Of a stretch of DNA of 64,000 nt, positions 1 to 64,000 are shown piece by piece. This DNA comes from a virus. The notes under the pieces were generated by a model. The model had not been told where the DNA came from and made no database searches. It saw nothing but the letters and a program-made list of their open reading frames with translations. Position numbers and translations under genes: made by a program. The stretch covers positions 1 through 64,000 of IMG/VR virus record IMGVR_UViG_3300044797_000318; one strand, given 5' to 3'. How positions within the stretch are numbered: the first letter of the stretch is position 1; the number at the start of each line of letters is the position of its first letter.

Positions 1-739
1 TGGTGTAATATGGATATACTGTCTTGGTAATAGGGATATATCCCCACAAATTCATTTGCGTAATCAAATAGTTAGCACGGTCGGGATCATAACCGAAAGC
101 CTTATCAATTTTTTCATTCATAACTTTTTCGGTAGAAATTTTAGCCGTTTGTGGATTTTTTTTCACAAACTCCACTATCGACTTATCCACATTGAATCCA
201 AGCTTACAAGCCAAATATATAATTCTAATAACTCTATTTCTATTTGATGTCAATGTTATTTCGGGAGACAAACAAGTATTTATTATCTTATTATCAATAT
301 CCTTGAAACCACGACCAATTGGATCTAATATTTTTTTGAGATCTAATGTCATCAATAGTGCATTACAAGTTAGATCTCTTGAATACATTTCTCGTTGCAT
401 ATTAGTAGGATTAGCAATCCCTATTTGATTAAGAATGTGATCGATATTGTGTACCATAAAATTAGAAGAAAAATCCATTTTAAGGCTACCCACAAAGATA
501 GTGCTATGCCCATCTTCCATAGTTTTTCTAGTTACATTATAGTTTTGACGGAGTTTGATGGCAAACTCTTGCGAGAGATAATCTACTGATTTATCACCGG
601 TGGTAATATCTAAATCAGCAATGTTTTCTAACTTACCCATACGCTTATCTCTGGGAACACCGCCACAAATCATTGGGGTAGAAGCACCAATTTCCGTAGC
701 TGTTTTTTGCAACACCCCTAATAATTCTCGAAGTTTCAT
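1..739 (-). CDS. tRNA nucleotidyltransferase / poly(A) polymerase family protein (class II NTase), 3' end runs off the window
   Basis: Not in the ORF track. Manual translation from ATG at 739 (SD AAGGA) is open to base 1: MKLRELLGVLQK...ICGGVPRDKRMG...ADLDITTG...YSRDLTCNALL...ILDPIGRGFKDI...RVIRIIY. Shows GGxxRD, DxD and RDxTxNA motifs. Confidence 0.85.
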   Translation of the reverse strand, partial: MKLRELLGVLQKTATEIGASTPMICGGVPRDKRMGKLENIADLDITTGDKSVDYLSQEFAIKLRQNYNVTRKTMEDGHSTIFVGSLKMDFSSNFMVHNIDHILNQIGIANPTNMQREMYSRDLTCNALLMTLDLKKILDPIGRGFKDIDNKIINTCLSPEITLTSNRNRVIRIIYLACKLGFNVDKSIVEFVKKNPQTAKISTEKVMNEKIDKAFGYDPDRANYLITQMNLWGYIPITKTVYPYYT

Positions 740-750
740 TTATCCTTTGT

Positions 751-2721
751 TTAGCCCAAAGGTCTGGCAACTGGTGGCCCTTTAACGGGAGCACCAGCTG
801 GTGGAGGTGGAGCCAATTCGCCCATTTCCACTTGGGGAGTTTCTTTCTTACCACCTTCCATTTCCACGTTTTCTTGATCTTTTCTCATCTGCTTGCGTGC
901 TTTTTCTTTGGCACTATCTTGCTCTAACTTACCTTTAATACCAGAGATTTCGGGAGAGTCGGATTTTGGACCGCCCTCTAAATCAATATCTTTGGTATTC
1001 ATAGAAGCACGTAGTTTAGAAAGTATTTCGTCCAAACGAGTAGACACATATTGATTAGAAGCTAAGGCGTTGCTAAGCGCTTCTGATAATTGTGGAAAGA
1101 AGGAGGACATACCTTTACCATTTAACATCATATCTACTCTAGATATTCTTCGTGGTATTTCTCTCACCTTAAATATCTTGGCGAGGCCTTCCAATTCCGC
1201 CACGATATCGGCGATAGTCACGCTGGAAAACATTTCATCCATCTTAGCATCAAATTCAGAAGTATCAGGTGGCGGAGTTTCCGCTCCTGATGGAGGAATA
1301 TCTTTTTCAGATACTTCCAACGGTTCATCATCGGGAGCACCGGAAGGAGCATCACCAGGTGCTTTTGGAGGAGGAAGATTGGCCATATTGCCTCGAGAAG
1401 GTGGTGGATTATCTGTAATTGGAACATCTTCTAAAACAGCAGGAGGAATGCCAGGAGGAGCCGCAGGAGGTATTGCTTGAGCTTCTGAGACCATCAGCTC
1501 TTCTTCTGGATCACTAACCTCCAAATGATCGAAGACTTCTAAATCATCGGCCTTGGACTCTTCCGTCTTATTACCTTCATTCATGTTTTCAATAAACTCG
1601 GAAATGCCCTTAGGTTGTGGCGCTTCTTGTGGCACCAAAGCAGGAGAAGATTCGGCGGTGCCAGTGGGCACATTGCCGCCACTCATAATAGCTGCTGCGG
1701 GCGGCTGATCTTTATTTTGATCTTGGCCTACTGGTGTATTGACATCAGGGACACCTGGAACAGTAGCGGGAGCACCACCTGGAGCACCTGGATTACCAGC
1801 GCCAGAGGGATCGGCTGGTGGTGCAGGAGGGGGCATAGCACCAGTATTAGTGGTGCCCGTAGCGTCTTGACCAGCTTGCCCTGGTGTTTGCGCTACTGAA
1901 TAAAGCATATTAGCAGCTTTGGTAAAACCCTTACGGCTAAGAACGTTAGCCTCACGCACAATCATATCCTCATAAAGGCGGGTAGAGACGCTCAATTTAT
2001 TGACGAGCTGAACTTTTTTCTTGAGACTATAAATGGCCTCCATTAGGTTTTCTAATTCAACTCCGGCAAATTGCTGCCCCTCAGGAGAACGCAAAAGTTT
2101 TTCCGCTGAGTCCAAACGTCCAATAATCTTTTGACGTTGTTTCTCAATCGTACTTCTCTTCTCTTCATGGCGTTCTGCCTCTTCACGCGCATCATTGACG
2201 GCATTGCCATCCACGGCGGGTTCGGGAGCTGGTTGTGCATCTGGTTTGATATGAAGGAAATAGCCCGGCTGTCCATTTTCATACCAGACTTGTGCAAATT
2301 TGTATTTCATATGAGAACCCTCTTCGTGGAACCTAAGCCAATTCAAGAAGTCATAGATTTCCATTTTCTTCCAACCTTGGGTGGCCTGGCGAACGGCATC
2401 CTTGAACTCAAATCCAGCTTTCTTTTTATAGTGGATATCCTTAACTGTTACCAACCACTTCTTCATATCGTGCTGGCCAGGAATATTAATATACTGGTCA
2501 TAATTAGGATAGGCCCTCTTGCCCTCAATGAAGGAACGAAATTCTGGCTTGAACTTACTATAATCAATACCATAATGATCAAAAAACTCCATCAATTTTT
2601 TGATCTTTTCGTCGGTTGATAATTCGAGTATCTTTTGATCCGAATATGGAGATACCACCTTCTCCAACTGTTTGTTAGAAGGTAAATCAATATTAGAGGG
2701 TTTGTGCTTGGTAGTTGTCAT
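751..2721 (-). CDS. Large Pro/Ala/Gly-rich hypothetical protein with coiled-coil segments
   Basis: 656-aa ORF; ATG overlaps the upstream stop; no family recognised. Confidence 0.8.
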   Translation of the reverse strand: MTTTKHKPSNIDLPSNKQLEKVVSPYSDQKILELSTDEKIKKLMEFFDHYGIDYSKFKPEFRSFIEGKRAYPNYDQYINIPGQHDMKKWLVTVKDIHYKKKAGFEFKDAVRQATQGWKKMEIYDFLNWLRFHEEGSHMKYKFAQVWYENGQPGYFLHIKPDAQPAPEPAVDGNAVNDAREEAERHEEKRSTIEKQRQKIIGRLDSAEKLLRSPEGQQFAGVELENLMEAIYSLKKKVQLVNKLSVSTRLYEDMIVREANVLSRKGFTKAANMLYSVAQTPGQAGQDATGTTNTGAMPPPAPPADPSGAGNPGAPGGAPATVPGVPDVNTPVGQDQNKDQPPAAAIMSGGNVPTGTAESSPALVPQEAPQPKGISEFIENMNEGNKTEESKADDLEVFDHLEVSDPEEELMVSEAQAIPPAAPPGIPPAVLEDVPITDNPPPSRGNMANLPPPKAPGDAPSGAPDDEPLEVSEKDIPPSGAETPPPDTSEFDAKMDEMFSSVTIADIVAELEGLAKIFKVREIPRRISRVDMMLNGKGMSSFFPQLSEALSNALASNQYVSTRLDEILSKLRASMNTKDIDLEGGPKSDSPEISGIKGKLEQDSAKEKARKQMRKDQENVEMEGGKKETPQVEMGELAPPPPAGAPVKGPPVARPLG

Positions 2722-3479
2722 TATTCGTTATTTAGCTTCTTATTAATAGTTTCATTGAGAAGTTTAGCTTCGGCCAATTTCATATCAGTATTAGGCAACT
2801 GATCTACAACAGGCTGTTTAAGCTTTGCCATTTTTTCGTTGAAAAGCTCCATAAATAACATAGAGCTTTCCAAGTCTAATTGGGACAAAACTTCTCGGAT
2901 TACATCATGAAATACCGAAATATGCTGATCCACTACTTGTAAAGTGACGTTGTGCTGTATCGTTAAGTCAGCTGGGCTCTCTGTAAATTTATAATATTTT
3001 TCCAATAGGCCACCGAACAACTCACCATATTCGATCAATACACGATCAATTTTAGTATTTATGTTGCGAGGGTCTTCTTGAATTTCGTCGAAAACTTGCC
3101 CTAAACGCGTTTCAATGGCGACACATAGATTTCTTACCATCTCGCGAATATCTATTTCTTTACCAGCCAATTCTAACATCTTACCCTTGTAAGTGGAATT
3201 GCCCTTAACTGCTAACTCTAATTGGTCTTCCGTACTGGTAGCTACAGCTTGCTTCGTTTTTCTAATATCATCCTGAATCATTTGATAAACATCTAAATAA
3301 TTATCTTGGAATGATTTGATAGACTTTTCGCCTATGACAAATTTGGCCTCGCTAACATTAGTATACTTGGCAGCCAGCCAATCGTGAATGTCTTTGGCAG
3401 CGTAACCAAGCACTAACTTTGCAATAAGCTCATCTTTATCGGGGTGATCAAGAATTTTTTTGAGTGCGTTTTTGTTCAT
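2721..3479 (-). CDS. Hypothetical helical protein
   Basis: 252-aa ORF coupled to the downstream gene (TAATG overlap). Confidence 0.8.
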   Translation of the reverse strand: MNKNALKKILDHPDKDELIAKLVLGYAAKDIHDWLAAKYTNVSEAKFVIGEKSIKSFQDNYLDVYQMIQDDIRKTKQAVATSTEDQLELAVKGNSTYKGKMLELAGKEIDIREMVRNLCVAIETRLGQVFDEIQEDPRNINTKIDRVLIEYGELFGGLLEKYYKFTESPADLTIQHNVTLQVVDQHISVFHDVIREVLSQLDLESSMLFMELFNEKMAKLKQPVVDQLPNTDMKLAEAKLLNETINKKLNNE

Positions 3480-3482
3480 CTT

Positions 3483-3594
3483 TATCCATTTGTTTAGCGA
3501 TCTTTTTCAATCACTTTCCACAAATAGATATGATATTATAGCCAGCTTGTTTGGTAATCTGCTCACGGACCAGAGTAGCTTGATAAAGATGCCC
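3483..3594 (-). pseudogene. Relic of a Vsr-like homing endonuclease C-terminus
   Basis: Intergenic DNA translates GHLYQATLVREQITKQAGYNIISI, then shifts frame; similar to GDLYKETIDREEMIRKHGYQIISIWE in 59996..60937. Confidence 0.65.
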
Positions 3595-3599
3595 GGGTA

Positions 3600-4313
3600 T
3601 TATTTATTGTAGCCGAGGCGCCCTTCTCTAGTGTCAAAAATTGCATGAAAGGGAATTTCCAAACCCATAGTTTGCTGCTCAACCGATCCACCAGGAACTT
3701 TATTACCATTATCTAGCGTATAGCCAGTTTCATAATTATATGTTTTCTTATCTAATTCACATTGAAACATATGTTCTCCAACTCTTGCCATTTGGGCGCC
3801 TGGATGATCGGGACATGTTCTCGTGCTAAGTGGAGCTTCTAGAATTTTATATTGCTTAGTGAAGCCGCTTTGTTCAATAGCTCTCTCTGCATCACCAATC
3901 TTGTGGTAATCTCGCAAAGTCTCACGGGGCTGCTCATACTTCTTTTTAAGTTCCACTACTCTTTGGTCTTGCAGATCTTTTCTTTCTGCATAGGCGTTGG
4001 GTGGAGCCGCAATAGTAAGTAATAATTCGTCTAGAACAGAAGCCATCTTTTTGAGTTGCGGATCATCAGAAGAATCAAAAGCGAAAGCCAAAGCAGCCGT
4101 CTCTTCAATGGATTCAGGGGTGAGCAAAGACTCAGCAGGAGGCTCGATAGCATCTACTTCATCGGCTGCTTTTTTCAAAAGAGCCGCTGCCAAGACACAA
4201 GATTCTGCCACTACTTGCATGCATTTTTCATCAGCTTCGGCAAGCAACATGGCTTCGTTATTTGGACTTTCTAGCCAAGCGGCCATAGCATTTAATAATT
4301 CAGCAGTTCTCAT
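3600..4313 (-). CDS. Hypothetical protein with C-terminal CxxH...C putative Zn site
   Basis: 237-aa ORF; TCPDHPG...FQCELD. Confidence 0.75.
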   Translation of the reverse strand: MRTAELLNAMAAWLESPNNEAMLLAEADEKCMQVVAESCVLAAALLKKAADEVDAIEPPAESLLTPESIEETAALAFAFDSSDDPQLKKMASVLDELLLTIAAPPNAYAERKDLQDQRVVELKKKYEQPRETLRDYHKIGDAERAIEQSGFTKQYKILEAPLSTRTCPDHPGAQMARVGEHMFQCELDKKTYNYETGYTLDNGNKVPGGSVEQQTMGLEIPFHAIFDTREGRLGYNK

Positions 4314-5188
4314 TTATGGTACCTTTCTAGGGTCAAGTCATTGTATTTATGAGCCATTTTGTGGTCCCAAGCTTCTCCCTCTTCTTCAAAAAGGTTTGGA
4401 TTAGCTGGTTGTTTTTCTGGGCTATTCTCTAATGCCGGAAGATTAGTCTTTTCTCGCTGATCAATCCAGTCTCTCATAGCTTTCGCTTCGACCGTAACAG
4501 CAGGACCATCCACAGGAACATGACCTCGAGAGATGGCATTAACCAAGGTAGTGATTTTACTTTTCATAACCGGATCAGACAAAAGCTGATACATAACATC
4601 CATATCATCTAGACGATATTGTTGGGCTGCCGGAGTTCTCATAAACATGAGGAGCTGCTCTTTGCTCAACTCTTTTCTTTGAGGTTCCAGTGGCCCGCCC
4701 TCTTGTCGTGTCTCGATACCACGCGGCAGTACCTGTTGAAGCAGTTTTAGTTGCTTGTCTAATAAAGAGGTAATGCGATGGAGAATCATCTCAAACTTAG
4801 ATTTAAGATGCTCGCGATAATTCCTCTCAGACTCCTTAGTAGCCCTTACAGAATTATGAATAAATTTTCTGACATCCTCTACTAGCTTAGCGTCATGAAC
4901 CATGCCTAACAAATTATTAACGCGAGTATATAATTGAGTATTGCTGTGATCGTCGATATTGGTAACGATATCACTAAAAATAATAATAAGTCTCTTAGAG
5001 AATGGCTCGCCCGCATTAGCTAGCATTTGAAGGACTGGCTCTTTGGCTGTTTCGGAATTGACATATAGTTTGTATGTCAAAAGCAGATCCTTCTTGACCT
5101 GACTAAGAATTTGGGCATTGGAGGCGGCATTAGCCACTAGCCCATATTTTAGCTCAAGAAGTTTTCCCAGTCTCTCTAATCCACTCAT
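4310..5188 (-). CDS. Hypothetical protein
   Basis: 292-aa ORF with ATGA overlap. Confidence 0.75.
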   Translation of the reverse strand: MSGLERLGKLLELKYGLVANAASNAQILSQVKKDLLLTYKLYVNSETAKEPVLQMLANAGEPFSKRLIIIFSDIVTNIDDHSNTQLYTRVNNLLGMVHDAKLVEDVRKFIHNSVRATKESERNYREHLKSKFEMILHRITSLLDKQLKLLQQVLPRGIETRQEGGPLEPQRKELSKEQLLMFMRTPAAQQYRLDDMDVMYQLLSDPVMKSKITTLVNAISRGHVPVDGPAVTVEAKAMRDWIDQREKTNLPALENSPEKQPANPNLFEEEGEAWDHKMAHKYNDLTLERYHK

Positions 5189-5191
5189 AGA

Positions 5192-6802
5192 TTACCCAAA
5201 AATCTTGGCGTTAATAAAGGTAGCCCCTTCGTAAGTATCGTCCATACCCTTACGGAACAATGGGCGGCAGTTTCCGTCTTTGTCTTGATACACTTTATTG
5301 ATTGGTAAGCCAGTATGCGTACAAACTGGGTATTCGCTGACAGCGCTCTTAATCATGTTGGAGCACTTGGTAGTAGCAACTTTCTTGCCAGACATACCGT
5401 CCATATAAATTTGGAAGGCGGTATCATAAGCTCTTTGGTCCCCACAATTAGCAAGAACATTGAGAGCATCTTCTGCCTTGGCGTGATTTCCCTCAGAGAT
5501 GGCGGCTTGTAGATTAGTAATCACTTCGCTTGGTTTGAGGGTAGACATAGTGGAAGCAACTGCGGCTACCTTAACATCATATTTGTTTTCACTAACTAAT
5601 TGATTGATGCCGGCCCTATCGAAAGTGGCTAGTGAACCATTGCAAAGTAGGACGGAAGGCTTGGATAATTTCTTGTCAGCTGATACCTTGACTGGAACGG
5701 TAAAAGCTACCTTGCCAGTATCTAAGGAAACGCCGTAAAAAATAGTGTGTTCATCATTACCGGTAACCACTACTTGTGGTAGAGAAAATCCGAAAGATTG
5801 TAGTTCACGAGTGATATGGTTTCTACCAGCAGTAACCACTTCTGGACCAAATTTGAAAGAGGCAAGTCCCTTAGGGCTGGTAAATTCCTTTTCGAAAGAA
5901 ATGAATTCGTCAGACTTGGGAAGTTGAACGTCTGGCTTAGCAGCAGCCTCCACTTTGAGACCGAGCCAACAATCTGCTTGACCGGCAAAATCAGACTTCC
6001 CTTGACGAGTGGCATTGAGTCGAGTCAAAGCTAATTCAGCTGCGCTAACTTCACGCTTACTGCTAGTAGCAGCGGTAAGAGCGGTAAGAATATCAGTGGC
6101 CCCTACTTTGGTTTTGGTACCGGCTTGCTGAGTTAGATAGGCCTTGATAGCAGCGTGATTGAGATCTTCAGGGCCGGTATTGCCCATAAAAACTTCGGGG
6201 TCAACTACATCGGTCTTGACCACTTCTACAGGAACATAGAAACTAGTTACGCCCTTAGGAGTATCGTAGTCGGCTTTGATAACGATGAACTTATCATTGC
6301 CGTCACTAACGGAAAGTTGGATAGGGCGAAGATTCCAGGCCTCCAAAGTAGAGCCCACCGATTTCAAAGCCTTGTTAGCCATAGGTTGGGAGTACATCTT
6401 GAGGGGAGCGTGCTTGTCGAAAACACTTTCCAAAGCATTAGCTAATACTTGATCGCCTACTTCGTAGGGATTGTTTTGTAGAGCTACGTCATGCTGGTAA
6501 GTGGTCACCGATGGCTCAGCCACAGTCTCACCCAACTCATCCTGAAATAATTCGGCAAATTTGGTGCCGGAAGAATGAAGTTTGTGATAAAGAGTTTTGA
6601 AATCAGCTCTGCGAATGAAGGTGGTATTATGGCCAGCCATATCAGAAATGACTCTGGCCATATTGCCGAGAGTTTTATCCTGTGGATAGGCTACAACACA
6701 CTTGGCCAATTTAGCTGCCAAAAGTGGTGTGGCAAGCCTTTCATTATCCCCTACCGTCTTTGCTAGAGAACCTACCAGTTGTTGTATTTTTTCGAAGCTC
6801 AT
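5192..6802 (-). CDS. Hypothetical protein, possibly virion-associated
   Basis: 536-aa ORF, SD AGGTG; two similar ...FYVPVEV / ...FTVPVKV segments; Cys/His cluster near the C-terminus. Confidence 0.8.
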   Translation of the reverse strand: MSFEKIQQLVGSLAKTVGDNERLATPLLAAKLAKCVVAYPQDKTLGNMARVISDMAGHNTTFIRRADFKTLYHKLHSSGTKFAELFQDELGETVAEPSVTTYQHDVALQNNPYEVGDQVLANALESVFDKHAPLKMYSQPMANKALKSVGSTLEAWNLRPIQLSVSDGNDKFIVIKADYDTPKGVTSFYVPVEVVKTDVVDPEVFMGNTGPEDLNHAAIKAYLTQQAGTKTKVGATDILTALTAATSSKREVSAAELALTRLNATRQGKSDFAGQADCWLGLKVEAAAKPDVQLPKSDEFISFEKEFTSPKGLASFKFGPEVVTAGRNHITRELQSFGFSLPQVVVTGNDEHTIFYGVSLDTGKVAFTVPVKVSADKKLSKPSVLLCNGSLATFDRAGINQLVSENKYDVKVAAVASTMSTLKPSEVITNLQAAISEGNHAKAEDALNVLANCGDQRAYDTAFQIYMDGMSGKKVATTKCSNMIKSAVSEYPVCTHTGLPINKVYQDKDGNCRPLFRKGMDDTYEGATFINAKIFG

Positions 6803-6818
6803 GTAAACACCTATTCCG

Positions 6819-7295
6819 TTAAACCAATTCTGGGTATCGTTTAGATACTTCTTGTCTAGCCGCTTCGTTCAATTCACTGAGAAGAGCCCTGACTAACTTC
6901 TTATTAGAGGCTAATTTTTCAGGTAGATATTTTTCGGCTTTATATAACTCTGAACGTGGAATGCCTAGCTTGGCAGCAGAAATTCTGACAAGAGGATCTC
7001 CTTTGTAAGAGACTTGCAAGTCACTACCATTCTTGGTAACCAACACATCCCAAGTGGCAGCCGTCTTGTCTAGCTCCTCATCTTCATAGAGAGCTACGAT
7101 ATAATCGCCATCTTCGGCATTTTGTACTTGCCAAAGCTCGGCTCCTTTATCGCCATCTTTAAAGCGTACCACGTCGAAAGCAACCGTTTCTAACTGATCT
7201 TTGACATCAGATAGACGATATGCCTTCTTGGTAATCTGGTTGGCTAAAGCTGAGTAATCTATCGAGATATTTTTCATAAAGCTCCCTAGGATCAT
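6819..7295 (-). CDS. Hypothetical protein
   Basis: 158-aa ORF; the start may be the second Met (MKNISID, preceded by GGGAG). Confidence 0.75.
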   Translation of the reverse strand: MILGSFMKNISIDYSALANQITKKAYRLSDVKDQLETVAFDVVRFKDGDKGAELWQVQNAEDGDYIVALYEDEELDKTAATWDVLVTKNGSDLQVSYKGDPLVRISAAKLGIPRSELYKAEKYLPEKLASNKKLVRALLSELNEAARQEVSKRYPELV

Positions 7296-7323
7296 ATTAC
7301 ACCTATTGTATGATATTAGAATA

Positions 7324-7878
7324 TTAGCTTAATTTATTTGATTTTCGTATATTCTCGATAGCCTCTAATGGCTGCAAATTATCTAAAACCCAACATTTCT
7401 GAAAATTTTCATCTGCCATAGAAGTGTAAACAAAATTTGATTGTGGGATAATGTGATCAATATGCCAGTACGTACCGTAGTTGCTCCAACTCATATTTTG
7501 ATCAAACTTGGATTCTAGATGAACTTTTAGCTCTTTCATAGTATAAGGTAAATATGATAGTATCGATTGATTATTTTTATTACCTTTTAGAGATTGCCAT
7601 ATCATAGTGGAACAATTTCTACGCAATTTATATGCCGGGTCAATAGCTCGACGAGCAAGATCACGCTTCTGATTCTTTTTGATAATTTGATCTTTGTTTT
7701 CTGCATAGTATTTTTGTCTGGCTAGAGCGGCCTCTTCTTTATGAGCTTCATTATATTCTTTCTGATATGCGACTATACTTTCTTTATGCGCTTTATTATA
7801 TTCATTTTGTTTTTTAAGTAAACGAGTTTTATTCGCCTCATACCATTTTTTCTTATACTCTGATCTCTTGTCTGTCAT
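7324..7878 (-). CDS. HNH homing endonuclease
   Basis: Lys/Tyr-rich helical repeats, then WHIDHIIP...CWVLDNLQPLEAIENIRKSN. Confidence 0.85.
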   Translation of the reverse strand: MTDKRSEYKKKWYEANKTRLLKKQNEYNKAHKESIVAYQKEYNEAHKEEAALARQKYYAENKDQIIKKNQKRDLARRAIDPAYKLRRNCSTMIWQSLKGNKNNQSILSYLPYTMKELKVHLESKFDQNMSWSNYGTYWHIDHIIPQSNFVYTSMADENFQKCWVLDNLQPLEAIENIRKSNKLS

Positions 7879-7898
7879 TAGCGAATTACCACCTTTTC

Positions 7899-8117
7899 TT
7901 ACCAGAAGGCTTTATTTCTGAGTTTGGCAACCAAAACTCGTAGCTTTTCTTCATCCATCAAAATGTCATACAGGTCAATAGAAGAAATTTTAGCCGGCTT
8001 CCAAGAGACTACGCCACTACTATCTGTTGGTATTTCTAATACCTTCAACATTTCATGTGATTTACGAATTTTGTCGTAGTATTCTTTATCTGTACTCATT
8101 GACAAGTTCCTTACCAT
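7899..8117 (-). CDS. Small hypothetical protein ending RNKAFW
   Basis: 72-aa ORF within an operon. Confidence 0.65.
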   Translation of the reverse strand: MVRNLSMSTDKEYYDKIRKSHEMLKVLEIPTDSSGVVSWKPAKISSIDLYDILMDEEKLRVLVAKLRNKAFW

Positions 8118-8554
8118 TTATTACTTCTAATTTCTTCCATTTTTACGAGAATTTCTTTGATTGCATCGTCATGTTCAAGTATCTTTCTAATCTTTTTTTT
8201 CGCCCCACCATAAACAACTTTGCCGTTTTTATAGTCCACATTCCCATTTAGGCTTTTTGTAATGCTCGACTGATTGACATTCAGCATCTTAGCTATTTCC
8301 ATTTGGGTATAGCCGTCCGCATAAAGTCGAATGACTTCTCTCTGACGGGAGGTGAGAAGAGTATCCACTACTCTCCAAAATTCTTTTTTGAGTTGGTCTT
8401 CTAGCTCAATCAGATCTTCGTTGTATTCGAACGGATTTAATCTGGCCGAGATACTATCTTCATTACAAAAAGCTTCCATCATCTCATTAGAGCAAACTGT
8501 CTCGAGAAGTACCCATTGGTATTTATCGCTGCGATTAGATCTTTTATTTATCAT
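8111..8554 (-). CDS. Sigma-70 region 4-like HTH protein
   Basis: LTSRQREVIRLYADGYTQMEIAKMLNVNQSSITKSL matches a sigma4/LuxR-type HTH. Confidence 0.75.
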   Translation of the reverse strand: MINKRSNRSDKYQWVLLETVCSNEMMEAFCNEDSISARLNPFEYNEDLIELEDQLKKEFWRVVDTLLTSRQREVIRLYADGYTQMEIAKMLNVNQSSITKSLNGNVDYKNGKVVYGGAKKKIRKILEHDDAIKEILVKMEEIRSNKW

Positions 8555-8564
8555 AACGACTCCA

Positions 8565-9413
8565 TTATAATTTAATACTGTGTCTCAATAAGATATCTCT
8601 TATTGTCGTTTTACCACAACTAAACTTTCTTGCCAGTTCAGCCCTACTAACAGTATTAGTCAAATATAACTCACATATTTTTTCTTCTTGTTCTAACGAA
8701 AAAATATTACGACCATTAGAATGACCAGTATAATTTGATTTTCTAGTTTCTATTTCGTATCTTCGCAAGATATCAGCAATAGTAGTTCTTAAACAATCAA
8801 ATTGCTTACCAAGAGCATAAGTAGATTTATTTTCCTCAACATATAATCTACATATATGAGCTTCTATTTCATCAGAAAATCGCCTATTAGATTTTCTTTC
8901 CTTTCCAGCTTGCGATTTAGAAAGTTTTATCCTCCATTCGTCATCAAGAGTTTTACCAGTATTAGTTCCCGCTTTCCCCATTGACGCTTTAGAAATATTT
9001 TCTTTCCACTCATCAGTTAGGGTGCCACCCTTGAGCCAACCATCGTGTGTCTTATAATGTTTTTGTAAAGCTTCAGATATTTTTGCAACAACTTCTGATG
9101 TTCGTGGTGATGTATTACCACCCCTATCTACATTATATCCCTTCTCCCTATTACGGCTATCGTATTGTTGTATTGCCTCCTCCTCGGCAAGATCAACATC
9201 TTCTTGAGTGCGACAAGTAGCTATAACCTCAAATTGAAAAACATTAGCTCCATATTTAGTCATGGCTCGCGTGATAACTTGATTTCCTCTATCATATTTA
9301 GCGTTCGACTTATGTTGCGACCATCGCAAGTCAGGGTTGTTAGTTTGTCCAATATAAACTTTTTGATTTTCTGTGTTGGTGATTTTATACAAATAGTGCA
9401 TTGCTTCCTCCAT
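8565..9413 (-). CDS. GIY-YIG homing endonuclease with NUMOD3-like repeats and two C-terminal HTHs
   Basis: YLYKITN...KVYIGQT...RWSQH...GYN motifs. Confidence 0.85.
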   Translation of the reverse strand: MEEAMHYLYKITNTENQKVYIGQTNNPDLRWSQHKSNAKYDRGNQVITRAMTKYGANVFQFEVIATCRTQEDVDLAEEEAIQQYDSRNREKGYNVDRGGNTSPRTSEVVAKISEALQKHYKTHDGWLKGGTLTDEWKENISKASMGKAGTNTGKTLDDEWRIKLSKSQAGKERKSNRRFSDEIEAHICRLYVEENKSTYALGKQFDCLRTTIADILRRYEIETRKSNYTGHSNGRNIFSLEQEEKICELYLTNTVSRAELARKFSCGKTTIRDILLRHSIKL

Positions 9414-9566
9414 ACACTATATAACACAGTTATATGCTTTGATACTTGTCAGTACGATTATTTCTTCGACATAACAGTGATGCTCTTGATAAAATGGGTT
9501 TTTCCAACCCAGTTTCTGCCAAATTAAAACACCTATCTGGGATGATTGAAAAATTTATAAAGATTT

Positions 9567-10331
9567 TCAATCCTTGATTAGAAAAGACATCTCCGCATAC
9601 TCACTAATTCTGCCCTTAGTAATGTATTCATCCACATCTTTATAATCTTCTGGTATGTAAAAATTACGAATATTGGCCAATTGGCCAAACTTGCTAATGA
9701 TCTGTTTCCTCCCCTTTTGGCCAGCGATATCGTTATCTAACAACAAAAATATGTTATTAGAGTATCTGCTAATGACAGTAAATTGATAGATAGACATACA
9801 ATTATTGCCTAAGGCTACAATATTTTTAAAACCCTTCTCCACCGATTTAATAACATCGATCTGCCCCTCTACCACGTAAACGCATCCCTGCTCCAATATA
9901 TGTTGTTTATTTTCATATAAACCAAATAAATGATTACCCTTCTTGAAAGAGGTATTTTTATATTTTTCTATCTTGTTTTCTTGGCGCGTCTTTTCATCTA
10001 AAAGGGAGCGGCCTATCAACGCCACTATCTTGCCATAAGCATTACGTTGCGGCATCACCAAAGGGTGGTTCTCAAAAAAATCTTTGAGAATGCGCCTTGG
10101 GGCCAAAGAATCCTCAATAATGCTAGTAGTCAATAATTTTTGCTTTATTAGGCAAGACTCGCCTACCAAATCGGTAAGTGCCGAAATGTTTTCAATATCG
10201 GGAAAATAACCAAATCCCCATTTCTCTTGACTATCTACATCTAAACGGGAATCTAAATAGGATTGGCTAGCCTGTGCGTTCGGATAGTTTTTTAACAAGA
10301 ACTGACAAGATTCTGCTATTTTTTCTAACAT
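9567..10331 (-). CDS. dnaG: DNA primase catalytic core (TOPRIM), lacking the Zn-binding domain
   Basis: GRSL, KYKNT, LFGL, VVEGQIDV, LDNDIAG and KDVDEY motifs. Confidence 0.9.
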   Translation of the reverse strand: MLEKIAESCQFLLKNYPNAQASQSYLDSRLDVDSQEKWGFGYFPDIENISALTDLVGESCLIKQKLLTTSIIEDSLAPRRILKDFFENHPLVMPQRNAYGKIVALIGRSLLDEKTRQENKIEKYKNTSFKKGNHLFGLYENKQHILEQGCVYVVEGQIDVIKSVEKGFKNIVALGNNCMSIYQFTVISRYSNNIFLLLDNDIAGQKGRKQIISKFGQLANIRNFYIPEDYKDVDEYITKGRISEYAEMSFLIKD

Positions 10332-10334
10332 ATT

Positions 10335-10697
10335 TTATATATCTTTGTTGGCAGTTTTAAGCTTATCCCTCAACATAATCTTAAATGGTTCGCTTAAATG
10401 GCCGTGCGCCTTACCACACTGTGGACACACTATATCCTCGTTGACCACCTTGGGTTGAGCTTCTTTTCCACAATTTTGACATTTGACCCCGAAAGCTACG
10501 GTAGGTTTTTGCCTAAATTGTTTGAGGGTTTTCATAGTCACTTTCATAAAATGAGTGACATTGAGAATCTCATTATTGCACAGGGGGCAATAAATCTTCT
10601 CGGTTTTAGGATCCATAAAAGGCTCCACTTGCCCGCACTTCTTTACCTTCTTCTTATCATCAGTATAAGTATTATTACAAATTAGAGAAACTGCCAT
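10335..10697 (-). CDS. Zn-ribbon protein
   Basis: Multiple CxxC pairs (CPLC, CQNC, CPQC). Confidence 0.75.
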   Translation of the reverse strand: MAVSLICNNTYTDDKKKVKKCGQVEPFMDPKTEKIYCPLCNNEILNVTHFMKVTMKTLKQFRQKPTVAFGVKCQNCGKEAQPKVVNEDIVCPQCGKAHGHLSEPFKIMLRDKLKTANKDI

Positions 10698-11630
10698 TTA
10701 TACTACCTCATCTACTAAAACACCAATTAGCTTATCAGTGTTCTTAGGGTATTGAACGTCCAGCACCACCTTGTGTTCGCCTATCCCACTCACTCCACAA
10801 TGAGGAATAATCACCTCATCACGGTTCCTCGACTGAGGAGGAACTTGGATGTTTCGAAGGCCATAGATAGTTTTTACACTTTGCTGACAGCCACGAATAG
10901 CCTCTAGTAATGGCAGTGTTAAAATGGAAATAACGCTTCTTCCTTCAATTCTGAGGCCTTCTTCTGGCGTCACAGTGACGTGACAAAAAGCATCCGTATA
11001 CTGATCCATAATTCCCATTACGGTGCCAGCGTAATTCCCCATTCCTTGTAAGCGCAAAGTATTACCATTGAGAACTCCCGCAGGCACGGATACGTGCACA
11101 GACACATCCGTAAGAATACTTCCAGCAGCTTTACAAGATTTACAATCCTCAGTGTTATCTTGGCCATGACATTGTGGACAGGTGCTAACTATCATCATAC
11201 CACGCTGCATAATAGTGACTTGCCCCCTCCCACCGCATTTAGTGCAACCATTATGAATATGCACTTCCCCCGCCCCATCACATTCGGAACACTTGGATTT
11301 GCGAGAATATTTTATTTCTTTTTTGCAACCTAGCACGGATTCTTTGAAATCAATGGTAAGGTGTGTGTCTACATTTTCTAATTTAACTACGTGTTGCTGT
11401 CGGCTAAATGGTGACCAACCAGGAGGCGGCTCTCGATCACGTTCATTTCCTTTTCCACTTTTGACGCACTCGTAAGCTTCGTTGATCTTTTTGAACTTAG
11501 CTTCCGCATCAGGACTCTTGTTTATGTCAGGATGAAATTCCTTGGTCAATTTCTTATATTGTTTCTTAGCTTCTTCTGGGGTGGAGCTCTCCGGAATTTC
11601 TAAAATTGCATAAGCTTCCTTGAGTTTCAT
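10698..11630 (-). CDS. dnaJ: DnaJ chaperone
   Basis: J-domain with HPD, four CxxCxGxG-type repeats, C-terminal substrate domain. Confidence 0.92.
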   Translation of the reverse strand: MKLKEAYAILEIPESSTPEEAKKQYKKLTKEFHPDINKSPDAEAKFKKINEAYECVKSGKGNERDREPPPGWSPFSRQQHVVKLENVDTHLTIDFKESVLGCKKEIKYSRKSKCSECDGAGEVHIHNGCTKCGGRGQVTIMQRGMMIVSTCPQCHGQDNTEDCKSCKAAGSILTDVSVHVSVPAGVLNGNTLRLQGMGNYAGTVMGIMDQYTDAFCHVTVTPEEGLRIEGRSVISILTLPLLEAIRGCQQSVKTIYGLRNIQVPPQSRNRDEVIIPHCGVSGIGEHKVVLDVQYPKNTDKLIGVLVDEVV

Positions 11631-12187
11631 TTTTTCTTGCCCTTACGTTTAATTTTACCAGCCAATAGTAGTGCTTGATAAAGTGCCACGGCTATACCAT
11701 CTGCTTTATCATAATTTTCCACTTTCAGCTTCCCCTTTTTATTGTACTCGTAGGGAAACGTAATTTCTAAATGTTTTTCCACAAGGGCTGGCATTTGTTC
11801 TTTTTTTGGAAAGATTTTTCCGAATTTTAATCCATGGCGAATAGTCATTACACTAAACAACTCTGGCGTTTTTCCCAAATAATCATAAGCGACCAAACCA
11901 ATCATCCTATTGAATGTAGTAAGCATAATAATAGTCTTAGCAGTACTGGCACCCTTCATAAATTGAATTATATCTTCAATAGCAATATAATCTGGTTTAG
12001 CTGCCGTAATTACTTTTTGTATTTTATTTCTGGTATCAACTATTCTTTCAATAATAGAACCATTTTTTAGAGGTTTCAAATAAGCAGCATCTATGAATTT
12101 AATATCGTTGGTAGTCTGATCCCAACTTAATATACAGTATCCTATGGTCGAGCTGGACACGTCAAAGCCAAGTATAATTTTTGTCAT
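11627..12187 (-). CDS. RuvC-like Holliday junction resolvase
   Basis: ILGFDVSSSTIGY, IAIED and DKADGIAVA acidic motifs. Confidence 0.8.
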   Translation of the reverse strand: MTKIILGFDVSSSTIGYCILSWDQTTNDIKFIDAAYLKPLKNGSIIERIVDTRNKIQKVITAAKPDYIAIEDIIQFMKGASTAKTIIMLTTFNRMIGLVAYDYLGKTPELFSVMTIRHGLKFGKIFPKKEQMPALVEKHLEITFPYEYNKKGKLKVENYDKADGIAVALYQALLLAGKIKRKGKKK

Positions 12188-12210
12188 ACTTAGTAATATA
12201 ACAGATAAAT

Positions 12211-12241
12211 AAAAAGACCCATAGCGGGGAACTATGGGTCT
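12211..12241 (-). terminator. Rho-independent terminator after the SSB gene
   Basis: 9-bp hairpin GACCCATAG/CTATGGGTC followed by TTTTT on the minus strand. Confidence 0.8.
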
Positions 12242-12267
12242 CTTGTACTACAACTGAACTAGATTTT

Positions 12268-13029
12268 TTAGGACTGTTGAGCGGAGTCAGCAACAACGGT
12301 CTCTTCATAAGAAGGGAACGCCTTATCCAACTCTTCATCATCCGACATGCTAACAACCGGGGTGCTTACCTTAGCTGGGGCAACTTTGGTAGCAATCTTC
12401 TTAGTGTTGGCGGCAGCAACTGGGACACCGGTTCCAGCAACTCCATCAACAGCTACGCCGTTGATCTTGTCAATTCTAGCTTGAACCTTATCAGGAGTAG
12501 GTGGGGTTACTCTACGCTTGAGGTCATCTAAATCAACATCACCGTCCTTGATCGCCTGATCGCCGGCAGAAAGCGGTTCCTTTGGGATCGGTTGAACGGA
12601 ATAATAACCAGTGGCTCCACCATTCTTATCGACAGTAATGTCGATATCATACTTGGTTGGATCGCCCCAACGTTGAACGTTCTTGGCTAACTTTCTGATG
12701 TGTGAGAACACCGCAAAAGAGATATCAAGAATCTTGTAGGCATTGGTCTTGCGGCTAATAACGCCGAGTAACCAACGTGGCTTAGCCTTATCACCTTCGG
12801 CACAGAGAGGGCAGCTGCCATGAATGGCAGAGCATTGCACCTTTTGTCCGAAACCAGTATCGCCTTCTTTCTTGTACTTGTGAACCAAGTATTGGAAAGG
12901 GGCAGTAACGATTCTTACTTCGTTAGAGCCTTCATCTAATCTTAGGAAAAGATCCTTGCTGTTGGTCTTTTTACCTTCTTGTCCGCCAAATACGTCATCT
13001 GTCCATGCTACTTCACCAAATGTAGTCAT
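12268..13029 (-). CDS. Phage single-stranded DNA-binding protein (T4 gp32-like)
   Basis: FLRLDEGSNEVRI, H...C...CPLC Zn site, GDPTKYDIDI, acidic tail; SD AGGAG; lies among replication genes. Confidence 0.75.
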   Translation of the reverse strand: MTTFGEVAWTDDVFGGQEGKKTNSKDLFLRLDEGSNEVRIVTAPFQYLVHKYKKEGDTGFGQKVQCSAIHGSCPLCAEGDKAKPRWLLGVISRKTNAYKILDISFAVFSHIRKLAKNVQRWGDPTKYDIDITVDKNGGATGYYSVQPIPKEPLSAGDQAIKDGDVDLDDLKRRVTPPTPDKVQARIDKINGVAVDGVAGTGVPVAAANTKKIATKVAPAKVSTPVVSMSDDEELDKAFPSYEETVVADSAQQS

Positions 13030-13044
13030 ATTGATCTCCTATTG

Positions 13045-13061
13045 TTTTTTTTTTTTTTTTT
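13045..13061. repeat. T17 homopolymer (A17 in the SSB mRNA leader)
   Basis: Counted directly. Confidence 0.9.
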
Positions 13062-13128
13062 ACTATCTATCGTACATTGCTTGTACATTATCTATTTAAC
13101 AAAACTCTGATCGTAATTCTTTAACACA

Positions 13129-13446
13129 TTAGCGTGTAAACTTTACGTAACGAGTACGAGTGTGGTCGGTAGTACGGCCAAATCTGACACCGATACCCCT
13201 GTTGCGTAGTCTATTAACTACTCTATTGATTACCACTCTGAGAGCACCTGGGGAGCCGGGCAGAAGCGTCCTTTGCTTCCTGCTCAAAACTCTGTTGAGA
13301 GCAGTTGTCAAATTAGTCATCGTCCCAGTCCAAACGCTTCCAGATTGTCCTTCCACTATCGAAGTAACACCACGAAAAATTATTTCATTGATGTCATTTG
13401 TTGTCGCCCAATTTGTTTCCATATTTCTTTTTAACTTACTTGCCAT
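13129..13446 (-). CDS. Basic hypothetical protein, possibly winged-helix DNA-binding
   Basis: 105 aa, Arg-rich; WTGTMTNL...LRNRGIGVRF. Confidence 0.65.
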   Translation of the reverse strand: MASKLKRNMETNWATTNDINEIIFRGVTSIVEGQSGSVWTGTMTNLTTALNRVLSRKQRTLLPGSPGALRVVINRVVNRLRNRGIGVRFGRTTDHTRTRYVKFTR

Positions 13447-13474
13447 GATGTCTTACTCACTTCCTTAATTATAA

Positions 13475-13825
13475 TTATGCTTTTCCTGGTTGTACAGGGG
13501 TTACGTTTTTCACCGCATTAAATACTAAGCTCCTAATGCTATGAACTCTTTGCAGTGGAAAGATCATTTCTAGCTGAAATTCTTTGGGAGAGTTTGCCAA
13601 GATATCTGTAAAAGTCTTAACTATCTCGTCTTCCTCTTTATCAGTAAAAAATCCCTTAACTTCCACTATACCGTTTTCGGCTCGTGGTTTATCTAGAGAA
13701 ATAAATCTCTGGAAATTGCGGGCCTTACCAGTGGTACCGCCCTCCAACGTAATTAGATAAGCTGGCTTTCTAAGAGAGGGAGCCTGCATACCCAACAAAC
13801 TGTTTGATCCTAAATCGACTGGCAT
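13475..13825 (-). CDS. Hypothetical protein
   Basis: 116 aa, coupled to the recA stop. Confidence 0.7.
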   Translation of the reverse strand: MPVDLGSNSLLGMQAPSLRKPAYLITLEGGTTGKARNFQRFISLDKPRAENGIVEVKGFFTDKEEDEIVKTFTDILANSPKEFQLEMIFPLQRVHSIRSLVFNAVKNVTPVQPGKA

Positions 13826-14829
13826 TATTCGTCTCCATCTTCTTCATCGTCATCCCAGCCCTTGATATCATCAAAATTTTTGACATCATTGGCTAGGTGT
13901 ATACCATCTGCCGAAACAACCAAGTCTAATTCGCTGATACACTCATCTCCCTCAAACAAATGGTTCTTTTTAACCTTGGCACGAGAAATGATACCATATT
14001 TGTACTTATCTCCGCCCTTCACTCTGGTCAAATCTTTTTTCCTAGAAAGCTGAATAATTACAGAAGAAAGATAGTATATTTCGTTTCCACCTTTTTCTAT
14101 TTGAGTGGGGGCGCCCATTCCGATAGAGGCATATGTTTGATTGATAATTAGGGTAGTAATAGAAGCTTCCCCAGTTTCATTATTAATGTAGTTATTAGCT
14201 AATTTATTAAACTTCTTGATAGCATAAGAATTTTCTTTGGCCGAAACACCAGGCTGTTGAGAAAAATCTTCCGTTCCATCATCTTTATCTTCCGTTGAAT
14301 TGAGAGAGGCTCCTACGCTATCCCACACGATCAATATCTTAACATCTGGGTTCATTTCTTTGGCAGCGTGCACGAATTGTGCTACGGCTTTGGCGCCATC
14401 AATAATCTTATTAGTATCGACTACTAAAAGATTATCGGAAACACCACCTATCTTCTCATCAAATCTTCTAGCGCTAAACTTCCTTTCAGCGTCCCAAAGG
14501 ATCACTAAAACATTTTGATCTTGGGCAAATTTCATAAAGGCCATAGCGTGAGTGGACTTGCCACTGTCTGGCTTACCCGATATCTGAACAATTCTTCCAA
14601 AAGGAAGTCCTTTGAGATTGGTCAGGCTTTTCCAATGATCGCCCTTAGTCCATACCACATAATCTTTGTCTTCGTTAGGCCTAATAATAGTTTTACCAGT
14701 AGAAAGCTTTTTGGCCAGTCCCTGATCTTTTTTAGCGTAGCTATCTTGGGCTTTTTTAACGAGCTTATTAATATCGATACCTGCTATCATATTTTTACTG
14801 TCGGTTTTTGCCAATTGTTTTTCGGTCAT
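13825..14829 (-). CDS. recA: RecA/UvsX-like recombinase
   Basis: GLPFGRIVQISGKPDSGKST (Walker A), DAE, VWDSVGA (Walker B), INQ, GG and VKKN. Confidence 0.9.
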   Translation of the reverse strand: MTEKQLAKTDSKNMIAGIDINKLVKKAQDSYAKKDQGLAKKLSTGKTIIRPNEDKDYVVWTKGDHWKSLTNLKGLPFGRIVQISGKPDSGKSTHAMAFMKFAQDQNVLVILWDAERKFSARRFDEKIGGVSDNLLVVDTNKIIDGAKAVAQFVHAAKEMNPDVKILIVWDSVGASLNSTEDKDDGTEDFSQQPGVSAKENSYAIKKFNKLANNYINNETGEASITTLIINQTYASIGMGAPTQIEKGGNEIYYLSSVIIQLSRKKDLTRVKGGDKYKYGIISRAKVKKNHLFEGDECISELDLVVSADGIHLANDVKNFDDIKGWDDDEEDGDE

Positions 14830-14840
14830 TATTCCTCGTA

Positions 14841-15263
14841 TTATTCGTTCCAGGTTTTATTCTTACTTAAATTGCGCAGATAAATGTGCCCATCTTTTAG
14901 GGATGCCAAAAGATAATTCCATTTTTTGAGCGCTGCCTCTTGCTTGGCGCACTCCAACTTTGCGCTCACTATATCGGGGTCTTTTGCTATATAATTTAGT
15001 AGCATATTTTCTGTGATTTTTTTATCACCACTCGTCGTTTTGAATTCGAAATATTTCTCCCCTTCTATTCTAGAAATATCATTTTTGGCCTGGCGGGCAC
15101 GAAGCTCCACCTCCTCAATCATAGAAGATAATTTCATTTCGGCTACCAAAAATAGGGCGGCACCACGATCAGCTTTATCTGTGTCATATCTCTCCCTACT
15201 AGCGGAAGAGATTTCCGCAAAACATTCATCTACAACTTTCTCAATATCCGAATGATCGATCAT
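14841..15263 (-). CDS. UvsY-like recombination mediator (putative)
   Basis: 140-aa all-helical protein next to recA; KITE...YIAKDPDIV pattern. Confidence 0.5.
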   Translation of the reverse strand: MIDHSDIEKVVDECFAEISSASRERYDTDKADRGAALFLVAEMKLSSMIEEVELRARQAKNDISRIEGEKYFEFKTTSGDKKITENMLLNYIAKDPDIVSAKLECAKQEAALKKWNYLLASLKDGHIYLRNLSKNKTWNE

Positions 15264-15322
15264 CGTTCCGTCCCTCTGCTAATATATTGAATAGATCTAA
15301 CTTTTTCTCGACAAAAATGTTA

Positions 15323-15646
15323 TTATTTCTTCGCTAACTTTTCGTCAAGTTCGCGCATTTTTTCTTTCAGCTGTCCCACTATATCAGACACTTCGTTATG
15401 CATAAGTCGAAGGTGTTGATGCTGAAAAAGAGACATTAAAAATAAAAACACTTCTAGGGTAGTATGTCGCTTAGAAGGGGGTTTGAGAAAAATGATAATT
15501 CCCCTATCATTGGTCTCAAATAAATCCATAAATAAGTCTTCACCCTTATTACTAATGGAAGTGTTAGATTGGACAATTTTCTGATATACCGACCATTCAT
15601 CTTCGGTCATATCGATTTTTTTATTATCAACAATTTTGATTGTCAT
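15323..15646 (-). CDS. Hypothetical protein
   Basis: 107-aa ORF. Confidence 0.7.
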   Translation of the reverse strand: MTIKIVDNKKIDMTEDEWSVYQKIVQSNTSISNKGEDLFMDLFETNDRGIIIFLKPPSKRHTTLEVFLFLMSLFQHQHLRLMHNEVSDIVGQLKEKMRELDEKLAKK

Positions 15647-15655
15647 ATCTTACTT

Positions 15656-16492
15656 TCAGCTACCTCTGGAAAAACTGCCTTTGCCCGAAGTCAATCTCTT
15701 TTGAGCATTCTGCACTTTGCTTTGCATCTCTTGTAAGGACTGCATATCCTTATGATTGGCGCCAGCGCTGTTGGGCTGTGCCAGTCTGGCCATCGCCAAA
15801 GCGGCTGGATGAATTTCATCATCGTCACCAGTGGATGCTTCCGAGAGTCCCGAATTGATTATATCACCGCTGCTGATAACGGCTTGAAATTCTGCTACCG
15901 CTTCGGGATCTGCACTTTCCATCATAGCAGCCAAACTATTTTCGGAGGCTGCTCCGTTCGAGACTTCTCTTCTAATTTGTTGCGCAATTGCCCTAAGATT
16001 TTGAGTTTTTTCAACGACACTTTTAGGCCCCTCTGGTTCATCAGGGTCCTTTGCTGCTTTCCCGGAGGTTTTGCCGGAGCCTTTCAAAACCTCGGCCCTC
16101 TCGAAAAAGCTGTTGGTTTTCGCCTCAGATTGTGTTTTTTCTACTTGAACATCCTGCGTTCCGCCGCCTGGTAACTTGATTTTGATAGTAGAAATTTTTG
16201 GCTCGCCATTTTCTTGTACTTCGACTTCTCTCTTCATTTCCTTGAAGATTTCTTTTGGCAAATATTGTTTAAGGTTGGGAGAGTCCGTCTTAATATAATT
16301 ATGATTTGATAGCAACCAATCATCTAGTTGCTCAGGATACTTTTGCATATCCTTCATAGCCGCAGCCAATCCAACTAAGCAATTTTTGAGGTGCTCTTCC
16401 ATAATACACTGGCCACAAAAGGGACACACATTCATATCAATGGCATGAGACCACTTTGGGTTGATTTCAGTTTCACAACTAACACACTTCAT
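15656..16492 (-). CDS. N-terminal Zn-ribbon hypothetical protein
   Basis: CVSC...CPFCG; 278 aa. Confidence 0.75.
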   Translation of the reverse strand: MKCVSCETEINPKWSHAIDMNVCPFCGQCIMEEHLKNCLVGLAAAMKDMQKYPEQLDDWLLSNHNYIKTDSPNLKQYLPKEIFKEMKREVEVQENGEPKISTIKIKLPGGGTQDVQVEKTQSEAKTNSFFERAEVLKGSGKTSGKAAKDPDEPEGPKSVVEKTQNLRAIAQQIRREVSNGAASENSLAAMMESADPEAVAEFQAVISSGDIINSGLSEASTGDDDEIHPAALAMARLAQPNSAGANHKDMQSLQEMQSKVQNAQKRLTSGKGSFSRGS

Positions 16493-16953
16493 TTAACTCT
16501 CCAAAAACTGCGATGTCTAGTATTGCCAGTGCTAGCGGTCTTGATTATGTCACCATCTTCTGAAAAAATGGCATTACGTGCTTTATCTCGCTTATAAGCG
16601 GCTACTCTCATTTCTGATGTTTCCCAAAAATCGTTTGTAAAGAAATTTTCAATTTCCTCTTGGGTTTCCTTGATTTGCGACCCTAATCTAATCTTCAATT
16701 CTTCAACATACTCTCGGTGCCTCATAATGTTGACTGGGTTCTTAGGGTCGCCTCCAATAACAATCAGTCCTAGGGATTCGATCATGGCTTGGTCTCTCGT
16801 CACTAAGGCGTGTTCATATAGAGATTTAATTCTCAATTCACTGGATGTGGGTGGCATGTCAGGATTTTCTTCCAAAGAATAATTTCTTTTATCCTGAATG
16901 TCTTTCAGATTTCCACGATCTGACTGTTGTGTAACGGTTTTATATGGCATCAT
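16489..16953 (-). CDS. Hypothetical protein
   Basis: 154-aa ORF with ATGA overlap. Confidence 0.7.
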   Translation of the reverse strand: MMPYKTVTQQSDRGNLKDIQDKRNYSLEENPDMPPTSSELRIKSLYEHALVTRDQAMIESLGLIVIGGDPKNPVNIMRHREYVEELKIRLGSQIKETQEEIENFFTNDFWETSEMRVAAYKRDKARNAIFSEDGDIIKTASTGNTRHRSFWRVK

Positions 16954-16962
16954 TCCACCCTA

Positions 16963-17859
16963 TTATTTTTTGATAGTTGGTTTTCTACCACGCTTGCGTG
17001 GTGCGCTTTCAGCTTCTACTGTCTCTATAACCTGAGTGGAGGACAATAATTCTTTTTGTGTTGGTAGAAAAGGAGAATTAGTCACTACCAAGGGAGAACT
17101 ATTAAAATAAATTTCGGTAGAACCTAAACTATTAGAGATCTCTCCACTAGTATTGGTGATATTAGGGGAATAAGAACTACTGAAAGTTTGGTTAGTATTA
17201 GAGCCGGTATAGTTGATCTGTTGTGGAGTTGTGTCAAAATCAACACTTCGTGTAACCAAACTTTCAGTAGTAATTTGTGGGCCATATGTATGTATGGCCG
17301 AAATTGTGGGAGATACAGAAGAGAATGCGGACGCCATGTCTTCATATCCCAAAAACGTTCCATCTGCATCAACCGTTCGAGAAAATGGGGCCAGCTCTTC
17401 GTTAAAGGCATTAATAAAAGGAGTGGCATCCGTTGGTAATTTCTGCTCTTTTAGAACATTTTTGATTGCTTTTAACTGCTCTTCTTTTTCTTTGTCTGGA
17501 AGGAATTGCTTGAAATGTTTTTGCACTTCTTCCGATTTTGGCTTGTTCTTAGAATATCTAGGAACATCAGTTTGCCCATTAAGCTTGAGTTGAAAATTAG
17601 AAATAACATAGGCTGCAAAATCTTCTACAGTAGCGTTATTCTTACTGAACTCAACTGTTTTCTTCAAGAAGGTAGACATTGCATCATTAGTGCCAGTAGT
17701 ATTCGCCATAGTCTGCTCCAGAATATCATCCTCAACAAGGATGGTGCCAGAGTTAAGCTGTGTCGCGTTGGGGATAAGTCCGGCGTGAAAATGTCTATTG
17801 GCAGTAATGTACGACAAGTTATTTCTGTCTGCCCATTCCTTTAGCTTTATCTTTGGCAT
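16963..17859 (-). CDS. DNA-binding protein: IS607/MerR-like N-terminal HTH and C-terminal AT-hook-like motif
   Basis: KLKEWADRNNLSYITANRHFHAGLIPNATQLNSGTILVE; ends PRKRGRKP. Confidence 0.65.
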   Translation of the reverse strand: MPKIKLKEWADRNNLSYITANRHFHAGLIPNATQLNSGTILVEDDILEQTMANTTGTNDAMSTFLKKTVEFSKNNATVEDFAAYVISNFQLKLNGQTDVPRYSKNKPKSEEVQKHFKQFLPDKEKEEQLKAIKNVLKEQKLPTDATPFINAFNEELAPFSRTVDADGTFLGYEDMASAFSSVSPTISAIHTYGPQITTESLVTRSVDFDTTPQQINYTGSNTNQTFSSSYSPNITNTSGEISNSLGSTEIYFNSSPLVVTNSPFLPTQKELLSSTQVIETVEAESAPRKRGRKPTIKK

Positions 17860-17960
17860 AACTACATTCCTTACTATGCATAGATTTTGTATGCAAAAAT
17901 ATCATCCGTATCATTTTCTTGATAGAGGGTCGATTTTGTTATCAACCAACATCATATATA

Positions 17961-20900
17961 TCAATCATCGTCAGAATTTTCAAGATCATCTTCCAAATCA
18001 ATCAGACCTTCATCATACAAAGTATCTTCGATTTGATCCACTATCTCTTGAGAATTCTTGGTATTTTTCCATAAAATATCCTTAGGATTGACTTCGGCCA
18101 ACTTCGCCTTGGCTTCTTTGAGATTGATTTTCTTAGCTTTTAGATCGCTAGGCACCCCAGGTGGCCAAGAAATATTGAATAGTTGATCTAAAATAATACC
18201 CATATCATCTTCATAAATATTGGTACTACCGGAGAAGTGTAAAGCTATACCCACACCAAATTCTACTTTTTTATTGAGTTCTTGAATTCTTTCTTTCACC
18301 ATCTTCCAACGATCCGGAAAAATTGTGAGGGTGCACTGGTCTGCGTTCTTATCTTCCAAAACGGCTTTGACCATCGGCTGCCCATAATACTTACCCTCTT
18401 TCTTAACCCTGAACTCAAAGAAGTCTCTGATAATACCCTTAGTAGAACTAATGTTAGTTTTATCTTTTGATTTTTTAACATCGTGGATGGTGATATGTGT
18501 ATCCTTGAAAAAAGCACCGTGAGCCACCGCTGGCTTGCAAATAAAAGATTCGCCTATATAATATTGCTCTAAGGCAAATTTTTCTGGCTCTGTCCAATCT
18601 GGCTCAGACGGATATGGATAGGTAAATTGATCGACATTTGGATTGTGTTTTTTTAACCAAACTTGTAATTTCTTACGATAATCCGAGCAATATAAAAATA
18701 TCTGTTTGCGTGACATTCCGAAAGAATCCAAAGCACCACACGCTGCCAAAGCCTGAATGCTATTAGCTCGTACTGATTTAGAGCTAACTCGGGTCATAAA
18801 ATCGAAGAAGTCCTTGAAGGGGCGTTTGGAAATAATATCCTTGATAGCATCTTCCCCAACAAACTTGATAGCGTCCAAACCGGTCACCAATCGATTACCA
18901 TCCTCAATAGTATAAACTAATTGTGACTTGTTGATATCTGGTGGCACAATTTTAACTCGATGCTTGCGCAGTTCCTTTTTGATTTTCTCAATATTAATAT
19001 TGGCATCTGGCGTATTAGACTTCACTTCCGCCATCAAATTAGCCATTAGAAATTCGACTGGATAATGAGCTTTCAAGTATGCCGTTTTGTAGCTAGTCAT
19101 AGAATACAAAATAGAGTGAGACATATTGAAACCGTAGCCTTGGAACTTATCTACTACTTCATCCCAAATTCTTTTAGCAATTCCCTCATTAATGTTATTA
19201 TTCTTAACTGCATCTCGAATAAATTCTGCTCTCCATTCTTGTGCCTTCTTAGGGTTTTTGCCTTTTTCTTTTGTTAGCTTGCGCAAACGATCGGCAGAGT
19301 GCAAAGACCATCCAGCGATATCTTGCGCTAAATACATCAAGGATTCTTCATACAAACCAAATCCGAAGGTGTTATTGAAAGCCCTTCCCAAATTAGGGTG
19401 TAATAGGGAGAATGCCTTTTTACCATCTTTGGTTTGAATAAAATCATTTCTCATATCACGAGCAGAGGGGCGAGCCAATGAGTTAATGTAGCTAATATCG
19501 TTAATTGATTTGGGTTTAATACGTCGCCCCAAATCAATAGTACCACCTGAGGTTCCCAACTGGAAGACACAAAAAGTATCGCCATTAGAAATAACATCGT
19601 AAGTTGCCTGATCATACTCATCGTAATTGATTGGATCGGGAGGCGGCTCTTTACCTGCCTCTTTGATAAGTTGCAGTGTTTGTCCGATGATATCTAAGGT
19701 GGATAAACCAAGAGTATCCATTTTGACCAAGCCATTTTCTTCGGCTTTATCTTTGTCATACTCAATCGCTAGCGCCCCGTCCTTATCCTTTCTCAACGGA
19801 ACCAATCCAGTTAGAGGACGAGCAGAAATAATGATACCTCCTGCGTGAGTAGACCAAGCACGAAACTTTCCACAAATACTTTTGTATTTCTCAAACTGCG
19901 TATATTTCTTAGCATACTCGGCAAATAATGGAACTTTGGCCAAAGCTTCATCAATAGAGTGAATATCTGCTGGAATACAATCAGCTACATCATTACCGAT
20001 CTTAACCGCTTCATCTTTGGAGCCGCCCAACTCACAAGACCTGGCAATATCTCTGACATAAACTTTGGGAGTAATAGTATTAACATTGGAAACGTGTGCC
20101 ACGTTTTCATCGCCATATTTTTTTCTGAGATAGTTTTGCACTTTCTCGCGACCTGACGGAGCAAAATCCGTATCAATATCTGGAAAACTAGATTTCTCTT
20201 TATTGTGGAAGCGAGCAAAAATCAAACCATACTTGATAGGGTCAGCTTGATGAATTCCCAATAAAAATCCAATGAGGGAGCCTCCAACTGAACCACGTCC
20301 CTCACCTACCGCAATTTCATGCTTTCTAGCCCACTCTATAAAATCGGCCACGATGAGCATGTAGCTCGAGAAGCCATGGTACTCTAAAACGTCTAGTTCC
20401 TCCGACATACGATTTTGATATTGTTCCATATTAGATGCGTTCAGATCTTTGATACGGGTGCTAAAAAATTTCTGACAATGAAATCGCAAGAAGGCCTTAT
20501 CTTCTTCCAATGCTGATTCTGCAATTGGCTGAGTAGCTCTCCACTCAATAAATTCCACATAATCCGGTTCATCTTTAACCAGAAAAACTGGAAGTTCTTT
20601 GCCGCTTGGATTGGAATATTTGGGATCAATCCAGTCTGGCTTTTCGCATCGATCAGCAAAATAAATGCTATTATCACATAGGAATTGGGCTACCTCTTCA
20701 CCATAATTCCTGACAAAGAAAGATTTAACTTCATCCCCACTTTTTAGATAGAATTCTGGTACTGGATAGCGCAAACGAAAGTTAGAATAAATGGGCTGAT
20801 GAGAACCAATCGCCAAAAACACATCATGTGTTTCTGCTTCCTCTTTGGTAAGATAATGGGCATTGCAAGCTGCCACCACTCGTATATTTAATTTTTTACC

Positions 20901-21503
20901 TAAACTAATAAGCTGGCGATTGAGAAAAAACTGGTCAATCTCATCGTTAAAGATATTAGAACCACGCTTCATATTATTGGGCTGTACTTCAATGCCTAAA
21001 TCATCTCCGAATATTTTTTGGAGACGCAGCAGGGTTTCTTCTGCCTCAGAAGTTTTGTGCTTCATTAAAAGCTGACTGACAATGCCATTGCCACAGGCAG
21101 TTAGGCAAATCAAACCATCAGAATATTGTTCCAGCAATTTCCAGTCAATAACAGAATAAACACGCTTACCGACAAAAGAACTTTGATCGAAGCCCTTTTT
21201 GTTGAGGGTAAGCAGATTGCGATAACCTACCGCATTCTTAGCTAGAAAAATAACATGGCGAAACTTTTCATCAACACTGGCGGCATCATTTTGGAAGTAG
21301 CATTCACATCCTATAATGAGCTTAACCCCAGTGTCCTTTGAGGCTTTAACAGCGTCCCAGGCTGCCGCTAGTGATCCATGATCCGTAATAGCCACAGCTG
21401 ACTGCCCTAATTCTTTGGCACGCTTGAAAAGCGCCTTTGTGGAAATGAGAGAATCGAGAATAGAAAAATCGGTTTGATTGTGCAAGCTGACAAAATCGGT
21501 CAT
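17961..21503 (-). CDS. dnaE: DNA polymerase III alpha subunit
   Basis: PHP domain (LHNQTDFS, ITDHG), GRGSVGGS, FPDIDTDF catalytic motif, HAGG, KMDTLGL, YGFNMSHS. Confidence 0.97.
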   Translation of the reverse strand: MTDFVSLHNQTDFSILDSLISTKALFKRAKELGQSAVAITDHGSLAAAWDAVKASKDTGVKLIIGCECYFQNDAASVDEKFRHVIFLAKNAVGYRNLLTLNKKGFDQSSFVGKRVYSVIDWKLLEQYSDGLICLTACGNGIVSQLLMKHKTSEAEETLLRLQKIFGDDLGIEVQPNNMKRGSNIFNDEIDQFFLNRQLISLGKKLNIRVVAACNAHYLTKEEAETHDVFLAIGSHQPIYSNFRLRYPVPEFYLKSGDEVKSFFVRNYGEEVAQFLCDNSIYFADRCEKPDWIDPKYSNPSGKELPVFLVKDEPDYVEFIEWRATQPIAESALEEDKAFLRFHCQKFFSTRIKDLNASNMEQYQNRMSEELDVLEYHGFSSYMLIVADFIEWARKHEIAVGEGRGSVGGSLIGFLLGIHQADPIKYGLIFARFHNKEKSSFPDIDTDFAPSGREKVQNYLRKKYGDENVAHVSNVNTITPKVYVRDIARSCELGGSKDEAVKIGNDVADCIPADIHSIDEALAKVPLFAEYAKKYTQFEKYKSICGKFRAWSTHAGGIIISARPLTGLVPLRKDKDGALAIEYDKDKAEENGLVKMDTLGLSTLDIIGQTLQLIKEAGKEPPPDPINYDEYDQATYDVISNGDTFCVFQLGTSGGTIDLGRRIKPKSINDISYINSLARPSARDMRNDFIQTKDGKKAFSLLHPNLGRAFNNTFGFGLYEESLMYLAQDIAGWSLHSADRLRKLTKEKGKNPKKAQEWRAEFIRDAVKNNNINEGIAKRIWDEVVDKFQGYGFNMSHSILYSMTSYKTAYLKAHYPVEFLMANLMAEVKSNTPDANINIEKIKKELRKHRVKIVPPDINKSQLVYTIEDGNRLVTGLDAIKFVGEDAIKDIISKRPFKDFFDFMTRVSSKSVRANSIQALAACGALDSFGMSRKQIFLYCSDYRKKLQVWLKKHNPNVDQFTYPYPSEPDWTEPEKFALEQYYIGESFICKPAVAHGAFFKDTHITIHDVKKSKDKTNISSTKGIIRDFFEFRVKKEGKYYGQPMVKAVLEDKNADQCTLTIFPDRWKMVKERIQELNKKVEFGVGIALHFSGSTNIYEDDMGIILDQLFNISWPPGVPSDLKAKKINLKEAKAKLAEVNPKDILWKNTKNSQEIVDQIEDTLYDEGLIDLEDDLENSDDD

Positions 21504-21648
21504 AAGACTTCCTGAGGGTTAAGTATTATAACAAAGTTGCATATCGACTCTTATCGGAGTTTTCTCAGTCTAAGGATAGGCTGCGTATGCTTTGTTAGGG
21601 AATACGGTTTAGAATGCCGTAATGATTAGGCTGGTTACGGTGTCCAGT

Positions 21649-22311
21649 TTATCTTGACAAGATAGACTTCAAGTCTAATTCGTCAAGAGCTTCATTATTA
21701 TGGAAATAATTTATATTCTTGAATTGTTCTTTCCAAAATTTTTTGTTTTTACTTTTTCGGGTAAGTAAATATTGCAAATCTTGGTAAGATAATTTACGGT
21801 ATTGAAAAAGAGCGTGTGACACCAAAGTAACATCATCCCAATGCTGGTAAAGTTCATTTTGAACCTCTCGCATCAGCTTTATCTTAAAAGACATTCTTTT
21901 CTTGCCTGGAAGTGCTAAATTATATTTTTTTATCATTTCTCGGGCACTCTCATTATCATCGGTAGAGCCAGCACTAATAAATTGTGGGATTTGAGAGGAG
22001 CCAGAAATGCCCTTGAAGAGGATCTTCTCCGCTATCAAACCGGCATAACTCAATCCTATATCGGCCCGAGCTAAAAGCTCTAATAGCTCTAAATTTTGGA
22101 TAGAACCAAATTCAATAGGATAATTATAATAAGTACTGCCGTGAATTCTTTTTAATTTTTTATTTTCAAAAACTGACACAGAATATACTTTCATTACGTG
22201 CAATAACGCATAGATCGTATGTCCTGCTTCGTGGTAAGAAGTAGATATTAATTCGAGGGTCTTGGTAACTTTCTTTCTGATTTCTCCGATAGAGCCAGTA
22301 CCTTTTGCCAT
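21649..22311 (-). CDS. Stand-alone M41 (FtsH-type) zinc peptidase domain
   Basis: SYHEAGH, AGLIAE and GSTDD motifs; no AAA or TM domain. Confidence 0.7.
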   Translation of the reverse strand: MAKGTGSIGEIRKKVTKTLELISTSYHEAGHTIYALLHVMKVYSVSVFENKKLKRIHGSTYYNYPIEFGSIQNLELLELLARADIGLSYAGLIAEKILFKGISGSSQIPQFISAGSTDDNESAREMIKKYNLALPGKKRMSFKIKLMREVQNELYQHWDDVTLVSHALFQYRKLSYQDLQYLLTRKSKNKKFWKEQFKNINYFHNNEALDELDLKSILSR

Positions 22312-22313
22312 TA

Positions 22314-22592
22314 TTACCCCGTTCTGATTAGTAACTCCTCAAAATCATTGAGTTTTTGCCCACAGTCTTTCTGCTTACATTTTACATTCAGTTTATCCAT
22401 CCCGATTGGGCCTGATACTATTAAGTCCGTATTATCGGCATATAGCATTCCTGCCTTAGTAAAATTAGCATTTTCTGTGAAGCCGTTACTTTTCAGAACT
22501 TCGAGCAAAGCTAAACTGAGTGGCCTATCAATCTTGAAAACGATATTTTGCCGACCACAGCAAGTTTGCACCACGAACCTCTCTACTTTCAT
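22314..22592 (-). CDS. Hypothetical protein
   Basis: 92 aa; TCCG near the N-terminus. Confidence 0.7.
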   Translation of the reverse strand: MKVERFVVQTCCGRQNIVFKIDRPLSLALLEVLKSNGFTENANFTKAGMLYADNTDLIVSGPIGMDKLNVKCKQKDCGQKLNDFEELLIRTG

Positions 22593-22593
22593 C

Positions 22594-22920
22594 TTATTCC
22601 TTGTTATCTAGATCGACACCCTTACCTTCTAACAAAAGAAGAGCATATTGAATTTTGGCTTGCTGAAATTTGCGAGGCTCTCGATAATTTTCCACAAGTC
22701 CTTTCACCACTTCTTTAGCTCCAGCTAACTTAAAGTCAGCTTCCTCTTCTTTATCAATCGTATATAGATTACCTTCACAATCCACAATAATTTTCTTAAG
22801 TTCCTCGACACTGGCAGCATCTGCTGTTTCCTTGAACTCGGGCATCTTCTTAACAATATTGTCCCACTTTTTTGGTAACCCTGTTAGATTAGCCGCGTCT
22901 TTATCTGTTTTAGCACTCAT
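22594..22920 (-). CDS. Hypothetical protein
   Basis: 108 aa; SD GAGGT. Confidence 0.75.
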   Translation of the reverse strand: MSAKTDKDAANLTGLPKKWDNIVKKMPEFKETADAASVEELKKIIVDCEGNLYTIDKEEEADFKLAGAKEVVKGLVENYREPRKFQQAKIQYALLLLEGKGVDLDNKE

Positions 22921-22935
22921 TTTTCTTACCTCTTA

Positions 22936-24183
22936 TTAATCAATTAATTTAACATTCTTCATAATATAATCCATAGTATGTTCATCTCTAATACGCGAGA
23001 ACAATATTTGCAAATATCCGGTACGGTTCATTTGTTGGATTACCTCATCCACACTGGCCGTTACCTGAGTATTAGCTAAATTCTTTTTCACAATATCAAA
23101 TACTTCTTGATCGGTCAATTGTGTTTCTGGAGTAGTTTCTCTAATCTGATCTAAGACTAAAGACAGAGTGACGTTTTTCTCTGCCATTCCCACGAATTTT
23201 TCTTTATCCGTATCCGACATAGTAGCCCAATCTAACTGAGCTTGTTGCGCCAAATATTGCGCCTCTGATAATGACATCCAGGTAGGAACTGATACTTGAG
23301 TGTCTGCTACTAATCTGCGGGACACCGCCTCTTGAATTTGAGTTCTATTAAAACTAGAAACGCGAGCAAAAGCGGCTTGACCCACAAACTCTTGCAGTTC
23401 ATGGAAATCATTCTTGCCCATCTTTTTTGCCATCTCATCATCTAGGGCACAAGGAATTGTTTTGGAGCCAGTGGCCAATATCACTGTAAAGTGAATAGTC
23501 TTGCCAGACAAAGATGGTAATCCACCTTCTGGGGCTACATAATCAAACTCACGAGTAGTACCCATCAGCATACCCAATAGGTTGTTGTCAAACTCCGCAA
23601 GGGGATTTTTCCCCACCGAGATCATTTCCCCTTTAGCACAGAGGGAATCCACTTTCTGACCATCCACAGTAGCCTCGTAATCAACGATAACATTATCGCC
23701 CGTCTGAACGAAATCAGTATCGCTATATGGCACTGCATCTCCCAAGCGCTCTCGTAGCTCCTGCATCATCTTCTCTGCCACTTCCGTGGTAGTGTGTTTT
23801 TCGTGTGGCTTAGGAATTTCTAAATTTTTCCAATCCAACAACACAAATTCTGGTTTGGTGTGAACCTCAAATTCGGTTGAAAACTTTCCGCCATCAAGCA
23901 ATAGATTATTAAATTTTGGCGCTCCGTGTGGACGAATTTTTTTTTCAAAAAGCGTATTATGGTATGCTTCCTCTGCAAGAGCTCTTTTGAGAGATTCATC
24001 AATTTGTTTCTTATATTCAATTTTAATTGAATCCATAGTAGCGTGTCCTGGACGGAAACCTTTTACAGGTGCCTTCTTAAAAGCATTAAGTACCTCTTCT
24101 TTTTTATTACCAATTTCTATAAAATTGGCTTCATAATGCACCAATAGTTTGCAGGGCTCCATCTCTGTAATATCTATTTTCAT
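22936..24183 (-). CDS. tig: Trigger factor
   Basis: VKGFRPG ribosome-binding loop, FKBP-like GDNVIVDYEA...FDNNLLGM, LDDEMAK. Confidence 0.9.
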   Translation of the reverse strand: MKIDITEMEPCKLLVHYEANFIEIGNKKEEVLNAFKKAPVKGFRPGHATMDSIKIEYKKQIDESLKRALAEEAYHNTLFEKKIRPHGAPKFNNLLLDGGKFSTEFEVHTKPEFVLLDWKNLEIPKPHEKHTTTEVAEKMMQELRERLGDAVPYSDTDFVQTGDNVIVDYEATVDGQKVDSLCAKGEMISVGKNPLAEFDNNLLGMLMGTTREFDYVAPEGGLPSLSGKTIHFTVILATGSKTIPCALDDEMAKKMGKNDFHELQEFVGQAAFARVSSFNRTQIQEAVSRRLVADTQVSVPTWMSLSEAQYLAQQAQLDWATMSDTDKEKFVGMAEKNVTLSLVLDQIRETTPETQLTDQEVFDIVKKNLANTQVTASVDEVIQQMNRTGYLQILFSRIRDEHTMDYIMKNVKLID

Positions 24184-24196
24184 TGTTGAATTCCTT

Positions 24197-24430
24197 TTAT
24201 CTTAATCTACCAGTTCCATCAATTACGTTTTGTTTAGCAGAATAGGGGCGTAAATTTTTTAATGCCCAACATTTCTGAAAATTTTCGTCAGTCATCGAAG
24301 AATATAACAATTTATTTTACGGTATAATATGATCTAACTGCCACTTCCAAGTAGTCGGAACATTATCATCTTTTTTCTAAATTCATCGTGGAAAAGTTTT
24401 CTCAATCTTACATTTACTACAAGTCTTTAT
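24197..24430 (-). pseudogene. Internally deleted HNH endonuclease relic
   Basis: Translates IKTCSKCKIEKTF, stops, then DDNVPTTWKWQLDHIIP*NKLLYSSMTDENFQKCWALKNLRPYSAKQN; same family as 7324..7878 and 44245..45260. Confidence 0.85.
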
Positions 24431-25233
24431 TACCACGATACCTCACCATAAACTTTATGCGATTGTGATTGATTAGAGTTAACTTTTTCCTTACCCTCTG
24501 GACAATGCTCCAAAAAGTCGCACCATCCACACAAAATAGTCGGGTTAGCCTTATACTCTTGTTCTGTTCTAATCTGATTAGCGTAATTTATATATTTCTG
24601 CTTAACATCCAATAACTCATCAACAGAAAACTCTTTGGTTAGGCGTTCTGAGTTGTGGCGCAACATTATATATGACGCCCTAATCTTTTTTATTTCTGGC
24701 CGTTCCGAAACAAGTATAAAGCCATAAGTAGCCAGTTGAAACCAATCATCTTTTAAATATTTTGGATTTTTAGTCGTTTTGAAATCTGCCACTTCCAGCA
24801 CATCATCGACACCCAAACGAATAATGTCAATAGCGCCATTAAGAATAATATTTTCTACGAGCGGGAATTCGAATTTTTTTTCTACAGCAATAACATTGGC
24901 GGGAATACCATATATTGTTTTTTCTGCACTTACACTATGTAAATAACGATCAATAATGTTCCATGCCTCTTGCTTCATCTCAGGATTCATCTTCTCTTTA
25001 TATTCTGCCCACGCCACCTTAAAAGCATCGCTCATAGAATGATTATATGGCAGAAGACATCCCTCAATATAATATTGATGAAAAACCTCTAATACTCTAT
25101 GGCAAAATTTTCCAAGGATATGATATGACATTTCCTTTTTTGGCATTTTTAAAATATAGTTAAACTCAAATTGCTTCTTACATTGATTAAAACATTTTGT
25201 TTTAGATACACTTAATCTTAATGGTTCAGTCAT
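24430..25233 (-). CDS. PD-(D/E)xK RecB/Cas4-like exonuclease
   Basis: LSVS..C, GKFCH, E...GAID...DFKT, QLATY and C-terminal CGWC...C. Confidence 0.85.
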   Translation of the reverse strand: MTEPLRLSVSKTKCFNQCKKQFEFNYILKMPKKEMSYHILGKFCHRVLEVFHQYYIEGCLLPYNHSMSDAFKVAWAEYKEKMNPEMKQEAWNIIDRYLHSVSAEKTIYGIPANVIAVEKKFEFPLVENIILNGAIDIIRLGVDDVLEVADFKTTKNPKYLKDDWFQLATYGFILVSERPEIKKIRASYIMLRHNSERLTKEFSVDELLDVKQKYINYANQIRTEQEYKANPTILCGWCDFLEHCPEGKEKVNSNQSQSHKVYGEVSW

Positions 25234-25247
25234 TTTAATATTTTCAT

Positions 25248-26234
25248 TTATAATATATGGCCATCTAATGCTTTGATAATATTGCTTGCGATTCTCTGCA
25301 CAACTGATACTGGAATAGAATTCCCAATTTGGTGATATAAATTACTATTACTCACTTCTGGTGGAATCTTATAATCATTGGGAACTGGAAATCCTTGAAG
25401 TTTAAAACATTCAAAAACTGATAATTTACGAATTCCAAAATTATCTAATATAAGTGGGACATTATGTCCGCCACTTCCCATATTAGCTGTTAATGTAGGA
25501 CATTCTCCCGACATATTTTTTCTAACTGTATAACGACGATATTGATATACTACATTTTTTTCAGTAATACTGTCTTTCATTTTTTTGATGGATGGACTAT
25601 TTAAATTATTTTGATATAATTTAGCGTCTCCCTTCATCGTAATATCTATTATGTCTCCGAACAACTTTTTAGTTAATGGTATTTCATTTGGAAATTTAAA
25701 TTTCTCACACGCCTCATCATCTAAAAACCCAACAATATAAATACGCTCCCTATTTTGTGGTAGATTGCCATATTTTGTGGCATTGAGTACTTGATACTGG
25801 ATATGATATCCTAATTTTTTTAGAGATTTTTCGATCACTTTGAATGTATTACCATCTTCGTGAGAGAGAAGATTCTTCACATTTTCTAAAAAAACAACCT
25901 GAGGCTTTGTGCCTTTGATAATTTCACATATTCTAAAAAAGATATTACCCTGTGTTTCGTGATCAAAACCTTGTTGAGATCCAGCAATGCTAAATGGCTG
26001 ACACGGAAAACCAGCGCACAAAATATCATACACTGGTATCTTATCGATTTTTATATCATATAAATCTGCAACAAATTTGTGCCCTTTGAAATTATGTTCG
26101 TAGGTTATTTTACATTGGGCGTCCCAATCTGATGCGAGAACCACTTCCCCCTGTCCTCGGAAAGCCAAAGGAAACCCGCCAATCCCACAACAAAGATCTA
26201 AAATTTTTAACATAAAATGTCCTCTATAAACCAT
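25248..26234 (-). CDS. C5-cytosine DNA methyltransferase
   Basis: DLCCGIGG, GFPCQPFS, LENVKNL, PQNRERIYI, LQGFP and IGNSI motifs. Confidence 0.95.
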   Translation of the reverse strand: MVYRGHFMLKILDLCCGIGGFPLAFRGQGEVVLASDWDAQCKITYEHNFKGHKFVADLYDIKIDKIPVYDILCAGFPCQPFSIAGSQQGFDHETQGNIFFRICEIIKGTKPQVVFLENVKNLLSHEDGNTFKVIEKSLKKLGYHIQYQVLNATKYGNLPQNRERIYIVGFLDDEACEKFKFPNEIPLTKKLFGDIIDITMKGDAKLYQNNLNSPSIKKMKDSITEKNVVYQYRRYTVRKNMSGECPTLTANMGSGGHNVPLILDNFGIRKLSVFECFKLQGFPVPNDYKIPPEVSNSNLYHQIGNSIPVSVVQRIASNIIKALDGHIL

Positions 26235-26276
26235 TAAGATTCCGTGATGTAATATAACAGAACTGATATTTTGATA

Positions 26277-26828
26277 AAATTATTTTTTGATGCAAAAACA
26301 TCATAAAATATAGTCAAATCTTGAACAATCAACTACCCAATTATCAGCATGAAAATAAAGTGGTGATTGATTGGCGTTATGAAATTGACGATATTTTTAA
26401 AATAAAAATTATCCAAAATTCCAATATCGTACTGATACGTAATATAATCTAAACGAACTAAAATATGATAATCTATATTTTTAATACTCTTTTGCGTATA
26501 TGTATCATAAGTTATGACATATAATTTATTATATGTGCCACTAGTATTTTCTATTTTTGTTGTTTTAACATCATAATTTTTATGAGCAATTTGATCAACC
26601 AAATCAATGCCATTATCTTCATTAGTTGCCATTATTTCAAAAGACGGGCTGATAATATTTAATCCAAGAAAAGTATTAAGGTCTTCGTATGCAATACATT
26701 CGCCAATTTTCCCGCGAAAAGTATCAATATAAACATTTTGCTTTACAAAATTCCTCACATTGTTTAATTAACGAAGAATTAGTATATATGCGACCATATA
26801 TTGGATTAAATTTTGATTCCATTTTCAT
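26277..26828 (-). pseudogene. Frameshifted PD-(D/E)xK restriction-endonuclease-like gene
   Basis: Core GKIGE...DNGIDL...YDVKT. The N-terminus (MKMESKF...IKQCEEF) and C-terminus (YFHADNWVV) lie in other frames. Very AT-rich; directly upstream of the MTase. Confidence 0.55.
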
Positions 26829-26879
26829 AATTACACCTGAATTTATAATAAAATAATATAATTGACTACATAATTTAAT

Positions 26880-27968
26880 TTAAAAGAGGACGCGCCTTGT
26901 AAAATTAAACCACTCAAGCACAATCCCTGCTCCTGATTTAGCTCCGCCCATTACTGATTGAGCTAAACTACCATCATAGTTAGGATTAGGTTGGTAAGGA
27001 GATTTGCTAATTAGCCATTTATTCGACCAACTATCTCTATAATAATGAGTAATAGTATTATCACGAGGGTTGTAATGCGCCCTTACAAAAGAACCACTAA
27101 CAGGTGCGGAGCCATCTTGTCCCGTATTGAAATAGAAAGTTCCGTCTCTGGCCCTTTCTGGGTCTTCCATGGAAAAATACTGACGATTGATTTGTGGCGG
27201 ATCCGTAGGATCCTCTAAACTGAAATCTTGAAAAATAACCATGGCTCGAGGATCAAACATAGTGGTAAATTGATTGGTTTGTTCGGGGCCAGCATTACCA
27301 GTTTGTGCGGTATTGGGCATAATATCGGATGGATAATATTTCTCTCCCTGATTAGGAACGGGAAGAACTGGCGTGACTTTGCCAGGGATATTGCCAAGTG
27401 GGCCGCCAATTTCACCGTTGCCAATAATACCTACGACCTGAGCGCCTTCTGCGTCTCTATCAGTATACGTGATTTGATAGTTAGAAGAATTGTAGGGTCG
27501 GTTGGTATAAGCGGTCGGATTACCGGCCCAATCAAAAGCAGTGGGTTTAGCTGGTCGTTTAGGATTATAAACGGTCACACCCGAATCGGCTGGATTGAGA
27601 AATTTCTGATCTGGTTGATATGGTGGATCGCCAAAGGGATAGTCATCGGGGGAGATACCCTCGGGGCAAGCTGTGGTGGCAGCGTGTGGCAAACGAGCAT
27701 TACTATTGACGATATCTGTTTGATACTGTTCTATGACAATGGGGGAAGAATCTACACCGTTAGTAGCCAAGATACTCAAAGTGATTAATAACTGATCGAA
27801 CGGGAGAAAAATTGGCCCCGTATACATGGTGGAGAAAAGTGTAGGAGTGGTACCATCCAAAGTATAAAAAATAGTGGCAGGAATATTAGTACAGATAGAC
27901 ACCGTTTTAGGAATGCCCGAAACTACTTGATACTTTGATTGTGTAACGGTAACGCAAATAACTGCCAT
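26880..27968 (-). CDS. Protein with N-terminal Fn3-associated (chitobiase C-terminal-like) domain, probably virion-associated
   Basis: ATIFYTLDGTTPT...YTGPI motif; Pro/Asn/Gly-rich remainder. Confidence 0.7.
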   Translation of the reverse strand: MAVICVTVTQSKYQVVSGIPKTVSICTNIPATIFYTLDGTTPTLFSTMYTGPIFLPFDQLLITLSILATNGVDSSPIVIEQYQTDIVNSNARLPHAATTACPEGISPDDYPFGDPPYQPDQKFLNPADSGVTVYNPKRPAKPTAFDWAGNPTAYTNRPYNSSNYQITYTDRDAEGAQVVGIIGNGEIGGPLGNIPGKVTPVLPVPNQGEKYYPSDIMPNTAQTGNAGPEQTNQFTTMFDPRAMVIFQDFSLEDPTDPPQINRQYFSMEDPERARDGTFYFNTGQDGSAPVSGSFVRAHYNPRDNTITHYYRDSWSNKWLISKSPYQPNPNYDGSLAQSVMGGAKSGAGIVLEWFNFTRRVLF

Positions 27969-27969
27969 A

Positions 27970-28284
27970 TTATACCAAATTGAGGAACCTTGAATTTTTT
28001 TCGGTCATCTTCTTTTTAAGCATAACTCGATAAATCTTGTGGGCGGCTCGGCGGAATACGCGGGCCAAATTCAAGTAAACTCCCTCTCCTTCTCTTCTAT
28101 ACAAGATTATGAACTGGTCGTAATAATCTAAAAACTCCGTCTCGGGAGATATTCCCTTGAAGGAGCCTTTTTCAATGTAGATTAGTTTGTTGAGAGCATA
28201 AAGGAGTAGGAAGCGGTAGAATTTAGGCTCTCCTACTGCCTGATATTTGGGAACGAATTCTTTCTTCAAACCATCGACACTCAT
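27970..28284 (-). CDS. Hypothetical protein
   Basis: 104-aa ORF. Confidence 0.7.
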   Translation of the reverse strand: MSVDGLKKEFVPKYQAVGEPKFYRFLLLYALNKLIYIEKGSFKGISPETEFLDYYDQFIILYRREGEGVYLNLARVFRRAAHKIYRVMLKKKMTEKNSRFLNLV

Positions 28285-28306
28285 TTGAGGATATGCTAAA
28301 ATATAC

Positions 28307-28897
28307 TCATGGTTTTAGATAAGGCACTATCTTAAAAGCCACTTCTTGTTTTAAGTCTTTCAACCCCCTATCGTTGTGAATGACATAATCGAAATCACTA
28401 TCTGGAATGCCATCTTGATCTGTCTCGCTAATGTGAGTGTCAGTTGGCTGATTGGTCTGACGATACAATCTAATAGTATAAAAACCTTTTTTCGTAAGGT
28501 GATCTAATTCATTGCGAAACCTAGCGTCACTTACTATTACAATTCCACTGCCAGATATTTTTACAAATCTCATATCAAAAATATTGAGCCATACATTATC
28601 TTGATATTCTCTGCCTTGCGTTCCTATGTCTTTAAGAATTTGTCGAACGGTAAGTGGCTGCCCATCTTTAAAGGCACCTGGAATAATTTCGCTACGATAC
28701 TTGGAAGAACCAAGGAAGAACTTTTTAGGAACTTGCGGATACATAATGCGCGCCATTTCCTTGATAGGGTCAGCAAAAGCTAAATATGAGGCCCACTGGT
28801 GTGGATATGGATATTGAGTGCGAATTTCTTTAACTAAAATTTTACTTAGGGTATCTTTACCAGTATTCATTTTGCCAGTAATACTTATTTTATACAT
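28307..28897 (-). CDS. Deoxynucleoside monophosphate kinase (T4 gp1-like)
   Basis: ITGKMNTGKDT, FADPIK, RQILKDIGT, SDARFRNE and HISE. Confidence 0.88.
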   Translation of the reverse strand: MYKISITGKMNTGKDTLSKILVKEIRTQYPYPHQWASYLAFADPIKEMARIMYPQVPKKFFLGSSKYRSEIIPGAFKDGQPLTVRQILKDIGTQGREYQDNVWLNIFDMRFVKISGSGIVIVSDARFRNELDHLTKKGFYTIRLYRQTNQPTDTHISETDQDGIPDSDFDYVIHNDRGLKDLKQEVAFKIVPYLKP

Positions 28898-28906
28898 CTT
28901 ACCTCC

Positions 28907-31114
28907 TCACCATGATGACACCACCCTAGCGCGTGATACCATGTTTATATCTTGTTCCACCAAAATAGCGTGGGAGAATTTATCTTTCAAGCGATCGTTA
29001 TGAGTGATTACTAAGATAGTAAAATCTTTTTGTAGAAACTTAATAATATCAGCAAAAGCATCCACCCTACCTTTGCTAAGGGATTGATCTAACTCATCTA
29101 ACAGCAAGAATTTGACATCAATTCCCAATAGGTTTTGCAAAAGAAATGACATTCCTAACTTCAAACTGAACAACACCATAAGCTGCATAGCGCCAGAAAG
29201 CTGCTCATAATAGCGCTCTTTACCATTAACTTGATAAGTGATATCCAAAGTGTCAGCTTCCGTACCATCACCCTTAGTCTTTTCGATAAAAAAGAAGAGT
29301 TGTAGCCCTGGCTTGAATTGATCTAATAACTTATTAACCTCTAATTGCAGGGCATCCAAAATATTATGAATGATTAGATTGGGGATGCCAGTACTAGAGA
29401 AGGCCTGAGCTACCAGCGGATACATAATCAACTTATCTTCCAACTCTTTAATCAATTTGGATAGGTCTTGTTTTTTTTGCCTGTCTAGTTTTTTCTGATC
29501 AATGCCATGCAGCATCACGGCCTTATGGTTGGTAAAATGAGTTAATTCTTTGTTGATGCCAGCAATTTTGGTAGCAATAACAGATAAACTCTCTTTTTCA
29601 AACTTAATACTTTGTTGTAAAAGCTTAGCTTCTTCAATAGAAGATTGTTGTAATTCTTCCCTAATTTGCACTAGCTCTAATTCTTTGTCTTTCAGTTCCG
29701 TATTGAACTTTGTAAGCAATGTAGCATACTCTTCATAAGAGGCGCGCTTATCAGTTACTTCTTTTTTCTTAGTAACTATTTTGGTGTTAATACTTTCCAA
29801 ATGTTGTTTGGACATCGTGAGATTGCTAATAATTTGCTGATTAGCGTGAATTTCTGAATTTAACTTACTAATGATGTTTTTAGAGTCTTTAATGCTAATT
29901 TGTAAAGCAACCATCTTAGCCTGGTCTTTAGCTAAACATTCCTGACGATGTTGGTCAGTCATGGGCTGACGGCAATGCTTACAGACACTATCGGTCGGCA
30001 TAGGAATTTTCAACTCGTCGTACTGAGTTAAAGACGTTTGGATATTGACATTATGCCGGGTTGCCAATACCTTCTTTTGCTCAATTTGTTCGCTAAGAAT
30101 ATCAATTCGTGAATAATCTAAACCAACTAGCTGGGTTTGGGTGGCCTCTAAAGATTTGACCTCCGCTACTAATTCACGGGCTTCTTGTATAATATTACTT
30201 CGTTTGGTAGTGTATTCTTTGACGGAGATTTCCGATCTAGTTTTACCTTGAATTAAAGCTTGCTCTCGGCTAACCAAAGCAGAAAATTTACCCTCCAACG
30301 AAGAATGTTGGGCCATTAATTCATTAATTTTTTCGGTTAGCGACTTAGAAAGCCCCTCTAATTCTTGAAGTGTTTCTTGTCGAATAGAAAGTTCGTCCTC
30401 TATTTTGGATAGCTGAACACTGAGTTTATTAATCTCTTCATCTGGAGTCCCCAGAGATTCTACTAAAGTGCGTATGCGATCCAACTCACGTGATAGTAAG
30501 GTAGATTTTTCTTTAACTATCTTTTCTAATTTAGAATAGATTACTAAGTTAAGCGCATCTTTTAGAATAGCTTTACGTTTTTCTGGGGTAGCTGTAGCAA
30601 GACTATTAAAATCGTTCTGTACAAAATGAACGAAAGTTCTAAAAGACTTATAATTAATCTTGAGCAATTTAGCTAAGTCTTTTTCTGTATCAGCGGCACG
30701 GCGGCCCGAGATATCTTTCCAAAATCTATCATCAAAAAGAGCTTCGTGATTATCGTTGTGCAACACATTTTCTATAGGGCCAATCTCACCAGTTCCTTCA
30801 TAGAGAGAAAGGTCAGTAGAACCCTTACGCGTGCGCGTACGCGCGAGTCTGTATTCCCGATCTCCCATAGCAAAATCAAAAACTACACTACAAAGCAAGG
30901 CATCATCTCGAATAATTTTTTCTAGGTTGAAATTGGATTGATTGAATAAGACATATTCGATAGACTTAAAGATAGTCGTCTTACCAACACCATTAGCCTC
31001 AGCATCATTGCCCTCAGTTTTTCCCACTAACAAAGCCGAGCTGAACTGCGTAAAATCGATATACGCCCAATCATAACACATAAAATCTTTGAGATAAAGT
31101 CTGAGGGGTTTCAT
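28907..31114 (-). CDS. sbcC: SbcC/Rad50-like ATPase
   Basis: NGVGKTT Walker A, Q-loop, CKHC hook, LSGA signature, LLLDE and ITH. Confidence 0.92.
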   Translation of the reverse strand: MKPLRLYLKDFMCYDWAYIDFTQFSSALLVGKTEGNDAEANGVGKTTIFKSIEYVLFNQSNFNLEKIIRDDALLCSVVFDFAMGDREYRLARTRTRKGSTDLSLYEGTGEIGPIENVLHNDNHEALFDDRFWKDISGRRAADTEKDLAKLLKINYKSFRTFVHFVQNDFNSLATATPEKRKAILKDALNLVIYSKLEKIVKEKSTLLSRELDRIRTLVESLGTPDEEINKLSVQLSKIEDELSIRQETLQELEGLSKSLTEKINELMAQHSSLEGKFSALVSREQALIQGKTRSEISVKEYTTKRSNIIQEARELVAEVKSLEATQTQLVGLDYSRIDILSEQIEQKKVLATRHNVNIQTSLTQYDELKIPMPTDSVCKHCRQPMTDQHRQECLAKDQAKMVALQISIKDSKNIISKLNSEIHANQQIISNLTMSKQHLESINTKIVTKKKEVTDKRASYEEYATLLTKFNTELKDKELELVQIREELQQSSIEEAKLLQQSIKFEKESLSVIATKIAGINKELTHFTNHKAVMLHGIDQKKLDRQKKQDLSKLIKELEDKLIMYPLVAQAFSSTGIPNLIIHNILDALQLEVNKLLDQFKPGLQLFFFIEKTKGDGTEADTLDITYQVNGKERYYEQLSGAMQLMVLFSLKLGMSFLLQNLLGIDVKFLLLDELDQSLSKGRVDAFADIIKFLQKDFTILVITHNDRLKDKFSHAILVEQDINMVSRARVVSSW

Positions 31115-32307
31115 TCTTTGGCCTCCAACTTATATTGATTATGGATGTCCAACGCCAACTCTATAAATGCTGGCTGTAGTTTGATGTCAATATATTTTTC
31201 AGCGTAAGTTTTGATGGAGGTGGGGACATCCATCTTAGTATCGATGGTGTTATTATCATCCTTTTTAATGAGTGTAATTTTTTTAGACTCTGAAATACCT
31301 GATACGCTGAAAGCACCTTGCGCAGACAAATACTGTTCAATACTGGATTTATTAATAGATTTGAGCTCGGGTGTTGCTAAGGAAACATCCACACGAACAA
31401 TGGAGCGATCCCAATCTCCAACTTTCTTTAATTCTTTAAGTACGTAATCAGTAGTATCGTCAGTATCTTTAGGGATAACAATACTTAATTTTTTAAGTGG
31501 TCGTGTAGGTAGTAATTCGGTAGTCCAAGAGTGTTTGCTAGAAGAACAATCAAAAATGATGATGAACTTTTTTTGATCGGTTTCCCCAAAATTGGAAATA
31601 TCCATACTACCGATGTGGGCAATATGCGGAAATTTCTGCATCACTTGTGGCTTATGTACGTGCCCCATCCACACATAATCGTATCCCTGAAACATATTCA
31701 ATGGACAAAACAGCTCATTAGCAATATCATCAATTTCATCGCCTACAGGAATAGAGCCCTCAATAGCTAGATGACCAATCAATACTTTTTGATAAGTAGA
31801 AGGGATACTAGCTAGTTCATAGACGAGACTGTCGCGTACCATAGAAATAGCTTCTATATTAGAGGCGACACTAAAAGATTTTCTATCTCGGTATGGCACA
31901 AAGGTAAAAGCAGATGTACCTATCGTAACAGTATCAATCTCTTTGTAGATATGAATTTTTTCTAGATCTGCTTCGCTAATAATATCCAGCGGGGAAGTAT
32001 AAATAAAGCCGCTACGCAAAATATCGTGATTGCCAATAATGATATGAACATTGATGTCATACACTTGACATTTTTTGAGCCACGACATAAACATAGCAAT
32101 AAGCGCTGGATGCGGTTTGGGGTCTTCAAACACGTCCCCAGTAATAATAATATGATCGGCATGATACTCTATGGCGCGATCAAGCGTCCAGTCCAACAAT
32201 GTAAGCTGATCAGCGATACGACTATTGAGAGTGGCACCTATACCAGCTTTGCCGATATTGGTTCCTTTTCCAAGGTGCGGATCGCCTAAAAATATGGCGA
32301 TTGTCAT
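31111..32307 (-). CDS. sbcD: SbcD/Mre11-like nuclease
   Basis: GDPHLG, TGDVFE, GNHD, GH and GHVH phosphoesterase motifs. Confidence 0.92.
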   Translation of the reverse strand: MTIAIFLGDPHLGKGTNIGKAGIGATLNSRIADQLTLLDWTLDRAIEYHADHIIITGDVFEDPKPHPALIAMFMSWLKKCQVYDINVHIIIGNHDILRSGFIYTSPLDIISEADLEKIHIYKEIDTVTIGTSAFTFVPYRDRKSFSVASNIEAISMVRDSLVYELASIPSTYQKVLIGHLAIEGSIPVGDEIDDIANELFCPLNMFQGYDYVWMGHVHKPQVMQKFPHIAHIGSMDISNFGETDQKKFIIIFDCSSSKHSWTTELLPTRPLKKLSIVIPKDTDDTTDYVLKELKKVGDWDRSIVRVDVSLATPELKSINKSSIEQYLSAQGAFSVSGISESKKITLIKKDDNNTIDTKMDVPTSIKTYAEKYIDIKLQPAFIELALDIHNQYKLEAKE

Positions 32308-32377
32308 GTAACCCTATCTTATATAAAATCTTGTTATAAAAATGTCTAATATTTAGATCGTATTGGCGTGAATATTT

Positions 32378-32665
32378 TTACTTTTTGACAGGTACAGATT
32401 GTACAACATCAAGTTCTTTAATGGTGTAAGACATGACATTGTAGACCCCGGCGTACATACCATCTTCGGGATCATCCATCGGTGGATCGGACTCTGAATT
32501 CATCATGTCGCATTGCTGTAATGCGCGAGTTGGATCAGAATAACATCCAAAAACGTCAAAATCATCTGGAAATTTAAGCGTATCAGGCCCGGAACCAGTA
32601 TCCGTATAGCCAAGAACAAGGTAAATTTTCTGAATTGTTTCCATGAAATAAATATTTCCCTTCAA
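32378..32665 (-). CDS. Acidic hypothetical protein
   Basis: 95-aa ORF; probable start at METIQK. Confidence 0.6.
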   Translation of the reverse strand: MKGNIYFMETIQKIYLVLGYTDTGSGPDTLKFPDDFDVFGCYSDPTRALQQCDMMNSESDPPMDDPEDGMYAGVYNVMSYTIKELDVVQSVPVKK

Positions 32666-32749
32666 GTTGAAAATTGTTTAGTATAATCCGTCTCTATCTA
32701 ATCAATATCTTTTAGAATATATAAAAATATTCCCAATGTTGAACATTTT

Positions 32750-33007
32750 TTATATTTCACACTTAGAGTATAAAAGTTCTATTTCCTCGGGCGATAAATC
32801 ATCCTCCGAGTTTTTACCTACTTTTCGTAGATATTTATTGAGTTCTCTGATATATTGATTGCCATTGATAGCAACTATCTTACCAATAGTCCAACCTTTG
32901 GCGGGCGACAAATTATCACCATAAAGCACTTCCAAGTCCGTACGAATTGGAAAAGCGCCCACATATGTTGGCTCCGAAACTGAATAATAACCGTCTTCTA
33001 TTGTCAT
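32750..33007 (-). CDS. Small hypothetical protein resembling a capsid-protein C-terminal segment
   Basis: 85 aa; EPTYVGAFPIRTDLEVL...KGW. The similarity is from recall and unverified. Confidence 0.55.
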   Translation of the reverse strand: MTIEDGYYSVSEPTYVGAFPIRTDLEVLYGDNLSPAKGWTIGKIVAINGNQYIRELNKYLRKVGKNSEDDLSPEEIELLYSKCEI

Positions 33008-33642
33008 GGCTTATAGTGATTGATATAATCTTTCAGTTGTTCGACCGTGCGAAATAACGCTTCGTTATCAAGGCTCTTGTGTCTCAAATTAATTTGATCG
33101 TAAGCCTCACACGCTCGCTCCACATATACCCGCGCTTCTTCGGTAGAGTAAGTTTGATAAAAATCTCGGACAGTATTGGAAAAATCCATCATAATTTTGA
33201 GGCGTCCATCGGCATCCACAGGAGACAGGTAGTTATCGTCATCCACATCACCTACGTTATCCTTGAATAGATCTAATACTTTGACGGCCGCTTTAACAAG
33301 ACTAATACCATCCATAGCTGCCACAAAATGTGGGGCGTGAGCAAAGGGACCACCTATGCGACAACCGAAACAACAAAAACTGTTAGTCTCACTATAATAC
33401 TTGAATGAGGCTGTACTCTCACGACCACCCTTGTGCGATTTGAAAGGGCATGTAATTTTGTAATGCATATCATTACAATGAATGGCGTAATGCTTAAATA
33501 TTTTAAGCAGAGGAACCGTACTAGCCAGATCGATTAAGTTCTGATAATGATCTTTTCCTGTAAAAGCAGCTGCAATATCTCCAGCTTCGCTTGGTGTTTG
33601 GCTATGGCCATCGGATCTGGCTGTATTTGATAACGGGCACAT
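33004..33642 (-). CDS. CHC2 zinc-finger protein (DnaG N-terminal domain)
   Basis: CPFKSH...ESTASF...NSFCCFGC...FVAAMDGISLVKA. Confidence 0.85.
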   Translation of the reverse strand: MCPLSNTARSDGHSQTPSEAGDIAAAFTGKDHYQNLIDLASTVPLLKIFKHYAIHCNDMHYKITCPFKSHKGGRESTASFKYYSETNSFCCFGCRIGGPFAHAPHFVAAMDGISLVKAAVKVLDLFKDNVGDVDDDNYLSPVDADGRLKIMMDFSNTVRDFYQTYSTEEARVYVERACEAYDQINLRHKSLDNEALFRTVEQLKDYINHYKP

Positions 33643-33713
33643 AATTGTGAATACTCCCCAAAAAGTTCTTTTTCCTCAGAAATTAGTGAAAGAAGTAGCT
33701 CTTTGGGCGTCAT
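33534..33713 (-). CDS. Small helical hypothetical protein overlapping the CHC2 gene
   Basis: MTPKELLLSLISEEKELF...; amphipathic; GGGAAG upstream. Confidence 0.5.
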   Translation of the reverse strand: MTPKELLLSLISEEKELFGEYSQLCARYQIQPDPMAIAKHQAKLEILQLLLQEKIIIRT

Positions 33714-33810
33714 TTGACTTCCCAAACTCTTTTTCCATTTATTGTATTGGTTACCTTATACATAGAGTGCATACTGTGATGCGCTATAATGGCTGTTTGT
33801 CCGAATAATA

Positions 33811-34311
33811 TTAAACATCGATTTTTTTCTTGTCAAGCGCTTTGGTAATTTCTTTGTTTATATAATCAGTGAGAGACTGGGAATCTAATTTCTTTTGGAG
33901 GACGCCCGTAGCATATTCCAATTCATTGATACGATCTCTCTGAGCCAGAGAGGTCTTGAATAAACAAGTGATGACAGTCAAAGACCCCATACCCTCTTGC
34001 TCATTAGGATCATTGTTGATTTCAATAGCCAGTTGAATCATATTTTGCAGCATCTCTTTTTCTGATTCTGCCAGAAAAATATTACGATTCTGAGGGAGTG
34101 TCTTATCCATAATGGCCTTATTGAACCGAATAAAAAGATCGGCAGCACGAGACTTGTAGGAAGATTTTTTCTCTTCTACAGCTTGTACTTTCTGCTGAAA
34201 CTCTTGTGGGCTGGGAGCTTTAGGCTTCCCTTCAAACATAGATTTCTGCCCAATCTTCTTGAGACCAACTTTGGGCGCATAATCCTTGGGGTCTTTTTCC
34301 TCAAATGGCAT
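33811..34311 (-). CDS. Hypothetical protein
   Basis: 166-aa ORF. Confidence 0.75.
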   Translation of the reverse strand: MPFEEKDPKDYAPKVGLKKIGQKSMFEGKPKAPSPQEFQQKVQAVEEKKSSYKSRAADLFIRFNKAIMDKTLPQNRNIFLAESEKEMLQNMIQLAIEINNDPNEQEGMGSLTVITCLFKTSLAQRDRINELEYATGVLQKKLDSQSLTDYINKEITKALDKKKIDV

Positions 34312-34318
34312 TTAGACC

Positions 34319-34753
34319 TTACTTCTTGTTTGGAACCAAAGGTTGTGGAGCGCGGGCTACGATCACAAATCTGTCAGCTAACTCTACAATAAACTTGCTT
34401 CCTAATGCCGACTCCAAAGATGGCAAAGTGGCAGAGGAACGGATAGTACAATAAAGCTTACTTGGCTCTACCGTGACGGGGGTAACGTGCATACGAACGG
34501 TTTGATCTGGCAAACCAAACATTTGGATTGGAAGATTTTCAATTTCAGCCCAAATTAGTTCAGCCTGAGTTTTTGCTGGGGGAGTTGGACGAGGTGCGGG
34601 GGCTACTGGAGGAGTAGCAACTGGCGGCTTGGGCTTACTGGCTGCCAACACTTTCTTAGGATCGACTTTCTTAGCCGACTTTAAAATTACTTTTTTGGCT
34701 GTGGGTGATTTCTTGACAGTAACTCTGACGACTTGTTTAGCTTGCTTGGGCAT
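34319..34753 (-). CDS. Hypothetical protein with Lys/Pro-rich N-terminus
   Basis: Probable start MPKQAK after GGAG; histone H1-like basic stretch. Confidence 0.7.
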   Translation of the reverse strand: MPKQAKQVVRVTVKKSPTAKKVILKSAKKVDPKKVLAASKPKPPVATPPVAPAPRPTPPAKTQAELIWAEIENLPIQMFGLPDQTVRMHVTPVTVEPSKLYCTIRSSATLPSLESALGSKFIVELADRFVIVARAPQPLVPNKK

Positions 34754-34773
34754 GATTATCTCCGATAATGGTT

Positions 34774-35079
34774 TCAAGAAATACATATATCAGCAAATAC
34801 GTCTTTCAAAACGCCAGTTAAAACACAACCGCAAATTCTTTTAACTTCTCGACCCTCTCGCAAAACCAAGAGAGTTGGAACGGAATCGATAAAAAATCTT
34901 TTACACTGATTACTGAACTGATCAACATCTATTGCATAGAAGGGGACTTGATACTTTTCTTTGATCTTATCAATCATAACAAGATATTTTTTATGATAAG
35001 GCATCCAAGAAGTATAAAAATACATAGATTGTAAAGGCAAATCTATTTGTAGGTCTTCTTCTCGTGTAATGAAAATCAT
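34774..35079 (-). CDS. Thioredoxin-fold protein lacking CxxC
   Basis: FYTSWMPYH where WCxxC is expected; IDVD...IDSVPTL...GREVKRICG. Confidence 0.75.
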   Translation of the reverse strand: MIFITREEDLQIDLPLQSMYFYTSWMPYHKKYLVMIDKIKEKYQVPFYAIDVDQFSNQCKRFFIDSVPTLLVLREGREVKRICGCVLTGVLKDVFADICIS

Positions 35080-35080
35080 T

Positions 35081-35341
35081 TCAATTCTTGAGGTCCTTCT
35101 TATCTTTAGCAGTATTTTCCAATTTAGAAATAAAATCTTTGATATTTTTAGATGATTGTGCTTTTTCTAAAACTACTTGAGCCACTCTTTTAGCAATCTC
35201 TTCAGTAGCTACGGTCAATTCTTCTTGAGTAAAAAGACCCTTTTCAAGGAGTAATTTCTCTAAAGCAGTTATTCGCAACATAGCGTCAGCCATTAGAATA
35301 TCGCTAGTTATTTCTTGCTTGTCTATTTTTTTATCGATCAT
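35081..35341 (-). CDS. Hypothetical protein
   Basis: 86 aa; ALEKLLLEKGLFTQEEL. Confidence 0.7.
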   Translation of the reverse strand: MIDKKIDKQEITSDILMADAMLRITALEKLLLEKGLFTQEELTVATEEIAKRVAQVVLEKAQSSKNIKDFISKLENTAKDKKDLKN

Positions 35342-35362
35342 AATTACAATCCTTTTAATATA

Positions 35363-35890
35363 TCAATGACATGAGCACTTTTTATATTTCTTCCCAGAAC
35401 CACAAGAACACGGTTCATTGGGACCAACCTTAGCGGCTTTGACGACCGTAACAGGGGTGGGCACTTTTCGATCCATGAATAAAGTAGAGTTGAGGTGATC
35501 TAACTCGTGTTGACAAACCACAGCCACCAATCCGGTCGCCACAAAACTATGAGGCTCTACTAAATTATTAGAAACATGTATTTCTTGAAATCGAATAGTA
35601 TTTTCTAAACGACCAGGAAAAGATAAACAACCTTCCTCTTCAAAAAGGGCTGGGTCGAATCCTGATAGGAGCTTAGCATTAATTAAATTTAAACTAATCT
35701 TAGGTAATCTAACAATGGCAATATTCTTGGCAAGACCTATTTGTGGCGCTGCCAAACCAATTCCGGCACGACCAATCCTATTACCGTACTCTAATTCTTT
35801 TTCCAAAGCTTCAATAAGTGCTCCCGCTTCTTCTAAGAGAACGGGCTCACAAATTACTCGAAGGGCCGCTTCATTGTTAGTAATAATCAT
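35363..35890 (-). CDS. def: Peptide deformylase with C-terminal SEC-C motif
   Basis: GIGLAAPQIG, EGCLS and QHELDH; tail GPNEPCSCGSGKKYKKC. Confidence 0.95.
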   Translation of the reverse strand: MIITNNEAALRVICEPVLLEEAGALIEALEKELEYGNRIGRAGIGLAAPQIGLAKNIAIVRLPKISLNLINAKLLSGFDPALFEEEGCLSFPGRLENTIRFQEIHVSNNLVEPHSFVATGLVAVVCQHELDHLNSTLFMDRKVPTPVTVVKAAKVGPNEPCSCGSGKKYKKCSCH

Positions 35891-35910
35891 CTCTTACCTA
35901 TATCAAACAA

Positions 35911-36108
35911 TTATTTTTTGCCGCAACCACAGCCCTTAGTACGGGGAGGGGAATTCTGTATTCTTTTCAAACAAACAGTGCAAATATGGTCCTTAGCGGA
36001 ACATAATTCACAGATAACCGCAATATTAACTACCACGGCTCCCTGACAGCGATGACAAGTTTTTTTAGTATATACAAAAGCTAATTTACTACAACCGCTG
36101 CACATCAT
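35911..36108 (-). CDS. Small Cys-rich protein
   Basis: Four CxxC pairs plus a CGCG tail. Confidence 0.7.
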   Translation of the reverse strand: MMCSGCSKLAFVYTKKTCHRCQGAVVVNIAVICELCSAKDHICTVCLKRIQNSPPRTKGCGCGKK

Positions 36109-36109
36109 A

Positions 36110-36370
36110 TTATTTTATATTCTTGGCAGAGTTGACATCTTCTAATATATCAGAAGCTTCTTTGAGAAGATTTTTGGTTTCGGCAAACCACAAATAATTG
36201 CTAATAATTTCGCGTGCTTGATGATAGTCTTCGGCCGGATCGCAGGCATCAAGGCAGGACTGACAAATCTTGAAACGAGTGACATTGATTTTAGACGAGG
36301 CTATGCTTTGCAGATCATCCGAATTGAACTCCTGAGCACATATCACACAATTTGTTGATTTGTCCGTCAT
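36110..36370 (-). CDS. Small Zn-finger protein
   Basis: CVIC...CQSC. Confidence 0.7.
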   Translation of the reverse strand: MTDKSTNCVICAQEFNSDDLQSIASSKINVTRFKICQSCLDACDPAEDYHQAREIISNYLWFAETKNLLKEASDILEDVNSAKNIK

Positions 36371-36449
36371 AACAACATCCTATATCCTGAGGTTGTTATT
36401 TATACCACATTATTACACAAAACAAATGTTTTACTACCATCCTAATCTT

Positions 36450-36959
36450 TTAATAACTTAAAAAGTCGTCCCACCCCTCAAACCAGTGTTCCTGCGGATC
36501 CGCCACATAATAATGAGCAGAAAAAGAGGGATGAGTAGGCTTTCTCAACAATTTCATACCGGCTTGTTCTGGTGTGAAAGCCGCTTTCTTATTATTACAG
36601 TCTTGACAAGAAACTACACAATTGACAAAAGAAGTAATGCCGCCTTGTGCCCTAGGTAGAACGTGGTCGATGGTAATCTGAGAGGCAGTTAGCTTTCTAC
36701 CACAGTACTGACAAGTGTTCCTATCTCTCTTGACAAGAGCCTTGCGACTAAAATTGGAATTGAAATAGTTCCTGCGTACGTGATTTTTCAATCTTAAAAT
36801 AGCGGGGTGTTTCACTTTTCCAGCGCCCCAGGTGACATAGTCATCCCACGAGGAAATAACTTCTACTTTGTCTTTGAAGAGTAGTTTAAAAACTTTTCTC
36901 TCAGGTATGAAAGATAATACCTCATAAGACGCATTTAATAAAAGTGTCTTTTTGGACAT
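36450..36959 (-). CDS. HNH endonuclease (McrA-like family)
   Basis: LLLNASYE, RDRNTCQYCG, TIDHVLPRAQGG, NCVVSCQDCNNKK, TPEQAGMKL. Confidence 0.9.
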   Translation of the reverse strand: MSKKTLLLNASYEVLSFIPERKVFKLLFKDKVEVISSWDDYVTWGAGKVKHPAILRLKNHVRRNYFNSNFSRKALVKRDRNTCQYCGRKLTASQITIDHVLPRAQGGITSFVNCVVSCQDCNNKKAAFTPEQAGMKLLRKPTHPSFSAHYYVADPQEHWFEGWDDFLSY

Positions 36960-37024
36960 CACATAAGCCTTTAATAAAAATGTTAATATATTGTTCTAAC
37001 TTTGAATTCATTTGCTAACCAATT

Positions 37025-37705
37025 TCACAAATCGGAAAGGGCATCTCGAATGTCTTTCCCATCAATCTCGTTACCTAGACAAGTCCAACCAGGACGGATA
37101 CGCCTAGCAAACAATTCTAGTTTATGGGCTGTTGGAAACATTATTTCCAAAGAGTTTTGCAAGCATTCTGGTTTAGCAGAGTGTTTTAGGTTTTCAGCAA
37201 AGGAAACAGAACGTTGTGATTTATTGTTTAATTGCTTATAAATCTTATTGCTGCTTATTCCAATTAAACAAATTTCGTGGGTTTGTCGGAAAAGACGCCC
37301 CATACCAAAAGCTAAAATAGAAGACATGTTGACATTTCTTATCGTATTAAGAAATATTGTAATGTAGCTCTTATAATTTACGTCAGTTACCTTTTTAGGT
37401 TTAGCAAGGCGAATGAAATCGGCAAGTGGTATTTTCTTAGTCTTGACCCAGACATAAGTTTGCTTGTGTTGAAAGCCCCAAGCTTTCATAGTATCCAAGC
37501 CATCTTGCAGCAAGGAGCTGGGCACCCATAAACATAAGACAGCCCCGTCAGAATGGCAATAGTCCTTTACGGGCAGCTCACGAATTTCCTGCATTGTCAT
37601 GGTATCGTAGTTGGCCTGAGCCCCACGTTTGACATCGGACATTTTTAAAGAATCTTTGAAATTCCAGGGTGGGTCACAAACAATACAGGTAAATTTTTTA
37701 CTCAT
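37025..37705 (-). CDS. MT-A70 family adenine methyltransferase
   Basis: DPPW, YDTM, LCLWV, WGF, WVK, HSAKP and LELFAR...GW...GNE. Confidence 0.9.
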   Translation of the reverse strand: MSKKFTCIVCDPPWNFKDSLKMSDVKRGAQANYDTMTMQEIRELPVKDYCHSDGAVLCLWVPSSLLQDGLDTMKAWGFQHKQTYVWVKTKKIPLADFIRLAKPKKVTDVNYKSYITIFLNTIRNVNMSSILAFGMGRLFRQTHEICLIGISSNKIYKQLNNKSQRSVSFAENLKHSAKPECLQNSLEIMFPTAHKLELFARRIRPGWTCLGNEIDGKDIRDALSDL

Positions 37706-38649
37706 TTCTTGTTCCTCAACAATGCTTTTGCTAATAAAAACATCCTATCATCATCGCCATCTTGTTTAAACACATTTATTTGGTTTAATATAAATCTAAC
37801 ATTAGACTTTACATAACCATTGCTTGGTATAATTTTATCTATCGATATGGAGTTCCATTGAAAACCCGTTCCACAATGTTTTAGATTATCTCGTCGTTTT
37901 TGCATTGGTATTCCAGTCAATTCGCACTTCCACTCAATTTTATTAAGTCTATCAAGAATCCACTCTTTATCTAAATCAAACGGTATAGATTCTTTTTTAC
38001 TTATATATTTTGTTCGTCTTGTGATTTCCGCAGCAATACCCTTATCAGTTAATCGATAATCTTTTACTGTTTTACTTTCGCATTTTTGGCAAACATTATT
38101 TTCCCAATATCCTTTTTGATTATTACCGCGTAATCTGAATTGTTTCAAATCTAGCCATTCATCACAAATTTTACACAATTTTTGCTTACCATCTTCGCTA
38201 TAAATGTTTTCACGCTCTCTCAAAATATACCCATACTCACATTCAGTGCATTTGGTACCATTTACCCTATCACCAATCCAAGCCCTCCATTCGTGATTAT
38301 TTATACATTTCCACCATACTTTTTTCTTTGTATTAGGTAATACTTTTTCTGGTATTAATTCATTTCTATCATAGTTCCATTCTTTTGCGACACCAGGAAA
38401 TAAAGTTAGTAAGCAATTATCTATGCACGCCAATTTATTGGCGCAATATGGGCACCCATTTTTCATAAAAACGCGAGCGTGTATAGAGGCTTCCCATTCG
38501 TGATTTTTAAAACAAATCCACCACACTTTGGCAGAACTGCTCTTATAATAAGCTTCTGGCGACAAAGCATTTTTTGTATAATTCCATTCCAAACATAAAG
38601 CGGGAGCGTCAATTTTCAGATTATAACTGTCAAGATTTCTTTTTACCAT
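37702..38649 (-). CDS. Homing endonuclease-like protein with Zn-ribbon repeats and HNH-variant C-terminus
   Basis: Two KVWWxC..HEW...C..C repeats; CELTG...SIDKIIPSNGYVKSNV...N. Confidence 0.8.
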   Translation of the reverse strand: MVKRNLDSYNLKIDAPALCLEWNYTKNALSPEAYYKSSSAKVWWICFKNHEWEASIHARVFMKNGCPYCANKLACIDNCLLTLFPGVAKEWNYDRNELIPEKVLPNTKKKVWWKCINNHEWRAWIGDRVNGTKCTECEYGYILRERENIYSEDGKQKLCKICDEWLDLKQFRLRGNNQKGYWENNVCQKCESKTVKDYRLTDKGIAAEITRRTKYISKKESIPFDLDKEWILDRLNKIEWKCELTGIPMQKRRDNLKHCGTGFQWNSISIDKIIPSNGYVKSNVRFILNQINVFKQDGDDDRMFLLAKALLRNKK

Positions 38650-38697
38650 ATCAACATATATAACTATTGATAGGCGGGTCTGAAATAATTACTTGAA

Positions 38698-38979
38698 TTA
38701 TAAAAATATCTTCAATTTTAACATTTTCAATGCGGCAGCTTCATCATTAAAATGCTTGCCAAATGGATAAATCCAATCATCATCTTGTAATTCTTGATGA
38801 TCAGCTCGTAAAATTTCATTAGGATTTCCGCCTAATGTTTTGAACGCCGAAAACTTTAAAGCAATAACAAAATAATCACCAATATTATTTCTCATCTCAT
38901 AAAGAAGTCCATTTTCATTAATGATTACCTCTTCTCCTTCATAAAATTTCTCCCAATATTTTTTAATTTCCGGATGCAT
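38698..38979 (-). CDS. Small hypothetical protein ending LKLKIFL
   Basis: 93-aa ORF. Confidence 0.65.
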   Translation of the reverse strand: MHPEIKKYWEKFYEGEEVIINENGLLYEMRNNIGDYFVIALKFSAFKTLGGNPNEILRADHQELQDDDWIYPFGKHFNDEAAALKMLKLKIFL

Positions 38980-38983
38980 TGTT

Positions 38984-39823
38984 TCACTTAATAATTAACA
39001 TCGGCAATTCCATTCTGCTAGAAGAGCCATCTATCTGAATATCTTGCACCGCTTCCATTTTCTCTTTGGTCACGGATTCTAATTTGCGAATGGTTACTCG
39101 ATAAGATCCGGTATTTAATGAGGCCATCCACTTACCGTTTCCAATTGTTCTTGTCTTGAATACTATCTGCATAGTATTGATATCGATAATTTCTACATTG
39201 GCTAAGAAAATAGCTTTCCCATTTTTATCTACACAGCGCTGCATAATAGCAACTTGATTGGGAGCTGTATCTGTTGTTGGCTGAGATTTTGTTGTCTTGG
39301 CTGGGGGCGCCATTACTGCACCAGCTCCCTTTTTAGAGGAAGCTTGTGGCGGCACTATAATTTCAGAACCAGCAGTACGCCCTGGTGGCGGCGGAACTGC
39401 CTGTTGCCCCGGAGGAGCAGACGGCATAGTTGGAAGCTGCATAGGTAGTTTTATCTCTTGCTGTGGAGGCTGCTGCTTATCCTTTACATAAGTTTCTGGT
39501 CTGGAATTACGTCGAAACCCATGTGGAGAATTTTCTTGTGGCAAACTAGATTCCACCACAAATGGAATATTTCTCTCTGGATCATTTCCGGGAAGATTAA
39601 CTACTCCCTTAGGAATCATTGGCAGCGGAGGGGTCTGCACCGTCTCTACAATAATCTTGGGGGGTGGCCCTTGCTGCTTGTCAAGACGCGTAATTACTTC
39701 ATTTAATTTATTAGACAGTATCTTATTATTTAAGTCTGATGCGCGAAAGAGTCCTATCAAAGTATCAACTTTAGCTTCTAAATCTAATAATACATCTGTT
39801 GCTTTTCTTGGTTCCTGTCCCAT
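38984..39823 (-). CDS. Pro-rich protein with C-terminal beta-sandwich (carboxypeptidase-regulatory-like)
   Basis: N-terminal coiled coil; VDKNGKAIFLANVEI...T...GKW...GSYRVTI. Confidence 0.7.
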   Translation of the reverse strand: MGQEPRKATDVLLDLEAKVDTLIGLFRASDLNNKILSNKLNEVITRLDKQQGPPPKIIVETVQTPPLPMIPKGVVNLPGNDPERNIPFVVESSLPQENSPHGFRRNSRPETYVKDKQQPPQQEIKLPMQLPTMPSAPPGQQAVPPPPGRTAGSEIIVPPQASSKKGAGAVMAPPAKTTKSQPTTDTAPNQVAIMQRCVDKNGKAIFLANVEIIDINTMQIVFKTRTIGNGKWMASLNTGSYRVTIRKLESVTKEKMEAVQDIQIDGSSSRMELPMLIIK

Positions 39824-39832
39824 TGTACCCTT

Positions 39833-40561
39833 TTATTCTAAGAAAAGGCCAACTTTCACCTTTATTCTCTTGATAATAATTATATCATCAATTGGGATAG
39901 GATTTCCATCGCACATCTCATGTTCTCCAAAAACTAAGGCCCTAGCTTGGTCTTCAATCTCTTCCTTGGGACCAGAACAAACCGGTATACCAGTAACAAT
40001 GAGTAAGAATAAATTATCTTCTAAATCAGATACTACTGATAACAAATCATCATCACCAACTGATTGGTGAGGAGGGGCGGCAAACTGTTCCGGCAACCCC
40101 TCAATCACCACTTGACCCTGATTGAATTGAGGTTGAATATCATCAGCATTAATTCCATTTTGGAAACCAAATGCTTGGTCACTTACAAAATCATTATTAT
40201 CAATCATTTCTTTGTTAGGATCGATTGGTGTTGAGTTTAATTCACCTGTTAAATCATCCACAATTTCACCATCCACACTAGACCATGTATGCTCCATATT
40301 ATTACCTACATTAGGAACTGGGCCTCTACCCCTACCGATTGGAGAAATGGTAGTCTCAGCATAGGGCTGACGAAGAGGTGCACGTTTAAGACGTGGATTA
40401 TCGGGACTGGGCCCGGCAATTTTTACATTACCAGGCAGTATAGCCCCTTTATATTCTTGCGGTTCTATACCATGAACCTGATGCTGCGGCACATACGGCT
40501 TATAGTCCACAGGTCTATTCCTATTAGGGTTAGTATATATTTTTGTTTTTCCATCAGTCAT
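39833..40561 (-). CDS. Hypothetical protein
   Basis: 242-aa ORF. Confidence 0.75.
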   Translation of the reverse strand: MTDGKTKIYTNPNRNRPVDYKPYVPQHQVHGIEPQEYKGAILPGNVKIAGPSPDNPRLKRAPLRQPYAETTISPIGRGRGPVPNVGNNMEHTWSSVDGEIVDDLTGELNSTPIDPNKEMIDNNDFVSDQAFGFQNGINADDIQPQFNQGQVVIEGLPEQFAAPPHQSVGDDDLLSVVSDLEDNLFLLIVTGIPVCSGPKEEIEDQARALVFGEHEMCDGNPIPIDDIIIIKRIKVKVGLFLE

Positions 40562-40573
40562 GTTAGTTCCAAA

Positions 40574-40960
40574 TTATTCTGAATAACGATTGCGCTTAGT
40601 AGTTCGCTCTCTACGATTCTTGGCGTGTTCCGAATGTCGGCACTCACCTTTACTACACATTTCCATTTGCTTGCGCTTGGATTCGTTAATCTTTCTCCTA
40701 CGTTTGTCGGAGGGCTTCTCGTACGATTGCTTTTCTTTATATGCGGAAAGAACTCTTTCCTTTTGCACGAGGGCTCGGAAAGCTCTGAGAGCTTTATCGA
40801 AATTGTTGCCGTAGACTTTGACTTCAAGCGGTTGAGCTTGAATAGCCTCTCCTGGGCCTACTCTATGGTCGTTGACTGCGACTGGCTGCGTTTCACCTCC
40901 CCTCGGTGCCTTTTTGAAGTTTCTTCTATTTCTTTTATTTCTTTTATTTTGGTCTTTCAT
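40574..40960 (-). CDS. rpsU: Ribosomal protein bS21 with basic N- and C-terminal extensions
   Basis: VKVYGNNFDKALRAF...KEKQSYEKPSDKRRRK. Confidence 0.85.
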   Translation of the reverse strand: MKDQNKRNKRNRRNFKKAPRGGETQPVAVNDHRVGPGEAIQAQPLEVKVYGNNFDKALRAFRALVQKERVLSAYKEKQSYEKPSDKRRRKINESKRKQMEMCSKGECRHSEHAKNRRERTTKRNRYSE

Positions 40961-40975
40961 AATCGAAAACCCGTT

Positions 40976-42337
40976 TTAACCTTTAAAATATTTGTCCATG
41001 TTCATTGCGCCGGTATTCAATAGATTTTTATCCTTGACTAGTCGGTTAAGTGCGTTTTGTATATCCTTTTCTGTTGGAGCCTTCCTATCATTAGCTAAGG
41101 CTTCAAACATAGAAGAGATATACAATTCCTTTAAGTAAGCATAAGAAAACTCGTACTTAGCAGCATATTTGGCAAGTTCCTTTCCTTTTTTAAGAGAAAT
41201 AAGATTGCCAAACCATCTTTTAAGATATATATGAGCCATTTCTGCGTTTGGTAGAGGAATCTCAAATTTTCTATCAAATCTAGACGGTCTATCAGTAATA
41301 TTAGACTTTAATTTTTTAACTTCATTAGCAGTAGCTATAACCAGCAAACCATTCTTTGCCGAAATACCATCCATTAAATTAAGGAAAGAAGAGGGGTCCA
41401 CACTCTTTTCGAGTAGAGAATCCAAATCCTCAAAATAAAGTAAAGAAGGGCTTTGTTCTTCTGCATAAGCAAAAGCCTCACGCACTGCTTCGTCATTAGC
41501 ACCTGCCACAATGGTGACTGGCTTAAAATTGTAAGCCGACATAATTGTTCTAATAATGGAAGTTTTGCCATTGCCCGGTTTTCCATACAAAAGAATACCA
41601 CGCTTCCAAGGAATTTTGTTTTCCAAATAGAAATCCTGGGAGGCTAAGAAATTCTCAACTAAGTTTTTAAGTTCTGTCTTGATTTCTTCTGGTAGAAATA
41701 AATCGGCCCAAGTATGATCCTTGGTGTAGGGCAAATCTTCTCCTTCCACTACACGAATATGCAGATTACTACGATCTCTTTCCACTACCCATTTATCAAA
41801 ATCATTACGAAGTTTAACATATCCTTCATAGTTCTTGCTAGAACATATAATGAAAAAACTAATTTCATCTTCGTTCTGATTTCCCTTATGAAATAAAGCG
41901 GCATGTAGAAATTCCACTCCTCTCGCCTTAATCAAAAACACACCCTGAGCAAAAAACTTCTCAAAATCGTGCTCGGTCTTCCAAGAGATAAGCGAATCTT
42001 TATATAGGCATTTAATGGCAATCTTACGCTCTTCGCAGAACTGTAAGAATTGTCCATCTATAATAATTCTATTATGAACGAATTTATTAAGATCATGATG
42101 ATCATTTAACGCATTTTTATATTGTCTCAATGTCCAATCCATTAAATCAATAAAATTAGCGGGTGGACGATTTTCAGTTAGTGAATGTGGATCGTGCTCT
42201 AAACCAGTCAATCTAGCCAAGGATAAATTTTCTTGGGTTTCCATGTCTTCGGGGGCTAAATATTGTTCTTTTTGTGTGGTCATGCTTTGATAACTCGTTC
42301 TTTCAATAAAATTAGGTACGTCGATTATCGACTCCAC
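40976..42337 (-). CDS. AAA+ ATPase
   Basis: WKRGILLYGKPGNGKTS, YFEDLD, FLNLMDG, ATAN and RPSRFDRK; start uncertain. Confidence 0.9.
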   Translation of the reverse strand: MESIIDVPNFIERTSYQSMTTQKEQYLAPEDMETQENLSLARLTGLEHDPHSLTENRPPANFIDLMDWTLRQYKNALNDHHDLNKFVHNRIIIDGQFLQFCEERKIAIKCLYKDSLISWKTEHDFEKFFAQGVFLIKARGVEFLHAALFHKGNQNEDEISFFIICSSKNYEGYVKLRNDFDKWVVERDRSNLHIRVVEGEDLPYTKDHTWADLFLPEEIKTELKNLVENFLASQDFYLENKIPWKRGILLYGKPGNGKTSIIRTIMSAYNFKPVTIVAGANDEAVREAFAYAEEQSPSLLYFEDLDSLLEKSVDPSSFLNLMDGISAKNGLLVIATANEVKKLKSNITDRPSRFDRKFEIPLPNAEMAHIYLKRWFGNLISLKKGKELAKYAAKYEFSYAYLKELYISSMFEALANDRKAPTEKDIQNALNRLVKDKNLLNTGAMNMDKYFKG

Positions 42338-42432
42338 TTAGAAATTCCATAAGTCTTACTACTAGCAAAAACGGGATAATTGAAATAACTAATAGTGCCA
42401 TACAAATAGACTCGAACACATAATATAGAAAT

Positions 42433-44232
42433 TTACGCATTCGCGACCCGTAAGGGCAGAGCCCCGAGATTAACAGTATTTCTGCACTTTGGAAATCCAG
42501 AACATCCTAAAAACTTATCACCTGTTTTAGTCGTGCGAACTGACATTGGGCTTCCACACTTGGTGCACATCTCGGCACCACGACCTAAATATGCCTTGTC
42601 CAATTCCTTCTTGAATTCTGGGAAAAACTTTTTTAGCATATCGATATGATTTATTTTACCACATTCAATTTCATCCAGTTGATTTTCCATCTTGGCGGTG
42701 TAATTATAATCCATAAAAGTGAAGAATTGAACTAATTCATCGGTAATTTTTTTACCTAAATCAGTAGCATGGAAAACGCTACCCTTCTTCTCCACATAGT
42801 TACGAGTCGTAATTTTGCTAAGAAGCTCGGCATAAGTAGCGGGACGACCAATATTTTTATTAACTAGTTCTTTGATTAACTTATCTTCGGAGTATCTTGG
42901 AGGGGGTTGGGTTTGTTTCTTTTCCATCTGGACAGGAATTTGTCCAAAGAGTTGACAAACATCACCCATCTGTAAAAGCGGTATTTCGATCTTAGAGTTA
43001 TCTTCAATACCCAAGATTTCCAAAAATCCTTTTGTCTTGATAGCTTTACCCGAAGTCTGGACTTTGGTTTTTTTGTCGTTCTGAACATGTGCAGTCACCC
43101 TAAGTGTATCATAAATGGCTGGCGACATCTGGCTAGCCACAAAATGTTTCCAAATGGTTTCATATACCATTTTTTCATCTGGATCAATAATTGCAAAATT
43201 ATCTTTGGGCAGCAGTGTTAGATCGGAGGGGCGGATGCATTCATGAGCATCCTGGGCCGCATCTTTGTTCTTGTAGACTGGCGGTTTCGTTGGAATAGCG
43301 TACCTATTAGCAGTCAGCCAAGCACGAACTTCTTGCACTGCCTCTTCACCTACTCTGACAGAATCTGTTCTAATATAAGTACAATAGCCTGCCTCATACA
43401 AACTTTGAGCAGCTTTCATAGTACGGTCTGCCGACATACCATGTTCTTTGGACATGATGCGTTGAAGTGTAGAAGTTACCAATGGCGGTTGAGGGTACTT
43501 AGCTTCTGCATCAGAGGAAACTTCAGAGATAATATATGATTTTCCGCTCAGGGCAGCCTGAGCGGCCATAGCAGTTTTCTCGTCAGTGGGACGACCAACA
43601 TATTTAGTGTTGAACCCCATCTTACCATCTTTTGACAAGACAACCTGAATAGTCCAAAACTCTTCTGGAATAAATGCTTCGATTTCTCGTTCACGATCAA
43701 TAACCATACGAGTAACTACCGATTGAACACGGCCGGCCGACAACTTGGGACCAAAAAAGTTCATCAAAAATGGGGATGCCATAAATCCGACCAGACGATC
43801 CAATATACGACGAGCTTCCTGAGAATGAAAGAGGTTCATATCAATGTCCCTCACGTCTTTCACGGCTTGTTGCAATTTAGCCTTTTTAATCTCGTTAAAG
43901 ACCATGCGCTTAATAGGCTTACCCGTATCGGCCAAACGTTGAGCAAGGTGCCAAGCAATAGCTTCTCCTTCACGATCAGGGTCGCTTGCTACAAAAATTT
44001 GATCAACTTTTTTAGCAGCAGCCAATAAAGCATCTAGGGTATCTATCTTATCTTCCATTAGAACATAGTGTGGTCGAAAGTCTTTTTCGACATCAACCCC
44101 TAAACCAAATCGTCCACCTTTAGCCAAATCTGTAATATGGCCCTTGCTGGCTAATACGCTAAAATCCTTACCCAGATAAGCTTGAATTTTTTCTGCCTTG
44201 GCTGGCGATTCTACAATCACGAGAGTTTTCAT
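42433..44232 (-). CDS. topA: DNA topoisomerase I (type IA)
   Basis: IVESPAK, DPDREGE, SAGRVQS, CTYIRTDS (catalytic Tyr), AHECIRP, GRPATY and a C-terminal Zn ribbon. Confidence 0.97.
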   Translation of the reverse strand: MKTLVIVESPAKAEKIQAYLGKDFSVLASKGHITDLAKGGRFGLGVDVEKDFRPHYVLMEDKIDTLDALLAAAKKVDQIFVASDPDREGEAIAWHLAQRLADTGKPIKRMVFNEIKKAKLQQAVKDVRDIDMNLFHSQEARRILDRLVGFMASPFLMNFFGPKLSAGRVQSVVTRMVIDREREIEAFIPEEFWTIQVVLSKDGKMGFNTKYVGRPTDEKTAMAAQAALSGKSYIISEVSSDAEAKYPQPPLVTSTLQRIMSKEHGMSADRTMKAAQSLYEAGYCTYIRTDSVRVGEEAVQEVRAWLTANRYAIPTKPPVYKNKDAAQDAHECIRPSDLTLLPKDNFAIIDPDEKMVYETIWKHFVASQMSPAIYDTLRVTAHVQNDKKTKVQTSGKAIKTKGFLEILGIEDNSKIEIPLLQMGDVCQLFGQIPVQMEKKQTQPPPRYSEDKLIKELVNKNIGRPATYAELLSKITTRNYVEKKGSVFHATDLGKKITDELVQFFTFMDYNYTAKMENQLDEIECGKINHIDMLKKFFPEFKKELDKAYLGRGAEMCTKCGSPMSVRTTKTGDKFLGCSGFPKCRNTVNLGALPLRVANA

Positions 44233-44244
44233 ATTGCTAAACCT

Positions 44245-45260
44245 TTATAAATCACAACAGTACCATCCACCACAATTCTTACATTCAGAAACAAAACAAT
44301 CTTCACAAACATCTTCTACGCATTTGTGTTTTGGACAAACTACATCAGGATTATTGCAACATTTACCAGAACATGGGCAGAATGTTGTTTCATTAACTAA
44401 ATTCTCATTTTCGCACGCATCCTTATCAAAATCTAATTTTTCTCTATTACTGTCTAATAAATTTTGCTTCGATGAATAAGGGCGCAAATTACTTAATTCC
44501 CAGCAATCTCGAAATGACCGATCTACCATTGAAGTGTAATTAAAACTACTGTGTGGAATGATATGGTCTATCTGCCATGTCCAAGTAGATGGAACATTGT
44601 CGTTCCAAGTTTTGATCTTATAAGAACCATAGTTATTCCAGTTCATCCATGGTTCGAATTGCTTTTCGAGATGATCTTTCAATTCTTGAATAGTGTATGG
44701 AAGGTATTGAGAAACTGATTTATTATTCTTACTTAAACCACTTTTAAATAGGAAATACCAAACTTGACTTGATACCCTTCTTCTAATTTTGAATAATAAA
44801 TCGCTTTGACTGCGATTTTTGTAATATTCCCTACGGTAATTATCTACTTTTCTTTGTTGTTTTTATAATACTCTTTTTGAACTGCGACTACTTTGTCTTT
44901 ATTGTTTTCGTAAAACTTTTTGTGCTGGATATTAATATCCGACTTGTTTTCTTTATAAAAAAGAGAATTTCGGGCAGCTATTTCATCTTTATTATTTTCT
45001 CTGTATTCTTTTTGAATACTAACAATACTTTCTCTATTTGTCTTGTAATATTCTTTTTGATACTCCAAAATATCATCTTTGTTATTTTCATAATAAATCT
45101 TCTTACCATTTGCAATGACAGATTTGTTATTCTCTCGGTAATCTTTGGCACAATCTTTACACATTGATTGTAGCCCGTCTTTAAATCTTTTGCCCTTTGA
45201 AAAGCAGCCTTTATCCTTCTCAACCCCGCATTTACTACATATTTTTGTATTATTATTCAT
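44245..45260 (-). pseudogene. HNH homing endonuclease split by a -1 frameshift near 44846, with a Cys-rich tail
   Basis: The first part (MNNNTKICSKC, KEY repeats) ends GAA AAG TAG. The -1 frame continues VDNYRREYY...YLPYTIQELKDHLE...WQIDHIIP...NLRPYS. Confidence 0.8.
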
Positions 45261-45705
45261 GATACATATCCAAACGAATATTAATAGCTTTTTTGAGGAA
45301 CTATTAGCTGACATTGAGTGCCAACCCACTACTCGTATATATATCACCAGCATTTACGGAAAATACAAGACCGCCCAATTCGATCTATCCAAAGATAGTG
45401 TCACTTTGCTGTTTGCGCAAGCCCGCAATAAACAAGATTTTTTGACTTACCAAAATTTGGGGGACTGGATTTTTTTCGCCAATACGATCGCGCCCCAACA
45501 TCTTCGGTTTGCAAGTAAAGATTATTATGATACAATAGCTCGACTTTCTTATTACTCTTGCTATAAATTAATTAATTGTCAGTGGCAACTTTTTGAGGAA
45601 TTGGCGGACGACTTCATCATCCTAGAAGAAGAAGTTAAAAAGCGACTACCAGCTCTTAGTACTCAAATCGTTCAGGGTACTTATATCGACCCTTACGGTT
45701 CGTAA
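45259..45705 (+). CDS. Hypothetical protein
   Basis: MIHIQTN...QNLGDWIFF...DYY...SY...LFEELADDF; protein-like ORF on the opposite strand. Confidence 0.65.
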   Translation: MIHIQTNINSFFEELLADIECQPTTRIYITSIYGKYKTAQFDLSKDSVTLLFAQARNKQDFLTYQNLGDWIFFANTIAPQHLRFASKDYYDTIARLSYYSCYKLINCQWQLFEELADDFIILEEEVKKRLPALSTQIVQGTYIDPYGS

Positions 45706-46159
45706 TTTCAGGTCGTTTTTTAGTTGATTTTTGATTAAAACTCCACATAGTAGCTCCGCACGGACATCCCACCATTTCCGTTACATTTTTTTCTGTTTTG
45801 GGATCTAAATCACGAACTCTGTGTACTGTGGGACGATATTGTTTATCGCCTAAAATAAAAGAAAAGTCTTCAATAGTTTGGAAAAACTTAGGCTCACTAT
45901 CTAAATACCAATCATCCGTCAATCGTTGAACCCAGCCCCTCATCCATTTTGAGACAGTAAGTCGGGATCGCGGGTCTTTCCACAAATAGGGATTTCTAAT
46001 ATAGTAATAATAAATAGGTGGCTCTCCACACTGTATGCAGCGAGCACCTCGCGGCATAAAAGTAGAAGAAATGTTCACCTGTATCACTTCCGCTTTATAC
46101 ATGGGATTAAACCTTCTTAACAAAGCAGTTATCTCTTTGTCCTTAATTTGTATTTTCAT
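45656..46159 (-). CDS. Hypothetical protein with Cys pairs
   Basis: CIQCG...CPCG; 167 aa. Confidence 0.7.
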   Translation of the reverse strand: MKIQIKDKEITALLRRFNPMYKAEVIQVNISSTFMPRGARCIQCGEPPIYYYYIRNPYLWKDPRSRLTVSKWMRGWVQRLTDDWYLDSEPKFFQTIEDFSFILGDKQYRPTVHRVRDLDPKTEKNVTEMVGCPCGATMWSFNQKSTKKRPEITNRKGRYKYPERFEY

Positions 46160-47520
46160 TGCATTGCTATCTTAGCACGTTCCACTATTTTTTTACGAAT
46201 TCGATTGACGTAGGCCATACCCCCCATTTGGTAATGGGGCGGCACCCTCAAATGAGTAACAGTAACGGGTGTCCCCGGTTCTATATCTCGCATATGGATT
46301 TTACAAAAACTATAATTTATAACCGAAGACATTAATGATATTTTGGATTTACGATGAATGATATTCAATAGTTTACCAATGTAAAATGGTTTTGTGTAGG
46401 ACGCTTTTCTTCCACCAATATAAAATTCTTTGGTTTCATTTTTAATACTAAATCTATCGGTAATAACGCTATCATACTCAGATATACCATCAAACAAACA
46501 TAAAGTATCATCTAGTAAGTTATCTATTTTATAACGCTTCTTATTTTTGATAACAAAAAATGGGAGAGAGGCCTCTAACAACTTAATATATTCTTGAAAA
46601 ACTCTGTGTTGAAACCCCATATGGTTATCATTAGTGTTTAGCAAATAGGCAGTCATTTCCACCGGAGAAGATTTCAGAAGATTGGAAAACGCTTTGTAAA
46701 CATGTTGCTTGTGCTTGACCGTAGCATCTGAGCTACTATACGGTACATTATTGCTTTGCGTCTCAATAATCTCTTGAAGAAATTTCAGTTTGTCTTGCAA
46801 ATCTTTTGCCACTTCAAGTTGCGTGTAAATGTCAATTTCTTGGGATGGTATATTGTCCTTTAAGATAAATCCACCATCCTGAGGAACATCTAAAATTAAC
46901 TTTTCTGGATTAGATTTAGAAGTAGGATGATGCATTTTGCGTAAGCCATTAATATCACCTACGAAAAAACAATCAAAATAAGGACATGAAACTTTGGAAA
47001 AATTATCTAGTGGATGCGGAATAAATCTTTGACAATCTGCGCAGTGATACCCCTGCTTATTGTGAGTGGCAAAAGTATTAAAAAAGAAAATCTTCTTTGG
47101 GTCGATAGTTTGTTGCAACTCAAATTTACACTCATCGCACTTAAACACCTTATCAGAAACGAGGGCAGAATACTCTTTACCTAAAAAAAGACACCCAGGA
47201 CAAATGTATTCTATTTTTTGTTTAACTACAAATGGCTTAGATAGTTTTTTACAAAATGCATTGGCTATATAAAAAAGATAGCTATCCATCTCCTCCATAG
47301 AAGAATTTTTATTAATGAAAGAAACGCAACCAGTACGCAGCTCTTCAATCAACTCTTCTTTCAAGGCGCGCAAAGAGAGCTGACTATCATTCTTGAAAAA
47401 GATGCGATGTAAAGTAGTAATTCCTTGTTCGTGTTTTTTAATAAACTCTTCTACTAAAAAATCTACGTCTATTAAATTGAGTGGGCGGACAGATTGCATT
47501 ATTCTCCAAAATAACTGCAC
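46156..47520 (-). CDS. Hypothetical protein with central Zn-binding Cys clusters
   Basis: 454 aa; CPGC, CDEC, CADC and CPYFDC. Confidence 0.75.
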   Translation of the reverse strand: MQLFWRIMQSVRPLNLIDVDFLVEEFIKKHEQGITTLHRIFFKNDSQLSLRALKEELIEELRTGCVSFINKNSSMEEMDSYLFYIANAFCKKLSKPFVVKQKIEYICPGCLFLGKEYSALVSDKVFKCDECKFELQQTIDPKKIFFFNTFATHNKQGYHCADCQRFIPHPLDNFSKVSCPYFDCFFVGDINGLRKMHHPTSKSNPEKLILDVPQDGGFILKDNIPSQEIDIYTQLEVAKDLQDKLKFLQEIIETQSNNVPYSSSDATVKHKQHVYKAFSNLLKSSPVEMTAYLLNTNDNHMGFQHRVFQEYIKLLEASLPFFVIKNKKRYKIDNLLDDTLCLFDGISEYDSVITDRFSIKNETKEFYIGGRKASYTKPFYIGKLLNIIHRKSKISLMSSVINYSFCKIHMRDIEPGTPVTVTHLRVPPHYQMGGMAYVNRIRKKIVERAKIAMQ

Positions 47521-48485
47521 ACTTCTGTTGCGGTAGTATATGCCACTTGAAATCGTTCTAGGTGTCGAAAATTATCTCTCAACAAAGCATCTCCCTTGCC
47601 TAATAAATCTTCTGCCCCGGAGGCATCCAATATTACTTTGGAATCCACATGGCTAGCTACTTTACAAGCAATCCTGGCGGGAAAGTTGGCTTTGATAGCG
47701 CCATTAACAATATTAACAGAGGGTCTCTGAGTAGATAAAACAATGGACATTTGTGCGGCTCGGCATTTTTGTGCCAAACGACATAACTTATTAAAAAAGA
47801 TATTTTCTTTGTCTTGCATAATAAGATCGGCAAACTCATCGATAATAATAAGAATTGGTTTGAGATCTTGGGTTTGCCAACCAACTCTAAGTTTATTATA
47901 CCTATCTTCCATAATTTCAATCATATTAGATAGAAGTTCTAACGTATCATCATATGTGAAATACACCTGAGTATTTTTCAGCTTGTCATATGGGGCAAAT
48001 TCGATCCGCTTTGGATCAATAAGAAATAGTTCAGCGTCATCGTAATTAAGCACATTAGCAACAATGTTGTGCAGTAAAACACTTTTACCAGAACCAGTAG
48101 TACCAGCAATAAGCATATGTGGATTTTGCAGTAAATCTATCCACACTTTTTTACCATCCACACTTTGTCCCAATAAAGCTATCAGCCCGCCATTTGGTAT
48201 ATCATCATTATTAAAATAATCAAATAGTTTAAGTGTCTTACCAGTAGGGGTAATAAACTCTAATCTGACCAAACCCAATTCGCGCATGATTTTAATACTA
48301 GGTTTGCATGGCTTTCTAAGGGCTAACGAGATTTCATCACTATATCTTTGGATATCTTTCACCTTAGTATTAGGGTGAAGTTTAAGATCGTAGTAAGTAT
48401 AGTTATCGATCTGATTAGCTGCCGAACAAGTAGCTTGAATATGAAATGAGTTTAATATTTGATTGAACTGACTTATAGTTTCCAT
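47499..48485 (-). CDS. FtsK/SpoIIIE-family ATPase (motor domain only)
   Basis: PHMLIAGTTGSGKS, IDPK, IIDEFADL, STQRPS, IKANFPARI and GAEDLLGKGD. Confidence 0.92.
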   Translation of the reverse strand: METISQFNQILNSFHIQATCSAANQIDNYTYYDLKLHPNTKVKDIQRYSDEISLALRKPCKPSIKIMRELGLVRLEFITPTGKTLKLFDYFNNDDIPNGGLIALLGQSVDGKKVWIDLLQNPHMLIAGTTGSGKSVLLHNIVANVLNYDDAELFLIDPKRIEFAPYDKLKNTQVYFTYDDTLELLSNMIEIMEDRYNKLRVGWQTQDLKPILIIIDEFADLIMQDKENIFFNKLCRLAQKCRAAQMSIVLSTQRPSVNIVNGAIKANFPARIACKVASHVDSKVILDASGAEDLLGKGDALLRDNFRHLERFQVAYTTATEVCSYFGE

Positions 48486-48532
48486 TTTATACCCTACAAC
48501 ATAACCATATAAATTAGAAGGGCAAGGGGATC

Positions 48533-48937
48533 TTATTTTACAAAAACGTAGTATTTTTCCGCAATTATTTTATATAATTCTTCGGAAGTTGGTTTTATCA
48601 AACCAGCGGAATGACCAATTTTAATATCATTGGCACGAACCATACCATGTGGCAATTCAATAACTAAATCACTAAATAAATTATCACCAATCATACGAGT
48701 GGAGTGAGGTTCCCCGTAGCAAATCTCTGAAACTTTACCAGCATGACAAAAAACAATATCTAGTGGGCTGGGAGTATTGTGCATCCAAAATTTGTTAATA
48801 CGAGGAGAGCTATAGATAAAAGACATAACTGGTGGCGGCCAAGCTTGATGCATGAGCCCTCGGCCTTGCTCTTCGGCAGAAATAGCTAGCAAACTTGGAA
48901 AGATATTATTATGAATAAAGATATACCCGTTTTCCAT
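48533..48937 (-). CDS. DUF192 family protein
   Basis: EQGRGLM...FWMHNTPSPLDIVF...VIELPHG. Confidence 0.85.
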   Translation of the reverse strand: MENGYIFIHNNIFPSLLAISAEEQGRGLMHQAWPPPVMSFIYSSPRINKFWMHNTPSPLDIVFCHAGKVSEICYGEPHSTRMIGDNLFSDLVIELPHGMVRANDIKIGHSAGLIKPTSEELYKIIAEKYYVFVK

Positions 48938-48944
48938 AATAACC

Positions 48945-50345
48945 TTAAAACAAGAAAGTGGAGGCTTCTTCCGGCTTTTCGGAATGATAGAGTGATCTTA
49001 GCATAATACGAAGTGAAGACATCTCGCGATTGACCTGGCCAAGGGCCGCTACAAGTTTTTCTTGATCGAACCCACTTTCTAATAGGTTCATTACTTCATT
49101 TAAGTCTTTCCTGATTTGAGTAATAAATTGATAGATTTCCAGTCTTTGACCGGAGGTGGCGCCAGGGAGGACTTGATGTCTAAACTTACCTAATTGTCTC
49201 TGGGCTTCCTTAGCTGGCAACTTAGCCTTTAACTGCGCTACCACTTGCACAAAATTATTTCCGTTGGTGCCTAATTGAGTATTGGTTTCTTGTAGGGCTT
49301 TATCATAAACAGCATCTATATTAGATTTTTGGAAGACATCAAACATCTTATCTTTGGGGGCGGCCAAGATACCGTCAATAACGGAACCCAACTCACGAAA
49401 AGCTGGATTGCTAGCTACCACTCCTAAACTGGCAGAGGCAGCTCTATAATCTGTAATTTTAGCAAGAGAGGGGCTGCTGGGCGTAGCAGTAGGTTTTATT
49501 TCCTGATTTTCATCTGCCTCTCGTCCCTCCTCGATAGCTTTCTCTTTCTTTAATTCTGGATCGGTTTCTATTTGACCACCTTGATCTTTAATTAGATCGC
49601 TCGGTCTAATAGCTTTGTAAGTAGAGAAAAGACGATTAACGGCATTCCAATAATTCCAAATTTGCGTCATCATCTTGTGAGAGACAACAATACTATTCTT
49701 AGAAGACTTAACAATTTCTTTATGGAGTTTCTTTAATTCCTTATAAGATTTGACACAGTTGTCCAACATAGCCATTCGCAAACGACGAATGCGAGCCCCT
49801 TCACCAAACCCAAACTTAGGATTGAATAGTCTAGTGATAAAACGAGAAAATGGGTTGGAAGCCAAAGTTTCCAGCTCGTATTTACTTTCCAGACGAAAAG
49901 CTACCTTAATTAATTCCGAGTCGTTTAAGGAAGCGGCTAACTGCTTTCCCATTTGTTGGGATAAGTCTGAATTACCAGGAGCTGCGGGAGCGGCAGTATC
50001 ATTAGCTGGTGGCGGAGTTTGCCCTGGTGCTACCACTGGCTTCTGTGGCTTTTGACGACGGTTCTTAGCATAATCCAATTGTTCTTGAATAATACCATTG
50101 CCTCGATTAACAATTTCTTGAAAATCACCAGCCAAAGCCCCAATGACAGTCCCAGGATCGGCCGGAATAGGCTGCGTAATACGGGAGCGTTCCTTGAAAA
50201 ATTTGGAAGGCCAACCATTTATTGTTTTTTTAATATGAATAAGATCGTTGATAAATGTAGACACGTCTTTGTTCCAAGTAGCTTTATTGGCTCTTAGTCT
50301 CTCTTGGACGGGGTCGGCGGATGGTTTTCGGGCAATCTTTTCCAT
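48945..50345 (-). CDS. Hypothetical helical protein
   Basis: 466-aa ORF. Confidence 0.8.
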   Translation of the reverse strand: MEKIARKPSADPVQERLRANKATWNKDVSTFINDLIHIKKTINGWPSKFFKERSRITQPIPADPGTVIGALAGDFQEIVNRGNGIIQEQLDYAKNRRQKPQKPVVAPGQTPPPANDTAAPAAPGNSDLSQQMGKQLAASLNDSELIKVAFRLESKYELETLASNPFSRFITRLFNPKFGFGEGARIRRLRMAMLDNCVKSYKELKKLHKEIVKSSKNSIVVSHKMMTQIWNYWNAVNRLFSTYKAIRPSDLIKDQGGQIETDPELKKEKAIEEGREADENQEIKPTATPSSPSLAKITDYRAASASLGVVASNPAFRELGSVIDGILAAPKDKMFDVFQKSNIDAVYDKALQETNTQLGTNGNNFVQVVAQLKAKLPAKEAQRQLGKFRHQVLPGATSGQRLEIYQFITQIRKDLNEVMNLLESGFDQEKLVAALGQVNREMSSLRIMLRSLYHSEKPEEASTFLF

Positions 50346-50375
50346 TAGTAAAGATATGGAATTATTGCCACTTAT

Positions 50376-50415
50376 AATAAAAACGCTGGTATCCTACTTC
50401 GATAAGATACCAGCG
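50376..50415 (-). terminator. Rho-independent terminator after the clpP pair
   Basis: 10-bp stem CGCTGGTATC/GATACCAGCG followed by TTTTT on the minus strand. Confidence 0.75.
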
Positions 50416-50432
50416 ATCCCACAACAGGACAT

Positions 50433-51071
50433 TTAGATAATATGGTCAATAATACCATAAGCTTGGGCTGCCTTGGCATCCATCCAATGCTCGGTTTGAC
50501 AATCGGCTTTTACCTTTTCGAAAGTTTGTCCAGTATGTTTAGCCATTACTTTCAACATGGTATCATTTTCCTCATCAACAAATTCTAGATAGTTTTTACT
50601 ATTAGTAAAATCAAACCCAGGTATTGGAAAAACAAACTGGGTGCCATGGATCATTACCTTAGAACTACGAAGGGCATAACGTTTTCCCTTCGAGCCAGCC
50701 GCCAAAATCCAGGCGCCCGCAGAATAAGCTTTACCGAGGAGAATGGTTTTGATGGGGGCGCGAACCATTTGCATAACATCATAGATATTAGCCATACCGG
50801 TAGCAGCCCCGCCATTAGTATGAATGTAAATATCGATCTCAGCTTCGTGATCTTGGTTATCATAATACAATAACATAGAAGATAATTCAGCCCCTAACCT
50901 ATCAGAAACATTCTCGTAAATGAAAATGGCACGACTTTTAGTTAGTTTGACATAACTTTCTGCATAGCCCATCGGCATTTGCATACGAAAATGATCTTTA
51001 TGATCGTGTTGGTCTTTGGTATTCTCTCGCTCTTTATGGTGTCGAGCAACCTTTACTACTTGATCATTCAT
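50433..51071 (-). CDS. clpP: ClpP protease subunit (Ser and His retained)
   Basis: YIHTNGG, IYDVMQ, AYSAGA, MIHG, HTGQ and AYGIIDHI. Confidence 0.9.
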   Translation of the reverse strand: MNDQVVKVARHHKERENTKDQHDHKDHFRMQMPMGYAESYVKLTKSRAIFIYENVSDRLGAELSSMLLYYDNQDHEAEIDIYIHTNGGAATGMANIYDVMQMVRAPIKTILLGKAYSAGAWILAAGSKGKRYALRSSKVMIHGTQFVFPIPGFDFTNSKNYLEFVDEENDTMLKVMAKHTGQTFEKVKADCQTEHWMDAKAAQAYGIIDHII

Positions 51072-51079
51072 GGCTTGCC

Positions 51080-51664
51080 TTACTTATTGAAAGTGACGAT
51101 CTGATCGATAAACCCATACTTCATCGCATTTTTAGCATTAAAGAAAACTCGACGATCAAAATCTTTTTTGACCTGACCCACAGTTTTCTTAGTGGTCTTA
51201 GCCAAAATTTCCATTAGGCGTTGATTGTCCAATTTTTCTTGTTCGAACAGGGCATGAGCACCCGGCAAATCAGTATGCATATGAAAATTATGCACTAGCT
51301 GTGTTGCCGCAATGATAGCATGAGGAGTAGCTAATCTCATTTTAGGTTTGCCGCCTGCTAATATTATTAGTGCCTCATCGAAGGCCGCACCAATACATAC
51401 AGTTTCAATAGGGGCTCGAACCATCGACATAACATCATAAATCATAAAAGCGTTTCTAATATCTCCGCCAGAACAATTAATGAATAAGGTAATCTTTTTT
51501 TCTGGATCCTCATGATCTTTTAGTAGTAATGTCGCCACAATATCTGATGCTAAATCATCATCTAGATGATTAGCAAGAAACAAAATGCGGTCGCTAGATA
51601 ATTTTTGATAGACATCAACGGGAACTTCACCGTGTTCAGTTTGCTCTAAAACTAATGTATTCAT
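51080..51664 (-). CDS. Catalytically inactive ClpP paralog (ClpR-like)
   Basis: ClpP fold (DRILFL, FINCSGG, YGFID) but AAFDEA at the Ser motif, AATQ at the His motif and DRRVF at the Asp motif. Confidence 0.85.
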   Translation of the reverse strand: MNTLVLEQTEHGEVPVDVYQKLSSDRILFLANHLDDDLASDIVATLLLKDHEDPEKKITLFINCSGGDIRNAFMIYDVMSMVRAPIETVCIGAAFDEALIILAGGKPKMRLATPHAIIAATQLVHNFHMHTDLPGAHALFEQEKLDNQRLMEILAKTTKKTVGQVKKDFDRRVFFNAKNAMKYGFIDQIVTFNK

Positions 51665-51666
51665 AA

Positions 51667-52020
51667 TTATTTCTTTCGTTGTTTAGCTTCGGCTTCACGT
51701 TCTTCTGCACAGGCCACACACGTTTGGAAATGCGGATTATGCAAAAGTCTTTTTTCAGGGATAGGTTCCTCACAATCTTGGCATAAGCCATATGTTTTGT
51801 CATCAATACGTTTCAGGGCCGCCTCTATTTGCGCTAACTTGGCGGAATTTCGAGTATTAAGTTGATTGGTTAATTCAATCAATATATTGGCCTGAATAAT
51901 ATCTGTCTCATCTCCTTCTGTATCCACGTCAATATCTTGATTTACTTGCCTCAATATTTCTTGTTTTTCAGCAAGCAATAGCTCTTTTACCTTAAATAAA
52001 AACGTTTTATTCATAATCAA
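51667..52020 (-). CDS. DksA/TraR family C4 Zn-finger protein
   Basis: GDETD coiled-coil tip; ALKRIDDKTYGLCQDCEEPIPEKRL...CVAC. Confidence 0.92.
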   Translation of the reverse strand: MIMNKTFLFKVKELLLAEKQEILRQVNQDIDVDTEGDETDIIQANILIELTNQLNTRNSAKLAQIEAALKRIDDKTYGLCQDCEEPIPEKRLLHNPHFQTCVACAEEREAEAKQRKK

Positions 52021-52400
52021 AACCTCAAATCAGAAATTGGCACAACGATGGTACCCAAAGGGGCTTGTTGCTTTTTACCATCTACTCTTTTTATAAAAAC
52101 TATAAATGCGTGATTTTCCGGCTCTTTAAGAAAAAATGCATTAACTTCCCAGCCATTATACAGGGCCGACCTTTGTTCATTGGCAAATTTTAGAGTGCGT
52201 GTGTTTTCCATCACCTGCGCTCTTTTGAGACGAAACGGACCGTGAATTATTTTAGCCTTAACACCAGCTTGCTCGAAAAAAAGAGAAGCTGCCTCATCTT
52301 GTGAAACGGCTTGTATTACCTCGGAGACAATTTCATTAGTTTGATTGGGCTTAATCGCTACACAGACAAACACAACGGGGCGGGGGCCTCTTTTATTCAT
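52017..52400 (-). CDS. Hypothetical protein
   Basis: 127-aa ORF. Confidence 0.7.
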   Translation of the reverse strand: MNKRGPRPVVFVCVAIKPNQTNEIVSEVIQAVSQDEAASLFFEQAGVKAKIIHGPFRLKRAQVMENTRTLKFANEQRSALYNGWEVNAFFLKEPENHAFIVFIKRVDGKKQQAPLGTIVVPISDLRF

Positions 52401-52731
52401 GGTAATTATCTTTCAACGTACTGTCAAGATCTAAAGATGCCACTAATTTTTTATGAATTGGCTTGGCTAAAAAAATTCTCATAATTCGATACCCAGGTGA
52501 TTCCATCATTTGCTGAAATCTAACATCGTGATATCTACGAGGTGGAGTATCTTTTAGAATTATGGTTCCAAGATTAGTAATTTTTATTTCTTTGCCATCT
52601 CGTAAGTCTTTGAGCATTTCCTCAAACAAAATACTGATGACGCTAAAAACATGATAATGATGTATTAATCTTTTAATTTTGCGATTAACATAGTGCCACA
52701 AATCTCTTTTACTAATATTGAGTGGGATCAT
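52393..52731 (-). CDS. HU/IHF-like DNA-binding protein
   Basis: LRDGKEIKITNLGTI...PRR arm pattern. Confidence 0.7.
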   Translation of the reverse strand: MIPLNISKRDLWHYVNRKIKRLIHHYHVFSVISILFEEMLKDLRDGKEIKITNLGTIILKDTPPRRYHDVRFQQMMESPGYRIMRIFLAKPIHKKLVASLDLDSTLKDNYHE

Positions 52732-53207
52732 TTATCCTCGTGCAAAACAAACTTCATATACTCATCAAATCGAGGACCTTGGAAAATACAATCTGCCGAA
52801 CGTTCTATTTTACGAGATAAAACTTGACACTCTAATAGCTGTTTGATTATAAAATTAGTATTGTTATCAAAAGTTTCTTGATCGCGATCTATTTCCGTCA
52901 TAGTTTTAACCCTCTCACAAATGCTCTTACAAAGATCAGGATATTTCAGATCAAAAAATGGAAGCAATTTGGCTTCTTCCGTCTTATCTTTTACTGGTTT
53001 CTGAAAAGAAGAAATAACATCCAACAATTTAGAACGTGTTTTCTTTGCTACTTCAACTGCTTTGATTTCCTCATCAATCTCTGCGATTTTCTTTTTAGCC
53101 CTAGCAACGATTTCGTCAGGCGTTTCTAAACCAGCTTGCACACACTCGCTAATAAAAAATGAGATAAAACTAGGATCACTCTTCTTGCCCTTCATTATTG
53201 ACCTCAA
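52728..53207 (-). CDS. Hypothetical protein
   Basis: 159-aa ORF. Confidence 0.7.
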   Translation of the reverse strand: MRSIMKGKKSDPSFISFFISECVQAGLETPDEIVARAKKKIAEIDEEIKAVEVAKKTRSKLLDVISSFQKPVKDKTEEAKLLPFFDLKYPDLCKSICERVKTMTEIDRDQETFDNNTNFIIKQLLECQVLSRKIERSADCIFQGPRFDEYMKFVLHEDK

Positions 53208-53736
53208 AATAGTTGTTATGAAATTTAATGAATGTTAATAGCTGCGCATACAACTCTTGATAAGCTACACATTTAACCCATCCAAAACCTAAATCTCGGA
53301 GTTGTTCCATGCCAGCTAAAAAAGTGCCCTGTAAATAAGTAGTGCAGGGTATCCAATGTTTTTTGTCGGTATTAACCGCAATCATAGCTTCTGGATCTAT
53401 CTCTTCCTCAATTATTTGATTGAAGATAAAATAAATACCAAAAGCAGGGGCTCCCTTCAACTGCACAACTACACCATATTCTGGTACGTTTTTTTCTTGT
53501 GTGCAATCAGCTAAAAGTAACTTGAAGTCCTGAGAATTGGCAACTGGAATCTGGCAACCATATACGTTTTTACGAAGGGGATCGGATCCTTCAATTTCCA
53601 AAGTAATTTTCTCTGGTAGTAAAAACTGCTTACTAATTACTGCTTTAGTCTGTTCTTGATTAACAAAGGGGGCAGGAAGCACCCCCAAATTGGCCAATAT
53701 ATGATAAGAGATTTCTTCCGTTAGTTTTTGGTTCAT
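53176..53736 (-). CDS. Hypothetical protein
   Basis: 186-aa ORF. Confidence 0.7.
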   Translation of the reverse strand: MNQKLTEEISYHILANLGVLPAPFVNQEQTKAVISKQFLLPEKITLEIEGSDPLRKNVYGCQIPVANSQDFKLLLADCTQEKNVPEYGVVVQLKGAPAFGIYFIFNQIIEEEIDPEAMIAVNTDKKHWIPCTTYLQGTFLAGMEQLRDLGFGWVKCVAYQELYAQLLTFIKFHNNYFEVNNEGQEE

Positions 53737-54059
53737 TTCTTGGCCTTCATAGCAATAGCTTGGGCTAGGACAGTTCGGAGATCTGGCATAGTAAAGTTCA
53801 ACACCGGAAGTGATTTATGCGCTTGTTCAATATAAGTCTCGAAATTGAAGGGGTCTCCTGCCATTCTACGCTTGGCTAATTCTTCCATACAAATGGGAGA
53901 TATTTTTTCTCCCATTCCAAAATAACGATCACAGACAATCATCTCACACAATTTTTCACTGCTAAATTGTGGGACATTGGCCTTGACTTTTTCTAAGTCC
54001 AATTTTACTTCTTCCAAGGGGCCGTCTGAGGCGAAATCGTCGAGTATGTTATTTTTCAT
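53733..54059 (-). CDS. Hypothetical protein
   Basis: 108-aa ORF. Confidence 0.7.
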   Translation of the reverse strand: MKNNILDDFASDGPLEEVKLDLEKVKANVPQFSSEKLCEMIVCDRYFGMGEKISPICMEELAKRRMAGDPFNFETYIEQAHKSLPVLNFTMPDLRTVLAQAIAMKAKK

Positions 54060-54399
54060 GTTTCCTTAGTTTGGGCGGGGTAGAGATACGAACTTTCAGA
54101 GAAGGTAATATATGACCGTCTCGACGATGCTCAAAAAAATGTAATTTGGTATCGAAAAAAAGATTATTGAAATTGAGGATTTTTCCCAGCACCAGTAGAT
54201 CGCGAAAGCTAGCAAATACTGCCTTGATAATAATACCAACCTCAGACTTATCTAGTAAGGGATATCGAGCATGAACTCGATTTACTAAATCTTCATTATG
54301 TTTCAGGCTAATTGGATAATCATCATTTAGTTCATCTACCATTTGTTGATGGGTTTGATCCTTGAAGGTGAATGGAACGATCGTATTGAGCTTCTTCAT
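54049..54399 (-). CDS. Divergent HU/IHF-like protein (putative)
   Basis: DLVNRVHARYPLLDKSEVGIIIKAVFASFRDLLVLGK resembles IHF-beta N-terminal helices. Confidence 0.5.
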   Translation of the reverse strand: MKKLNTIVPFTFKDQTHQQMVDELNDDYPISLKHNEDLVNRVHARYPLLDKSEVGIIIKAVFASFRDLLVLGKILNFNNLFFDTKLHFFEHRRDGHILPSLKVRISTPPKLRKHEK

Positions 54400-54445
54400 A
54401 ATATTAACATATAACGAAACATTATCGGCAGGTATATACTTTGGT

Positions 54446-55025
54446 ATGATTTATATTTATGCCTACCAAAACAAAATCAATGGAAAAATTTACATTGGGC
54501 AAACTATCGATTTGTTCGAGCGAGACAGGGCCCATATTTACGGTAACAAATCGATGCCAATCGACCGAGCTATAAAAAAGTATGGTAGAAATACTTTTGA
54601 CTTTTGGACAATAGATATAGTCAATTCCCAAGAGGATGCAGATCATTGTGAAATTTATTTCATCGAAAAAATGCGTAATGAATTTGGTAAAGAAAATGTA
54701 TATAATATTACTAATGGTGGTAGTAAATCACCAACTACCGGAAGAAAACTTTCCAAAGAAACAAGAGAAAAAATATCCTTGGCGCGACAAGGCCAAAAAC
54801 CATCATTGGGTATGAAACATACTGAACAAGCTAAAAAGAAAATAAGTAAAGCCAATAAGGGTAAGAAGCGCTCAACATTACAAATCAAAACTAAATAATG
54901 ATCAAAAAGAGACAATTGTATCTCTTTATAAAGATGGTAAGGTACTAGTAAAAGATTTAGCTCGTATCTATAAAGTAGATAGAAAAACTATCTATACGGT
55001 AGTGCAGAAATTTACTAAAATATAA
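54446..55025 (+). pseudogene. GIY-YIG/NUMOD3 homing endonuclease with a frameshifted C-terminal HTH
   Basis: YIYAYQNKINGKIYIGQT and NUMOD3 repeats up to TAA at 54898. Another frame gives KSKLNNDQKETIVSLYKDG...KDLARIYKVDRKTIY to 55025. Confidence 0.8.
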
Positions 55026-55118
55026 TCTAGACACATATACTATACACCCCCTATTAGATCCCCCAAACTTTTGTCGAGATCCAGTTCGTTTTCAGAACAT
55101 TCCGATATAAAGATCAAT

Positions 55119-55727
55119 ATGCCAGGATTGATCCTACCAAAAGTTAAAAAATTGTTAGTCGTTGGGCCGTGCTACGATAAAATAGAAAAATTAGCTCGTG
55201 CAGAAGTTCTCATTCCGCAATACGATTGGGTGATATTCAATAGTGGATTATGTCAGCCACCTGATAATTTATATGAAATAAATCGGCGTATTGACAAAAT
55301 GAAACAGTTGATTTCAACGGGTAAAGTCATTTATGTGGCTGGACGTTCCGATTACTTATTGCTAAATAACTTACAAATTGATTTATCATTAGAAAAATGG
55401 ATTAGAAGCCTTTACAATTTAGTTATTGCAGAGTTTTCTACTCGTAATGTTATTATCACAGATGGGGGCATTCCGGACACTGCTACTATTCGTACAGATT
55501 TATTAGATAACTTAGAAGTTAGCTTTATCTCTCGTTTGAAAGATAAGCCTTGGCAACGCAGCTACAATGGGAGTTTGGGATACGTCATTTCTAATAATCC
55601 ACTGACTAATCAGCCCCCGCAGTATTACAAACACTCTATGCAGTTGGGCAATTTATATGCAGCCAACAATTCGGTTTACGCCCAAGAAGTAGATGAAATT
55701 AGCTTGAAAAAGAGTATTTCTCTGTAA
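55119..55727 (+). CDS. Degenerate metallophosphoesterase-fold protein
   Basis: LVVGPCYD where VGDIHG is expected, AGRSDY for GNHD, TDGGI for HAGI. Confidence 0.6.
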   Translation: MPGLILPKVKKLLVVGPCYDKIEKLARAEVLIPQYDWVIFNSGLCQPPDNLYEINRRIDKMKQLISTGKVIYVAGRSDYLLLNNLQIDLSLEKWIRSLYNLVIAEFSTRNVIITDGGIPDTATIRTDLLDNLEVSFISRLKDKPWQRSYNGSLGYVISNNPLTNQPPQYYKHSMQLGNLYAANNSVYAQEVDEISLKKSISL

Positions 55728-55788
55728 CTTATCAATAAAAACATATGTTTGTGCAATTTACTCAAACTGGTTAGTGTGGAGCTCATCA

Positions 55789-56235
55789 ATGGATAAGTGT
55801 ATAAAAATAGCTGCATTATATGTGGCGTCTCTCAAAGCTATTGCTTTAATCCATCAACACCAACATTGGACAACCAAGGGTGAAGCTTTTTATGGTGATC
55901 ATTTGCTATTTGAGAGACTTTACAATTCGGCATTGGAAGATTTAGATTTAGCAGCCGAAAAGTTTATCGGGCTCTTTGGGGACGCGTGCCTCGACTATGA
56001 TATGCAGGCTGACCTATTGCACAAGGTTCTTGTAAAGTATAAGAATCTGGAAGGCTCCCCAGTTCAGATGTCCTTGACGGTGGAGAAAGAATTTCTACAA
56101 TTCTCCAAGGAAGCTTATCACGCCTTCGAGGATAATGATAAATTGACATTGGGATTAGATGACGCCATTATGGCAATTGCCTCAAAAAGAGAAGAGGCGG
56201 TATATTTATTACAACAAACACTAAAAGATGATTAA
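55789..56235 (+). CDS. Dps/ferritin-like protein
   Basis: HQHQHWTTKGEAFYGDHLLFERLY...DLAAEK. Confidence 0.8.
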   Translation: MDKCIKIAALYVASLKAIALIHQHQHWTTKGEAFYGDHLLFERLYNSALEDLDLAAEKFIGLFGDACLDYDMQADLLHKVLVKYKNLEGSPVQMSLTVEKEFLQFSKEAYHAFEDNDKLTLGLDDAIMAIASKREEAVYLLQQTLKDD

Positions 56236-56314
56236 ATAAATCACAAGAAGATACTAGGAAAATTAGCACAATTTGACTAATAATCAGACATTACCTCATA
56301 CCAGGAGAAAACAC

Positions 56315-56698
56315 ATGGATTCCAAGAAGGTCATCGCTACACTATATAAAATCGCCCGTAATCAACAAAAGATTATCGAGAAGTTGGCACAAGTGCAAAC
56401 CGGAGAACTTGCCGTTCCCAATCAACAGCCCTTGGTAACCCCAGCAGCTCCTACTGCTCCAACATCTTTCGAGCCTAATCGACCCGTCTTCAATAATGGT
56501 CAAGCTGTTATCAATGCGTTGCCTGCCGGTGTTAAACCAGCAGTGGCCAATGTGGACGTTCGTGGTTCCGATGTTTTGGTGCAATTCAAGCCAGGCAAAG
56601 CTACCCAAGCTACTTATGATGCTGTCAAGGCCGCAGTAACTGCCCTTCAAGAAAGAGGCGTGTTGCCACTACCAAACTACAACGTCAAAATAGTTTAA
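56315..56698 (+). CDS. Hypothetical protein
   Basis: ATG after AGGAG; 127 aa. Confidence 0.75.
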   Translation: MDSKKVIATLYKIARNQQKIIEKLAQVQTGELAVPNQQPLVTPAAPTAPTSFEPNRPVFNNGQAVINALPAGVKPAVANVDVRGSDVLVQFKPGKATQATYDAVKAAVTALQERGVLPLPNYNVKIV

Positions 56699-57003
56699 GT
56701 TGAGTGTTTGATATTGTAGTGTTGAACACTGCGATATTGTAGCGCAATACTAAGTGCCTCATAGGTATTGATATTATCTTTTAATGACAAACAAGTAAGG
56801 GTTAGTAGGATTTCTCCCAAAGTACGGGATTTAACTCTCTGACGCTCTTCTTCTGGTATGTCTGTCGTTTTAGAATCAACTGCCCTATACAAGCTAATCT
56901 TCATTAGCAATTCATCGAGAATGTGTTGCACATCCGCACCCGTGCTAGCATCTTTCTGGAAATTTTCGCATTTCTCCCACAATTCCTCAAAGTGCATGGT
57001 CAT
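56695..57003 (-). CDS. MazG-like helical protein (degenerate)
   Basis: WEK...ILDEL...LGEILLTLTCLS...IN..EAL pattern. Confidence 0.45.
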   Translation of the reverse strand: MTMHFEELWEKCENFQKDASTGADVQHILDELLMKISLYRAVDSKTTDIPEEERQRVKSRTLGEILLTLTCLSLKDNINTYEALSIALQYRSVQHYNIKHST

Positions 57004-57006
57004 TGT

Positions 57007-57201
57007 TCAATCATCCTGATTTTTATTGTCCATTGGGGCAATCTGCAACTGCTCCCCTCCCACATCCGAGACAAAGACCAAAAACACAGCGCCCTTTTCA
57101 CAATCAATGGAAAATGGGCCTTTTAGTTTTCCAACATAGAAAACTGCACCATCCTTGTCTCTACGAGCTTTGAGATCAAGAGTAAGATTATTATTCGACA
57201 T
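57007..57201 (-). CDS. Small hypothetical protein
   Basis: 64 aa; SD GGAG. Confidence 0.7.
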   Translation of the reverse strand: MSNNNLTLDLKARRDKDGAVFYVGKLKGPFSIDCEKGAVFLVFVSDVGGEQLQIAPMDNKNQDD

Positions 57202-58096
57202 TATTTCTCCGCATATTTTTGACGTAGTTAGCCATACATTTGGCCAGGGCCTTTTCGGAGTCAGTCATTTCAAAACCGGCTGCCGACAACTTCTTCGTAG
57301 AAAGAAGACAGTTGGAACGCTTAGCTACTGTTAGTTGATCCAGTTGTTGTTCGCTGATAAGCTCGAACTGATGTTCTGGAACATATTTCTGGAATTCATT
57401 CATGATGCGAGCGGCCGTGAGGGGCTGTGGATTAGCAACATGAAAAGTTCCGCCAGGCCTGTTAGTGGCCGCCCAAGCAATGCAGCGGACTAAATCATCC
57501 ATGAACGTCATGGAATTAGGGATATCGATGACCTGAGTGTATCCCCTAAGTTTATTGATAAGGTTGCGAGGGTGGTCTTTTTCAGACAGAGGCATCCTCA
57601 AACGCAAAGTGGTGACGTGGGGCATTTCTCCCAACATTAGGTCGCAAGCATACTTACTTTTGGAATAATAAGACTGTGGGTTAGCTACATCTGTTTCTTG
57701 CCAACCATCATCAACTGTAATCCAGTCACCCTCCGCCTCTTCACTCTTTTTAGTGTGTCGTTTGCCCTGTTCGGTTTGTTGTCGGTGGGTGTTGGGAGAA
57801 GTTCCTGAAAATATGCACCCCGATCCTAAATGGATGAGGTGAGCACCATTCTTGGCACACCAGTCAGCGATAATCATTGGAATGATAACGTTGGATTCGT
57901 AAGTGGCAGATTTATTTGTTTCGCACCAATCGATATTAGGACGACCTGTTTTACCAACACAATTGACAACTACGTTTGGTTTTCTGCTGGACAATATGTA
58001 GTCCATATGTTCGGGGTTGACATATAGTTGTGAATTTCTAATTTCATAGGGTAAATGTTCAGCGACAAAACCGCCACCTAACGTTAAAACTCTCAT
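57191..58096 (-). CDS. NDP-4-keto-6-deoxyglucose 3,5-epimerase/4-reductase (NRS/ER-like, RmlD fold)
   Basis: GKTGRPNIDWCE, GSGCIF, YSKSK, LRLRMP, PNSMT and RSNC. Confidence 0.85.
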   Translation of the reverse strand: MRVLTLGGGFVAEHLPYEIRNSQLYVNPEHMDYILSSRKPNVVVNCVGKTGRPNIDWCETNKSATYESNVIIPMIIADWCAKNGAHLIHLGSGCIFSGTSPNTHRQQTEQGKRHTKKSEEAEGDWITVDDGWQETDVANPQSYYSKSKYACDLMLGEMPHVTTLRLRMPLSEKDHPRNLINKLRGYTQVIDIPNSMTFMDDLVRCIAWAATNRPGGTFHVANPQPLTAARIMNEFQKYVPEHQFELISEQQLDQLTVAKRSNCLLSTKKLSAAGFEMTDSEKALAKCMANYVKNMRRNNVE

Positions 58097-58144
58097 GGAA
58101 CCTCAAATCATAAATAAACAATTCGTAATAACTATATCACGCGC

Positions 58145-58900
58145 TTACAGTTTGTTGCGGAAATAATAGTCATTGAGATAGGCAATGGACTCGTGTGTGC
58201 CTGCGTCTGACCATAAACCTTCGGTAAAAGAAAAGGTTAGTTTACCTTCTCTATGATAAGCTTGCAGAATATCGGTAATTTCATATTCACCTCGAGCACT
58301 GGGCTTGAGGTCTTGGAAAAATCTGAAAAATTGACTATCGAACATATAGCAACCAGTAATAGCATAGTTATCATTATTAATATCTAACACTTGTGGCTTT
58401 TCTTCAATCTTGATAATTTGTCGCGCTTGATTGAGAGTAGCTACCCCAAATCTTTTGAGCTCAGGATGTCGATGCAAAACAACGGAAGCACACGTATTCC
58501 ACTTATAATCGTCTCCATATTCTTTTTCTTTATCATAAAAGAAAGAAACCGGTCTTTCAAATATATTGTCTCCCAACACAACTGCAAATTGGTCATTGGG
58601 CCAATCTACAAATCTTTTGCATAGATTGATAGCCTGCGCAATCCCTTTGGCCTCTCCTTGATACACATAATTGACGTTCATTCCAAAGGCGTGTCCGTCC
58701 TTCAAGTGATCCACTACTTGTGAGAAGTGGCTGCCCCCGAGAACAACCGTTAAATTTTCTACACCCATTTGTTTGAGCGTCTGGATAGGGTAATCGAGAA
58801 TGAACTTTCCATCCACTCCCAAGAGATGTTTATTGACCACATGAGTCAGTGGATATAATCTGGTACCGTTGCCACCTGCCAAAATGATGCCGTTCTTCAT
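58145..58900 (-). CDS. rmlA: Glucose-1-phosphate thymidylyltransferase
   Basis: GIILAGGNGTRLYPLT, LGDNIF, EEKP, SARGEYEITD and WSDAGT. Confidence 0.93.
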   Translation of the reverse strand: MKNGIILAGGNGTRLYPLTHVVNKHLLGVDGKFILDYPIQTLKQMGVENLTVVLGGSHFSQVVDHLKDGHAFGMNVNYVYQGEAKGIAQAINLCKRFVDWPNDQFAVVLGDNIFERPVSFFYDKEKEYGDDYKWNTCASVVLHRHPELKRFGVATLNQARQIIKIEEKPQVLDINNDNYAITGCYMFDSQFFRFFQDLKPSARGEYEITDILQAYHREGKLTFSFTEGLWSDAGTHESIAYLNDYYFRNKL

Positions 58901-58906
58901 AATACC

Positions 58907-59371
58907 TTATTTATTAAAATTGGAAATTTCTAGCTTAATGTATTTCAGCTTTTCCAAATGATGTCCTAAGAGAATTTGGTATTGTGTGTTTAGCATTTCG
59001 GAGACGGCAGGTGGATTGAAATGAACTCCTTCGTCTTTGATCATAAATTCTCGACCACGCTCCAATAGTGCCTGGGAGGATAGTGCGTACAGAACAGCGC
59101 CTTCTACCAACACCTCGGCAAAACAATCGACAAAACGACTATTCTCCAAAGTAAAATTTGTGAATTTTGGAATAGCGTTGAATTCGGAAACCGCTAAATC
59201 TATAAAAGACTCCAAAGTTTCTTTGCTATAAATATCGCAATCCACATAAATAACATTGCCGAGCTGATCGCTCGACTTAGCCTTACCTGAACTATTGAGC
59301 CTGGTTTTTACCGAAGCGATTAGACTATCTAAATTACGTTGGCCTTCACTTGAAATATTTTTGTTTTTCAT
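58907..59371 (-). CDS. Hypothetical protein, possibly head-tail connector-like
   Basis: 154 aa; weak pattern only. Confidence 0.6.
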   Translation of the reverse strand: MKNKNISSEGQRNLDSLIASVKTRLNSSGKAKSSDQLGNVIYVDCDIYSKETLESFIDLAVSEFNAIPKFTNFTLENSRFVDCFAEVLVEGAVLYALSSQALLERGREFMIKDEGVHFNPPAVSEMLNTQYQILLGHHLEKLKYIKLEISNFNK

Positions 59372-59388
59372 GCCAACTTATATATCAC

Positions 59389-59463
59389 TGGTATCTCTGG
59401 CAGGACTCGAACCTGCATAAAACTCGTTAGGAACAAGGTGCCCTTCCATTAGACCACAGAGAC
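59389..59463 (-). tRNA. tRNA-Arg(CCT)
   Basis: GTCTCTG/CAGAGAT acceptor stem, anticodon loop TT-CCT-AA, GGTTCGAGTCC T-arm, encoded CCA. Confidence 0.85.
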
Positions 59464-59472
59464 ATCTGCCTA

Positions 59473-60012
59473 TTATGCCTGTTTTTTAGTAGGAGAAACG
59501 ACCACGCTCATAAATTTGCCTTCCATATTAATTTGTGGATTGGGAGCAATCATCCCATCTAAACGCTGTAAAATCCACTCAATCTTTTCACGACCCACAT
59601 TAAGATGAACCACTTCTCTGCCACGAAAGCGCACGGTAAGTTTCGTCCTATTACCTTCTTCTAAAAATTCCTTAGCTTTAACTAATTTATGTTCAAGGTC
59701 TCCAATATCAGTATTCGGTCTAAATGTAATTTCTTTTAGCTCTTGCACTTGCTGATTTTTCTTTTGTTCTTGTGCTTTTTTCTTCTCTTCATATTTCATC
59801 TTGCCATAATTTATAATTCTTACAACTGGTGGCAATGCGCGAGGATTTATTTCTACTAAATCCAAATTTTCATCCTTAGCTAATTTAATAGCGTCTATGG
59901 TATTCATTATACCACCATTATCGCCATTAGACAAAATTACCCTAACTTGTGGAACTCTAATGTTTCCATTAACACGTTGCCTATATTGTTGCTGATTATT
60001 TTGTTGAGCCAA
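59473..60012 (-). CDS. infC: Translation initiation factor IF3
   Basis: RVNGNIRVPQVRVI, LDLVEI, PPVVRIINYGK, KEITFRP and RFRGRE; TTG start after GGAG. Confidence 0.95.
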   Translation of the reverse strand: MAQQNNQQQYRQRVNGNIRVPQVRVILSNGDNGGIMNTIDAIKLAKDENLDLVEINPRALPPVVRIINYGKMKYEEKKKAQEQKKNQQVQELKEITFRPNTDIGDLEHKLVKAKEFLEEGNRTKLTVRFRGREVVHLNVGREKIEWILQRLDGMIAPNPQINMEGKFMSVVVSPTKKQA

Positions 60013-60937
60013 TTTTCAATCTCCTATTATTCCATTCTTGTTCCCAGATAGAAATTATCTGGTATCCGTGTTTTCTAATCATCTCTTCACGATCTATTGT
60101 TTCTTTGTAAAGATCGCCGTATAATCTTTTATTGGAAGGATTAGTATCTGATGATTTGAAAATCTGTGGATTACCGTGCCAATAATCGCCGTAAAACTCA
60201 TAAACAGTGTTAGTGTCTGGATCAAATGCATCCACTATTATGTATGATGAGCCCAATACTATCTTTACTTGCCTGTGCTTATCATCATTTACAATACCCA
60301 AACTATTTAACCATTCTTCTTCTTTTTCAGAAAAGAGCGGGCGGCAAATAGAACATCCACTTCCTTGGAGATGGGCGCGAGCCATTTGCCAAAATGACCC
60401 GTGTTTTGGGCATATAATTTTTACTTTATCATTAGATAATTTATATTCAACTTTTGAATAATCATAATAATTATTATGAATTAAGTTTGCTCTAAATATA
60501 AACTCACCCGTATATGATTTTTTGGATTCTGAAATGGCTACAAACCCACATTTATGACATCCACTTCCACGCAAATGTTTATTGGGCATTTGTAAAAATA
60601 CACCATGTATTGGACATATAATTTTAACTTTTTCATTAGTTCTTGTGTAGATTACGGCAGAATAGTCGTATTTAAAATTATGAATTTCATTAGCCTTATC
60701 TACAAACTCCTCTTTTATTGAGGAATTAAGTTTTGAAAAATGTTCATTGCGACACAAACGGCATCCTTGCCCTTGCAAATGATTGGTCGCTAATTGCCAA
60801 AAAGATCCGTGCTCTGGACAAATAATCTCTATTTTTTCTAAGGAGCCCTTGTATTCACTCTTCGAATAATCATATGCTATAATATGTTTTGAAGTCGCTT
60901 TGCGCACAAAGTCTTCGGTAGATAGCTTAGTTCTCAA
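59996..60937 (-). CDS. Homing endonuclease-like protein: three YDYS...IICPxHG repeats plus a Vsr-like domain
   Basis: Repeats, then VDAFD...YEFYGDYWHG...IWE. Confidence 0.85.
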   Translation of the reverse strand: MRTKLSTEDFVRKATSKHIIAYDYSKSEYKGSLEKIEIICPEHGSFWQLATNHLQGQGCRLCRNEHFSKLNSSIKEEFVDKANEIHNFKYDYSAVIYTRTNEKVKIICPIHGVFLQMPNKHLRGSGCHKCGFVAISESKKSYTGEFIFRANLIHNNYYDYSKVEYKLSNDKVKIICPKHGSFWQMARAHLQGSGCSICRPLFSEKEEEWLNSLGIVNDDKHRQVKIVLGSSYIIVDAFDPDTNTVYEFYGDYWHGNPQIFKSSDTNPSNKRLYGDLYKETIDREEMIRKHGYQIISIWEQEWNNRRLKIGSTK

Positions 60938-60955
60938 TGTTCCACTCGTTCAATT

Positions 60956-61399
60956 TTATTTAACATCAATACCATAATCACTCAAAATAGAAATGTCAAG
61001 CGTCCATTGTTTTTTAGAACGTTTCGCCCAAATCTTAAAAGATTGTTGAATATGTTGCTCGGCTTGTTTATTAGTCCAACCATTGACTTTCATCAAATGT
61101 TGTTGCGCCCGTTTCTCTTTGCCCTGCACCCGTGCCAAACCAAAATGACATACCTGATGACAACTTTTGCATAGAGCTATTAGCCCAACTAATTTTTGAA
61201 TTGACTTGCCTTCATCATAAGACCAGCGCTCATGACAATCGTGCGCCTCGCCTTGGCAAATTTGACAAATATCATAGGCTTGTGAGCGAACTTGTTTTGA
61301 GAGAGAAGCCCATTGGGCACGAGTCAAAATAGCCCTGACATTGGAGCCGAATGCAGTGGCTGGCACTAAATCTAATGAAAGAAGAATATTGTTATTCAA
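60956..61399 (-). CDS. HNH-like nuclease
   Basis: LDLVP, CQIC, CHERWSY and LCKSCHQVCH. Confidence 0.75.
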   Translation of the reverse strand: MNNNILLSLDLVPATAFGSNVRAILTRAQWASLSKQVRSQAYDICQICQGEAHDCHERWSYDEGKSIQKLVGLIALCKSCHQVCHFGLARVQGKEKRAQQHLMKVNGWTNKQAEQHIQQSFKIWAKRSKKQWTLDISILSDYGIDVK

Positions 61400-61562
61400 A
61401 TTTGCTTAGCTTATAGGAAAGAGAATACAGTTCATTTTGCAAGACAACGGTAGAAATGGTCTTGCCATTGGCATCTGCCATTTTGGATAGGCCGGTCTTG
61501 TGCCTATTTTCTAACTCCTCTCGGAGTTCTTTCATTCTTGCTTGAATTTCGGATCGAGTCAT
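61392..61562 (-). CDS. Small hypothetical protein (56 aa)
   Basis: Manual translation MTRSEIQARMKELREELENRHK...LSKFE; below the ORF-track cutoff. Confidence 0.65.
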   Translation of the reverse strand: MTRSEIQARMKELREELENRHKTGLSKMADANGKTISTVVLQNELYSLSYKLSKFE

Positions 61563-61583
61563 CTTGCCTATATATCGTTTTAT

Positions 61584-61658
61584 TGGTGGGTTGTATGGGG
61601 GTCGAACCCATGACGTAGGATTTTAGAGATCCCCGCTCTACCACTGAGCTAACAACCC
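61584..61658 (-). tRNA. Amber suppressor tRNA (anticodon CTA), Lys-like body
   Basis: GGGTTGT TA GCTC AGTGGTA GAGC G GGGAT CT-CTA-AA ATCCT ACGTC ATGGG TTCGACC CCCAT ACAACCC A CCA; canonical cloverleaf. Confidence 0.92.
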
Positions 61659-61665
61659 ACTCTTC

Positions 61666-61821
61666 TTATTCTGTTTTATCGGCAGACTCAGGAACAAGAG
61701 GAGTAACGGACTCCATCAATTCCTTCTTTCGTTTTTCCATCATTTCATCCCAGGCTCGGATACCAAAACCAACAACAGTACCACACACTAATGACAATAA
61801 AAATAACTCAAATAACCACAT
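61666..61821 (-). CDS. Small single-pass membrane protein (51 aa)
   Basis: MWLFELFLLSLVCGTVVGFGIRAWDEMMEKRKK...; GGAG upstream. Confidence 0.65.
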   Translation of the reverse strand: MWLFELFLLSLVCGTVVGFGIRAWDEMMEKRKKELMESVTPLVPESADKTE

Positions 61822-61833
61822 ATTAATTCTCCA

Positions 61834-62802
61834 TTATGAAAGTTGCATCATTCGATCAATAGAAACACGAGCCCTGTTCATCAAATCTTTCGACATAATG
61901 ATCTGGGGCGACAGATCCCTCAAAGAAAGATATACCTTTTCCAAGGTATTCTTCCTCATAAACGGACACTCATTACAAGCGCAGCTGGCTTCGGGAGGGG
62001 CCGGTATGAAAGTTTTATGCGGAGCTGCTTTCTGCATCTGGTGCAAAATACCCGACTCGGTAGCCACAATAAATTCGTTGAATGGGCTTTCCACAGCAAA
62101 TTTGAGAATGCCCGTAGTGGAAGAGATATGATCCGCCATTTTGAGAATAGGTTCTTCACATTCGGGGTGGGCCAAAATCTTAGCGTTGGGATATCTTGTC
62201 TTCAAGCCAATCAGTTTGCGTTCGCTGAAAGTCTCATGAACAATACAGCTTCCTTGCCACAGGGTCATGGGTCGACCCGTTTTCTTGACCAAGTAATTTC
62301 CTAAGTTCTTATCCGGGGCAAAGAGAATGTTCTTGTCACCCGGAATGGCATTGACAATCTTCTCGGCATTGGAAGAGGTGCAAATGTAATCGGAGAGGGC
62401 CTTGACTTCCGCTGAGCAATTGATGTAGCTAATGACCACCGAATTGGGATGCAGACTTTTCCAAGCGGCAAATTTATCGGCAGGACAACCATCCGCCAAA
62501 GAACAACCAGCTTCCAAATCAGGTAGCACTACTGTTTTTTGTGGGCTGAGGATTTTAGCTGTCTCGGCCATAAAATGGACACCGGCAAAACATATGACAT
62601 CGGCATTGGTCTTGGCAGCTTGTTGAGAAAGTTGCAAGCTATCCCCAATGAAATCGGCCACATCTTGGATTTCGGATTCTTGGTAATAATGGGCTAAGAT
62701 AACGGCATTGCGTTCTTTTTTGAGCTTAGCAATCTCTTTTTCTAAATCGAGAGAAGGATCGATATGTTTATCATTCTTCATCAGCGATAAGTGTGTTGTC
62801 AT
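61834..62802 (-). CDS. nadA: Quinolinate synthase
   Basis: [50 protein letters not shown] and CPFM. Confidence 0.97.
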
Positions 62803-62954
62803 CGTACTTCTCCAAGAATTGCTCTATTGCTGCTTGTAAATCTTCTTCTGATTTATAATATTCTTCATTAGACACATTTGCCCCATCAGACCAACAAGCC
62901 CCCAAATATCCGGCCCGATATGCCTGAATGACAAGTATCGCAAGTTCTTTTTCA

Positions 62955-63272
62955 TTATTCTTTTTCTTTCAACAACTTTTTGATATCGTTGGACAGGATA
63001 TTATGAGCTGCCGCATCTTCCCAGCGGGCCATTTCCCAAGCAATGCATTGATCCAAGTTCAATCTGATTTCTACTTTGACTTCGGAAAGAACTAAATGCA
63101 GCAGCTTGAACTGCTTCGATTTTTCCAACAGATTGTCATAGGTCAGTCTTTCGTTGAGATATTCTCGGGGCAGCTCTCCGAAGAATGCTACATACTTCTC
63201 CTGCGAGATTTTCCAGGGGTGCTTCTTGCGAACATTATCCGCAATGACGTGTAGGAGTTCGTGCTTATTCAT
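62955..63272 (-). CDS. Hypothetical protein
   Basis: 105-aa ORF. Confidence 0.65.
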   Translation of the reverse strand: MNKHELLHVIADNVRKKHPWKISQEKYVAFFGELPREYLNERLTYDNLLEKSKQFKLLHLVLSEVKVEIRLNLDQCIAWEMARWEDAAAHNILSNDIKKLLKEKE

Positions 63273-63275
63273 AAA

Positions 63276-63500
63276 TTACCAGAAAGCCTTATTGCGTTTA
63301 TATCTCTCCGCTTGCTCATTAGTATAATAAACATCATCAATGGCCCAGGTTTGAGAAGGTATATCCAAAATAACATTACAATTATCGCAACCCAACTGTG
63401 AGGCAAATGTAGTAATTTTATCTTCATCATATCGATATGTAATCACAAACATAAGGCCATTACATTTCGGACAATATCTGGGACAATCGGAAATTTTCAT
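63276..63500 (-). CDS. Small Zn-ribbon protein ending RNKAFW
   Basis: CPKC...CDNC; starts immediately after the tRNA CCA. Confidence 0.65.
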   Translation of the reverse strand: MKISDCPRYCPKCNGLMFVITYRYDEDKITTFASQLGCDNCNVILDIPSQTWAIDDVYYTNEQAERYKRNKAFW

Positions 63501-63501
63501 T

Positions 63502-63575
63502 TGGCGCCTCCAGCGAATTCTGACATCGCACGGTCCTTTTTAGAGAAGGATGCTCTTCCTTTGAGCTATGGAGGC
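63502..63575 (-). tRNA. Second amber (CTA) tRNA with a non-canonical T-arm
   Basis: GCCTCCA TA GCTC AAAGGAA GAGC A TCCTT CT-CTA-AA AAGGA CCGT GCGAT GTCAGAA TTCGC TGGAGGC G CCA. Acceptor, D and anticodon stems pair perfectly; the T-loop lacks TTCGA. Confidence 0.85.
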
Positions 63576-63579
63576 ATTA

Positions 63580-63930
63580 TTATTTAATATTTCTGAGTGC
63601 CAATTGCAATTTGCTACACAACTTTTTGGACTTGGGGCCCGGGGACAAAGCAATGGCAGTAATCTGATCCTCTATATCCGGCTCCCTAAAAATAGAGAAA
63701 TGAATATCATTGGCAGCCGCTTGTTCAATTAATTTAGTTAGTTCCTGCTCATCAGCCACTGACAAGAGGCCTAAATAATTAGATTGCTTATACCAATGCT
63801 CGGCATACTCTGGATGCTCGAACACAAATTGGATACCTGCGTGTAGTGATTGGACGGCCTGATAACCCTCTTCCAAGTCTTGGCGAGTAATAACATAAAG
63901 TTTATCGCCTTCTTTGATCTATAAACTCAT
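63580..63930 (-). CDS. PTH2-family peptidyl-tRNA hydrolase-like protein with an in-frame TAG at codon 4
   Basis: GGAG-7nt-ATG AGT TTA TAG ATC AAA GAA GGC GAT AAA CTT TAT GTT ATT ACT CGC CAA GAC TTG = MSL*IKEGDKLYVITRQDLEEGYQAVQSLHA...FREPD...TAIAL...LQL. Confidence 0.82.
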
Positions 63931-64000
63931 TTTTTATCTCCAAATAATTTTTGGCAGATCGCTCTGCCTCGTTTGTCGATTTGCTTCCACTTGATCTTGA
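63927..64000 (-). CDS. 3' end of an unidentified upstream gene coupled to the Pth-like gene
   Basis: Open frame KIKWKQIDKRGRAICQKLFGDKK-TGA; its TGA overlaps the ATG at 63930 (ATGA). Confidence 0.7.
   Translation of the reverse strand, partial: KIKWKQIDKRGRAICQKLFGDKK

Follow-up and report, generated by a model that had tools for sequence, protein, structure and literature searches.

In-frame amber codon at the start of a PTH2-family gene, and a linked tRNA(CUA), in a standard-code huge phage and its relatives: a candidate read-through switch

Introduction

An early stop codon within a gene can be put to regulatory use, as in prfB, the gene for RF2, where an autoregulatory +1 frameshift occurs at an early in-frame UGA and is sensed by the gene's own product. 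For the amber codon in phages, the model of Borges et al., as given in excerpts of their preprint (10.1101/2021.08.26.457843), runs from TAG depletion through gain of a suppressor tRNA to recoding, and the same excerpts place RF2 in the TAG-recoded Lak and Agate phages. Amber suppressor tRNAs also occur in phages that keep the standard code: the Xanthomonas jumbo phage XacN1 carries two tRNA(CUA) genes, 18 amber stops, a peptidyl-tRNA hydrolase and a Thg1-like gene, and its authors, in the excerpted text of the paper, could not identify the targets of these suppressors (PMC5852040).

Here we analyse a 64-kb stretch of viral DNA (64,000 nt, hereafter the window) that forms the start of a 138,671-bp huge-phage fragment (IMG/VR record IMGVR_UViG_3300044797_000318), which is rated 32% complete and has relatives of 430-450 kb. 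The window combines a phage tRNA(CUA) with an amber codon near the start of a PTH2-family peptidyl-tRNA hydrolase gene, a pairing on which our literature search found no paper.

Results

Genetic code of the window phage

Calling ORFs greedily by length (at least 60 aa), we found a coding coverage of 0.931 under code 11 and 0.931 under code 15 (93.1% for both) in the record, and a gain from code 15 of at most 1.6 points in each of 8 records. The genes for DnaE (1180 aa), an SbcC-like AAA_23 protein (735 aa) and TopA (599 aa) run uninterrupted under code 11, bearing out the view of the initial annotation that TAG is not a routine sense codon. Neither the many in-frame TAGs and higher coding density expected of code 15 (one conserved mid-gene TAG was found among records G000, G001 and G002) nor disuse of TAG as a terminator (8/85 conserved ORFs outside the window end in it) was seen, and the remaining trait, a phage tRNA(CUA) that is often accompanied by RF2, is present, with the tRNA in the window and RF2 in the relatives G001 and G002. 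The window phage is a standard-code (table 11) huge phage.

TAG as a stop codon

The initial annotation had described TAG as almost absent as a stop, with more than 80 intact genes ending in TAA or TGA. Within the window this stands, as the 91 ORFs end 64 times in TAA, 25 times in TGA and twice in TAG, both TAG cases being doubtful, and none of the 79 ORFs that have homologues in one or more related records is TAG-ended. The two exceptions, and the gene that one of them overlaps, are as follows.

26333-26758, minus strand: TAG-terminated ORF of 141 aa with a GTG start, an ORFan (no Pfam family, no homologue in 7 related records) and the sole plausible TAG-ended ORF in the window
40625-41023, plus strand: doubtful TAG-ended ORF, an antisense shadow of the S21 gene
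40574-40960, minus strand: ribosomal protein S21 homologue (Pfam PF01165)

No TAG-ended broken gene was found within the window, so the suggestion that the TAG stops fall in broken genes is not borne out. The triplet itself is not avoided, because 808 of the 3285 out-of-frame stop triplets inside window ORFs are TAG.

Beyond the window the scarcity does not hold. TAG ends 10/107 ORFs and 8/85 conserved ORFs in the rest of the record, near the normal frequency seen in T4 (8/77 ORFs by the same method, 7/86 annotated CDS); the difference between window and rest for conserved ORFs has a Fisher p of 0.0068, in a comparison chosen after the data had been seen. The TAG-ended conserved genes outside the window include NAMPT, an RNA ligase and a Thg1-like gene, and because orthologues of TAG-ended genes end at the same position these are true stops. 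UAG has therefore not been freed genome-wide, and the earlier proposal that it had been freed for regulation survives for one gene, PTH2, whose conserved in-frame TAG is linked to tRNA(CUA). Across 7 records, 19 of the 867 ORFs that are shared with 3 or more other records (2.2%) are TAG-ended, and 6-17% of record-specific ORFs are. Back-up stops are not in excess in suppressor-bearing records, where the next TAA or TGA lies a median of 8.5 codons past a TAG stop vs 10-12 past other stops (p = 0.16). In this record TAG is a legitimate but rare stop, missing from the window's conserved core genes and making up ~9% in the more variable remainder. Its scarcity in long-resident core genes would most simply reflect the TAA preference of AT-rich genomes plus selection against read-through in genomes that have gained a suppressor.

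An amber codon at the start of PTH2

The TAG that had been noted at codon 4 of a Pth gene is real, and the gene belongs to the PTH2 family.

63580-63930, minus strand: PTH2-family peptidyl-tRNA hydrolase gene, ending in TAA (Pfam PF01981, E 1.1e-8, 35.7 bits against a cut-off of 23, residues 10-102)
63919-63921, minus strand: in-frame TAG as codon 4 of PTH2, with ATC (Ile) next; the same in-frame TAG occurs in related loci
63938-63941, minus strand: GGAG, a Shine-Dalgarno-like (SD) motif 7 nt before the start codon of PTH2

At E 2e-6 the family profile matches 1wn2 and 2zv3, both solved structures of archaeal Pth2, and we take the product to be a PTH2-family enzyme, presumably with the hydrolase activity that the family name implies. 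The 5' end reads ATG AGT TTA TAG ATC AAA, with the conserved domain after the TAG. The ATG shares bases with the TGA that ends the upstream gene (ATGA).

Each of the 8 related loci in which PTH2 was matched (43-72% protein identity) carries ATG-x-(x)-TAG followed by [IV]K.GDKLY. A wider survey covered 51 loci from IMG/VR, 4 Mycobacterium phages and 5 published records of huge phages. Of the 52 distinct PTH2 leader regions that it yielded, 40 bear a TAG leader and 12 bear no leader; none has a leader with TAA or TGA alone (row L159, flagged as TGA by the script, reads ATG TCG TAG). The TAG-bearing lineages reach down to 43% PTH2 identity and span GC contents of 23% to 65%. Homologues that lack the TAG start M-A-T-I-K, M-I-E or V-T-T-I-V, and the TAG therefore occupies an ordinary codon 2-4 site. 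In 39 leaders the codon that follows is ATT (19), GTT (7), ATC (3), AAC (3), GTG (3) or ATA, ATG, CTG or GAA (1 each), mostly a conserved Ile or Val that looks like a residue rather than a start; the base after TAG is a purine in 38/39, and an SD-like motif lies no more than 16 nt from the start in 30/39.

These are the features expected of read-through, namely a conserved in-frame stop, coding conservation after it (in PTH2, 10 of the 14 residues that lie after the TAG and before the first ATG, GTG or TTG are identical to G001 and G002) and, in most lineages, no canonical start codon after the TAG, although one does follow it in the Mycobacterium phages and in L160. A three-way comparison of G000, G001 and G002 brought out, besides PTH2, one homing-endonuclease-like gene, and no other conserved in-frame TAG was found among them. 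In an HTH/LAGLIDADG-like gene (109198-109884 of the record) an extra in-frame TAG lies at the site of a Trp.

Linkage to tRNA(CUA) and the neighbouring genes

The PTH2 gene lies in a neighbourhood that holds nadA, an amber suppressor tRNA and other translation genes.

62824-62955, minus strand: 43-codon ORF ending in TAG (62824-62826), in frame with nadA, with no protein-level conservation in relatives
61834-62802, minus strand: nadA (quinolinate synthase), between PTH2 and tRNA(CUA) (Pfam PF02445, E 1e-121)
61584-61658, minus strand: amber suppressor tRNA with anticodon CUA and encoded CCA, just downstream of nadA (ARAGORN; Rfam RF00005, 66.3 bits, full model)
59473-60012, minus strand: translation initiation factor IF-3 homologue, in the translation-gene cluster (Pfam IF3_N, IF3_C)
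59389-59463, minus strand: tRNA-Arg(CCU) with loop UUCCUAA (ARAGORN, Rfam); Arg(cct) occurs in 8/9 related loci, with none in the L003 and L010 stretches
65196-65545 of the record, beyond the window: tmRNA

The amber tRNA folds as a cloverleaf with a 7-nt anticodon loop, CUCUAAA. Searching the window with ARAGORN and Rfam (gathering threshold and also E<=1), we found just this tRNA and tRNA-Arg(CCU), so that the two amber tRNAs reported earlier reduce to one and the second was probably tRNA-Arg(CCU). The relatives L002 and L009 do have two amber tRNAs, flanking nadA, and the 62824-62955 ORF, which corresponds to the doubtful TAG-ended ORF already remarked on before nadA, fills the slot of the relatives' second tRNA(CUA) and is probably non-coding. 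A tRNA(CUA) stands beside nadA/PTH2 in 8/9 related loci.

To evaluate the linkage more widely, we scored 49 distinct PTH2 rows for the leader and for a tRNA(CUA) within ~4 kb. The tRNA accompanies 31/37 leader-bearing rows vs 3/12 leaderless ones (both 31, leader only 6, tRNA only 3, neither 9; Fisher p = 3e-4), and a phylogenetic test of the association was underpowered, with 6 independent pairs, 1 of them on well-supported branches. The 52 tRNA(CUA) genes adjacent to PTH2 comprise 45 distinct sequences, fall into 28 clusters when grouped at 80% identity and include one with a long variable arm. None of the phage tRNAs compared with the window tRNA(CUA) is more than 75% identical to it; the anticodon is retained and the tRNA body is variable. 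Four of the leader-only genomes were surveyed through the Rfam tRNA matches listed, with 25 more unlisted, and their 61, 39, 27 and 45 tRNAs included none with a CUA anticodon; one of these four records has a completeness rating of 100%. A leader can therefore occur in a genome where no phage suppressor is detected.

Further translation equipment includes a trigger-factor homologue. RF2 with its SPF motif is encoded in both near-complete relatives (G001, G002) and was not found in the window's own 32%-complete record; class I aminoacyl-tRNA synthetase genes occur in some relatives only.

Discussion

On balance we lean towards a reading in which the phage tRNA(CUA) decodes the PTH2 UAG and so gates PTH2 synthesis. 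Ribosomes would start at the SD-proximal ATG and meet the UAG after 1-3 codons, where termination by host RF1 would yield no enzyme and decoding by the phage amber tRNA would allow continuation; PTH2 output would therefore both report and depend on amber-suppressor activity, with the UAG acting as a gene-specific switch. This supposes that the tRNA(CUA) is charged and reads the PTH2 UAG. More tentatively, at somewhat under even odds, the arrangement may be a portable two-part module, common across jumbo and huge phages and found also in phages cultured on Mycobacterium smegmatis, made up of a PTH2 gene amber-gated at codon 2-5 and a linked amber-suppressor tRNA that can have almost any backbone. 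The UAG would then serve as a private single-gene switch that ties an enzyme for cleaning up ribosomes to suppression by the phage itself. If true, the module would give the suppressor tRNAs of standard-code phages the target that they have long lacked.

The leader could also work without read-through, which we think fairly unlikely. ATG-x-x-TAG would then be an upstream ORF of 2-4 codons at which termination, or drop-off of the very short peptidyl-tRNA, would govern whether translation restarts at the following codon (AUU, AUC, GUU, GUG), the tRNA(CUA) being linked for another reason; with the UAG read by RF1 only, PTH2 would therefore be a sensor of RF1 activity. Very short ORFs do cause peptidyl-tRNA drop-off, which Pth resolves, and persistence of the leader in four genomes with no tRNA(CUA) found fits this account, as do the GTG at good SD spacing after the TAG in the Mycobacterium phages and the ATG after it in L160. 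The exclusive use of TAG (40 leaders, 0 with TAA or TGA only) would suit an RF1-specific sensor as well. Against this account, four leaders have AAC or GAA after the TAG and seven have GTT, codons that do not usually serve as starts; the reading frame is always preserved across the TAG; TAG-less homologues carry an Ile/Val codon at the same within-protein position; and the SD in the window is 16 nt from the TAG-proximal codon but 7 nt from the ATG.

There are two further explanations. The suppressor may act mainly against the host or its defences by reading through host UAG stops, with RF2, tmRNA, IF3, S21 and PTH2 helping the phage to cope, phage core genes avoiding TAG and so being spared, and the PTH2 TAG tying the clean-up enzyme to the suppressor; TAG-poor core genes (19/867, and 0/79 in the window), RF2 in both near-complete relatives and the broad investment in translation (tmRNA, IF3, S21, trigger-factor homologue) are consistent with this, but back-up stops are not in excess, real phage genes (NAMPT, RNA ligase, Thg1-like) still end in TAG, and Mycobacterium phage Bxz1 combines a tRNA(CUA) with TAG stops in 17/91 and 11/64 annotated CDS (~18%), so that a suppressor alone does not purge TAG stops, and we judge the idea improbable. 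Very improbable, to our minds, is a transitional stage toward or back from code 15, with TAG stops lost by AT pressure, a suppressor gained and in-frame TAGs not yet spread. The initial annotation had raised such an intermediate, and it does match the order of events in the excerpted Borges et al. model (preprint 10.1101/2021.08.26.457843), with the extra Trp-position TAG at 109198-109884 as a further point in its favour. Against it, the in-frame TAG is restricted to one gene and one position, G001 and G002 lack many in-frame TAGs, code 15 adds so little coverage in the 8 records, and the same state recurs in lineages as diverged in PTH2 identity and GC content as those surveyed here; a state common to so many diverged lineages looks stable, not transitional.

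Comparison with known systems

Like prfB, PTH2 is a translation-factor gene with an early in-frame stop whose passage would depend on how active a termination or decoding factor is, but prfB uses a frameshift and senses its own product, whereas PTH2 shows no change of frame and its presumed effector is a tRNA encoded by a separate, linked gene. With the Lak and crAss-like code 15 phages the window phage shares a phage tRNA(CUA), scarce TAG stops and a large, translation-gene-rich genome, with RF2 in its relatives; it differs in that TAG is not a routine sense codon and still ends real genes, and in that its in-frame TAG is limited to one gene. XacN1, compared by its published description only, is a parallel in being a standard-code jumbo phage with a tRNA(CUA), few amber stops, a Pth and a Thg1-like gene, although its suppressors lie within the tRNA arrays of its terminal repeats (PMC5852040, excerpted text). 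The Ceeclamvirinae phages of Mycobacterium (Bxz1, Cane17, HyRo and ScoobyDoobyDoo) have an annotated 'peptidyl tRNA hydrolase' that is a PTH2 homologue (40-42% identity), a tRNA(CUA) 180-300 nt later, annotated as tRNA-OTHER or tRNA-Pyl, and an in-frame RTG-TAG directly before the PTH2 coding region. They differ in having no sense codon between RTG and TAG, an annotated GTG start directly after the TAG, at a spacing from the SD that means PTH2 there may start past the TAG, and common TAG stops (28/155 annotated CDS). Judged from sequence, the pairing of a putatively amber-gated PTH2 with a tRNA(CUA) is repeated in many giant phages.

The phage record and its relatives

The window belongs to a 138,671-bp record (G000; GC 39%; IMG/VR completeness rating 32%) whose minus strand carries nearly all genes and which holds 14 tRNAs and one tmRNA in total. 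Its DnaE is less than 35% identical to that of any of 50,697 INPHARED records, so that this DnaE comparison named no close relative there, and a NadA query retrieved nine related IMG/VR loci (69–86% identity), among them those of G001 (432,844 bp, 97% complete) and G002 (446,541 bp, 100% complete). Pfam supported the genes that the initial annotation had named, namely DnaE (1180 aa), an SbcC-like AAA_23 protein (735 aa), which is accompanied by an SbcD-like phosphoesterase, and TopA (599 aa), and it added trigger factor, ribosomal protein S21, IF-3, NadA and sugar-nucleotide enzymes to the families of the window.

Features of the window and of the rest of its record
22936–24183 (−): trigger-factor homologue (Pfam Trigger_N and Trigger_C), kept in G001
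59996–60937 (−): 313-aa protein with repeated treble-clef/zinc-ribbon motifs (DUF4379, DUF723), between tRNA(CUA) and IF3
61584–61658: tRNA(CUA)
61834–62802: nadA
63580–63930 (−): PTH2, a peptidyl-tRNA hydrolase gene
record 65196–65545 (−): tmRNA just past the window, tag peptide ANDNAAPMALAA
record 109198–109884 (+): HTH and LAGLIDADG-like gene with in-frame TAG (L060:5198–5884), beyond the window, in a tRNA cluster
record 117774–118205: NADAR
record 135399–136790: NAMPT

Trigger factor, a chaperone, is unusual in a phage, and several NAD-metabolism genes (nadA, NAMPT, NADAR) are present; the 313-aa protein is probably a homing-endonuclease-like insert. The tmRNA adjoins a tRNA-Thr set and the PTH2/tRNA(CUA)/IF3 cluster, and tag peptides of the relatives' tmRNAs read ANDNAFAPLALAA, ANDNAFVPMAQAA and ADEFAFAEAA. 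Both G001 and G002 are tagged ‘provirus’ in IMG/VR. Stretches of each (240–340 kb and 1–140 kb, respectively) have a GC of 0.38–0.59 versus about 0.30–0.35 elsewhere, few genes in common with relatives and many TAG stops; they could represent host flanks, islands or chimeric assemblies.

TAG is scarce in the window and a working stop beyond it

The initial annotation held that TAG was almost absent from the window and inferred that UAG had been freed for regulation. ORFs of 60 aa or more were called by a simple rule that took the longest first and tolerated little overlap (no trained gene finder, so small and spurious ORFs are included), and the scarcity within the window was borne out, with two TAG stops overall and none among conserved ORFs. 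One of the two TAG-ended ORFs lies antisense to the S21 gene and the other (26333–26758) matches no Pfam family and lacks a homologue in each of seven related records, while the broken, TAG-ended genes also reported were not found in the window. The triplet as such is not rare there, making up 808 of 3,285 out-of-frame stop triplets within ORFs.

Stop codons by part of the record (conserved: homologue in at least one related record)
Set TAA TGA TAG n
Window, all ORFs 64 25 2 91
Rest of record, all ORFs 56 41 10 107
Window, conserved ORFs 57 22 0 79
Rest of record, conserved ORFs 43 34 8 85

As a genome-wide statement the claim was overstated and fails the refutation test set for it by the initial annotation (a normal TAG stop frequency in the rest of the genome), with 10 TAG stops outside the window and 12 among 199 ORFs (6.0%) for the whole record; phage T4 gave 8/77 ORFs by the identical method and 7/86 annotated CDS. 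Conserved ORFs of the window and of the rest differ at Fisher p = 0.0068, in a comparison picked after the data were seen. TAG-ended ORFs outside the window encode Thg1-like, T4-type RNA ligase, YpsA/SLOG, NADAR, DenV-like glycosylase and NAMPT proteins, whose G001 and G002 orthologues stop at the identical residue, mostly by TAA or TGA, and TAG is thus a working stop in the same phage. The frame extends more than 32 codons past TAG in only 2 of the 12 TAG-ended ORFs, those of NAMPT and of the HTH/LAGLIDADG-like gene. The NAMPT gene ends TAG-GGA-GAT-TAG, and its extension of 112 codons holds a same-frame ORF of 110 codons with CxxC pairs; we rejected read-through here because the G000 protein and its G002 orthologue terminate at a common residue, and the stretch looks like a separate downstream gene.

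Comparing code 11 (TAG as stop) with code 15 (TAG as sense), a check proposed at the outset, gave a coverage of 0.931 under both and a gain under code 15 of at most 1.6 points in every record compared. With equal coverage and no widespread in-frame TAG in G000, G001 and G002, pervasive recoding was rejected, and the phage's code is the standard one. When G000, G001 and G002 were compared with TAG read as X, a homologous alignment ran across a mid-gene TAG in the HTH/LAGLIDADG-like gene only, two G002 homologues of which have Trp at that position (motif GCMLYWAEG). This TAG represents a recent nonsense mutation or, alternatively, a second site of read-through; the remaining TAG-as-X matches are antisense to the tmRNA gene.

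The ORF call was repeated on seven related records, retrieved whole. Across seven records, G000 among them, TAG ends 19 of 867 core ORFs (2.2%).

TAG stops among core ORFs (conserved in at least three other records)
G000 3/115; G001 6/142; G002 2/160; G004 3/149; G005 3/141; G006 2/115; G007 0/45

Record-specific ORFs, a class inflated by spurious calls, have 6–17% TAG stops, and ORFs of G002 between 140 and 380 kb that match G000 or G001 have none (0/234). An eighth record, G003 (GC 55%), was rejected as a suppressor-less relative with only about 22 genes in common with the others and was kept as a method control only (TAG 114/517 ORFs). Back-up stops after TAG were no nearer than for other genes in the window's clade (p = 0.16). 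The core scarcity probably reflects an AT-driven preference for TAA together with selection against read-through; our confidence in the latter part is modest because Mycobacterium phage Bxz1 has a tRNA(CUA) yet many TAG stops (17/91 and 11/64 annotated CDS), from which it follows that a suppressor need not deplete them.

A conserved amber leader opens PTH2

The TAG initially placed at codon 4 of Pth is real, and its gene belongs to the PTH2 family (PF01981, 35.7 bits against a cut-off of 23), the profile of which matches solved archaeal Pth2 structures; canonical Pth (PF01195) was not found in the record. The gene opens GGAG-7 nt-ATG AGT TTA TAG ATC AAA GAA GGC GAT AAA, its ATG overlapping the TGA stop of the gene upstream. 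The nearest ATG, GTG or TTG past the TAG lies 15 codons downstream, so that initiation there would cost the domain its first conserved strand. This leader (a start, a few codons and an in-frame TAG) is arranged identically in all eight related loci with a PTH2 match, as M-[S/C]-L-TAG or M-S-TAG followed by [I/V]-K-x-G-D-K-L-Y. Scans of G000, G001 and G002 for other such leaders, noisy as they were, returned nothing comparable to PTH2. In the orthologues at G001 178184–178540 and G002 195423–195797, an in-frame TAG precedes the first canonical start by 10 codons and has conserved residues on either side (NIN..R-TAG-NGFER), which could be a second leader of this kind or a conserved 5′ UTR.

Beyond the clade, a domain profile search yielded 51 IMG/VR loci and an INPHARED tblastn 243 records: 206 Mycobacterium phages, 15 Lak phages, 7 uncultured huge phages and a few each of Aeromonas, Stenotrophomonas, Xanthomonas, Tenacibaculum, Mycolicibacterium and Escherichia phages. 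We inspected the 51 loci, five huge-phage records (462–735 kb), Lak-B7, Xoo-sp13, Bxz1 and three further Mycobacterium phages; the loci, the huge-phage records, three Mycobacterium phages (Cane17 left out) and the window gave 52 distinct leader regions. Forty of these have a TAG leader, here a start, zero to three sense codons and an in-frame TAG to which the domain is immediately joined; another 12 lack such a leader and none has a TAA-only or TGA-only one (L159, flagged TGA by script, reads ATG TCG TAG). The stretches examined in Lak-B7 and Xoo-sp13 had no leader. Homologues without TAG begin M-A-T-I-K, M-I-E, M-M-K or V-T-T-I-V, which places the TAG at an ordinary early codon position. The codon after it is ATT (19), GTT (7), ATC, AAC or GTG (3 each) or one of four others (1 each), with a purine as the next base in 38 of 39 cases; in E. 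coli, amber suppression is favoured by a purine 3′ of the codon.

Amber suppressor tRNAs accompany the leader

Two amber tRNAs had been proposed for the window, of which ARAGORN and Rfam (hits to E = 1) detect one, the other window tRNA being Arg(CCU) with the loop UUCCUAA. No tRNA was detected in the slot upstream of nadA in the window; at two loci of relatives (L002 and L009), tRNA(CUA) genes flank nadA on both sides. The TAG-ended ORF noted before nadA does exist (43 codons) and occupies the relatives' second-tRNA slot; it is not conserved.

Distinct PTH2 protein rows (n = 49) by leader and linked tRNA
Set tRNA(CUA) within about 3–4 kb None in flank
With TAG leader 31 6
Without leader 3 9

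Leader and tRNA(CUA) are associated at Fisher p = 3e-4, kinship among rows uncorrected. On the PTH2 tree, leader state changes at least 6 times and tRNA state at least 10 times, and phylogenetically independent pairs are too few to use (6, 1 of them on well-supported branches). The 52 tRNA(CUA) genes beside PTH2 comprise 45 distinct sequences in 28 clusters at 80% identity, one with a long variable arm, and the close relatives HyRo and Bxz1 carry unrelated tRNA(CUA) bodies at the same place after PTH2.

HyRo, L184 2105–2178: tRNA(CUA), unannotated in its record
Bxz1, L178 3657–3729: tRNA(CUA)

An anticodon kept while the tRNA body varies would fit a need to read UAG where the inserted residue is unimportant. 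Near PTH2 loci, TAG makes up 31 of 385 stops with the module (leader plus nearby tRNA) versus 22 of 102 without, a difference confounded by GC (0.38 vs 0.51).

Among other translation genes, the RF2 that the initial annotation suggested seeking was located in two relatives: near-complete G001 and G002 each have an intact gene for a class-I release factor that bears the SPF and GGQ motifs, and an RF-1 family release factor was found neither in the window's own record, a fragment, nor in five others, G003 among them. Class I aminoacyl-tRNA synthetase genes are sporadic (class Ic in G001; class Ib once in G002 and twice in G005).

Discussion

We lean, by a narrow balance of probability, towards a reading in which the amber tRNA decodes the early UAG of PTH2, whose synthesis thereby requires an active suppressor. 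The main rival interprets the leader as a UAG-specific mini-ORF acting via RF1 and re-initiation, and it better accommodates genomes that bear the leader with no tRNA(CUA) among the matches listed for the Rfam tRNA model, namely LR745206, LR756504, G008 and G010 (61, 39, 27 and 45 tRNAs read among those matches), of which G010 is rated complete; sampled tRNA-rich regions of these four have 9–16% TAG stops. It also better explains the RTG-TAG-GTG arrangement of the Mycobacterium phages, where Shine–Dalgarno spacing is best for the GTG and the annotated GTG start of PTH2 may be correct. Non-start codons after TAG and the strict conservation of frame are what the mini-ORF explains worse. Under decoding by the suppressor, more stalled or dropped-off peptidyl-tRNA would be expected, from read-through and from the other ways in which the phage interferes with translation, which would give a reason for coupling the hydrolase to suppression.

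Suppressor tRNAs of standard-code phages have so far been without a known target, and the amber codon opening the neighbouring PTH2 is a concrete candidate, testable in cultured phages. The leader would exemplify a stop codon as a gene-specific switch with the genetic code unchanged, and for code evolution it would mean that a suppressor can be stably maintained for the sake of one gene, with TAG still terminating others. It also poses an annotation problem, as gene callers place the PTH2 start past the TAG or label the tRNA ‘tRNA-OTHER’ or ‘tRNA-Pyl’.

Borges et al. (10.1101/2021.08.26.457843) propose TAG depletion, then suppressor acquisition, then late-gene recoding, and report RF2 in TAG-recoded phages, and a 2026 jumbo-phage survey discusses suppressors in recoded genomes only. 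The standard-code jumbo phage XacN1 (PMC5852040) is reported to carry a Pth and two tRNA(CUA) genes and to have 18 amber stops, and its authors state explicitly that no target was found for the suppressors. Full-text search, outside which subscription journals and supplements lie, returned no work linking an amber codon of phage Pth or PTH2 to a suppressor tRNA. Set beside these systems, the conserved pair of an amber-gated PTH2 and an amber tRNA looks like a variant of programmed recoding that has not been described before.
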